DNA from: Parcubacteria group bacterium
GTDB taxonomy: Bacteria > Patescibacteriota > JACQLU01
Length of the DNA: 41,714 bases
Assembly: GCA_016203935.1 (NCBI GenBank)
Contig: JACQLU010000038.1
Location: 1 to 41,714, forward strand
Direction of reading: 5' to 3'
The position numbers were made by a program, and so were the translations under genes. The notes below the pieces were generated by a model, which did no database searches, was not told where the DNA came from, and saw only the letters and a program-made list of their open reading frames with translations. Shown here piece by piece: positions 1 through 41,714 of this stretch. Numbering within the stretch: position 1 is the first letter of the stretch; every line of letters begins with the position of its first letter.

Positions 1-41
1 CCAATGCCCTATGGGAGTATCAGCGTTTTCGCGGTGCTTAA
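1..41 (+). CDS. Probable 3' end of an unidentified gene (...NALWEYQRFRGA*)
   Basis: Open frame from the window edge to TAA 39-41, followed by a terminator-like hairpin at 96-143. Confidence 0.4.
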   Translation, partial: NALWEYQRFRGA

Positions 42-95
42 GGAAATGAATCGGTTGATGGGGAACTACGTAAAGATAGCGCTTACTAACAATAT

Positions 96-143
96 GGAGC
101 CCATACCTTAGCGGAATAGAATCCTAAGGAAAGGGCTCCTTTT
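96..143 (+). terminator. Intrinsic terminator-like hairpin
   Basis: GGAGCCC-ata-CCTTAG...CTAAGG-aaa-GGGCTCC followed by TTTT. Confidence 0.65.
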
Positions 144-172
144 CAATCTGAAAAACGCACGGAGTAAGATAC

Positions 173-201
173 TTGTCAAATCTTTTTGACCCTGCTATAG
201 T
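173..201 (+). promoter_or_regulatory. Sigma70-type promoter
   Basis: TTGTCA (173-178), 17-nt spacer, TATAGT (196-201), with extended -10 TG. Confidence 0.6.
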
Positions 202-232
202 GCGGAGGAAGTTTAGCGGAGGAGGGAAAGTC

Positions 233-721
233 ATGACCGAGGTCGTGGGTGTAATTTGTACTTCGCAGGAAAGCATCAAACGACTCAGGGAAGGCATAAA
301 AGAAGGGAGATTCCCTTACCGGATAGCGAACCTCGTGAGTCCAGGTGGTCCGGAGGATGTGTGCGACATCATTCGATCCCAGGCACCATTCCATGGAGAG
401 GAGAAGGTGGGTACAGTTCTCCCAGCGGCAAAACTCGCATGGTTAAGAGACACTCACTGCGTACACTGCCAAAGCTTCAAGATGTTGCGTAGGTGGGTAA
501 TCTTAGAATCGCCCGGCCTTGTCAGAAAAGTCCTTCTCGTCGGCAATCGTAAGGGTCGGTACTCCGATGTTAACTACTCCGCCATTTATCGTGCCTTGGA
601 GGGAGTAACGATCGTCGAAGTAGGGCCCCCTAAGTACTTCATGGGGCAGAGATTCGCTATCGAAGTTGAAGAGAAGGGGGATCAGCAGGAATTATTAGTT
701 CCCGCACCTGCGGCGGGATAG
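233..721 (+). CDS. Hypothetical protein (162 aa), self-contained orphan gene
   Basis: ATG at 233 preceded by GGAGGAGG SD; own promoter and terminator; no family recognised. Confidence 0.7.
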   Translation: MTEVVGVICTSQESIKRLREGIKEGRFPYRIANLVSPGGPEDVCDIIRSQAPFHGEEKVGTVLPAAKLAWLRDTHCVHCQSFKMLRRWVILESPGLVRKVLLVGNRKGRYSDVNYSAIYRALEGVTIVEVGPPKYFMGQRFAIEVEEKGDQQELLVPAPAAG

Positions 722-726
722 TTTCG

Positions 727-776
727 CTAAGTCGCAAGACTTAGAACCCCACGTTCTACGTGGGGCACTTCTTTTT
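727..776 (+). terminator. GCAA-tetraloop hairpin followed by intrinsic terminator
   Basis: CTAAGTC-GCAA-GACTTAG (727-744), then CCCCACG-TTCTA-CGTGGGG (747-765) and a T-rich tail. Confidence 0.7.
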
Positions 777-819
777 GAAAAGTGTTCATTACTTTTGATT
801 TTTTACTTTTGAATTTTTC

Positions 820-2130
820 CTAGTGTATATACCCCCACGTCTGTAACTTATCCGAATCCTGATACCAGCGTAGACCAATATCGGTGCGGTAGAATTTATT
901 AAGGAGAATCACATTATAGACCCGTTGATAGGTCTGTTTTCGCGCCTGTTCGACCGTGGTGCCGGAGCCGGTGACGACGAGCACGTAGCCGCTATCGCCC
1001 GCCACGTGCCAATCGCCATCAATAAACTTCACGTCGCCGAGGTGTACCCCATCGAGGTCACCGTTGAAACCGCGAAAGATGATAGAGCTATCTTGGTAGA
1101 TACGCGTGGTTTCTTCGTCGGAGAAGGGGAAGGGCGGTATGGCGATGACTACTCCAATTTGAAAGCCACGCTTCACCTTGAGGGTGAAGGCTTCTTTGGT
1201 GACCATCTTCCAAAAAAATTCGCCAATGGGCATAGTGATCCCCTCCATCTGAATGCTCATGGTAGGATACCCAAAGCGCGAGGTGAACTCCAAGGGATAA
1301 ATACCCTTGCCGTTCACAATGCAATTAAGATCGATATACCCCACGTATCCCGATTTCTGAAGATCGGGAAGCATCCGCGCCAATGTTGCTTTAAAAATGT
1401 CGTTGGGTTCGGACCAATACATCAGAGTCCCCATCTCGCCGGTGAAGGGACCTACCTCGCCCGGAAAGAGGCGTTTGTGTTCGAAGTTGACGTTGATGGG
1501 ATAGATAAAATCATTGCCGTTAAAGAATGCGCCGACGCCAATCTCAACCCCCGTGGCCACCTTCTGGAGTTGAAACGACGCGATCTTTTTCCCCCAGGCC
1601 TTTTTGTTATGACTAAGCACCTCGAGGAGATCCTTGCCGTCATCCTCGCTGCCAATAAAGAGGAGGTCTTTTTGTTCTTCCGCAACGAATTGTGAGGGCT
1701 TAAATACGTAGCGGTCGGGGTTCTTCTCGATAAACTCAATCGCGTCGTCAAATTTGGAAAAACTCCACTGGGGAAGCACATTCATTCCCAGTCGTTCCAT
1801 CTCTTCCTGGCCAAAGGCGCGGTCCATTTCAAGCCGATCGGTATAGAGACTTCCGCCGATGACGAGTTTTCCCTTCGCGCGCAGCTCATCAGCCTCTTTG
1901 CCAAAGTCGATATCGTCAAAGACAATCACATCCGCCCACTCAATATGTTTTTTCCAATCATCTATTTTCTCCAAAATTCCATCATAGACATCGGCATCCT
2001 CCTTGCGTTTAATCGAGGCGCGCACCTCGTGACCCTCGCGCTTTAACGCCCAGCCGACATCGCCACTCAAACTTTCCAGTGAAACAAAGAGCCATTTTTT
2101 GGTTGGTAATTTCTCGTTACCGTTTGGCAT
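820..2130 (-). CDS. purD: Phosphoribosylamine-glycine ligase (PurD)-like ATP-grasp protein
   Basis: LEMDRAFG, EHKRLFPGEVGPFTGEMG, LEFTSRFGYP, VLVVTGSG and FYRTDIG are GARS-family motifs. Start taken at MPNGNEK; the ORF track starts at 2163. Confidence 0.75.
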   Translation of the reverse strand: MPNGNEKLPTKKWLFVSLESLSGDVGWALKREGHEVRASIKRKEDADVYDGILEKIDDWKKHIEWADVIVFDDIDFGKEADELRAKGKLVIGGSLYTDRLEMDRAFGQEEMERLGMNVLPQWSFSKFDDAIEFIEKNPDRYVFKPSQFVAEEQKDLLFIGSEDDGKDLLEVLSHNKKAWGKKIASFQLQKVATGVEIGVGAFFNGNDFIYPINVNFEHKRLFPGEVGPFTGEMGTLMYWSEPNDIFKATLARMLPDLQKSGYVGYIDLNCIVNGKGIYPLEFTSRFGYPTMSIQMEGITMPIGEFFWKMVTKEAFTLKVKRGFQIGVVIAIPPFPFSDEETTRIYQDSSIIFRGFNGDLDGVHLGDVKFIDGDWHVAGDSGYVLVVTGSGTTVEQARKQTYQRVYNVILLNKFYRTDIGLRWYQDSDKLQTWGYIH

Positions 2131-2245
2131 GGGAAATAAAAAAGAATCTCTCCTCTTAATCATAACAGGAGAGAGAAAAAGCGCAAGGGAAATTTTTTAA
2201 AATATTTATTGCCATGCTACAATGAGACAAACTACACTGACCATT

Positions 2246-2848
2246 ATGGAGCGAAAACATCCATTCATCAATCCCGTCGTCAAAACTCTCATCTATTCTG
2301 ACGTGGTGCTCCAGTTCGGGTTTGGACTCATGGAGCCGTTTTTGGCGATTTATTTTAAAGAGGGTCTCACGGGAGGATCATTCTTTGGTATCGGTATTGC
2401 GTCGGCGATTTTTCTCGGTACGAAGGCTCTCTTTCAGCCTTTTATTGCGAAGATGAATGATCGGGCGCCGGGGTTTCTCTATGAGAAACGCTCGCTTCTC
2501 ATTGGCATGCTTATTACCTCTACAATCCCGTTCTTTTACCTTGCGATCACCCACATCTCACAGGTTTACTTCTTGCAGCTTCTCTACGGAATCGGATCTT
2601 CCTTCTCGTATCCCGCGTGGACCTCGCTCTTTACCCACCACGCTGATCGCGAGCGGGTAGGCTATGAATGGAGCGTCTACGATGTCTCGATTGGCATCTT
2701 TATGGCGCTAGCGTCGCTTCTGGGAGGCTTTATTGTAGAACAGTATAGCTTCAAAGTAATTTTTGTGCTGGTTGGCATCGTCTCGCTTCTCGCAACATTT
2801 GCTACATTTATTCTGCTACGGAAAGACTTTCGCGGGGAATCCTCTTAG
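2246..2848 (+). CDS. Half-size (about 6 TM) MFS transporter
   Basis: Hydrophobic helices with MFS-like motifs (QLLYGIGSSFSYPAW, LGGFIVEQYSF). ATG 2222 overlaps a TGnTACAAT -10 box, so 2246 is the likelier start. Confidence 0.75.
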   Translation: MERKHPFINPVVKTLIYSDVVLQFGFGLMEPFLAIYFKEGLTGGSFFGIGIASAIFLGTKALFQPFIAKMNDRAPGFLYEKRSLLIGMLITSTIPFFYLAITHISQVYFLQLLYGIGSSFSYPAWTSLFTHHADRERVGYEWSVYDVSIGIFMALASLLGGFIVEQYSFKVIFVLVGIVSLLATFATFILLRKDFRGESS

Positions 2849-3876
2849 TTGCTCTCAAGGAACTCCGCCACTCGTGGCACGAGCGCGTGTGTATCGTCGA
2901 ACCATTCAATCTTTTTATTCTTCCGAAACCATGTGAGCTGCCGCCGCGCATACGCGTGGGTAGCATACTTGAGCCTCTCGATGGCGTGGGCGAGCGTCAA
3001 GCCTCCGCGAAGATACTGACCGATCTGTCGATACCCTAACCCTGACATGCTCGGTATATCCCATCCATAACGCAGAGCCAAGTTTTTCGTCTCTTCGATA
3101 AGACCATCCTTGATCTCTTGATCTACGCGCGCATCAATGCGGCGGTAGAGTTCCTCGCGAGGAAGGGAAAGACCAATCTGGAGCACCTCAAATGGCGGCT
3201 CTTCTTTTGTTTTTTGGGCAGAAAATGGAAGGTTGGTTGTGCGAATCACTTCGAGTGCGCGAATGAGCCGCCGTTTATTGTGGGGGTCTATTACGCGCGC
3301 GGTTTCGGGGTCGTATTTTTCTAATTCTAGGAGAAGCTCCTCGTTGGTCCATTGTGAAAGTTCGCCGCGTAGGGTTGATTGTGGAGGAACTTTTGGAATT
3401 GTGAGTCCTTCTACGACTGATTGGATATAAAGTCCAGTGCCACCGACTAAAAGAGGAGGCACCTCGCTGGGCAATACGGTCAAAAGCGCCGTAACAATCT
3501 TATGGTACTCGGCAACGCTAAAGCTTTCATCCGGACGTACCACATCGATCATGAAGTGGGGAATGCTAAGTGGGGACGGTCCTCCCAAGGCAGGTTGGGT
3601 GGAGACAATGAAAACTCCGCCGCAATGGAACTGATCAATAATTGTGTACAGTTTAGCATTAGTGAATACATTTTTGTATACAGGTGCTCCGCTCATGAAC
3701 TCATTTGTTGTTCTCCACTCGCCTTTGGGTTTATCGGTTCCGATATCCATGCCGCGATAAACCAACCGCGAATCGGCGGAGATGACAATGCTGTTAAATC
3801 GCTTGGCAAGTTCAATACCAAGCACAGTTTTGCCAGAGGCGGTGGGACCAACGATGGCAACCAATTTAGATATCAT
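2845..3876 (-). CDS. miaA: tRNA dimethylallyltransferase
   Basis: GPTASGKT P-loop, ISADSRLVYRGMDIGTDKP, VGGTGLYI, NKRRLIRALEV, YARRQLTWF. Confidence 0.96.
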   Translation of the reverse strand: MISKLVAIVGPTASGKTVLGIELAKRFNSIVISADSRLVYRGMDIGTDKPKGEWRTTNEFMSGAPVYKNVFTNAKLYTIIDQFHCGGVFIVSTQPALGGPSPLSIPHFMIDVVRPDESFSVAEYHKIVTALLTVLPSEVPPLLVGGTGLYIQSVVEGLTIPKVPPQSTLRGELSQWTNEELLLELEKYDPETARVIDPHNKRRLIRALEVIRTTNLPFSAQKTKEEPPFEVLQIGLSLPREELYRRIDARVDQEIKDGLIEETKNLALRYGWDIPSMSGLGYRQIGQYLRGGLTLAHAIERLKYATHAYARRQLTWFRKNKKIEWFDDTHALVPRVAEFLESN

Positions 3877-3924
3877 ATTTGAGCTTCATTAGCTTTTTAG
3901 CTTCGTTAGTTTTTTTGCCCTGTG

Positions 3925-3954
3925 TTGACAAAAGGCTCTCATATTTAGTATACT
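3925..3954 (+). promoter_or_regulatory. Sigma70-type promoter
   Basis: TTGACA (3925-3930), 18-nt spacer, TATACT (3949-3954). Confidence 0.65.
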
Positions 3955-4096
3955 TTTCGTAAATACTAGGAGGGAGTGTTTTTGTTTTTCAGTTTTTCCC
4001 TCCTAGAAGGAGGTAGGGATATGAGGGTATCCTGAGGTCACAACATCGTCGGCAATACCTCAGGGATTCTTGTTTTTATTGCTGGAAAGGAAGGCC

Positions 4097-4297
4097 ATGG
4101 CGAAGAACGGGAATGGTGCTCGTACTGTCGGGTGGAATAACTACTGCAGAGGTGACTCCAAGCCAGGACTGCGTGAGAAGAGACGGGAGCTTATAACTAA
4201 GAGAAAACAAGAGAACCCGTCTATGATCCCCCCGGTTTCCCTTTCGCCTAGAAAAAGGAGGTTGGGCTACGTAAACAAGCAGGCCGATCTGCGATAG
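4097..4297 (+). CDS. Small basic hypothetical protein (66 aa)
   Basis: ATG with AAAGGAAGG SD; K/R-rich; bracketed by promoter 3925-3954 and terminator 4340-4370. Confidence 0.55.
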   Translation: MAKNGNGARTVGWNNYCRGDSKPGLREKRRELITKRKQENPSMIPPVSLSPRKRRLGYVNKQADLR

Positions 4298-4339
4298 ATT
4301 CATTGCAGCTCGGAGTAACACAGGGTCCGGAGATCATCA

Positions 4340-4370
4340 CGGCGGTGGAACTTCCACCGCCGAATTTTAT
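4340..4370 (+). terminator. Intrinsic terminator
   Basis: CGGCGGTGGA-ACT-TCCACCGCCG, a 10-bp stem followed by AATTTTAT. Confidence 0.7.
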
Positions 4371-4378
4371 TATGATCT

Positions 4379-4490
4379 AACTCCCCCCACCCCTCTTACT
4401 CTATGAGGGGGGGGTAAGGCGACACCTCCTCTTTCCGCCAGAGGCGGATCCTCCTTAAGCGGAAAGTTAAGAGGAGGAAAGGAGGAGTTA
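4379..4490. repeat. Nested REP-like palindromic elements
   Basis: CCCCTCTTA..TATGAGGGG and CCTCCTCTT..AAGAGGAGG inverted repeats; the second encloses TCCGCC-AGA-GGCGGA, a motif also seen at 16238 and 31777. Confidence 0.55.
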
Positions 4491-6245
4491 TGCGCGATTT
4501 TTTATTTCTTCTTTGATCATGCGGATAAAGTCGTCAAGTTGCACGCTCCCTTTGTCACCCTGATCGCGGCTATTGACGGCGACGGTCTTGGCCTCACTCT
4601 CCTTTTTCCCGATCACTAACACATATGGCGCTTTACCAAGTTTCGCATCACGCAGCTTTTTGCCTAATGTTTCGTTTTGATCGTTAAGTTCCACGCGGAT
4701 TCCATTGGTGGCAAGCGCATCTACCACCTCGCGCGCATAGGGAATATACTCATCGGCGATAGTGAGCACCGAAACCTGCACCGGCGAAAGCCAAGTGGGG
4801 AATTTGCCGGCGTAGTGTTCAATGAGGATAGCCATAAACCGTTCCACTGCGCCACTAATCGCGCGGTGGATCATTACGATTCGCTCTTCCTTTCCCTCTT
4901 CGTTTACACAGGTCAAGTTGAATCGTTCTGGCAAATTGAAGTCAAGTTGAATCGTGGCGAGCTGCCACGCACGGCCGATGGCATCGCTCGCAATAAAATC
5001 AATTTTAGGCCCGTACATGGCGGCTTCTCCCGCTCCATCGATCACGTCGGTGGCGCCTCGTTTTTCGATGATGCGCCGCATCTGATCTTCAGCCTCTTTC
5101 CATATCGCGGGAGTTCCTAAATACTTCTCAAAGTGATCGGGGTCATGCCGCGAGAAGCGCACGGCAAGCGGCATCTTAAACGGCGCATAAAAGCCATCCA
5201 CAATATCCCATACCTTCATAGCCTCTTCTTCCACTTGATTCATGCGGCAGAAGACGTGGGCGTCGTCTTGAGTGATCATCCGCACCCGTGAGAGACCAGA
5301 AAGTTCGCCGGTCTGTTCGTCGCGATAGACCGCGGTTACCTCGGAGAAACGGAGCGGAAGCTCGCGATAGCTTCGCTTGCGGCTCGCATAGATCTGGGTG
5401 TGGTGGGGGCAATTCATGGGTTTCACTGCAAACTCATGTCCTTCGCGTGAAGTGATCTTAAAGAGTTCATCCTTAAATTTCTGCCAATGCCCCGAGGTTT
5501 CGTAGAGTGCTTTCTTGGTAATGTGGGGAATTCGCACCCGCTGGTATCCCATGGGAACCTGAAGCGACTGTACAAAATTTTCGAGTTCCTCACGGATGAC
5601 GGTGCCGCGCGGCGTAAAGAGCGGAAGCCCCGGGCCGACGAGGTCCGAGAATGTAAAAAGGTCAAGTTCGACTCCCAATTTACGATGATCGCGTTTCTCG
5701 GCTTCCTCGCGTTGCTTTAAGAAAGCATCAAGTTCCTCCTGGGTCGCGAACGTGGCGCCATAAATACGCTCTAGTTGCTCACGTTTCTCATCGCCGCGCC
5801 AGTAAGCACCCGCGATGGAGAGGAGTTTCACTACACCAATATCTTTGGTTGACTCAACATGCCCGCCGCGACAGAGATCGGTAAAGACCTCGCCGGTTTT
5901 CTCAAGGCCGAGTTCAGTGGCGCCCTCTCTCACGAAGTCGTCGATTAGTTCAAGTTTAAATGGCTGGTCTTTCTTTTCAAAGAAGGTTTGTGCGGTCTTA
6001 GGACTTACCTTTTCGTGCGTAAAGGGAAGATCCTTCGCAATGATCGCCCGCATGCGTTTCTCAAGCTCGGCAAGATCCTCGGGAGCGAGCGCACGAGGAA
6101 GCAAGAAGTCATAATAGAAGCCTTCCTCAATGGCGGGGCCCACTCCCAACTTCGCGTCAGGAAACAACTCTAACACCGCCATGGCGAGGACGTGAGCGGC
6201 AGAGTGACGGCGAGATTCTAAAGAGAAAGGTTGATTTCTAGTCAT
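4488..6245 (-). CDS. thrS: Threonine--tRNA ligase
   Basis: RHSAAHVLAMAV, FYYDF, DLCRGGHV, RDHRKLG, KPMNCPHH, QDDAHVFC, MYGPKID, TIQLDF, IHRAISG; lacks the N-terminal TGS domain. Confidence 0.98.
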   Translation of the reverse strand: MTRNQPFSLESRRHSAAHVLAMAVLELFPDAKLGVGPAIEEGFYYDFLLPRALAPEDLAELEKRMRAIIAKDLPFTHEKVSPKTAQTFFEKKDQPFKLELIDDFVREGATELGLEKTGEVFTDLCRGGHVESTKDIGVVKLLSIAGAYWRGDEKREQLERIYGATFATQEELDAFLKQREEAEKRDHRKLGVELDLFTFSDLVGPGLPLFTPRGTVIREELENFVQSLQVPMGYQRVRIPHITKKALYETSGHWQKFKDELFKITSREGHEFAVKPMNCPHHTQIYASRKRSYRELPLRFSEVTAVYRDEQTGELSGLSRVRMITQDDAHVFCRMNQVEEEAMKVWDIVDGFYAPFKMPLAVRFSRHDPDHFEKYLGTPAIWKEAEDQMRRIIEKRGATDVIDGAGEAAMYGPKIDFIASDAIGRAWQLATIQLDFNLPERFNLTCVNEEGKEERIVMIHRAISGAVERFMAILIEHYAGKFPTWLSPVQVSVLTIADEYIPYAREVVDALATNGIRVELNDQNETLGKKLRDAKLGKAPYVLVIGKKESEAKTVAVNSRDQGDKGSVQLDDFIRMIKEEIKNRA

Positions 6246-6400
6246 AGCATCAGAAATAAGAAGAAGCCTCGGCAAGAAGGGATACAACAGCCGATCCTAA
6301 TCTCCAAATAGATCCGAATGATCCTAACTATTGCTACAAATATAATTCGGGGATTCCATTCGGGGCATTCGGATGTAATTCGTAGTATTCGGATCGCTGT

Positions 6401-7540
6401 TTAAAGACTTGGCGGATTTTTGACGACTACCCGAATGCGATTCTTGACGAAGGGTGTAAGGGGAAGCCAGCGCGGCGAAGTGACTACGGTAAAACGCTCG
6501 ACGTCGCTCCGGCTTTGAAAGAGCGTGGCGAGTCCCGCTTTATTCTTTGCGGCGAGCGCCTTGCCCGGAAAATCTTCCGCGGTAAGACGCGGTCCCGTCG
6601 CTACGGTGACCGTCACATGAATCGTTGCGCCGGTTTCATTCTGCGTAAGTATCTTGACCGCGATCGTCTCTGGTTGATAGGTAAGAATGGAATCCTTATC
6701 AGGAAGATCAGTGCCGGCGAGAAGGATGGCCGTCCGCGTAAGCTCGCCGAGGTCAACCGCGTACCCGGTTACGGTCGCCGAAAGGCGATATTGGCTACTC
6801 TCCTGTGATACACTATCAAGCGTTTCATCGTCAATAGTGACGGCGAGGGTTTCGGCGAGAAGCTTTTGGCGTGGCGAGAGCGTGCGACTCAATTCTTCCG
6901 TAGCTGATCGTTTCGCTTGCGCAATCAGTCGTTCCCGTAAGGCAGCAAGCTCCGCTGGTACGATCTCTTCTTCACCCCCGCCGCGGAAGGGCGCCTCAAT
7001 CTCGGCATAGAGACGATCTTTAAGATACGCGAGTGCGGTGAAAAAGAGTCGCCCCTCATTGAGATCACCTGTACTGCCCGCCTGATCGGCAACGACATGC
7101 ACGTCTGGTTGCGACTTACCGGCGGGGATAGTAGACGGTGCCTGGGTACGGAAGATGACACCCGCTTCATTTTGGAGACGCGAGCCGGCGACGATCGTTT
7201 GCTCGCGCGTCTGCGCATTCACAATGGTCACGGATCCCTCGGCGCGCCCCTCATGCGGAATGCGCGGAAGGTTACTTACATTCTCACTCACCGCGATTTG
7301 AGTCGTAAGCGGTGTAGCCGTGATTAGCTGTGGGTCGATGGGAGAGGGGTCGGTGGTGATCGTGAGGGTACGTTCAATCGCCCGGGGGACAAGTTTAGGA
7401 TAGACCGTGATCGTGGCCGAAGCAAAGGCAAAGAAGAGCACGACGAGAAAGAGAGACGTTGCGGCAATAAAAAAGGTGATCGCGAAGACGCGGAAGGGAA
7501 GAGGCGGGAGATGACTTTTTGGAGTTTTACGCCGAGACAT
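6401..7540 (-). CDS. Single-pass membrane protein, baseplate J/gp47-like (CPR-type)
   Basis: N-terminal TM followed by ATITVYP; AEGSVTIVN...GSRL...GVIFRT and VVADQAGSTGDL resemble baseplate-J-like domains. Confidence 0.55.
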   Translation of the reverse strand: MSRRKTPKSHLPPLPFRVFAITFFIAATSLFLVVLFFAFASATITVYPKLVPRAIERTLTITTDPSPIDPQLITATPLTTQIAVSENVSNLPRIPHEGRAEGSVTIVNAQTREQTIVAGSRLQNEAGVIFRTQAPSTIPAGKSQPDVHVVADQAGSTGDLNEGRLFFTALAYLKDRLYAEIEAPFRGGGEEEIVPAELAALRERLIAQAKRSATEELSRTLSPRQKLLAETLAVTIDDETLDSVSQESSQYRLSATVTGYAVDLGELTRTAILLAGTDLPDKDSILTYQPETIAVKILTQNETGATIHVTVTVATGPRLTAEDFPGKALAAKNKAGLATLFQSRSDVERFTVVTSPRWLPLTPFVKNRIRVVVKNPPSL

Positions 7541-7588
7541 AGTTTCTCTTTGTTTTTATTCTATCACTCTCGAATACGCATTGACTAC

Positions 7589-10500
7589 TTATGTATGAGT
7601 GGCCATAGAGGTACGCCCACGCACTACGGCCGTACCCGTTCCGGTCAGTCTCTCAATCTCGGTGCTAAGATCCTCGCTTACCGTGATGCGCGCCGTCGTT
7701 CGTATCCGTTCTGGCGCCTCGCGGGCACGTTCGATTTCCAAAAGTACCGGCGTCGTCCCCTTGTGTCTTTCAAATAATGTTTTTAAAGCGGAGAAGATAG
7801 CTTGTCCGCATGTTGCAGGGATGGTAACGACATACTCGTTAGTATCAACTGTCTCGGAAGATGGCGGGAGCAAAGGTGCCTTCTTACTTGTGGGTGTAGA
7901 TGGTGGTTGTGAAGCAAATGCCGTGCCTTGAGCCTTGAGCTCTGAGCTTTGAGCATGGTTGAAAAATCCGTTTCCATTCCTCACCTCGTACATGAGAAGT
8001 TCCCGATTCTCCGTCACCTCTTTGGCGTCGCTTACGAGAAGCTTAGACGTTCCGTCGCGGAAGGTAATTCGGCCAGCCGCTACCACCACTTCGTCCTCAC
8101 GCCAGAGTGCCGCGGTGCGGGTGAGAACCGAGGGAAAGATGACCGCTTCAAGCTTCCCACTCACATCCTCCAGCGCGACGAAGAGCATCGGGTTACCTTC
8201 ACGAGTTATTTTCCGGGTGATGGTGGTGATAACACCTCCAACCGTGACTCGCCGTCCTTCATGAGCCTCGCTATCCAATTGGTGGATAGGAATAGTGGTA
8301 AGGCGTAGGCGCTCGGCGTGGGCGCGCACAGGGTGATCGCTGATGTAGAAGCCGATGAGTTCCTTCTCCCAGCGTAATCTCTCGTTCCCGGTTGCCGGAC
8401 TCACCTTAGTAAGGGTGAGGGTCTCGGCTTCGGCAGTCGCCGCAAAGAGCCCGGCCTGACCCACAACACTATCTTTTTGTACGCGCCGCGCATAGATGAG
8501 GATGCGTTCGATATCATGGAGGATCGAGCGCCGCTCGCCGAGTTCGTCGAGTGCTCCGCACTTGGCGAGACTTTCGAGGGACTTACGGTTGAGAGCCTTG
8601 GTGCGGACGCGCGCCAAGAAATCACTCAGGGAGCGAAAGGGGCCCTGCGCGGTGCGCTCGCGAACGACCGCATCCACCAAGTCGCTTCCCACATTCTTGA
8701 TCGCCGAAAGACCGAAACGGATCGTGGCATTGTCCACCACCGTAAACTGTTCGCGACTCTCGTTGACCGCGGGCGGCAGGACACGGATAGCAAGGTTTCG
8801 GCATTCATCCACTTCAATCGTGATCCGGTCGCTATCTACTACGTCCCCGGTCATGAGGCTCGCCATAAATTCGGCCGGGTAATTAGCCTTCAGGTACGCC
8901 GTCTCATACGCAATCATGGCGTAGCAGGCGGCGTGGGCTTTATTAAACCCATAGCGGGCAAACGGTTCGATAAAATCCCAGACCTTCTTTGCAAGTGGCT
9001 CGCGGTGACCCTCGCGGACCGCGCCGTCAATGAATTTTTTCTTCTGTTCATCCAAGAGACTCTTAATCTTCTTCCCCACCGCTTTACGGAGGATGTCGGC
9101 TTCGGCATAGGTGAATCCAGCGAACCTGCGGGCAATCTCAAGTACCTGATCCTGATAGACGATCACGCCGTAGGTATTCTTGAGAATCGGTTCAAAGACG
9201 GGGTGGAGGTACGTCACTTGGCGACGGCCGTGTTTGGCATTCACAAAATCGGGGATCGCCTCCATGGGGCCGGGTCGGTACAAGGAGATCATCGCGATGA
9301 TATCTTCGAGCGTGGTGGGGGCGAGTTGTTTCAAGTACCTTCGCATTCCCGCCGACTCCAGTTGGAAGATACCAGTGGTGTTGCCGGCACGAAGGAGCGC
9401 AAAGGTCTTTTCGTCGTCAAGCGGAAGTGTCGCAATATCGATGGCGACGCCGTGGCGGGTTTGGATAGTAGCGAGGGTATTTTGGATTACCGTGAGGTTA
9501 CGTAATCCCAGAAAATCCATCTTAAGGAGTCCCAGGCTTTCGACCGCGTGCATTTCGTACTGGGTAATGATCGTTTCGTCATCCTGCGAGGAGTGCTGGA
9601 GTGGTACATATTCGGTGAGGGGTTCTTTGGTAATGACGACGCCGCAGGCGTGGGTTGAGGCGTTTCGTGCTACTCCCTCGAGTTTCCTCGCCATCGTGAT
9701 GACCCGTGTGGCATCGGCGTCGTTCGCATGGCGTTCCTTGAGCTCGGGGTTCTTCTCGAGTGCTTCGGTGAGTGACATACCAAACGGGATCATCTTGGCG
9801 AGTTGGTCACAGAATGAGTAGGGAAGACTCATGGCACGACCGGCGTCGCGGATCGCCGCGCGCGCCGCCATGGTACCAAAGGTGATGATCTGGGCGACAT
9901 GGTCGTGGCCGTACTTTTGGGCTACATAACGAATCACCTCATCGCGGCGGTCGTCGGCAAAGTCGAGGTCGATATCCGGCATGCTGATGCGCGCCGGATT
10001 TAAGAAACGCTCAAAGAGGAGCCCGTAGGCGAGCGGATCGACGTCGGTAATGTTGAGGAGGTAGCTTACGATGCTTCCCGCGGCCGATCCACGCCCCGGG
10101 CCCACGCTGATCTTTTGAGTTTTCGCCCAATTGACGAAATCCTGTACGATCAGAAAATAGGAAGCAAAGCCGGTCTTGGCGATCACCGAGAGTTCGTAGT
10201 CAATGCGTTCGCGGATAGTCTTCGCTTCGTCCTCACTCGTCTTGGGATAGCGCTTGGCTACACCCGCGAGGGTGAGCGTACGCAAGTAAGAATCGCTGGT
10301 TTCGCCGGCGGGCACGGTGAAACTGGGAAGTACGTTTTTGCCGAGCGGTATCTCGAGATTCACGCGCCGTGCGATTGCGCCGCTATTCGCGATCGCTTCC
10401 GGAAGATGTGCAAAGTATTGCTCCATGGTCTCACCGGAGGCGAGCGAAAAATCTTCATGCTTCATAGAGAGTCGATCCTCCTCGGCAACCTTGCGATTGG

Positions 10501-11206
10501 TTTGGATGGCGACTAATACGTCCTGCGCCTCGGCATCATCTGGGGAGAGGTAATGGACATCGTGGGTGGCGACGAGCGGTAATCCCAACTCGCGCGCGAG
10601 CGAGACCATCGCCTCATTCACGGTCAGCTGCTCTTTGATATTGGGTTTATGTTGTAGTTCGAGGAAGAAAGAATCGCACCCAAAGATCTCGGCGAGCATC
10701 TGGGCGCGCTTTGTGGCTTCGGATCTATTGCCGGCAAGCAGCGCACGTGAAAGCGGTCCATTAAGACAGGCCGAGAGCGCGATAAGTCCCTCATGCGAGG
10801 CACGTAAGTGATCGAGGGTAAAACGCGGTTTGTAATAGAAACCCCGTAAGTGCGCTTCGGTAGTAAGTTTGATGAGATTTTTGTAGCCCGCGTAGTTTTC
10901 GGCAAGGAGGAGAAGGTGCATGGGGCGTTCCTTAAGCGAAGGTGCTTCGTATTCCGGGTGCGCGTGAGCACCAAATGCATCCTCGGCGAGATACCCTTCG
11001 ATGCCGATGATTGGTTTTATGCCTGCCTCCTTGGCGCGCTGATAAAATTCGATCGCACCATAAAGCGCGCCGTGATCGGTAAGGGCCAGAGCGTTCATAT
11101 CGAGTGCTTTGGCGCGCGCGATAAGCTCCGGGATTTTAGGAAGCCCGTCGAGGAGCGAGTAGTGCGAGTGGACGTGGAGATGGACAAAATCACTCATAGA
11201 TATCAT
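7589..11206 (-). CDS. dnaE: DNA polymerase III subunit alpha
   Basis: PHP motifs HLHVHSHYSLLDG, TDHG, THDVHY; GPGRGSAAGS; MPDIDLDF; LKMDFLGL; YGFNKAHA; C-terminal OB fold. Confidence 0.99.
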   Translation of the reverse strand: MISMSDFVHLHVHSHYSLLDGLPKIPELIARAKALDMNALALTDHGALYGAIEFYQRAKEAGIKPIIGIEGYLAEDAFGAHAHPEYEAPSLKERPMHLLLLAENYAGYKNLIKLTTEAHLRGFYYKPRFTLDHLRASHEGLIALSACLNGPLSRALLAGNRSEATKRAQMLAEIFGCDSFFLELQHKPNIKEQLTVNEAMVSLARELGLPLVATHDVHYLSPDDAEAQDVLVAIQTNRKVAEEDRLSMKHEDFSLASGETMEQYFAHLPEAIANSGAIARRVNLEIPLGKNVLPSFTVPAGETSDSYLRTLTLAGVAKRYPKTSEDEAKTIRERIDYELSVIAKTGFASYFLIVQDFVNWAKTQKISVGPGRGSAAGSIVSYLLNITDVDPLAYGLLFERFLNPARISMPDIDLDFADDRRDEVIRYVAQKYGHDHVAQIITFGTMAARAAIRDAGRAMSLPYSFCDQLAKMIPFGMSLTEALEKNPELKERHANDADATRVITMARKLEGVARNASTHACGVVITKEPLTEYVPLQHSSQDDETIITQYEMHAVESLGLLKMDFLGLRNLTVIQNTLATIQTRHGVAIDIATLPLDDEKTFALLRAGNTTGIFQLESAGMRRYLKQLAPTTLEDIIAMISLYRPGPMEAIPDFVNAKHGRRQVTYLHPVFEPILKNTYGVIVYQDQVLEIARRFAGFTYAEADILRKAVGKKIKSLLDEQKKKFIDGAVREGHREPLAKKVWDFIEPFARYGFNKAHAACYAMIAYETAYLKANYPAEFMASLMTGDVVDSDRITIEVDECRNLAIRVLPPAVNESREQFTVVDNATIRFGLSAIKNVGSDLVDAVVRERTAQGPFRSLSDFLARVRTKALNRKSLESLAKCGALDELGERRSILHDIERILIYARRVQKDSVVGQAGLFAATAEAETLTLTKVSPATGNERLRWEKELIGFYISDHPVRAHAERLRLTTIPIHQLDSEAHEGRRVTVGGVITTITRKITREGNPMLFVALEDVSGKLEAVIFPSVLTRTAALWREDEVVVAAGRITFRDGTSKLLVSDAKEVTENRELLMYEVRNGNGFFNHAQSSELKAQGTAFASQPPSTPTSKKAPLLPPSSETVDTNEYVVTIPATCGQAIFSALKTLFERHKGTTPVLLEIERAREAPERIRTTARITVSEDLSTEIERLTGTGTAVVRGRTSMATHT

Positions 11207-11404
11207 GGATATTCGGTCGCCTTGGGCAACCGATACTCATAGATACTCGTAGATACCCTTTGTTTTTTCCTATTCATTATACGGAATGGGAAGACGCACG
11301 ACAACCGTACGCTTCGATTCATGCACAAACTATGATAGGATGTAGTCGTTGCTACTCGTCGATAGTTATAGTTACTGTACCTACAGAGCGAATATCTACC
11401 GTGT

Positions 11405-12172
11405 ATGGCGTTTCGCCACGTAGAGAAACAAATTGTGGTGATTATTATCTTCTTGGCAATACTCGCCACACCGGTGATCGCGTATCGTGGCTATGTGAGT
11501 ATTACCACAACACCAACTCCCACGCCCACCCCTCCGCCGTACCGCGAGCTTGAGGTGAGCGAGGAAGCGCGTTTCTTTCTCTCCGAGGAGGCTGGCTTTT
11601 ATGATGCGTGGGTGAGAATCAAAAATCCCAATCGCGACTTTGGGGTCGATCGCCTCTCGTATCGCTTTGAATTCTATGACGCCGCGGGCACCCTGCTTAC
11701 TACCGAACGCGCCGAAAGCTTCATCCTGCCCTCCGAGGAGAAGTATTTTGTCGCGCCGGGCGTACGGATTATTGAAGAAGGCGTGCCGACCCGCGTGAAA
11801 TTTATGATCACCGACGCTCTGTTTGTGAAGGTGACGGGGGTTCCTACGCTCACCCTGCGCATCTTTAATCAGCGTTACGAGCCGGGGAAACCGCGCGCGG
11901 GCGAGACGCGACTCTCAGCCGAGATCGAAAACGGTACCTTTTTTCACATCAAAGAAGTATCCGTGGAGGTGCTCCTCTTTAATGAAGCGAACGAAATAGC
12001 CGCGGTGAATGCGACCCGCATTGGTGAACTTATCCCTAATGAGCGACGCGCTTTCTCGGTCCATTGGAATGCGACGTTGCCGCGAGAGTTTCGGCCGCTC
12101 GTAATTTTTGCGGTGAATCCCTTAAGGCGTGGTAACGTAGTGCCGGTCTTTGAAGAGCGCCCCGGGAGATGA
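11405..12172 (+). CDS. Membrane-anchored hypothetical protein with PT linker and two FxLYD-like Ig-type domains
   Basis: N-terminal TM, TTTPTPTPTPPP, then FEFYDAAG and VLLFNEAN motifs; overlaps the rodA start (ATGA). Confidence 0.7.
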   Translation: MAFRHVEKQIVVIIIFLAILATPVIAYRGYVSITTTPTPTPTPPPYRELEVSEEARFFLSEEAGFYDAWVRIKNPNRDFGVDRLSYRFEFYDAAGTLLTTERAESFILPSEEKYFVAPGVRIIEEGVPTRVKFMITDALFVKVTGVPTLTLRIFNQRYEPGKPRAGETRLSAEIENGTFFHIKEVSVEVLLFNEANEIAAVNATRIGELIPNERRAFSVHWNATLPREFRPLVIFAVNPLRRGNVVPVFEERPGR

Positions 12173-13299
12173 GTATGCACTTTTTTCGTGCCCTCTGGGC
12201 AGGGATTCGCGAGTACGATCTTCTCCTCGTAAGCACCGTGGTAGTGCTTACGTTGATTGGCGTAACGATGGTGGGAAGCGCTACCTTGGCCTCGTTTGGC
12301 GATGTCAGTCAGGCCGAACGGCAGCTCATCTTTGTGGTAGTAGGGTTTCTTACTTTGGCGATCGTAGCCCGGCTCGATTACCGTATCGTAAGCTCGCTGG
12401 CAATTCTTTTCTATCTTGGCACCCTCGTTCTTCTGGTGCTGCTTTTGGTGCGCGGCGAGACCGTGCGGGGTACCGCAAGCTGGCTTAGCTTTGGGTTTTT
12501 GTCGCTGCAGCCCTCCGAATTTGGCAAGGTAAGTCTCGTGCTGCTCCTGGGATCTTACCTCGCCCGCTATACCGAGGAGCTTTTTTTGTTACGGCACCTT
12601 ATCATTACACTTCTCCTTACGTTGATTCCCATGATCCTTACGATTCTCGAGCCAGACTGGGGGAGCGCCTTGGTGTTTCTGGCGATCTGGTTTGTAATGA
12701 TCGCGGCGAGCTCGATGCCCCGGATCCGTATCGTCGCCGTGGTCGGCAGCGCCATCGTGGTGGCGGTGGTCGCGTGGTTTACTCTCCTCGCCCCGTATCA
12801 AAAGGAACGTATTCTCACCTTCCTTGATCCCTCTCGCGATCCCTACGGAGCAAGTTACAATGTACTCCAGTCGATATCCGCCGTGGGGTCGGGAGGACTT
12901 TTCGGGAAAGGCCTCGGACGGGGGCCGCAGAGTCAACTCAATTTTTTGCCGGCGCGCCACACCGATTTTATCTTTGCCGTGATCGCCGAAGAGCTTGGGT
13001 TTTTGGGAGCGGCAACCGTGCTCTTTCTCTTTAGTCTCCTCTTTGTGCGCATCCTTTTGGTCGCACGTCACGCGCGCGATTCCTTGGGGTGGTATCTTAC
13101 GATGGGCGTGCTCGCACTCATTGCGACGCATACCATCGTTAATATCGGGATGAACGTGGGGCTCTTCCCCGTGACCGGCATTCCGCTTCCCTTTATTAGT
13201 TATGGCGGAAGTTCCCTGGTGAGTACCCTTATCGCCCTCGGCATCGTGCTCTCTATTCAGCGTAAATCACCCAAGGGGGCGATGGGCCTTGCGCCCTAG
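12169..13299 (+). CDS. rodA: Rod shape-determining SEDS protein RodA
   Basis: LQPSEFGK, EPDWGSA, PYQKERI, YNVLQSISAVGSGG, HTDFIFAVIAEELG, TGIPLPFISYGGSS. Confidence 0.93.
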   Translation: MSMHFFRALWAGIREYDLLLVSTVVVLTLIGVTMVGSATLASFGDVSQAERQLIFVVVGFLTLAIVARLDYRIVSSLAILFYLGTLVLLVLLLVRGETVRGTASWLSFGFLSLQPSEFGKVSLVLLLGSYLARYTEELFLLRHLIITLLLTLIPMILTILEPDWGSALVFLAIWFVMIAASSMPRIRIVAVVGSAIVVAVVAWFTLLAPYQKERILTFLDPSRDPYGASYNVLQSISAVGSGGLFGKGLGRGPQSQLNFLPARHTDFIFAVIAEELGFLGAATVLFLFSLLFVRILLVARHARDSLGWYLTMGVLALIATHTIVNIGMNVGLFPVTGIPLPFISYGGSSLVSTLIALGIVLSIQRKSPKGAMGLAP

Positions 13300-13329
13300 T
13301 TCTTTGTCTCTGGTTACTGTGCGATCCGT

Positions 13330-14076
13330 ATGACAAGCGAAGCAATGCTTGAGGTACAAAATCTTACCAAACACTACGACGGCGAGATCGGGATCGCCGA
13401 CGTTTCGTTTGCAGTGAGGAGTGGTGAAATTGTGGGACTTTTGGGACCGAATGGAGCAGGGAAGACCACCACCATAAATATCATCCTTGGCGTACTTGAA
13501 AAGGATTCGGGGACACTTTCCATATTAGGAAGAGATCCGCGTATAGAGCGCGAGAAAGTCTTGACCCAGATGAACTTTGCCGCGGTCTATGCGCAACTAC
13601 CCGGCAATCTCACCGTATGGCAAAATCTCTATATCTTTGGGCTTCTTTATCAGGTCGAGAAGCTTACCGAGCGCATTACTCAGCTTATGAAGACATTTGG
13701 ACTTAGTGGGTTACGCGATACCACCACGGGAGTGCTCTCCTCGGGTGAGCAGACGCGGGTAAATCTTACCAAGGCACTCTTAAATAGCCCCAAACTTCTT
13801 TTGCTCGACGAACCAACTGCCTCGCTCGATCCGCATATCGCCCACGATGTCCGTGCCACCATTAAGGCCTATGTTGTAGAAAGTGGCGCGGGGGTGCTTT
13901 GGACCTCGCATAATATGCATGAGGTTGAAGCGATCTGCGATCGGGTGCTTTTTCTCTCGCACGGACGGATTCTCCTCGAAGGCGATCCTAAGAAACTTCC
14001 TCAAGAACGTGGCAAACAGAATCTCGAGGAACTATTTATTAGTGTGGCCAAAGAACCGCCGACGATTTTTGCGTGA
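13330..14076 (+). CDS. ABC transporter ATP-binding protein (ABC-2/NodI-like)
   Basis: Walker A GPNGAGKT, LSSGEQ signature, LLLDEPT, H-loop TSH. Confidence 0.92.
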   Translation: MTSEAMLEVQNLTKHYDGEIGIADVSFAVRSGEIVGLLGPNGAGKTTTINIILGVLEKDSGTLSILGRDPRIEREKVLTQMNFAAVYAQLPGNLTVWQNLYIFGLLYQVEKLTERITQLMKTFGLSGLRDTTTGVLSSGEQTRVNLTKALLNSPKLLLLDEPTASLDPHIAHDVRATIKAYVVESGAGVLWTSHNMHEVEAICDRVLFLSHGRILLEGDPKKLPQERGKQNLEELFISVAKEPPTIFA

Positions 14077-14101
14077 ATTCGCGTATAGGTAAGTTACCTC
14101 C

Positions 14102-14902
14102 ATGAACCTTGAGCGAATCTATGCCATCATGTTACGCCAGTGGTTTCTCATTCAGCGCAATAAAGTGCGCTATCTTAACATTTTTGGTTGGATTGCGATC
14201 GACATCATTCTCTGGGGGTTTATCACCCGCTACTTGGACCTAGTGGGCTCGTCGGCTTTCAGTTTCACCACCGTCCTCCTGGGTGCTGTGGTGCTTTGGA
14301 ATTTTCTCGTGCGGGTGCATCAAGGGGTGATCGTCGCCTTCTTTGAGGATATGTGGTCGCGGAATTTTCTTAATCTCTTCGCCTCACCGCTCTCGATCAA
14401 AGAGTACGTAGTCGGGCTCATCGCGACGAGCATTGTGACGAGCCTTGCGGGACTGACACTTATGTTCTTCATCGCATATCTACTCTTTGCATTTAGTATC
14501 TTCCAATTAGGCATGATTGTGGTACCGTTCCTTGCCATCCTTATGATTTTTGGCTGGGCGCTTGGGATTTTCACTACGGCGCTTGTGTTGCGATTCGGTC
14601 CGCCCGCCGAGTGGTTTGGCTGGATCATTCCGTTTGCGTTAAGCCCTTTTGCCGGCGTCTTCTATCCGATTGCGTCACTTCCCCATGGGTTACAGGTCGT
14701 TGCCCGTTTCCTGCCACCCTCCTATGTATTTGAAGGGATGCGGGCGGCGCTCACCTCGGGAGAATTTTTAACGGGAGAGCTCTTTATAGGGCTTGGTATC
14801 GCGGCGGTGTATCTCTCCCTTGCGTATCTCGTCTTTCTTGCGACCTACCGCGTCATCCTTAGAAAGGGCCTCATCACCCGCTTCACCGCGGAGAATGGGT
14901 AA
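14102..14902 (+). CDS. ABC-2 type permease
   Basis: About six TM helices; GVFYPIASLP...LPPSYVFEGMR motif; directly follows the ATPase gene. Confidence 0.88.
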   Translation: MNLERIYAIMLRQWFLIQRNKVRYLNIFGWIAIDIILWGFITRYLDLVGSSAFSFTTVLLGAVVLWNFLVRVHQGVIVAFFEDMWSRNFLNLFASPLSIKEYVVGLIATSIVTSLAGLTLMFFIAYLLFAFSIFQLGMIVVPFLAILMIFGWALGIFTTALVLRFGPPAEWFGWIIPFALSPFAGVFYPIASLPHGLQVVARFLPPSYVFEGMRAALTSGEFLTGELFIGLGIAAVYLSLAYLVFLATYRVILRKGLITRFTAENG

Positions 14903-14942
14903 AGGCACCATGACTTTTCGAGCTGTGTTCATCCGTTAGTGG

Positions 14943-14978
14943 GGGACACTCAATTTTCGATCGAAAATTGAGTGTCCC
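14943..14978. repeat. Perfect 36-bp palindrome with no loop
   Basis: GGGACACTCAATTTTCGA|TCGAAAATTGAGTGTCCC. Confidence 0.9.
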
Positions 14979-15062
14979 TTTGCAAAAATGCTTTGCTATC
15001 CCACCCGCTGATCCATGTGCAGATTTGTTGGTACACTAGATGTAGTTTCTTCATACGTTGAA

Positions 15063-16205
15063 ATGAATCTTCTCTCTTTGCTTCGTGATTTCAAGCGCTC
15101 TTTCTCCTCCTACCGACCGTTGGTAGAGGTTTTGATTTATAGAGAACGGTTGCTTTATAACCTTCGCGAGTTCGAAAGGCGGTATCCTAAGCTTGCGATT
15201 GCGCCGGTGCTAAAGAGCAATGCCTACGGACACGGGCTTAGTACGATTGCAAGAATTTTGGATGGAGAAGATCTCCCTTTTTTGATTGTTGATTCTCTGT
15301 TCGAAGCCCGACTACTCCGTCATGAAGGAATCCGCACGCCGATTCTCGTCATTGGCTATACGACAATCGAGAATATACATAGGAGCAACCTACGCAATAT
15401 TGCTTTTACGATCACGGGATTTACACAACTCGAAGCTGTCGCCGATTCGCTGCCGCGTCCCACGATGTTTCATCTTAAGATCGATACTGGCATGCATCGG
15501 CAGGGAATTATGCCGAGTGAGGTTACGCAAGCAGTGCACCTTCTTAAACAGAACCGCCAGCTCAAACTTGAAGGAGTATTCTCGCACTTTGCCGATGCTG
15601 ATAGTCCCGATTCCGCGTTTACCCTCAAGCAGATTGAGCGATGGCACGAAATGGTCTCTTTATTCAAGAAGGAATTCTCCACGATACGTTATTACCATCT
15701 TTCGGCGACCGCCGGCATGCGCTACGCCGATCGGATCGAGGCGAATATGGCACGGATCGGGAGAGGGCTCTACGGCATCGATCCTGTTGGTACCTCGGAC
15801 TTCGAACTACAGCCGGTCTTAGAGATGAAGACAATCGTCAGCGCAGTAAAGGAATTGGCGGCTCGCGATTATGTCGGCTATGGTCTTACGTTTCGGGCAG
15901 AGAAGCCTATGAAGATCGCGGTGGTATCGGTAGGATACTTTGAAGGAGTGGACCGTCGACTTTCCAATCGCGGCGTTTTTAAAATTCACGACCAGTTTTG
16001 CCCCATTGTGGGGCGGGTGAGTATGAATATCACCACAGTTAATGTCTCTTCGCTACCGGATGTCAAAGAAGGGGACGAAGTGACAGTGATTAGTAAAGAG
16101 CGCGAGGATCCCAACTCAATTGAGAGTATTGCAAAAATTTGTGATACCATCCCCCACGAAATCCTCGTCCATATTCCCCAGCATCTTCGGCGTACGGTTG
16201 TCTGA
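15063..16205 (+). CDS. alr: Alanine racemase
   Basis: VLKSNAYGHG (PLP lysine), HLKIDTGMHRQG, FSHFADAD, VGYG, GRVSMN, TIPHEI. Confidence 0.95.
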   Translation: MNLLSLLRDFKRSFSSYRPLVEVLIYRERLLYNLREFERRYPKLAIAPVLKSNAYGHGLSTIARILDGEDLPFLIVDSLFEARLLRHEGIRTPILVIGYTTIENIHRSNLRNIAFTITGFTQLEAVADSLPRPTMFHLKIDTGMHRQGIMPSEVTQAVHLLKQNRQLKLEGVFSHFADADSPDSAFTLKQIERWHEMVSLFKKEFSTIRYYHLSATAGMRYADRIEANMARIGRGLYGIDPVGTSDFELQPVLEMKTIVSAVKELAARDYVGYGLTFRAEKPMKIAVVSVGYFEGVDRRLSNRGVFKIHDQFCPIVGRVSMNITTVNVSSLPDVKEGDEVTVISKEREDPNSIESIAKICDTIPHEILVHIPQHLRRTVV

Positions 16206-16228
16206 AATTTGATAGTGTTGATGTCATC

Positions 16229-16260
16229 GCGCATAATTCCGCCATGGCGGAATTATGCGC
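16229..16260. repeat. Perfect 32-bp palindrome with no loop
   Basis: GCGCATAATTCCGCCA|TGGCGGAATTATGCGC, with a TCCGCC..GGCGGA core. Confidence 0.9.
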
Positions 16261-16375
16261 TGCTTAAATTCTCTTGATAGAGGAGAAGTCTATTTAAGCA
16301 ATGCAACGGGGGAGAATGCGATCATTCTTTCCTTTTTAGTATGGATATGCTAAGAATGCCGCGAGGAGGGTAATC

Positions 16376-17059
16376 ATGGAACTTCAGAAGTTGATGGAAC
16401 ACTTCTTCCATCTTTATGGACCTAGAAATCGTATCCATCTGCCCGGGTTGCGTGAACGACTAGATTTTCTTAATCTTGGCATCGGGAATCTGGGTGATGC
16501 CATACGTATGGGCATCCAGGGCAAACTGCTGAGGGAGCAACTCGCCAGAGTGGTTGCGCGCATCTTCTGTATTGCCGAACACTTTCGCAATCTTCCCCTA
16601 GTGGAAGTGATGGCGAGAAAATATCCAGCCGCTCATTGCAGTTATTGCCTGCAACTTCCGTGCGTGTGTCCCGAGCGACGGCCAGATCCGCAACTTGCAC
16701 ATACCGTCCATCAAGAACAACTCGCATGGAGTCTCACCGCGTGGTCACATCATTGTGCTATTCTCTATGGAGAGAAAAACAGAGCGCGGGGGATTAACTA
16801 TGTCTTAAACCGGCTTTTCAAAGAAGTGTGTGAATTGCTAAGGCTTCTCGTAACCATCCCTCGGTCAAAGAGTCCGCCAAGTAAAATTGAAGAGGAATTC
16901 GCCCTAGAACTTGCCGATACTCTGGCTTGGACTATTGCGGTGGCGAATTTACTGGAACAGGATTTAGATGCGGCGGTCTGGGAACGGTATGGCAAGGGCT
17001 GTTCGTGGTGTCATAAAAATCCCTGTGTGTGTACCGACCTGTGGGGCAGTATAGGGTAG
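16376..17059 (+). CDS. Tandem-domain MazG-like NTP pyrophosphohydrolase
   Basis: Two repeats, each ending in YxxxC/HCxxCxxxPCxC; the C-terminal repeat has KEVCEL and ELADTLAW; SD GAGGAGG. Confidence 0.75.
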   Translation: MELQKLMEHFFHLYGPRNRIHLPGLRERLDFLNLGIGNLGDAIRMGIQGKLLREQLARVVARIFCIAEHFRNLPLVEVMARKYPAAHCSYCLQLPCVCPERRPDPQLAHTVHQEQLAWSLTAWSHHCAILYGEKNRARGINYVLNRLFKEVCELLRLLVTIPRSKSPPSKIEEEFALELADTLAWTIAVANLLEQDLDAAVWERYGKGCSWCHKNPCVCTDLWGSIG

Positions 17060-17121
17060 TTGCATCTATGAGACGTCGCAAGGGTACGGATCGGAATCTC
17101 CGAGAACCGGCCCTTTTCTTT

Positions 17122-17223
17122 GTAGAGAAGACTAGTGGGTCGCAACTTCTTCAATTTTCTCAAGCGAAGCCTTCCGCAGTGAATCTCTGGTTTTCACGAA
17201 GCCCCCCACCGGGAGCTTCTTTA
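17122..17223 (+). pseudogene. 3' stub of a divergent membrane-dipeptidase homologue with its downstream hairpin
   Basis: VEK(+1 nt)LVGRNFFNFLKRSLPQ* (stop 17180-17182) aligns with VAKIMGLNILRFLKRALKST* of 18341-19345, and is followed by the same CCGGGAGCTTCTTTA hairpin arm. Confidence 0.75.
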
Positions 17224-17296
17224 TATCGGCGAGAGTGGAGATTGTCCCTACTTTAGGGATAGGGGGTATAATGGAATCGTTCAGTACATTCCATTT

Positions 17297-17464
17297 ATGT
17301 CTTCGAAAGCAATCATTTGGATTGGAGTTATTGTGGGGTCCTACCTCGGCGGTTTCCTACCAACCCTATGGGGCACTACCGCCTTTTCATTTGCGACTCT
17401 CATCGGGAACGCCATTGGAGGACTTCTGGGCTTGTGGGTAGCGTATAAAGTAGTAAATTATTAG
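17297..17464 (+). CDS. Small Gly-rich two-TM membrane protein (55 aa), absent from the ORF track
   Basis: MSSKAIIWIGVIVGSYLGGFLPTLWGTTAFSFATLIGNAIGGLLGLWVAYKVVNY*; TATAAT about 25 nt upstream. Confidence 0.7.
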   Translation: MSSKAIIWIGVIVGSYLGGFLPTLWGTTAFSFATLIGNAIGGLLGLWVAYKVVNY

Positions 17465-17500
17465 AACCCTTTTAATTTTTCATACGTAAGGAGATGGAAT

Positions 17501-17755
17501 ATGGCACCGTCACGTAAGAAAAAACAAGAGACCTTCACCATCAAAGGCGAGGAGCTTTTGGCCAAGGTAAAAGCGCTCATCAAAGAGGGGAATGTACGAA
17601 GGATCAGTATCAAAACCAAACAAGGCAAAGTGATTGCCGAGTTTCCGCTTACGATCGGCGTGGTTGGCGTCGTGCTCGCCCCGATCTTCGCCGCGGTTGG
17701 GGCACTTGCCGCCCTTATCACCGAGTGCACGATCACCGTGGAGCGGGAAGAATAG
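17501..17755 (+). CDS. DUF4342 family protein
   Basis: GEELLAKVKALIKEGNVRRISIK...EFPLTIG...LAPIFAAVGALAALITECTITVER; SD AAGGAG. Confidence 0.85.
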   Translation: MAPSRKKKQETFTIKGEELLAKVKALIKEGNVRRISIKTKQGKVIAEFPLTIGVVGVVLAPIFAAVGALAALITECTITVEREE

Positions 17756-17793
17756 AAAGGGGGTCTCGCACAGAGCGAAACCCCTGACGGACA

Positions 17794-18213
17794 CTACCGC
17801 GGCTGGTCATTCTGCCACTTATCGGCGAAGAAACGAGTCGCAATTGCCGCCGCCCGGAGAAAGGCAAAGAGATCATCGATTACCTCTCCTTCCGGGGGTT
17901 CAATTCCATCCGCTCGCAGAGCGGCTTTTAGCCGCTCTATCCCAAGATGGCAATTATTGACAGCCCCAGCAAGAGCGACAAAAACTCCATCAGCACATGC
18001 CTGGATCCCTCCCCCAAGTTTCCCGGTTCGCGATTTACATTTCGTCATCGCCGCTCCATGGGCCCAGTCAACAACGCGTGGGATCAACTCGAGCCTGACA
18101 TGCGGCGTCATGGCGTTGACCATGCGTAACGTGGTAGTGCGATCAAACCCCCTCCACATAATATGGTCAACCGCGACCCAATACGGATTTTTCGTGCCTG
18201 CTTTAGTAATCAT
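17794..18213 (-). CDS. Hypothetical protein (139 aa)
   Basis: ATG 18213 with GGAGGG SD; promoter TTGTCT-17-TATCCT (18275-18247); terminator-like hairpin at 17756-17786. Confidence 0.65.
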   Translation of the reverse strand: MITKAGTKNPYWVAVDHIMWRGFDRTTTLRMVNAMTPHVRLELIPRVVDWAHGAAMTKCKSRTGKLGGGIQACADGVFVALAGAVNNCHLGIERLKAALRADGIEPPEGEVIDDLFAFLRAAAIATRFFADKWQNDQPR

Positions 18214-18281
18214 TCTCCCTCCTTCTGCTGGCTCCCATAACAACCGAGGATAGCACAGAAGGAAGCGAGAGACAACTCTTT

Positions 18282-18310
18282 TTGACAAGCAGTATTAAAA
18301 ATAATATCCT
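18282..18310 (+). promoter_or_regulatory. Sigma70-type promoter of the dipeptidase gene
   Basis: TTGACA (18282-18287), 17-nt spacer, TATCCT (18305-18310); divergent from the 18213 gene. Confidence 0.6.
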
Positions 18311-18340
18311 ACGCTTAATCTCAACGTAAGGAGGGGAATC

Positions 18341-19345
18341 ATGGCAGAGGAAAGGATGTTCTATGCGGATCTCCGCGGACATTTTAGTCCGCCGAGAGAG
18401 CCACTCAAGGTAAATGCCGGTCTAAAGCTTGACTTGGCCGCAATTTGTCTCGTGCCGCCAGAAGTTACCACCATCGAGGAGATCATTAAGGCCCAGCACG
18501 AGGGTCTTAAGGAGCTCCATGGGCAAAAAAATCTGAGGTTAATCCGGTATCCCTCTGATCTCGATAGCATTGGCAACGGGGTTACGGGGGTAGTGTGCGA
18601 ACTTGAGAATCCACCCAAGGATCTCAATATCGGCGAAGAGAACTCAGAGAGGGATAACATCAAAACGAACCTGCAACGTTTGCGTGATGCTGGTATTCTG
18701 ATCATCGCGCTCGCGTATCGGGAACTCAATGCCTTCGGAGGGGGTTATCGTTATCCGTACGCTCGCCTGACCCCGTGGGGTGACCAATTCCTTTCTGTGT
18801 GCAGGCAGGTGGGCATGATCGTTGATCTTTCTGGTGCCGGGCACCAGACCGCTTGGGACGCATTGATTCATCCAACCGGCGTCACATTCATCGCCTCCCA
18901 CGGCGCATGTTACGAGGTGAATGGATGTTACAATCCCCGCAATCTTCCCCGCGCGGTCCTTAGGAAGATTGCGATGGGGGGAGGGATGGTTGGAATCTAC
19001 ACTCGTACCTTTGGTCTTCATCCTTCGCAAGACCTTCTCGCTCACTTTTGTCATCACGTTGAAGCCGCGGTAGAGAGTTGTGGAGTTGATGCGGTGGCCA
19101 TTGGGAGTGATGGGGTATATGTGAAACAAGCGGAGAGCGTCTTGAGGCTAGAGCGTAGCGATCCGGATCGTTGTCCACCGGATCAACTGGGCGATCTCAA
19201 TCGACCCGACCGGATGGAGGTGCTGCGGGAGGAACTATCGAGAAACGATAGAGGAGAGGCACTCGTCTTCTCTCCCGAGGATGTTGCCAAGATTATGGGT
19301 CTTAACATTTTGCGTTTCCTCAAAAGGGCACTGAAGTCCACCTAA
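18341..19345 (+). CDS. Membrane (renal) dipeptidase family M19 protein with degenerate metal site
   Basis: NAFGGG...LTPWG, GMIVDLS, IASHG, PRNL, GGMVGI, VAIGSDG, KIMGLNILR; SD AAGGAGG. Confidence 0.8.
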   Translation: MAEERMFYADLRGHFSPPREPLKVNAGLKLDLAAICLVPPEVTTIEEIIKAQHEGLKELHGQKNLRLIRYPSDLDSIGNGVTGVVCELENPPKDLNIGEENSERDNIKTNLQRLRDAGILIIALAYRELNAFGGGYRYPYARLTPWGDQFLSVCRQVGMIVDLSGAGHQTAWDALIHPTGVTFIASHGACYEVNGCYNPRNLPRAVLRKIAMGGGMVGIYTRTFGLHPSQDLLAHFCHHVEAAVESCGVDAVAIGSDGVYVKQAESVLRLERSDPDRCPPDQLGDLNRPDRMEVLREELSRNDRGEALVFSPEDVAKIMGLNILRFLKRALKST

Positions 19346-19470
19346 GGAACACCCGCGCCAAAGCTCCCTTTCCGGGAGCTTCTTTAAATTTAGAGCGGGG
19401 TCTGACCACGCTTTAGCATACTCCGGTCGTAAGGATCCTCGCGCGGCTCACGCGGCAGGGTCTTCTTTTT
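19346..19470 (+). terminator. Multi-hairpin 3' tail ending in an intrinsic terminator; repeated at 21880-21997
   Basis: AAGCTCCC..GGGAGCTT, AGAGCG..CGCTTT and AAGGATCCT..AGGGTCTT followed by a T run. Confidence 0.7.
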
Positions 19471-19533
19471 GTGCCCATGCTATACTGAAAAGTACCGGGA
19501 ACTCACTCCCGATGGCTTATCTATATTTTCTTT

Positions 19534-21780
19534 ATGCAATTTCCCACTGGTAGAGAACGAACCTCCTTCATTCTATTAATAGCAGCGTTTTTTCTCCTCG
19601 CTGTTATGCTTATTATTGTAAGCGGGAAAGGAAGAGAGCTCCTCACCGCCATAAGCGGCACTCAAGCCGTGGTCTCGTGTAGCAGCGACGTTACCTGCGA
19701 TGACGGTTATGCGCTGACCACTGATAGCTGTGTCAATCCCGGTCTTGAGACTTCTTACTGCGCCCACACCGCCAATCGAGGGTTAAGCTACAGTTCCGGC
19801 TTTTCCTATAGTAATCTGTCGGAATGGAACGAGTCCCAACTAATTGATTTTAGCAACATTATTGAAGGGCCGATCAACTTTGCCGACATAGCCCAAAGCG
19901 ACTTCTTTCAGAGTCTCAAAAACCAAGGCAAGATCATGGCGCGCGCGGTGAGCGTGGAGGAGTACTACGGACGCACCAACGACGATATTGCGGCGAATAA
20001 AACCCAGATCATCCAAGCTATTTACGATAAATTGACTCGAATCTACCAGGACGGCTACGACGCCTTTGCCTTCGATGAATTGATCGGCTTTGAGCAGAAC
20101 GATGGCTTTCGAGAACTGATGTCGGCAGCCTCGCTCGCCATCGAGCAGGTGAAGAAAGATTATCCCACCAAGCTTATCTTTGTGTGGGGCTCGCGTTTTA
20201 TCCCTACCTCGGCGATCGGTATCGAGACTATGAAGCGGATCTTTACCTATGCCGATTTCTATCTTCCCGAAGCGTATTATGCGGATGAGCCGTATACCGA
20301 TACAGAGCTTAATGGTTTCATTCATGACGTGAGCCAGCGCTTTGAAAACTTCCATCCCGGCGTGGGACGCAAGATTCTCTTTGGATTAGCGGCTTCGGAT
20401 GTGGAAGATTGGGTGACCGATCAAAACGCCGATCAGGATTTTAGGAAGTTTGCCGACAACGAAGTCTACCTTATCAAGCAAGACGCCACCCAGAATCTCA
20501 ATACCGGTGTCGGCGTCTTCTTCTTTGGCAAAGTCAACCTTGAGACCAAGACGTGGTTTGCTAAACTCTTTAAGCATTACCTCTTTGATAATCAGACATC
20601 GCGTTTTAGTGAACGGAATTATGCACTTTCGTATCTTAAGAATCCCAGTTTTGAGAATGGCACTGCGGATTGGGCAGTAAGCGTGGGGGCAGGTGGCGAG
20701 GTAAAAACCATTACCAAAGCTTCCATTACCCCTGTGCTTGAGATTGTAAGTCCGTGGCAAAAGGTCCCCAGCAAAAATAATGTGCTTTTCCTAAAGCGCG
20801 GCACCACTGCGAATACGGTAACGCAGACGACCGCAAATCTTGTGGCGGGTAAAGAATACATGCTCGAAGTCTATTCCAAAAAGCATTCGGATGATTTCAC
20901 TCGTTCAAATCTGATTACCAGTCTTACTGATTCGGCTGGTAATACCATAAGCGCCGCCTACGAACGCCATACCCTCTTTACCAATCTTAGAGTATTTAGT
21001 TACGACTATACCTTGGCGCAATGCCAGGCGCTAAAACCTAACTGTAGTTACGATAAACATTACTGGACACGCGAGACGTTCGTCTTTACCGCGCCAGCAA
21101 ATCAAGTGCAGGTAGTGACGACTGATGCGAGTGCAGGGAGCGGAGAGATCACGTTGGTTGATTTTGTACAACTACAGGAATACGTGCGTGCCCTTGTCAT
21201 AACTCCCACTCCTACGCCGACACCTACTTCACCCACGCCAACCCCGACGTCGAGTCCGACTCCTACGCCCACCACGACACTCATCGCGAAAGGCGACACT
21301 TGGAAGTATCTCGATAACGGCACCGATCAGAGAACGGCGTGGTGGGGTGTGACCTTTAACGACGCCGGATGGAAGTCAGGGCCTGCACAACTCGGCTATG
21401 GCGATGGCGACGAGCAAACAGTGGTAAGCTTTGGTCCCAATTCGAAAAGAAAATACATCACCACCTATTTTAGGAGAACCTTCGCTGTGCTCGATCCTGC
21501 AAGTTTCTCTAAGCTTGCCCTCAGTCTCTTGCGCGACGATGGAGCGGTGGTGTATCTCAATGGCGTCGAAGTGATGCGAAGCAATATGCCCACCGGTACC
21601 ATTACGTACACTACACTTGCCGCGAGTACGATTGATGGTTCCAAGGAAACGCTCTTTCACTCAGCCGAGCTCAACCTAGGGTTGTTGGTAAGTGGGGCAA
21701 ACGTGGTAGCAGTGGAAATCCACCAGCGCCAGAAAACAAGCAGTGATATCAGTTTTGATCTGGAACTCGTTGCGTTTTAA
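19534..21780 (+). CDS. Membrane-anchored surface protein: Cys-rich module, possible glycoside-hydrolase-like barrel, CBM-like domain, PT linker, C-terminal beta-sandwich
   Basis: N-terminal TM; CSSDVTCDDG..TDSC; FAFDE and YLPEAY; LKNPSFENG; (TP)n; WKYLDNG..LGYGDGDE..TTYFRR..DDGAVVYLNG..AVEIHQ..SDISFDL. Confidence 0.75.
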   Translation: MQFPTGRERTSFILLIAAFFLLAVMLIIVSGKGRELLTAISGTQAVVSCSSDVTCDDGYALTTDSCVNPGLETSYCAHTANRGLSYSSGFSYSNLSEWNESQLIDFSNIIEGPINFADIAQSDFFQSLKNQGKIMARAVSVEEYYGRTNDDIAANKTQIIQAIYDKLTRIYQDGYDAFAFDELIGFEQNDGFRELMSAASLAIEQVKKDYPTKLIFVWGSRFIPTSAIGIETMKRIFTYADFYLPEAYYADEPYTDTELNGFIHDVSQRFENFHPGVGRKILFGLAASDVEDWVTDQNADQDFRKFADNEVYLIKQDATQNLNTGVGVFFFGKVNLETKTWFAKLFKHYLFDNQTSRFSERNYALSYLKNPSFENGTADWAVSVGAGGEVKTITKASITPVLEIVSPWQKVPSKNNVLFLKRGTTANTVTQTTANLVAGKEYMLEVYSKKHSDDFTRSNLITSLTDSAGNTISAAYERHTLFTNLRVFSYDYTLAQCQALKPNCSYDKHYWTRETFVFTAPANQVQVVTTDASAGSGEITLVDFVQLQEYVRALVITPTPTPTPTSPTPTPTSSPTPTPTTTLIAKGDTWKYLDNGTDQRTAWWGVTFNDAGWKSGPAQLGYGDGDEQTVVSFGPNSKRKYITTYFRRTFAVLDPASFSKLALSLLRDDGAVVYLNGVEVMRSNMPTGTITYTTLAASTIDGSKETLFHSAELNLGLLVSGANVVAVEIHQRQKTSSDISFDLELVAF

Positions 21781-21807
21781 GCGGCCCCCTCCCCGCTACC
21801 TCCGGTG

Positions 21808-21997
21808 CAAGCAGCATAAAAATAATATCCTACGCTTAATGTCTTTGCATTCTTCAAAAGGGCACTGAAGTCCACCTAAGGAACGCATGCGTCGAAGCTC
21901 CCTTCCCCGGGAGCTTCTTTAAATTTAGAGCGGGGCGTGACTACGCTTTAACATACTCCGGTCGCAAGGATCCTCGCGCGGCAGGGTCTTCTTTTTT
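21808..21997 (+). pseudogene. Internally deleted second copy of the dipeptidase unit
   Basis: 21808-21839 matches 18286-18318 and 21835-21997 matches 19301-19470, joined at a shared CTTAA; retains in-frame LNVFAFFKRALKST*. Confidence 0.88.
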
Positions 21998-22065
21998 GCG
22001 CAGGTTTGTTATAGGTGTGCAGTTATTCTAGAATGAAATTACACACTCGCGATTAACTTTTTCCT

Positions 22066-25000
22066 ATGCACGTTCCTACCGGAAAAGAGCAGGGGCCGTT
22101 TCTCGTCCTCGTCACGGCGTTTGTCGTCGTGGTTGTTATTTTTATTTCGCTTATAGCGGGCGCCGATAAGAAGTTACTTACCTTTATCGGCACCGCGAGC
22201 GTCGCGCCAAGGGGGGCGAACACCACGCTCGATTCTTTTTCGCAGCAGAAAAAGGATGGGTCACAGATTTCTAAGCCAACCGTCACAGTGATACGCGGTC
22301 AAAGGGAGCTATGGCTTCAAAGCCTTTCGAACGAAGAATCAATCTTTTTGGGAAGCGTGGGGAACAATCAGAACTCTGTGAGCTACTATGTTTCACCAAG
22401 AGAACCGCCCCCGGGGTATCGCGAGACGGCTCTTGCGGGAAGCATTATCATTGAGTCTCCGGAGAAGGGTACGCTCGCGAAGAAGAACGCAGAGTTGAAT
22501 CAAGAGATCGAGTCGGTAAAAAAACAACTTTCACGCACGACCGATACGAGGAGTAGGGCGACCATCGAGGCGCGTCTTACTACGTTGATTACCAATAAGC
22601 GATCAACCCTTGTGCGCGAAAAGAGCGTCTTGGAACAAAAACAGACAGCCACGCTCGCTGCCCTGCAAAGAATTGCCCCCACTGTCAGTATTACGCAGAA
22701 ATTTATAACCTCTTTTAACGGGTTTACCGCGACCGCAACCCCCAAGGATACTCAAGCATTGAAACAGCAAGGCTACCGCGTGTGGCGTAACGCGGAAGTG
22801 CACGCATCGCTTACCGAATCAGTCCCTCTTATTAATGCCGACGATGTGTGGGCAACCAAAGACGCCAGCGGCGTCAATGTGACAGGGAGGGGGATACGCA
22901 TCGCCATCATTGATACTGGCATCGATTATCGCCATCCCGACCTTGGCGGTTGTCTGGGAGCGAGTTGTAAAGTAGCCGGCGGCTTCGATGTAATAAATAA
23001 TGATGCCGATCCTATGGACGATATGGGGCACGGTACCCATGTGGCAGCCATCGCCGCGGGGAAAGGCGCTCTCAAAGGGGTGGCGCCCGACGCGTTATTC
23101 TATGCATATAAAGTTTTGGATCGTTACGGATCGGGAAGTTTCTCCTTGGTCATTTCCGGCATCGAACGCGCGCTTGACCCCAATCTCGATGGAGACCTCT
23201 CCGACGGTGCGCACGTGATAAATCTTAGTCTTGGCGGCATCGGTAATCCCGATGATCCACTATCGCAGGCGGTTGATAATGCGGTGCTGGGAGGCGCTGT
23301 GGTAGTGGTGGCCGCGGGGAATAGAGGTTACCCCAAAAGCATATCGAGTCCCGGAACGGCAAGAGACGCAATTACGGTAGGAGCGAGCACCAAAGCAGAT
23401 TTGCTCGCGTGGTTTAGTTCACGAGGCCCCGTGGTATGGAATAACCATACACTCGTTAAACCAGATCTTGTGGCACCCGGCGCAGAAATTTGTGCCGCAC
23501 AATGGGAGAATTGGTTATCCGAGCGTCAGTGTGTCGATGATGGGCATATTCGACTGGATGGAACTTCCATGGCTTCTCCGCACATCGCGGGAGCAGCGGC
23601 GCTCACAAAGCAAGCTCATCCAGAGTGGAGTCCCGCCCAGATCAAAGCCGCCGTCAGGGGTACCGCGGTTCAATTGGGATATACTCTTTTCGATCGTGGA
23701 GCGGGGAGACTCGACGCGTACTCTCCGGTAAGTATTGTGGGATCACCGCCAGTCGCAAAGCTTTCCCCTCTCAATACCAACGGCATTACAAGGCCTGTGA
23801 TGGGTACCGTTGCGAGTGAGAACCTTATGCAGTGGCAGTTATCGTACACGTTGCTCGGGAGTGGAACGAACGGTAATTGGACTGAACTTATTCGTTCTTC
23901 GACACTGCCAACGAGCGCCTCTCTTTTCTCGTGGAATACCAATTTTATCCTTGATGGCGAATATCTCCTTCGTCTCTCGGTGACGCAACAGGATCGTCTT
24001 CAAGCGACCGATTACGGATACTTGGTGATTGATAAACTTCGTATTTCCCACCCACGCGAGTCCGACGTGTTCCGTAGCGGCAGCACAGTGAACGTCGAAG
24101 TCGCTCTTGAGGCTTTGGGCGCTCCCGCCATTCTTCTTGAGTATGGCGTAGGACGTTCGCCCAGCCAGTGGCGAGAAATTTCGCGCAGCCAAAACGTGAG
24201 GCAGACATGGGATACCAGCGGTTTGGCTACTGGGTGGTATACCCTGCGCGCCTCACTCACAGGAAGTACGGCGTCGGCCGATCAAGAAACGAGAATGATC
24301 TACCTCGATGCCACGCTTAAACCGGGCTGGCCCCAACGGCTCGACTTTGATCGATACGACTGTGGTCAATCCGAACCGTGCCCCGCTGCTCATGGTCTCT
24401 TTGAAACCGTGGTAAGCGACCTCGATGGAGACGGCGCGAGTGAAATTATCGTAGTCGCGGGGAAAGTCGCTCCCTATGTGACGGCATATCGCGCTGACGG
24501 CGAGCGTATCTGGACCGCTCATACGAGAATCTATGATAGTCCTGCGTCGTTTTCCTTACCCCTCGTTGAAGATTTGGATAACGACGGCAATAAAGAGGTG
24601 ATCGTGTATGTTGGTCGCGGTTTAAATGATCCCGGGAGACTCTACGCGTTCACTGCGCGAGGTGCGCTAAAATCTGGTTGGCCTTTAGACCTTCCTTATG
24701 ATATTCCCACTATGGTTGCCGCCGACATCAATCGTGACGGAAAGCGGGAACTTATTCTTAAAGGCAATACTGGTCTCCCCGAGGCCATGACCATCGTAAG
24801 CGCCGAAGGCAAGGTTATGTCTCGCTGGAATCTTTCCGATATCGCATGGCTCACGTTTGGTCCTTTAGGGACGCCAGCTGTAGGTAATTTTGATGACGAT
24901 GCTGATCTAGAGATAGTGATCGCACGTCCCGCGCCCCACGCCACCGCGAATACAAATGACGGAGAACTCCATGTGTTCAACTCCGACGGTTCTGAAGTGA

Positions 25001-26358
25001 ATGGCTGGCCTCGTGTCATGCAGGAAGGGTATGCCCTCGGATCATCGCCGGTCGTCGCCGATCTTGATCGCGATGGTCGTGATGATATCGTGGTGGCGCT
25101 ACAGTATGCCTCCGATACATTCCCAGATGTGCGTTACGGAGGCGTCTATGCGTTTGATCGACGGGGCGCGTTGCTTCCCGGATGGCCCGTTGGCAAGGGT
25201 CGGTATTATGCATCGTCGCCATCCATCGGCGATCTCGATGGCGACGGAGACCTCGAAATTGCGGTGAGTAATTACCAAGCCACCACCGAGGTGTATCACC
25301 ATGACGGAAGCATGGTCCAAGGCTGGCCTCAGCGGACTCGCTCCTTTGATCTCTATGCAACCATCATGGGTGATGCGAACGGCGATGGAAAACCTGATGT
25401 GCTCACCGCCACCAGTACCTACATTTTAGAGGGAGGTCTCTATGCTTGGAATGCGCAAGGTTCTCTCCTTCCCGGGTTTCCTAAACATACAGAAATCGAC
25501 GCGGTTGCCTATTACCAGCCCCCTCCCACGCTCACCGACGTGGATGGCGATGGAAGAATCGATTTGGTGGGGAGCACACCGTTTGAGTATGATTTTGCCC
25601 GTGAGCAGTATAAGTGGAGGAGTTCGATTTATGTATGGGATCTCGACGCCCGAACGAATCCTGCGACCATGCACTGGCCGACATTCCATCACGATGCGCA
25701 AAGAACCGGCCGCTATGCGCCGCTTGGTCCTGCTCCCGATACTACTCCTCCCACCGTTTCGATCACATCGCCTACCCAAGGAGCTACCATCTCCGGGGTA
25801 GTCATCTTAAGCGCCTCTGCTGCCGATAACGTAGCGGTCGAGCGAGTTGAATTCTACTATCACAGTCAATTTATCGGCGTCGACTATACCTCACCCTATA
25901 CGACAGAGTGGGATACCACCAAAGTTTCCAATACCTCCTACAACCTTATTGCGAAAGCGTATGATCAGGCGGGCAATATCGGTATCTCCCCAGTGAGGAC
26001 CGTAACAGTGAATAATATTTTGACTCCTACACCCTTACCGACGAAGACAAAAACGCCTACTGACACTACTCCCCCTACGGTCTCTATTACTCAACCAAAA
26101 ACCGGATCCACGGTAAGCAAGGGCGCGTCGGTAACGATTACCGCTACGGCAACTGATAATGTGGCAGTCACCAAAGTCGAATTCTATATTGGTACCTCAA
26201 GTTTGAGTCTTCTCTGTACCGATACGACCGCGCCCTACTCGTGCCTCTGGAAAGCACCCACCATTTCCGTTCGTGAGCCGTACCAGATCGAAGCGCGGGC
26301 GTATGATGCGAAGGGGAATCGCGGCGTCTCGAGTAGAGTATTTGTGGGAGTGAAATAG
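22066..26358 (+). CDS. S8 subtilisin-like serine protease with FG-GAP repeats and two C-terminal Ig-like domains
   Basis: IAIIDTGID, HGTHVA, AAGN, GTSMASPH; I9-like FNGF prodomain; many DLDGDG-type repeats; two DTTPPTVSIT..ADNVAV..VEFY units. Confidence 0.93.
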   Translation: MHVPTGKEQGPFLVLVTAFVVVVVIFISLIAGADKKLLTFIGTASVAPRGANTTLDSFSQQKKDGSQISKPTVTVIRGQRELWLQSLSNEESIFLGSVGNNQNSVSYYVSPREPPPGYRETALAGSIIIESPEKGTLAKKNAELNQEIESVKKQLSRTTDTRSRATIEARLTTLITNKRSTLVREKSVLEQKQTATLAALQRIAPTVSITQKFITSFNGFTATATPKDTQALKQQGYRVWRNAEVHASLTESVPLINADDVWATKDASGVNVTGRGIRIAIIDTGIDYRHPDLGGCLGASCKVAGGFDVINNDADPMDDMGHGTHVAAIAAGKGALKGVAPDALFYAYKVLDRYGSGSFSLVISGIERALDPNLDGDLSDGAHVINLSLGGIGNPDDPLSQAVDNAVLGGAVVVVAAGNRGYPKSISSPGTARDAITVGASTKADLLAWFSSRGPVVWNNHTLVKPDLVAPGAEICAAQWENWLSERQCVDDGHIRLDGTSMASPHIAGAAALTKQAHPEWSPAQIKAAVRGTAVQLGYTLFDRGAGRLDAYSPVSIVGSPPVAKLSPLNTNGITRPVMGTVASENLMQWQLSYTLLGSGTNGNWTELIRSSTLPTSASLFSWNTNFILDGEYLLRLSVTQQDRLQATDYGYLVIDKLRISHPRESDVFRSGSTVNVEVALEALGAPAILLEYGVGRSPSQWREISRSQNVRQTWDTSGLATGWYTLRASLTGSTASADQETRMIYLDATLKPGWPQRLDFDRYDCGQSEPCPAAHGLFETVVSDLDGDGASEIIVVAGKVAPYVTAYRADGERIWTAHTRIYDSPASFSLPLVEDLDNDGNKEVIVYVGRGLNDPGRLYAFTARGALKSGWPLDLPYDIPTMVAADINRDGKRELILKGNTGLPEAMTIVSAEGKVMSRWNLSDIAWLTFGPLGTPAVGNFDDDADLEIVIARPAPHATANTNDGELHVFNSDGSEVNGWPRVMQEGYALGSSPVVADLDRDGRDDIVVALQYASDTFPDVRYGGVYAFDRRGALLPGWPVGKGRYYASSPSIGDLDGDGDLEIAVSNYQATTEVYHHDGSMVQGWPQRTRSFDLYATIMGDANGDGKPDVLTATSTYILEGGLYAWNAQGSLLPGFPKHTEIDAVAYYQPPPTLTDVDGDGRIDLVGSTPFEYDFAREQYKWRSSIYVWDLDARTNPATMHWPTFHHDAQRTGRYAPLGPAPDTTPPTVSITSPTQGATISGVVILSASAADNVAVERVEFYYHSQFIGVDYTSPYTTEWDTTKVSNTSYNLIAKAYDQAGNIGISPVRTVTVNNILTPTPLPTKTKTPTDTTPPTVSITQPKTGSTVSKGASVTITATATDNVAVTKVEFYIGTSSLSLLCTDTTAPYSCLWKAPTISVREPYQIEARAYDAKGNRGVSSRVFVGVK

Positions 26359-26381
26359 GAACTGTCCATTTCCATGTCACA

Positions 26382-26410
26382 AAAGCCCCGACCATTTGGG
26401 GCTTTGTTGT
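26382..26410. terminator. Terminator hairpin between convergent genes
   Basis: AAAGCCCC-GACCATTT-GGGGCTTT with T-rich flanks on both strands. Confidence 0.6.
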
Positions 26411-26430
26411 TGGGAAGATGTCCTCATTGT

Positions 26431-29163
26431 TTAGAGCGGGGTGAACTTAAACCAATCAATATATTCGTACCGATCGATATTGGGTGTGGCGCGTCCTCCG
26501 AAACCGGTGCCGTCCGTCCCCCACAGACTAAAGAGATAGGGAGCCGCGGTTCTTGGCGGATAATCTCGGTGCGATGCCTGTAAGACTCCGTCGACGTAAT
26601 AATCGACTCGATCGGCAAGCCAGACCATTTTATAGTTCTTAAAACCGGTCGACATGCCGGCAAAATTCCAGATCGAAGTATGCTGGCGGCGATCTGGGTT
26701 GACATAATAATTCCATGTCGTAAGTTCGAGCCGCTCGGGGAATTGCCCTTCCACCTCAAAATCGAGTTCAGTTTCCGAGCCGGTCGCGTAATTAAACGCC
26801 GCCGAGACGCTTCCCGAGGGGTTGCAGATGGCTGGCGTTGGTGAACAAGAACCATTGAATGTAGAGGAAGTGGAAGCCATTCGCATTCTAAATTCGTAAG
26901 TGCCGTAGCCAAATCTCGAGGTGGTCGCAACCTCACCGCCTCTTGAAATGACACCTTGCTGTCCCGCAACGGTGACCCCCGGTGTTTGGGTCAAACGAAT
27001 CTTAAGATAGCCGTTCTCAACGGTCACCCTATCAGGCTGCATATAACCATCATGAATAGATGAGGTGCTTAAACCAACCTTAAAGTTTGACTTCGTCCAT
27101 TTACTCGTATCGAAGGTATCGAAATTATCGCAGAGACCTCCCAGTGGTGTCGTACAACTGCTGGTCAAAAGCGGCGACGTGGTGGGGGAAGGTGTGGGAG
27201 TTGGTGAAGGAGTAGGAGTGGAAGCAGGAGCGAGCGCCCACGAGACCTGTGCTACTGCGGCCTCGGTATTTTCATAGTACTGAACTTTAATGCGACGCCT
27301 ACCCGCGGAGACTGCGCGATCGACCGTGTAGGTGGTGGGCGCCTGATCGAACCACTTGTCGAGGATACTCACTCCGTCAAGCCAAACGCGCATCCCATCA
27401 TCGGTCTTCGCGGTGAAACGATACGTCCCGGTTTGCGCAAAGTCCCAATCTCCCTCCCAGCGGACGCTGAAAGTGTCGGCACCCATATTGGCAGCAGGCG
27501 CATTCACATCCCAGTTAAAGTTAAGTGTCGCATCGGTGCGGATGAGCACGAGGTTAGTAAGATCGATATTGTCGTAGTACTGACCCCTAAAGGAATTTAC
27601 AGGGATGCTTGGCGTAGGAGCAGGAGTAGGTGAGGGGGTCGGTGATGGCGTGAGGGTGGGTGTTGCGGTTGGAGTAAGAGTTGGTGTGGGAGTTGGCGAG
27701 GGAGAAGGAGTGGAAGTAGGAGCGAGCACCCACAAGACCTGTGCCACTGCAGCCTCCGTATTTTCATAGTATTCAACTTTTACCCGACGCCTACCCGCGG
27801 AGACTGCGCGATCGACCGTGTAGGTGGTTGGTCCTTGGTCAAACCACTTATCCAAAATGGCGGTTCCATCCAAAAAGATTCTCATCCCATCATCCGTCTT
27901 GGCGGTAAAGCGATACGTCCCGGTTTGCGCAAAGTCCCAATCACCTTCCCAGCGGACGCTGAAGGTATCAGCGGCGATCGCGGGAACGGGTGAACCAAGC
28001 GCCCAATCAAAGTTGATCGCGGGATCGATACGCGTGAGGGCGAGATTGGTAAAATCGCTGTTATCGTAGTATTCGCCCTTAAATGCATTAAGCGGAAGTG
28101 AAGAGGTCAAGTCTTGGAGTGGCGACGGGATTGGTGTCGGAGAGGGACTTACGGACGATGAAAATTTAATCCAATTGAGATTAAAAGAGCTATTCTCGGC
28201 TACGATGCGTACGGTATGAAGACCGGAGCTTAAGGATATTGGGGGCGCTGAGATGGTATTCCATACTTGCCAACCGCCGGTAGTGGGAACGATGAGGGAT
28301 CCAGTTACGCTCGTACCATCCACCTCCATCCGCATAGCAGAAGTACCCCTCGGTTTTCGTGCGATACGAAATTCGGCAAGATACATTCCCGCCGAAGGTA
28401 CATTAATAGAGTAGGTAAGCCACTCGCCGGTCTCGATCCATCCGACGTTATACCTACCGCCCGCGTCGGCGGTCACCTCGATATCGACATCGTCAGATCG
28501 ATATTGACCGCCGCGGTTCCCTTTCGTGGTATCGTGGTAGCTTATTCCCTCGCCGCCGGGGTTGTAATCTTCGGCTTGAATCATACCCGGGATCGCTACC
28601 GCGGATGCTTCTTGAGCATTCCATGCTACTTTGGCGACGGCAGCACCACTCTTTTCATAGTATTCAACTTTGATACCATGGCGGCCTTGCGAAATGGTAG
28701 GAGCAAGTGTGTACGTCGTGGGCGGTTGGTCAATCCATTTATCGAGGATGAGTACACGATCGATCCACACCCGTATCCCATCGTCAGTGGTGATGGTAAC
28801 ACGATACGTGTTGGTCGCCGGAAAATCCCAATTCCCCTCCCAGCGGACGGCAAACGTATCCTGCCCCATCAAGGGACTTGGCGAACCGAGTCCCCAATCG
28901 AAGGTGATCGCCTGATCAATGCGGCTTACGGCGAGATTCGTGAAGTCGCTATTGTCAAAATAATTTCCCCGAAAGGCGTTTAACGGAATTTCAGGGATGG
29001 GAAGGACGACCGAGGAAGAAAGCGGGGACGATTCGTTGCCAATGGAGGTAAGGAGGAATTGTCCGCCACTGGTAAGGAGTATGGTTGCGAGGATAGCAAG
29101 TACACCAAATGTTATTCCTAATACAATCAGCGGCTGTTTGGGAAGTGAAGGGGGAAAAGACAT
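26431..29163 (-). CDS. Membrane-anchored PA14-CBM6-PA14-PA14-GH16 protein
   Basis: Three PA14 units (FSVRWEG..TDDGMR..KVEYYE), CBM6-like IQAEDY..VGWIETGEWLTY..TGGWQ, PT linkers, GH16 motif YGTYEFRM..ELDFE. Confidence 0.88.
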   Translation of the reverse strand: MSFPPSLPKQPLIVLGITFGVLAILATILLTSGGQFLLTSIGNESSPLSSSVVLPIPEIPLNAFRGNYFDNSDFTNLAVSRIDQAITFDWGLGSPSPLMGQDTFAVRWEGNWDFPATNTYRVTITTDDGIRVWIDRVLILDKWIDQPPTTYTLAPTISQGRHGIKVEYYEKSGAAVAKVAWNAQEASAVAIPGMIQAEDYNPGGEGISYHDTTKGNRGGQYRSDDVDIEVTADAGGRYNVGWIETGEWLTYSINVPSAGMYLAEFRIARKPRGTSAMRMEVDGTSVTGSLIVPTTGGWQVWNTISAPPISLSSGLHTVRIVAENSSFNLNWIKFSSSVSPSPTPIPSPLQDLTSSLPLNAFKGEYYDNSDFTNLALTRIDPAINFDWALGSPVPAIAADTFSVRWEGDWDFAQTGTYRFTAKTDDGMRIFLDGTAILDKWFDQGPTTYTVDRAVSAGRRRVKVEYYENTEAAVAQVLWVLAPTSTPSPSPTPTPTLTPTATPTLTPSPTPSPTPAPTPSIPVNSFRGQYYDNIDLTNLVLIRTDATLNFNWDVNAPAANMGADTFSVRWEGDWDFAQTGTYRFTAKTDDGMRVWLDGVSILDKWFDQAPTTYTVDRAVSAGRRRIKVQYYENTEAAVAQVSWALAPASTPTPSPTPTPSPTTSPLLTSSCTTPLGGLCDNFDTFDTSKWTKSNFKVGLSTSSIHDGYMQPDRVTVENGYLKIRLTQTPGVTVAGQQGVISRGGEVATTSRFGYGTYEFRMRMASTSSTFNGSCSPTPAICNPSGSVSAAFNYATGSETELDFEVEGQFPERLELTTWNYYVNPDRRQHTSIWNFAGMSTGFKNYKMVWLADRVDYYVDGVLQASHRDYPPRTAAPYLFSLWGTDGTGFGGRATPNIDRYEYIDWFKFTPL

Positions 29164-29241
29164 ACATTTTGGGTTTGGGTAGTGAGAGAGAAGTACTTAA
29201 TTTTCATTATAATGCATTTTCTGTGATACTTTTAATGATCA

Positions 29242-29270
29242 TTGACAATCATTAAGAAAGGTGATATGGT
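29242..29270 (+). promoter_or_regulatory. Sigma70-type promoter of pgsBC
   Basis: TTGACA (29242-29247), 17-nt spacer, TATGGT (29265-29270) with extended TG. Confidence 0.6.
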
Positions 29271-29301
29271 ATGTGTTTCGTGTAAGCCTTTCTTCTTATA
29301 T

Positions 29302-30507
29302 ATGATTTATTTGACAAATCTTCTTGTTGCCTCGGCCTTCGTGTTGTGGCTTGTACGCGAGCGAATCCACCATGTACGGAGACTCGTTTCTATTCCCCAT
29401 CGTATCCATGTCAATGGAACACGGGGCAAATCGAGCGTTACTCGTCTCATTGCCGCGATCCTTAGAGAAGCCGGATTTAAGACCATCGGGAAGGTTACCG
29501 GAAGTGGTACCAATCTTATTGACTTTGACGGAAACGATATTCCGATTGCGCGCAAAGGAGAAGCGAGCGTATTCGAGCAGATCAGCGTGATGAGAAACGC
29601 CCTGCCGAAGGATACCGAGGCGATCGTCTTTGAATGCATGGCGATAAGACCAGAGTTTCAGAAGTTCCTCGAGGAGAAGGTGATGCGCTCGACCATTGGA
29701 GTTATTACCAATGTCCGTGAGGATCACATGGATGAGATGGGATATTCACTTTCAGAAATTGCCGAAAGTCTCGCGACTACCATTCCGTATGGGGGGCATC
29801 TGGTTACCGCCGAGGAGGATCCCGTGCTGCTTGGGATCCTCAAAGACTGCGCTCTTCGCCGGGGAACCCAGGTGCATCAAGCGAACGCGCATTTGGTTGA
29901 TGCACGTTACCTTACGTCGTTCCCGTACCTTGAACACAAGGAGAATATTCTTATTGGACTTGCCGTCGCCGCGATTCTTGGCATTCCCCGTGAGGTTGCC
30001 CTCAAAGGTATGCGGAAGGCGAAACCGGATCCAGGGGTCTTGCAACTTTCTCATCACGAAATCGACGGCAAGAAAATCGTGTGGGCCAACCTTTTCGCTA
30101 TCAATGATAGAGAAAGTGTGATACGAAACGCCCTCGCGATTAAGGCTCGCTATGGTCGCAAAGCATATACGACGGTAGTGATCCTCAATAATCGTGCTGA
30201 TCGGCCCGCGCGCGCCGAACAATTTGCAAAGCTCATGAGCCGCGATCTTAGCTGCGATCTCGTAGTAACCATTGGCGAACTTGAGACTCCGGTGGTACGA
30301 TACCTCGTTCGTCATGGCCGAGTACCCGTAGTGCCACTCGCCATGCGGCGCGACCTCGATGGAGCAGGAATCATTGCCGAGATTCTTAACCGCGTGCGTG
30401 CCTCGCGCATACTCCTTCTGGGGCTTGCCAATATTCACACTACGCAAGCCGAGGCGGTGCTTGAGTATATGAAAAAGCTTCAAGTTTCAGATGAGAGATA
30501 CCTATGA
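29302..30507 (+). CDS. pgsB: Poly-gamma-glutamate synthase PgsB/CapB
   Basis: N-terminal TM, RIHVNGTRGKSSVTRLIAA, ECMAIRP, ITNVREDHMDEMG, PDPG, FAIND, NNRADR. Confidence 0.93.
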   Translation: MIYLTNLLVASAFVLWLVRERIHHVRRLVSIPHRIHVNGTRGKSSVTRLIAAILREAGFKTIGKVTGSGTNLIDFDGNDIPIARKGEASVFEQISVMRNALPKDTEAIVFECMAIRPEFQKFLEEKVMRSTIGVITNVREDHMDEMGYSLSEIAESLATTIPYGGHLVTAEEDPVLLGILKDCALRRGTQVHQANAHLVDARYLTSFPYLEHKENILIGLAVAAILGIPREVALKGMRKAKPDPGVLQLSHHEIDGKKIVWANLFAINDRESVIRNALAIKARYGRKAYTTVVILNNRADRPARAEQFAKLMSRDLSCDLVVTIGELETPVVRYLVRHGRVPVVPLAMRRDLDGAGIIAEILNRVRASRILLLGLANIHTTQAEAVLEYMKKLQVSDERYL

Positions 30508-31565
30508 ATATTCTTGACTTTTTCCAAATCCAAAATGGGATCGATCTTGAGGTGATGCGTACCACCTTTCTTTTCTCGCTCGTGATAAGCTATTTCGTCT
30601 ATTACAAGCGAGGTTTTATCCCCGGAGGGCTTATCGTGCCCGGGATCTTGGTACTTCTCCTCGCGACGCCGCTTAAGTTGCTGCTCGTGATAGGAATAAG
30701 CCTTGCGGTAGCTATTACGTATGGGGTGCTGGTAAGGACCCTCGCGCGTGAGCATATTATTCTGCCGGATGAACGACTGCTTATTCTCGTGTTGCTCGCG
30801 CTCTCCTTTGCCTCGCTGGCATCGTGGTTTACTCGAATCGAATGGGAAACTGCCGGGCTTGGCCATCTCACCATGGTAGCGCCGGCACTCATTGCCGAGA
30901 GACTCTCTGAGCGCAACCGGTGGGAGAGCACAAAGGCGTTCCTCGTGGCAGTGGGACTTACCGCAGCATTTCTTTTCTTAGTGCGAATAGTAATCCTGCC
31001 ATATCTTCCTTCTGCGTATGTCTCCTTCATGAACGGGCTCTATAGCTCCTATCATGAAGTTGAGATTATGCCCATAGGGTGGCTCTATTTCTTCTTCGGC
31101 CTTGCCACCTTCATAAGTTATATTCTCTTACGTGTGTTTAAGATAAGGGCGGTGGGGATCCTGGCGAGTGCCTATCTTGGAATGATTGCGAGTGAGCCGC
31201 TTCAGCTTCTCTTTGTGGCAACAGTCGTAGGCCTTGCGGGAATGATGATGGCATTATTTGCTCGCATGCTGATGCTCGCGGGATACCGACGGCTGGTTCT
31301 CACCGCGCTCGTTACTGGAATGGTGTATCCTTTAGTAGAGATGCTTTTTCTTGTGGTGACGCCAAGAAACTTTGTGCCCTTTTTCGGCTTACCTATTGCC
31401 GGAATTATGATCTCTGCGATCGTGGTGAACGAACTTATCCGTCCGCATCGGAGGAAAGTACTTTTAGGAAGCACGGTGATGGGCGGGACGATGGCTCTCG
31501 CCACGCTCGCAATACTCGTGATACGGCATATTCCGGCGTTTGCCGGATTCTCCCTCTTTCGCTAG
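30504..31565 (+). CDS. pgsC: PgsC/CapC family membrane protein, double length (353 aa)
   Basis: GFIPGGLIVPG and GLGHLTMVAPALIA in the first half; related RAVGILASAYLG and GIMISAIVVN in the second; ATGA overlap with pgsB. Confidence 0.8.
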   Translation: MNILDFFQIQNGIDLEVMRTTFLFSLVISYFVYYKRGFIPGGLIVPGILVLLLATPLKLLLVIGISLAVAITYGVLVRTLAREHIILPDERLLILVLLALSFASLASWFTRIEWETAGLGHLTMVAPALIAERLSERNRWESTKAFLVAVGLTAAFLFLVRIVILPYLPSAYVSFMNGLYSSYHEVEIMPIGWLYFFFGLATFISYILLRVFKIRAVGILASAYLGMIASEPLQLLFVATVVGLAGMMMALFARMLMLAGYRRLVLTALVTGMVYPLVEMLFLVVTPRNFVPFFGLPIAGIMISAIVVNELIRPHRRKVLLGSTVMGGTMALATLAILVIRHIPAFAGFSLFR

Positions 31566-31652
31566 CGGCCACGGTGCCTGGTAGTGAGGTATGCTACACT
31601 AGTAGTGGAATATTGGTCGGGTCTAAGAGATGCCAGGCTTTTATTCAATCCT

Positions 31653-31725
31653 CGGGCTGTGGCGCAGTTGGTAGCGCGCGTGCATGGGGTGCATGAGGTC
31701 GCGGGTTCGAGTCCCGCCAGCCCGA
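31653..31725 (+). tRNA. tRNA-Pro(GGG)
   Basis: Cloverleaf: acceptor CGGGCTG/CAGCCCG, anticodon GGG 31686-31688, T arm GCGGG-TTCGAGT-CCCGC; CCA not encoded. Confidence 0.96.
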
Positions 31726-31739
31726 GAATTGAATAAAAG

Positions 31740-31850
31740 ATGAGATCGGGAGTTTCCGCCTCATGCCAAAGGAAGATCCGCCTGTGGCGGAAGAGGCGGA
31801 CCCCGTCGAATTTATCCTGTCGGATGACGGGGCAAATCTCCCCACCCCGA
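31740..31850 (+). pseudogene. tRNA-Pro-like 3' half interrupted in the T loop by a 78-bp palindromic insert
   Basis: Removing 31755-31832 gives ATGAGATC-GGGAG-TTCAAAT-CTCCC-CACCCCGA. Confidence 0.75.
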
Positions 31851-31865
31851 GCAGTATGAGAAAAG

Positions 31866-31901
31866 ATGAGGTCGGTCGCCTACGGCGACCGCCAGCCCGA
31901 G
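31866..31901 (+). pseudogene. Second tRNA-Pro 3' half, T arm replaced by a palindrome (att-like scar)
   Basis: ATGAGGTCG[GTCGCCTACGGCGAC]CGCCAGCCCGAG; both flanks are identical to the tRNA and 31889-31901 equals 31714-31726. Confidence 0.75.
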
Positions 31902-31915
31902 GGAAGGCTCTCATC

Positions 31916-31963
31916 TAGATTCCGGATCCTGGCTCGCCAGCAGGCGGGCAAGTCCGGAATGAC
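31916..31963. repeat. REP-like element of the GATTCC...GGAATGAC type with a nested palindrome
   Basis: TAGATTCCGGATC-[CTGGCTCGCCAGCAGGCGGGC]-AAGTCCGGAATGAC. Confidence 0.6.
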
Positions 31964-31981
31964 AGAGGATCTGTTTTCGAG

Positions 31982-32551
31982 ATGACTTCTAAAAAACTAC
32001 AAAGACATCTTAAGAAATTACGGGAGCTATCGTTGCGGGAAGCGAAGACCAAAGGGTATAGCGGCGACCCGCAAAAATTTTTTGATCCATTTTTTCCTTG
32101 GTTTAAAGTGATAGCCTACCGAAAGGGTCCCTACCTCGTCGTCGATCGTTATAGCGGCGAGGAAATGAACGTAGGGCAAACCGTCACATTCTATCGCAAG
32201 CGTCCGATCTACGGATTTAACTACTACGGAATTCTTGTGGGTACAGGAAGGAAATTAGGACCCAAAGTTGTCTTTACGTTTCTTAAAAAAGCATTGCGCG
32301 CAGGCGCAGGAAAAACAACCCATAGAGGGCTGGATGGGTTCCGAGAAGGTAGATTCTTATACAGAAATCGCTTTATCGAGAAGCAGGGATTTGTCGAGGG
32401 AGAAGAGAAAATCTTCTATGGAGATACCCTTGTCTATCGACAGGTCTATCACGGCGGTCCCATCGAAGATACCAGGAGTTACAAAGAATGGTCGAAAAAG
32501 CTTTTGTCATCTTCTGCGTTGAGAGAAAAGTTAGGAAATCTCTTACCATAG
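31982..32551 (+). CDS. DUF5680-like protein
   Basis: DRYSG..GQTV..PIYGFNYYG, FLKKAL, HRG, EGEEKI..VY..YHGG pattern. Confidence 0.7.
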   Translation: MTSKKLQRHLKKLRELSLREAKTKGYSGDPQKFFDPFFPWFKVIAYRKGPYLVVDRYSGEEMNVGQTVTFYRKRPIYGFNYYGILVGTGRKLGPKVVFTFLKKALRAGAGKTTHRGLDGFREGRFLYRNRFIEKQGFVEGEEKIFYGDTLVYRQVYHGGPIEDTRSYKEWSKKLLSSSALREKLGNLLP

Positions 32552-32559
32552 CGATGGAC

Positions 32560-33276
32560 ATGAAGGAAATAATAGAAAGCCAGCGTTTTAATAACCACCG
32601 CATTGCAACTGCGATCCATGACGCAGGTAGTCACAACATGGTAATCTTCTGTCATGGATTTCGGGGTACGAATATTGGACCACATCGCTTATTTGTAAGA
32701 GTCGCCCGAGAGTTAGCCGGGCAGGGCATTTCTTCTCTACGTTTTGATCAATACGGAAGCGGTAATTCAGAAGGTGATTTTTTCGATTCAAGCTTTAAAG
32801 ACTGGATAGAAACTGCACGAGCGATCGCGCAACACTATCTTAGTCAGGGTTACAAAGTGGCGCTCGTGGGGCAAAGCATGGGTGGAGCGGCGGTCATTGC
32901 CGTTGCTTCCGAGGTACCCGCGCTTACTTCAGTAGTGGCGTGGGCGCCCGATCCGAATGTTGATGATTTTATTTCCTCTGAAAACGGCGTAGTTGAGGAG
33001 AATGGACAGATTATTCAGGCCCAATTCTGGCAAGAAGCCCACAAGGCAAAAATCGCGGATAAACTTCGGTTAGTCAAAGTTCCAATGTATATTGTCCAGT
33101 GTACGGCAGACGAATATGTTGACCAACAGAATCGTGAGGCAATCAGCACAAATGCTCAACCTCATCACAGGGTAGAGAATTTTGAGGGCTACCGACACAG
33201 TAGTTGGACGTTTAAAGAATCCCAAGGAATAATAGGCAAGAGTGTTGATTTCTTAGTAAAGTCTTTTCAGGAGTGA
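32560..33276 (+). CDS. Alpha/beta hydrolase
   Basis: CHGFRG, RFDQYGSGNSEG, nucleophile elbow GQSMGG, candidate Asp (TADEYV) and His (GYRH); start 32554 or 32560. Confidence 0.88.
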   Translation: MKEIIESQRFNNHRIATAIHDAGSHNMVIFCHGFRGTNIGPHRLFVRVARELAGQGISSLRFDQYGSGNSEGDFFDSSFKDWIETARAIAQHYLSQGYKVALVGQSMGGAAVIAVASEVPALTSVVAWAPDPNVDDFISSENGVVEENGQIIQAQFWQEAHKAKIADKLRLVKVPMYIVQCTADEYVDQQNREAISTNAQPHHRVENFEGYRHSSWTFKESQGIIGKSVDFLVKSFQE

Positions 33277-33348
33277 TTGAGCGGCGCGCCCCATTTTGCG
33301 GGGCACGAGATGCGTCTTGTGAGAGCGTATTTCAAAAATACGTTATCT

Positions 33349-33463
33349 GTCATCCCAGACTCGGTCGCCTGCGGCGACCAGGATCTGGGATCCAGACGCC
33401 GTCCCTGCGAAAGCAGGGAATCAAAGCGAGACCTGGATTCCCGCGTCGCGACGCGGGAATGAC
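33349..33463. repeat. Cluster of REP-like palindromes (GTCATCCC...GGGATCC / GGATTCCC...GGGAATGAC)
   Basis: Contains GGTCGCCTGCGGCGACC (near-identical to 31874-31890), TCCCTGCGAAAGCAGGGA and ATTCCCGCGTCGCGACGCGGGAAT. Confidence 0.7.
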
Positions 33464-33497
33464 AAATGTGATGGAAACTGTTTTTGAGATAAGCTCT

Positions 33498-34196
33498 ATG
33501 GAAAACTTGAATGGGTCTGCAAAAACCCCGATAGAAAATCAAGAAAAGAATTTGAAGTTGGAACAGCTAAAACAAGAAGTAGAGAGTATCGTTGATAGAA
33601 CAGGAAGACCAATAGATGAAGGTATAAGAGAAACCGTAGTAATGTTTAAGGCACACGGATTGCCTACATCTGATTCTTGCGAGGGTCATGTGGAAAGGGG
33701 TTTGCCCGTTCCTTACGTTGAGGTTGCTGCTCCAAATGAGCCAGAAGAACGGTTTGTCGGCCAGAATAAAATCTTTGCGGAAGTGGCTGAAAAATACAAT
33801 CTTACTATTGAAGAGCTTGCTGCCGCAATGATTGACGAAGCCTACTGGGAAGCCATGAGAGAATGTTCGCAGAACGAAGAAACAGAAGGATACAAAAAAT
33901 GGAGAGAAGAAAACGAAAGATTACGCATCGAGGCTGATAGGCTTTTGGAAGCATTTTATAAGGGGAGAAAGGTGGAGCCAGACGTCAAGTTACAAATTAC
34001 AGAAGGGGTGGGGCATTTTAGGGTCCATAATGGCGGAAAAGATTATCAGCCAATCATTGAAACCACACAGCAATTTTCAGAGGAAGAAAAGAAAATGCGA
34101 TCAAAAAAAGTGAAGAAGTATCGCGCGGAAATGAGTGCGTTTACACAATTTTTGAAGGATACCTATTTTGGTTTTTCGTCCAAGGAGGAAAAATAA
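33498..34196 (+). CDS. Hypothetical protein with D..I...V......G..T..SCEGH motif
   Basis: Long AT-rich ORF containing IDEGIRETV..GLPTSDSCEGH; the upstream extension in the ORF track runs through repeats. Confidence 0.75.
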   Translation: MENLNGSAKTPIENQEKNLKLEQLKQEVESIVDRTGRPIDEGIRETVVMFKAHGLPTSDSCEGHVERGLPVPYVEVAAPNEPEERFVGQNKIFAEVAEKYNLTIEELAAAMIDEAYWEAMRECSQNEETEGYKKWREENERLRIEADRLLEAFYKGRKVEPDVKLQITEGVGHFRVHNGGKDYQPIIETTQQFSEEEKKMRSKKVKKYRAEMSAFTQFLKDTYFGFSSKEEK

Positions 34197-34208
34197 AACA
34201 AATTTTCT

Positions 34209-34263
34209 ATGCAAAGCGGGAATCTCGAGATCGCTCTCTTCGGTGGCGGATGCTTTTGGTGCA
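34209..34263 (+). pseudogene. msrA: 5' stub of an msrA homologue
   Basis: MQSGNLEIALFGGGCFWC; 34227-34263 matches the intact msrA 5' end at 34 of 37 nt, and all three differences are synonymous. Confidence 0.9.
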
Positions 34264-34273
34264 TCCGGGCAAG

Positions 34274-34382
34274 TAAACCCCGTTACTTGACCACGGGGCA
34301 TTAAGAACCCTGTGGCAAGTACAGAAGGGGAACACAGTAACCCTGTAGCGAGACCACAGGGCATCTCAAGTAACGGGGTAAA
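34274..34382. mobile_element. Miniature inverted-repeat element (about 100 bp)
   Basis: Terminal inverted repeats CCCCGTTACTTGA (34278-34290) / TCAAGTAACGGGG (34366-34378), TAAA direct repeats on both sides, and internal ACCCTGT..CCACAGGGCAT repeats. Confidence 0.6.
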
Positions 34383-34492
34383 GCGACAAAGTGAAGGAGC
34401 TCGTACGGAATACCCCTAGACGCTTGAATTTATTAAAGATACGTGATATCTTCTACAGAATTTGATCACTATCCTGCAAGGTGCATTTCTTT

Positions 34493-35989
34493 ATGGAATC
34501 TCAGCAATTAAATCCTGCAACATCCGGCCCACAACATAGCTTGGGAAGAAAACCATTCTTTAAGACGACGGTGGGACAACTGGCATTCGTAGGCATTGTT
34601 TCGCTTATACTACTCATTGCGCGGAATGATGGGCCGGTGCCCAAATTGGAACACGCGCAGGAGAAACGCACGATGTCGTCTCCTGTGGTTGAGAATGTTG
34701 GACGAATCCTTGAGATAGGGAAAGAGTTGCAAGATGATATTATGCCATCGCCATCGTTGCCGTCCGTCCCTCCTCAACATTTCTCGGCAACTCCATTAGC
34801 GAAAAGCACGCCCACCTCAATCCCAAGTGCACCACTTGTAATACGCCAAGAGAGTTTCTCTCAAGATCTAGTGATTCCTGTCGACGAGCTCGTTACCGAT
34901 AGCACATCACCCTTTCAAGCGATTATCCTTGCCCAAAAGAGTGGTTATCACACCGTGGTGGTGCGGAGGTCTATGGTGGAGGGCTATGAGACTATCTTGT
35001 TCGAGTATAATGAGAGGATAGAGGGAGACTTTTCGGCGGGTAACCTCTGGGATGCGCTCCCTCCCAATATTGCATTAGCGCCGAACAAAAATCAGATTGC
35101 CTACATCGATGAGGATGGCCTCAAACTTTTTTCTCTCGTTACTGTGCAGCACATCCCACTAATCACAATCATACAGCCACAACCAGAGAACTCTGATGGA
35201 TCGCCTTTATGGTCAGTCGAAGCATTACATGGTACCTATTTTTTGGTTCGTCCTCGCTGGTCAGCTGACAGTCGCTATATTAGTTTCTCACAAGCGCATT
35301 ACGAAGGGGCCTCGTACGGCATGTATGATACAGTAAGTGGCACATACGATTGGATCCGAGGAAAGGACGATGAGCATATAGGACACATTTCCCTTACATG
35401 GTCTCCCGTGGGTCTCTCTGTACTCGAACCAAGTTCAGAAGGCTATCGTCATCCCGGACTCTTTGTTTCCACAGACAATGTTTGGGAGGTAAAAAATCTC
35501 GCTAAAAAGTTTGGCAAACGCGACGCACAATTCTCCGCGGCCAACTTTTCACCCGACGGCACGAAGATCGCCTTTACCTATCGAGATGTCTACGAAGATA
35601 AGGAGAATATCCTCGCGTTTGTAGATAGCAGCGGCCGCAATTTTAGTATCGTGGATGACAAAGGTTGGAAGGAAACTCCTTTCTTTGCTCCCGACGGCTC
35701 ACATATATATTACGTGGTCACCAAAGAAGGACGTGCAACGTTGGTCGCGTACGAGATTGAATCGAAATCTTCATCAGAGGTCTTGCGCTTCCCAACTGAA
35801 TACGATGTGTGGGAAGAACCACAATGGATAGGAAGTTACCTCGTCCTCCAAGGGAATGCACACGGCGTGGATACTACTCTTCGTGATGATGTCAAGAGAC
35901 TTATCATATTGGATTTAGAAAATCGCATCATGGTCTACGCGAGTCCTGCATACGATTACTATACGACCTTCGCTGGCTTTATCAATTGA
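34493..35989 (+). CDS. Membrane-anchored TolB/WD40-like beta-propeller protein
   Basis: N-terminal TM, P/S/T-rich linker, repeats PRWSADSRYISF, WSPVG, FSPDGTKIAF, FAPDGSHIYY. Confidence 0.75.
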   Translation: MESQQLNPATSGPQHSLGRKPFFKTTVGQLAFVGIVSLILLIARNDGPVPKLEHAQEKRTMSSPVVENVGRILEIGKELQDDIMPSPSLPSVPPQHFSATPLAKSTPTSIPSAPLVIRQESFSQDLVIPVDELVTDSTSPFQAIILAQKSGYHTVVVRRSMVEGYETILFEYNERIEGDFSAGNLWDALPPNIALAPNKNQIAYIDEDGLKLFSLVTVQHIPLITIIQPQPENSDGSPLWSVEALHGTYFLVRPRWSADSRYISFSQAHYEGASYGMYDTVSGTYDWIRGKDDEHIGHISLTWSPVGLSVLEPSSEGYRHPGLFVSTDNVWEVKNLAKKFGKRDAQFSAANFSPDGTKIAFTYRDVYEDKENILAFVDSSGRNFSIVDDKGWKETPFFAPDGSHIYYVVTKEGRATLVAYEIESKSSSEVLRFPTEYDVWEEPQWIGSYLVLQGNAHGVDTTLRDDVKRLIILDLENRIMVYASPAYDYYTTFAGFIN

Positions 35990-35998
35990 CACCTTGAT

Positions 35999-36544
35999 AT
36001 GGCGCGCATATCTGAAATCGCTCTCTTCGGTGGTGGATGTTTTTGGTGCACCGAGGCGATTTATAATGAACTTAAGGGAGTTACCTCGGTAACTTCTGGT
36101 TACTCGGGTGGCGCCAAGGCAAATCCGTCGTATGAAGAAGTGAGTAGCGGCACCACTGGGCATGCCGAGGTGATTAAAATCGAGTTTGATCCTTCGGTAA
36201 TTTCATACCGAGATTTGCTCTCGGTCTTCTTCTCTTCGCATGATCCCACCACCATGAATCGTCAAGGAAACGATGTGGGTGAGCAGTATCGGTCGGCGAT
36301 CTTTTATACCTCACCAGAACAGAAGCGCGCCGCCGAAGAGTGTATCGCCGAGCTAGGTAAGGACGGCGTCTTTGAAAAACCGATTGTCACGAAGGTGGAG
36401 CCTTTTAACGCATTCTATCCTGCCGAGAAGTATCACGAGCGCTATTACGAACGAAACAGAACCGCGCCCTATTGCCAGCTCGTGATCAATCCAAAACTAA
36501 AGAAACTTAAAGAGCGGCATGCGGCACTTCTCAAAGAGGTATGA
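35999..36544 (+). CDS. msrA: Peptide-methionine (S)-S-oxide reductase
   Basis: GGGCFWCTE, GYSGG, TGHAEV, HDPT..NRQGNDVGEQYRSAIF, AEKYH..YY, YC. Confidence 0.97.
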   Translation: MARISEIALFGGGCFWCTEAIYNELKGVTSVTSGYSGGAKANPSYEEVSSGTTGHAEVIKIEFDPSVISYRDLLSVFFSSHDPTTMNRQGNDVGEQYRSAIFYTSPEQKRAAEECIAELGKDGVFEKPIVTKVEPFNAFYPAEKYHERYYERNRTAPYCQLVINPKLKKLKERHAALLKEV

Positions 36545-38310
36545 AACGGCTTCTCTTCGCCATTTGGCTTTCACTATTTGTGTTCTTCCCGTTGTCAGGA
36601 AAGGCCGATGAGGGCTGGACCATTACCGATTTTGCGAGTGCGCTTAGTATACAACCCGATGGGACTCTCACGGTAGCCGAGACGATCGCGGTTGATTTTG
36701 GATCACTACAAAAGCACGGCATATTTCGCGATATGCCGTTGTTGTATGAATTACCGAGTAGTGGAAAGGTCTACACCGAGGTTACGGTCCTCGACGTGAC
36801 ACGCGGCGGTACCGCGGAACCGTTTGAGGTTACTAAAAGTCGCGCGAACCTTAGGATCCGCATCGGCGATCCCGATACTACCATTTCGGGGATCCAGAGA
36901 TACCGGATTGAATACACGGTGCGTGGGGTACTGCGATCATTTGAAGGATTTGATGAGCTCTATTGGAATGTTACCGGAAATGATTGGCCGGTGATGATTG
37001 AGCGCGCAAGCGCTTTGGTAAGCTTGCCGCGTGAGGGCATGCGCGAGGGAGCGCTCTGTTTTGTCGGGGTGGTGGGATCGCCAGAGGAATGTGGAGTCGT
37101 GCGCACTTCGAGTAGTGCGGCACAATTTGAAAGCACGCGACCACTCGTAGCCGGTGAGGGTCTCTCGGTGGTTACCGATTTCGCATCGGGGCTGGTGCCG
37201 GTGGTAACTCTTACCCCGCCACGCGGAGTAGAGGAGATGGTTCGTTCTCTGGCAACGCTTCTTAGTTTTTTGGTCACCTTGGGTATTGGGATTTTCTCGC
37301 TTATTCGGCGTTGGTGGCGCCATGGCCGCGATCTTCGCTATACCGAGATTTCGGCGCTGCCCGAATCGTCAGCTATAGAACAAGTTGCTCTCGCTAGCCA
37401 TGAAACGATCGTGGCCGAATACGATCCGCCCGGCACACTGCGTCCCGCCGAGATCGGCGTCCTTATAGATGAACGCGCCGATACCCTTGATGTCTCGGCT
37501 ACGATTGTTGATCTCGCTGTGCGCGGGTATCTTACGATCACTGAAATTGAGAAGAAGTGGATCTTTGGCAAGACGGATTATCTGCTTACGCGGACCGATA
37601 AAGAAACGGGTGATCTTCTTTCCTATGAACAGCTCCTTTTAGATTCACTCTTTGCCACGGGACGCGAGGTCAGGCTCTCGGAATTAAAGAACACCTTTTA
37701 TGACGATCTTGCAAAAGTAAAACGAGCGCTTTACGAGGAGATTACCCAAAGGCAACTCTTTACCAAAAATCCTCATGCGGTGAGGAATCAAACGCTGCTT
37801 ATTGGTGTCATCGTCGCGATTGTGGGTGGCGCGCTACTCATTCTTGGTGGGATCAGTGTTATTGATCTTCTCTTTGGTGGAGGGGCGGCGCTCTCGATAG
37901 TTGGTGTTCTTTTCCTTATCTTCGCCTTTGCCATGCCGAGCCGCACTGCGCAGGGGCGGGAACTCTTTCGACGGGCCAAAGGGTATAAACTTTTCGTGAG
38001 CGGCACTGAGAAATATCGACAGCCGTTCTTTGAACGTGAAAATATCTTTATGGAAGTCTTACCCTACGCGATCGTCTTTGGGGTGACGAAGAGACTCGCG
38101 AATGCCATGTCCGAGATGGGTATAAAGCCTCCGGAACCAGCGTGGTATTACGGCGCATATCCATTCTCGGTTGCTGCCTTTAGTGCAAAGGTTGATAGCT
38201 TCTCACATTCGCTTTCGACCGCGATTGCGAGAGCACCCGGAGGGAGCGGCAGTGGTGGCGGGGGGTTCTCCGGCGGCGGCTTTGGCGGCGGCGGGGGAGG
38301 GAGTTGGTAG
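36541..38310 (+). CDS. DUF2207 domain membrane protein
   Basis: Signal peptide, DGTLTVAETI, HGIFRD, DELYWNVTG, TIVDLAVRGYL, LPYAIVFG, C-terminal GGGFSGGGFGGGGGGSW. Confidence 0.92.
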   Translation: MKRLLFAIWLSLFVFFPLSGKADEGWTITDFASALSIQPDGTLTVAETIAVDFGSLQKHGIFRDMPLLYELPSSGKVYTEVTVLDVTRGGTAEPFEVTKSRANLRIRIGDPDTTISGIQRYRIEYTVRGVLRSFEGFDELYWNVTGNDWPVMIERASALVSLPREGMREGALCFVGVVGSPEECGVVRTSSSAAQFESTRPLVAGEGLSVVTDFASGLVPVVTLTPPRGVEEMVRSLATLLSFLVTLGIGIFSLIRRWWRHGRDLRYTEISALPESSAIEQVALASHETIVAEYDPPGTLRPAEIGVLIDERADTLDVSATIVDLAVRGYLTITEIEKKWIFGKTDYLLTRTDKETGDLLSYEQLLLDSLFATGREVRLSELKNTFYDDLAKVKRALYEEITQRQLFTKNPHAVRNQTLLIGVIVAIVGGALLILGGISVIDLLFGGGAALSIVGVLFLIFAFAMPSRTAQGRELFRRAKGYKLFVSGTEKYRQPFFERENIFMEVLPYAIVFGVTKRLANAMSEMGIKPPEPAWYYGAYPFSVAAFSAKVDSFSHSLSTAIARAPGGSGSGGGGFSGGGFGGGGGGSW

Positions 38311-38318
38311 CATCTTCC

Positions 38319-38354
38319 AGAAGCGGCGCGATTACATCAACCCGCTTCTTTTTA
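38319..38354 (+). terminator. Intrinsic terminator
   Basis: AGAAGCGG...CCGCTTCT followed by TTTT. Confidence 0.6.
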
Positions 38355-38377
38355 TACTGCATAAGTTAAGATACATC

Positions 38378-38406
38378 TTGCATTCCCTTCGCCAAATCTC
38401 TAAAAT
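38378..38406 (+). promoter_or_regulatory. Sigma70-type promoter
   Basis: TTGCAT, 17-nt spacer, TAAAAT, followed by AAGGAGG SD. Confidence 0.55.
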
Positions 38407-38426
38407 AACGCCAAGGAGGACGCACC

Positions 38427-38936
38427 ATGGATGCCACTAGTCATACCCGCGAAGGAATCGAAACTTCCCGTATATCCGTAGGGGAGGAGGTAGAGAGTCT
38501 CGCAACCTACATCGATATGTTCCTCGACGTCCATGTTCGTTCCGAAGGGAGAAGGGAGCTAAGGGGAACACCAGTAGTAGTACCGCTCGGTAACCGAGGA
38601 GGGAAACGGCTTACCAAGGAGGAGTTTGCTCTTCTCAAAGAGCGCTATCGAATAGTGTGGACCGTGGAGCAGAGAAAGTCGGAAGCCGGCACCGATGAGC
38701 TCGTCTTTTCTCCGCTTGAGAGAAAGGGACGATTGCGCCCATGGATCCTGCTTGCACGGGGGAGTAGGTGGTTTCGAAAGCGGGCGCAATTATCGAGAAG
38801 GGCGGTGTTCGTCCGCGACGGCGAGAGAGGAGAGGGGACTTCACCGAATCCTGTTCGTTCAGCGCGAGGGCTCTTACGGTTTTGGCCGTGGAACTCGCGA
38901 CGCGAGCGCGGGGTAAGCAAATCCATCAAAAACTAA
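38427..38936 (+). CDS. Hypothetical protein (169 aa), self-contained orphan gene
   Basis: AAGGAGG SD, own promoter and a downstream hairpin; no family recognised. Confidence 0.6.
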   Translation: MDATSHTREGIETSRISVGEEVESLATYIDMFLDVHVRSEGRRELRGTPVVVPLGNRGGKRLTKEEFALLKERYRIVWTVEQRKSEAGTDELVFSPLERKGRLRPWILLARGSRWFRKRAQLSRRAVFVRDGERGEGTSPNPVRSARGLLRFWPWNSRRERGVSKSIKN

Positions 38937-39095
38937 GTAGCCCGCAACCGCGGGCATCTTTCTTCCGGCACATTCGGAATACTTTAGGTAGGTGCTGGAT
39001 TTATTGATTTTAGAGCCATTTTCTGCGATGATGAAAAAAAGAAATCCGCGTCAATCTGCGTATAGATCCGCGCCGATCCGCTTCTATCTCTATCG

Positions 39096-39158
39096 ATGAT
39101 GAACCCAGAAAACGTAGTAAAAGGCCGAATCGCCGAGAATGAAAAATGTCATTCCTAA
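39096..39158 (+). pseudogene. 5' stub of a PD-(D/E)XK nuclease homologue
   Basis: MMNPENVVKGRIAE(NEKCHS*) versus MQLENVVKGRIAE at 39848; ten codons with identical amino acids and 6 nt differences, all synonymous. Confidence 0.88.
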
Positions 39159-39173
39159 ACATAATACTCCCCT

Positions 39174-39824
39174 ATGCATTCTAAATTCTTGAGGATCTCT
39201 CTTGGTATAATGATTGTTTCATTAGGTATCCTTGTGACATTGCTTTGGCAGAATCGGGTTAGAAAAGCGCCGAAAGAGGATAATAGAATTTTGAATGTCG
39301 CACAATTTTTAGCAAATCCTAGATTTGACAGAGAGATTCAGTTAATGGGAGAGGTAGGAGCGATCGGTCAACTCCGCTGTCCATGTTTTGAGTTAACATC
39401 GGGAGGTAGGGATATGACAGTTTGGTATGGCGTCCCGGAAGCACCGGCAACCATAGGAGACATTACCAATGGTGGTTCAGTTATTGTGAGGGGACACTTT
39501 CGCATCTCTCCTGCTCAATCAGGGGGAGACTTCTTGGCGTATGCGATCCGTAAACATGAGAGTGCGAAAGAAGCTGTCGCACGTCTTTTTAGTGAGAAGT
39601 ATGGTACGGCAGCAGATGAAGTAAGAGTATCCATTTGGCAGGAGATTCCAAATTATGTCTTTGGAGACGTGGATATTCCGAATGAGTTATATACGCATAC
39701 ATTTCTCGCATCGTATACTGAAGATGAATGGACGATCGTACATGACATCAATGGGGGAATATCCTGTAAGACTAGGTGGGAGCTTGGGTTTCCAGAGCAG
39801 ATTGCTGCCAATTGTGTAGAATAG
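39174..39824 (+). CDS. Membrane-anchored hypothetical protein (216 aa)
   Basis: N-terminal TM helix, beta-rich region with CPC and a further Cys pair. Confidence 0.7.
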   Translation: MHSKFLRISLGIMIVSLGILVTLLWQNRVRKAPKEDNRILNVAQFLANPRFDREIQLMGEVGAIGQLRCPCFELTSGGRDMTVWYGVPEAPATIGDITNGGSVIVRGHFRISPAQSGGDFLAYAIRKHESAKEAVARLFSEKYGTAADEVRVSIWQEIPNYVFGDVDIPNELYTHTFLASYTEDEWTIVHDINGGISCKTRWELGFPEQIAANCVE

Positions 39825-39847
39825 GATGGAATTTCATTTTTGCCTAT

Positions 39848-40381
39848 ATGCAGCTTGAGAACGTAGTGAAAGGAAGGATTGCCGAGACGCTCGTGAATGA
39901 GCTTCTTCGCCGTGCCAAGTTTCGCGTCTATCGTTTTGGGTACGAGGCGGTACTCCAGAATCTCACACAAATTGAAGAGAACGTGCTAGGAGGATCTGAT
40001 GAGGTGAGTCAACAGATCCGCTCGATCCCGGATTTCCTTATAATCAAAGAAAAGCAGCCATTCTTTGTTGAAGTAAAATTTCTTGCCATTCGCAGGACTA
40101 ACCTTAAGTTTTATACGAAATCAGGAGAGGAACTGGGAGAGCAACTTATAAGAATTAGGGACTTCTGGAAGGCCAAAATAATTATCGTCACCGGCGAACT
40201 CCCTTACTTCAATTTTTTGGAGGATCCTTACTTTAATCCAACGTCGAAGGATCTTTATCTCCAGCCGCTGGAAAAGGAAAGAGATTTAGGAATTACTGAA
40301 GCGATGATAAGAGAATTTAATCGTCTCGTGGAGCAATACTTGAGAGCGACCGTCCTACAAAGTAGTCTTAAAAATCTTTAA
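39848..40381 (+). CDS. PD-(D/E)XK superfamily nuclease
   Basis: KGRIAE helix, IPDFLI and FVEVKF catalytic pattern. Confidence 0.75.
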   Translation: MQLENVVKGRIAETLVNELLRRAKFRVYRFGYEAVLQNLTQIEENVLGGSDEVSQQIRSIPDFLIIKEKQPFFVEVKFLAIRRTNLKFYTKSGEELGEQLIRIRDFWKAKIIIVTGELPYFNFLEDPYFNPTSKDLYLQPLEKERDLGITEAMIREFNRLVEQYLRATVLQSSLKNL

Positions 40382-40385
40382 AGCT

Positions 40386-41714
40386 ATGACTACTATTCAG
40401 CAAACGAGGCAATTTGTAACAATTAAAGAAGCGAGTCACTGGGCTAGCCAATTTTTGGGACGCGACATCAGCGAATCAAACATCTCGTATCTGGTTCAAT
40501 ATGGAAAGGTTAAGAAATATAACGGCGGAAATACCGTTCTGATTGATTTGAATGATCTACGAAAATATTATGGATCATATCGTGGACAACGAGAGTTGAG
40601 TTGGAAAAGAAAACTTGGTAAAGATCTAAATTGGGCATTATCTTTTGATCATTTGCGAGAGAAAGACACAACCAAACATGTCCATCGCTTACATCCCTAC
40701 AAGGGCAAGTTTATTCCACAACTTGTTCAGTATTTCATTGACGATCATACGGATGACTTTAAGCAAGATGTTTATTTTAGAGCTGGGGATATTATTCTTG
40801 ATCCGTTTTCCGGCTCTGGCACAACACTCGTGCAAGCACATGAAATGGGTATGCACGCCATCGGCGTTGATATATCGCATTTCAATTGTATGATTACGGA
40901 AACAAAATTACTTCCCTATGATTTTACTTTGCTTGATGACGAGGTAAAAAGGACAAAGCAAGTCATCGCAAGTTATGAAGCAGATAGCAGAATTACAGCT
41001 TTTGAGAGTGAGCTACTGGCACGGATGACTGATTTCAATAATAAGTATTTTCCAAGTCCAGAATTTAAATATAAAGTCCAAAACACGCAGATAGATGAGA
41101 GTAAATATGCGGCGGGAAAAGAAAAAGAATTTCTAATAGTCTACAGTGATCTTGTTGAAAAATACGGCATTGAGCTCAATCATTTTTCCGCCAAAAACTT
41201 TTTGGATAAGTGGTATATCAAAAATGTCCGCAAAGAGATTGATTTTGCATTTGAGCAGATCAGAAAAATCAAAGACATCAAGGATAAAAAGATTCTGGCG
41301 GTAATTTTAAGCCGAACAATTAGATCGTGCCGCGCAACGACACACTCGGATTTAGCCACACTCAAAGAGCCGCAAATAACAACCTACTATTGCTGGAAGC
41401 ACAAGAAAATCTGCAAGCCTCTTTTCTCGATAAAAGCGTGGTTTGATCGTTACGCGATTGATACAGTGTATCGGCTCAAGACCTTCGCAAAATTAAAGAC
41501 AAATTCGCATTATGCCGTTCTTCCGGCAGACTCTAGAACGGTGGATATTTCCAAAGAAGTAGAAAAGAGAAATAAAAAATTCCACGAGATTCTAAAGAAG
41601 CAAAGAATCAATGGTATTTTTACTTCGCCGCCCTATGTCGGCCAAATTGATTATCATGAGCAACACGCTTATGCATATGATCTTTTTGGATTTGAGCGCA
41701 GAGATGAACTTGAG
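40386..41714 (+). CDS. Site-specific DNA methyltransferase (probably N4-cytosine) with N-terminal HTH-like region; truncated by window end and absent from the ORF track
   Basis: Frame from ATG 40386 reads HRLHPYKGKFIPQLV, ILDPFSGSGTT (motif I) and TSPPY (motif IV). Confidence 0.9.
   Translation, partial: MTTIQQTRQFVTIKEASHWASQFLGRDISESNISYLVQYGKVKKYNGGNTVLIDLNDLRKYYGSYRGQRELSWKRKLGKDLNWALSFDHLREKDTTKHVHRLHPYKGKFIPQLVQYFIDDHTDDFKQDVYFRAGDIILDPFSGSGTTLVQAHEMGMHAIGVDISHFNCMITETKLLPYDFTLLDDEVKRTKQVIASYEADSRITAFESELLARMTDFNNKYFPSPEFKYKVQNTQIDESKYAAGKEKEFLIVYSDLVEKYGIELNHFSAKNFLDKWYIKNVRKEIDFAFEQIRKIKDIKDKKILAVILSRTIRSCRATTHSDLATLKEPQITTYYCWKHKKICKPLFSIKAWFDRYAIDTVYRLKTFAKLKTNSHYAVLPADSRTVDISKEVEKRNKKFHEILKKQRINGIFTSPPYVGQIDYHEQHAYAYDLFGFERRDELE

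Follow-up and report, generated by a model that had tools for sequence, protein, structure and literature searches.

Foreign DNA lodged between a complete gene and a second, partial copy of one of its ends is a product already described. According to part of one report, 56 of 60 clones from E. coli conjugation with homology on one side had part of a gene end duplicated, and the circle insertion-duplication treated there places foreign DNA beside the partial copy without an integrase (PMC3240628). The same portion of that source describes homology-facilitated illegitimate recombination (HFIR) in competent bacteria, in which one joint forms by homology and the other illegitimately with 3-10 bp of microhomology, about 1 kb of resident DNA being deleted. 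In rhs C-terminal displacement and in the V. cholerae T6SS effector-immunity arrays, an incoming module displaces a gene end and leaves a polarized fragment; circle or HFIR models have been proposed for these systems (PMC2935791, PMC5361080). Integrase islands have a similar geometry, a restored target and a displaced fragment in direct orientation bracketing the insert, as set out in part of the Islander report (PMC4383910). Finally, HUH enzymes and hairpin-type ends are features of ISCR one-ended transposition and of RAYT/REP systems, and flanks are duplicated in ISCR1 integrons (PMC3575428, PMC2817692).

The window analyzed here is a stretch of 41,714 nt (contig JACQLU010000038.1, assembly GCA_016203935.1) from a Parcubacteria group bacterium, whose genome is called G000 below. 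The host is a tiny-genome groundwater bacterium. In this bacterium and some relatives, a newly gained gene is often flanked by a functional gene on one side and, on the other, by a short leftover copy of the start or end of that gene, most likely the scar of taken-up DNA whose insertion required neither a virus nor an integrase. The scar probably results from homology-anchored insertion-duplication, in which one joint is homologous and the other illegitimate. The chemistry is already known from the rhs and T6SS loci; the sites here are housekeeping genes. Variable toxin tips are swapped at dedicated loci in those systems, whereas here the anchors are conserved housekeeping genes and the cargo is unrelated. 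The product described in part of PMC3240628 came from laboratory conjugation with identical repeats of 109-950 bp, whereas the present cases are natural, shorter (33-120 nt) and distributed over many chromosomal genes. The features of the window are collected in Table 1.

Table 1. Intact genes, end copies, repeats and cargo in the window.
Feature	Position	Strand	Support
Copy A, old relic of the dipeptidase 3' end, 5' of the intact gene; terminator-like tail	17121..17256	+	Covered by X1 and X4 contigs
Block 5' of dipeptidase, repeated at 21808-21843	18286..18322	+	
Intact membrane dipeptidase (Peptidase M19)	18341..19345	+	Pfam PF01244, E 2.7e-28
748-aa membrane-anchored protein; N-terminus homologous to next large gene	19534..21780	+	Without Pfam match
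Copy B, internally deleted dipeptidase duplicate	21808..21996	+	X1 contig 20990-21883 spans the joint
Surface protein (subtilase / FG-GAP / Ig); unit 2 of duplicated array	22066..26358	+	Pfam
tRNA-Pro(GGG)	31652..31726	+	
REP-like dispersed palindrome; family also 3' of tRNA-Glu 5' stub on contig C18	31753..31803	.	
Degenerate copy of tRNA 3' end and downstream spacer	31828..31875	+	
tRNA-Pro 3' end repeat, exact 13 nt; adjoins dispersed palindrome (about 31871-31891)	31889..31901	+	
msrA 5' stub, 21 codons	34209..34271	+	Joint bridged by X1 contig 33313-34304
REP-like inverted-repeat element, begins at msrA joint	34271..34382	.	
msrA-site cargo, membrane-anchored PD40 beta-propeller	34493..35989	+	Pfam
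Intact msrA	35999..36544	+	Pfam PMSR
Nuclease 5' stub, 13-14 codons; dispersed repeat before it at 39042-39088	39096..39138	+	
Nuclease-site cargo, 216-aa membrane-anchored orphan	39174..39824	+	
Intact putative PD-(D/E)XK nuclease	39848..40381	+	Motif read from sequence

Both 5' stubs named in the original prediction were recovered, 1.7 kb 5' of msrA and 710 nt 5' of the nuclease gene. They had been said to differ from the intact genes at synonymous sites only over the matched stretch, which is true, although partly circular. The 12 codons of the msrA stub with identical residues contain 3 synonymous and 0 non-synonymous changes, and 15 codons contain 4 and 3, respectively; the nuclease stub has 6 synonymous base changes across 10 identical residues. 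The latter is weak genome-wide when taken alone (tblastn E 2.6). Its start, NPENVVKG, fits xPEN[IV]LKGR, the commonest start in the family (105 homologues). An msrA stub in another genome, G090, stops at about the same codon as that of G000, which hints at a site preference or a detection bias.

The cargo is foreign-looking. GC3 is in the lowest 8% for seven of ten cargo genes, including the PD40 protein, and the 216-aa orphan is in the lowest 1%. The PD40 cargo has a homologue in 1 of 400 genomes of the phylum, and this one does not adjoin msrA; a donor arrangement was thus not found. Surface proteins predominate, as had been claimed, within the window; elsewhere, the cargo also comprises an MNT-HepT pair, orphans and paralogues.

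The stubs were also counted genome-wide. A strict scan gave 9 matches among 1,601 tests in G000, all of them same-strand and either upstream (5' ends) or downstream (3' ends), compared with 0 of 4,697 in control geometries. Six other genomes of the phylum gave 4 of 3,364, against 0 of 9,864 in the control; one match in each of these two sets was discarded on inspection. The same scar is found in other Patescibacteria at miaA and ychF (twice each), dut, msrA and secA. The stubs are 70-94% identical to the corresponding gene, and their changes are mostly synonymous (pN/pS 0.23 over 14 stubs). When exact duplicates were simulated and filtered in the same way, the 5th percentile was 0.28-0.33, above the observed ratio; this null rests on assumed mutation settings.

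Polarity and divergence both bear on a rival in which a tandem duplicate arose in situ, decayed and had its gap filled later; as a general cause, this is disfavoured and has a low probability. Duplicates decaying at random would fill four geometries, but two are seen; the pN/pS ratio falls under the simulated null, a ychF stub in G072 has seven codons changed synonymously and none non-synonymously, and the cargo is mostly low in GC3. The dipeptidase unit does fit such a duplication, with its promoter block, its terminator and the N-termini of paralogous surface genes duplicated and an internal deletion, and the polarity of copy A is off as well. Here, the two 3' stubs of the original prediction exist as copies, but copy B is a trimmed duplicate of the whole unit and copy A an older relic. 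Copy B starts with a repeat (92%) of the 37-nt block lying 5' of the dipeptidase. This block is joined via a common CTTAA to the last 14 codons of the gene and about 120 nt of its downstream DNA (86%), and the genes before and after copy B have a homologous N-terminus. Copy A, with about 60% DNA identity and a protein score of 40, is real but old, and its upstream placement gives it a polarity opposite to that of every strict match. The conserved DNA 3' of the dipeptidase matched no Rfam family, and a search of 200 other genomes gave 0 with it.

With the window included, seven events were counted in 1.00 Mb of G000, compared with four in 2.36 Mb of other CPR genomes (p 0.02); outside the window, G000 has four in 0.96 Mb (p 0.17). 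The CPR versus non-CPR comparison gave p 0.10, its non-CPR control (0 credible stubs in 47 loci, 774 kb) being small and msrA-centred. On these values, neither an excess in G000 nor specificity to CPR is established. With a simpler gene caller, expected and control geometries gave 8 and 4 matches in G000, 5 and 3 in the six CPR sets, and 2 and 2 in non-CPR genomes. This caller was judged noisier, the extra matches appearing by eye to be false ORFs or repeats. Phylum-wide queries with msrA (matches in 177 of 401 genomes) and with short miaA sequences (145 of 301) detect stubs poorly, and only G090 was gained from them. Several candidates were set aside before counting: C83 in G000 (56% identity, an internal stop, 5.9 kb off), L087 in G031 (a diversity-generating retroelement with bAvd), L228 (a palindromic repeat), L335 (an internal repeat) and L211 (a weak match). 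The apparent stub on C94 is a genuine signal peptide, and a guaA candidate lies inside a small ORF.

Empty sites were identified in relatives of other Patescibacteria, although for none of the G000 loci. In 21 of 29 loci of the family, the end of an ABC permease gene lies within 30 nt of miaA, which represents the empty site. The miaA stub of G003 (about 28 codons) and that of G419 (about 11 codons) occupy this ancestral permease-miaA position, with different cargo in each. The flanks are retained and the gene end is duplicated, so no resident DNA has been deleted. The miaA stub is weakly closer to the family starts than the intact start is (15 vs 9 of 29). Directly 3' of ychF, rpsF is found in 3 of 29 loci, and the G000 stub is located just 5' of rpsF. 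Three genomes carry ychF end copies: two are 3' stubs, of 14 and 10 codons, and the third is a 5' stub; within miaA and ychF alike, the end points vary. G000 has no relative below phylum level (best metagenome neighbour, 43%), and no stub-skipping joint was present among those listed in four runs. G023 and G031 are without family or genus mates, and in genus g15 the surroundings of msrA vary too much for an empty site to be defined.

As the original prediction stated, neither an integrase nor a transposase is present among the 24 window proteins (Pfam); matches to tyrosine and serine recombinases, Y1 and DDE do occur in the genome, all of them on other contigs. These recombinases, the island-like geometry (as given in part of PMC4383910), the tRNA-Pro 13-mer and the common msrA end point fit eroded islands, in which the stubs would be displaced attL/attR fragments and the integrase was lost later. 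There is only a slim chance of this. Unlike in the Islander islands, as far as part of that report describes them, no integrase is aboard (none in a scan of 33 proteins from targets, cargo and neighbours), the inserts of 0.04-2.5 kb are mostly under the 2 kb floor, and the targets are many (at least 11 unrelated genes) with variable ends at miaA and ychF. Inspection of 11 joints by eye revealed no common motif. Both tyrosine recombinases of the genome are Xer-like or truncated; with the integron integrase model TIGR02249 (IntI), they score 124 and 44, below its cut-off of 265. A sequence-specific recombinase acting in trans, also proposed originally, is not indicated, because the cut positions differ within miaA and within ychF. 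The term "cassette" was an overstatement, since no common motif was visible at the boundaries.

The tRNA-Pro site departs from what had been claimed. Instead of two 3' halves, it contains an exact 13-nt end repeat, which the genome has nowhere else outside the tRNA itself, and a degenerate copy. Between them and the tRNA, REP-like repeats but no gene are found; the unrelated cargo said usually to separate stub and gene is replaced here by repeat DNA.

Such repeats could point to one-ended capture assisted by REP/RAYT. Donor ssDNA would be cut or joined at a REP edge by a REP-associated HUH (Y1) nuclease acting in trans, with RecA resolving the other end, as in ISCR; in a passive version, the repeats would stop exonuclease trimming. 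We consider this unlikely. A repeat edge lies within 3 nt of 4 of 10 G000 joints, against a background of 2.2% (P 5e-5), but two of these are tRNA joints added after the repeats were noticed, and two of the eight protein-gene joints adjoin a repeat. Within 60 nt, there is no excess (3 of 8 vs 25% background), and the hairpin test at 17 joints was negative (stems of 4-9 bp; at least 8 bp in 2 of 17 vs 7.5% background). Repeats could also have entered dead stubs later and set their apparent end. The G072 ychF 3' stub encloses just a 42-nt palindromic spacer, and a Y1 gene on contig C38 has the repeat family of the dehydrogenase joint directly 3' and that of the msrA joint 270 nt further. However, this Y1 protein is truncated by the contig and scores 37.8 against a RAYT cut-off of 80 (NCBIfam), and most joints in the other genomes are without repeat or hairpin by eye. 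The repeat downstream of the Y1 gene is dispersed in the genome; the upstream flank is lost at the contig end. ISCR and RAYT/REP are a possible analogue of the repeat-edge joints, with the difference that the inserts here contain no transposase and that the link is positional and concerns a minority of joints. A wider version is equally doubtful: phylum-wide integrase-free gene gain in which new DNA could land at any conserved gene end. The non-homologous joint would be set by REP-like repeats that a resident RAYT-like HUH nuclease helps to cut or protect. If true, a single mechanism would spread REPs as well as surface or defence genes, and stubs would be datable transfer markers.

Chimeric assembly of co-occurring strains, for its part, is very improbable. 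The metagenome bin is fragmented, and the four Logan runs belong to one study, X1 possibly being the source sample. Nevertheless, independently assembled X1 contigs bridge the copy B and msrA joints without differing letters, contamination is 0.53%, and the same scar occurs in G003, G023 and G031, which are listed as single contigs.

The competence genes comEC and dprA are encoded in the genome, as is recA. MutS and MutL gave no match, and may have been missed because the genome is 87% complete; no Ku match was found either. In Saccharibacteria, natural transformation via comEC is described in part of PMC10633639. Homology-anchored insertion-duplication would begin with a fragment from a diverged relative, bringing new genes beside an allele of a resident gene. 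RecA would pair this allele with the resident gene, giving a single homologous crossover. The other end of the fragment would be joined illegitimately, often via a few common bases, tens of bases inside the resident gene end, either through a displaced resident flap or after circularization of a trimmed fragment and single-crossover integration. The product would be stub-cargo-gene at 5' ends or gene-cargo-stub at 3' ends. As the resident gene is preserved whole and its neighbours are not deleted, the event could survive in a dense genome. Long duplicates would be lost or trimmed by deletion, as in copy B, so that short diverged stubs remain. At the C60 joint, 5 nt of microhomology (3-10 bp in HFIR) and unequal ends (99% vs 83%) are found.

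The core of the original prediction, cargo arriving with a diverged allele and the resident end left as a scar, is supported by the polarity, the synonymous excess, the foreign-looking cargo, the empty sites elsewhere and the presence of comEC, dprA and recA without a MutS/MutL match; the tRNA and dipeptidase cases differ. HFIR, one of the two routes it named, shares the proposed combination of a homologous with an illegitimate joint. Classical HFIR is insertion plus deletion, while the joint here lies inside the end of the anchor gene and duplicates it; the present case is therefore the insertion-duplication counterpart.

Patescibacteria gain many genes, and a survey names, in part of its text, conjugation, competence and transduction without deciding between them (PMC12455944). 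Insertion-duplication would explain gene addition in dense genomes without deletion of neighbours. The polarized stub is a simple computable signature that separates the resident from the donor allele and maps the insertion within a few bases, close relatives being unneeded. The part of natural competence in gene gain thereby becomes testable, both across genomes by the thousand and in those Saccharibacteria that can be transformed.

The putative nuclease had no match in Pfam, NCBIfam or PADLOC; PF08722 is present in some of its homologues. Downstream of it, a type II methyltransferase gene extends from 40386 to the contig end.

Short copies of gene ends occur in the source genome with a strict polarity. 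The first and last 35 residues of each gene were aligned to unannotated DNA up to 6 kb away, and eight geometries were scored. C-terminal tests matched downstream on the same strand in 6 of 796 cases and N-terminal tests matched upstream in 3 of 805, compared with none of the 4,697 tests in the six control geometries. One weak match was dropped, leaving eight stubs in seven events: msrA, a nuclease, a dipeptidase (copy B), ferredoxin (with a MNT-HepT pair as cargo between stub and intact gene), a D-2-hydroxyacid dehydrogenase, ychF, and a double stub of fmt and a beta-propeller gene. A tRNA-Glu stub also fits the pattern. With the window excluded, no rate difference between genome sets reaches significance, including any excess over other genomes.

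Within the window, the 5' stubs of msrA and the nuclease lie where they had been described. Two dipeptidase 3' stubs had also been listed; both copies exist, but they differ from that description. In copy B, the upstream block of the dipeptidase is joined via a 5-nt shared word to the last 14 codons and downstream DNA, which makes it an internally deleted duplicate; the large genes flanking it have an N-terminus in common. Copy A is older and sits upstream of the intact dipeptidase. The supposed tRNA-Pro halves turned out to be one 13-nt exact end repeat and one degenerate copy, with repeats and no gene in between. Chimeric assembly had been named as a concern; the msrA and copy B joints (the stub edges) are bridged by Logan contigs of sequencing run X1 with zero differences. 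No cargo-skipping joint was found among the Logan pieces listed, over a compared stretch lying outside the nuclease site.

Features located in the window and in other contigs or loci (C, contigs of the source genome; L, loci of another genome of the phylum, G031).
Contig or locus	Positions	Feature
Window	3564-3592, 7924-7960	Dispersed repeat copies within the miaA and dnaE open frames
Window	17121-17256	Dipeptidase fragment, copy A
Window	21808-21996	Dipeptidase fragment, copy B
Window	26431-29163	910-aa surface protein; three PA14 repeats, CBM6 and GH16 domains
Window	29242-31565	pgsB (exceeds the NCBIfam cut-off) and pgsC-like gene
C18	19136-19330	tRNA-Glu 5' stub (33 nt, 91%); a REP-like element is the sole insert before the intact tRNA
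C38	1-1050	Y1/RAYT-like gene, then palindromic repeats of two genome-wide families
C49, C94	3684-5424, 389-7124	Tandem paralogue arrays; members with near-identical 5' ends or upstream blocks
C51	22270-22895	158-aa membrane gene between rplK and rplA; dispersed repeats at the site
L087	3860-6434	Target gene, template repeat, bAvd, putative reverse transcriptase (from sequence appearance)
L093	10092-10898	LAGLIDADG-domain gene directly upstream of the GH130 stub

In parts of six other genomes of the phylum (1.98 Mb), 4 of 3,364 tests matched in the expected and 0 of 9,864 in the control geometries. One of the four is a diversity-generating retroelement (L087) and was rejected; stubs of miaA, dut and a GH130 glycosidase remain. 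Targeted loci added a further miaA stub (G419), an msrA stub in G090 whose joint sequence recurs in G443, 5'-end and 3'-end stubs of ychF (G027 and G072), a secA stub in a Doudnabacteria record and an msrB stub. The latter lies in a separate record, L221, laid out as msrA-PDDEXK_3-msrB-Fic/RhuM-msrB stub; its Gammaproteobacteria label may be wrong, as its gene content resembles that of Patescibacteria. In 47 loci from outside Patescibacteria (774 kb), no credible stub was found. The stubs are a real, statistically clean scar of an already known kind of recombination, seen in many members of the housekeeping gene set and in various genomes of the phylum. No published description of such stubs in Patescibacteria was found in the literature covered, which comprised few subscription journals and main texts without supplements.

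Ancestral arrangements are visible for miaA. In family f4, the end of an ABC permease gene lies ≤30 nt from miaA in 21 of 29 loci (G003 excluded), while in G003 and G419 a miaA stub (~28 and ~11 codons) holds this permease-adjacent position, followed by different cargo and intact miaA. Empty sites are thus seen in f4, but none was seen for any locus of the source genome among relatives, metagenome neighbours and the Logan contigs of the runs. Its ychF stub immediately precedes rpsF, which directly follows ychF in 3 of 29 loci and is one or two genes away in 3 more.

Whether stubs derive from alleles or duplicates was assessed on 14 stubs (pS 0.48, pN 0.11, ratio 0.23). When exact duplicates were simulated under the same detection filter, with the stub evolving neutrally and the gene under selection, median ratios came to 0.34-0.43 (5th percentiles 0.28-0.33); for two selected alleles the ratio was 0.12-0.16. 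The observed ratio lies between both, as would be expected of diverged alleles with some later decay. In the G072 ychF stub, 7 codons are synonymously changed and 10 residues identical. On contig C60, the duplicated ends are unequal (99% vs 83% identical), and the joint has a 5-nt word common to both parents. Seven of ten cargo genes of the source genome fall in its lowest 8% of GC3.

The stub-cargo-gene layout is best accounted for by insertion-duplication. One RecA crossover would take place within the resident gene, and a second, illegitimate joint would form just inside the end of the same gene, through either circularisation and a single crossover or direct flap joining; the data fit both. 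Short stubs might reflect a joint close to the homology border or the survival of trimmed repeats; trimming of this kind is seen in copy B. We infer these steps. Classical homology-facilitated illegitimate recombination, in contrast, deletes resident DNA, according to PMC3240628, which also describes mostly partial gene-end duplications, via circularisation and a single crossover, in E. coli conjugation with one-sided homology. Further literature was drawn on (PMC5361080, PMC2935791, PMC10633639, PMC2817692, PMC3575428, PMC4383910, PMC12455944). Competence and recombination genes are present (comEC, dprA, recA); no match to MutS, MutL or Ku turned up in the genome, which is 87% complete. Two tyrosine recombinases, one Xer-like and one short, as well as two resolvase-domain matches, a DDE match and a Y1 gene, all lie on contigs without stubs.

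By inspection, 11 joints have no motif in common. In the source genome and in G090 the msrA stubs stop at roughly the same codon, which counts against scattered end points, and the joints of ferredoxin, ychF, msrB, G419 and G031 lie 4-12 nt from a cargo-gene boundary, which insertion-duplication leaves unexplained. Dispersed REP-like repeats and the Y1 gene could instead take part in the non-homologous joint: 4 of 10 joints in the source genome lie ≤3 nt from a dispersed-repeat edge (background 2.2%), and two of these repeat families adjoin the Y1 gene. Two of those four joints were included post hoc, and repeats inserting at a later time could produce a similar picture, so this signal is kept only as a rival to insertion-duplication. 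The repeats within miaA and dnaE resemble coding palindromic insertions. A 5,527-aa repetitive protein is encoded just downstream of the C38 Y1/RAYT-like region.

The window is one entire contig of 41.7 kb. The genomes compared include none closer than phylum level to the source genome (1.00 Mb, 97 contigs, 51.5% GC), which is probably a Patescibacterium, judging by its size and by relatives from the phylum that measure 0.5-2.8 Mb. DNA of the window is present in four groundwater runs, all from one study; in run X2, one contig omits a 492-nt repeat of the 910-aa surface protein gene. The neighbouring pgsB and pgsC-like genes point to possible poly-gamma-glutamate synthesis in a Patescibacterium.
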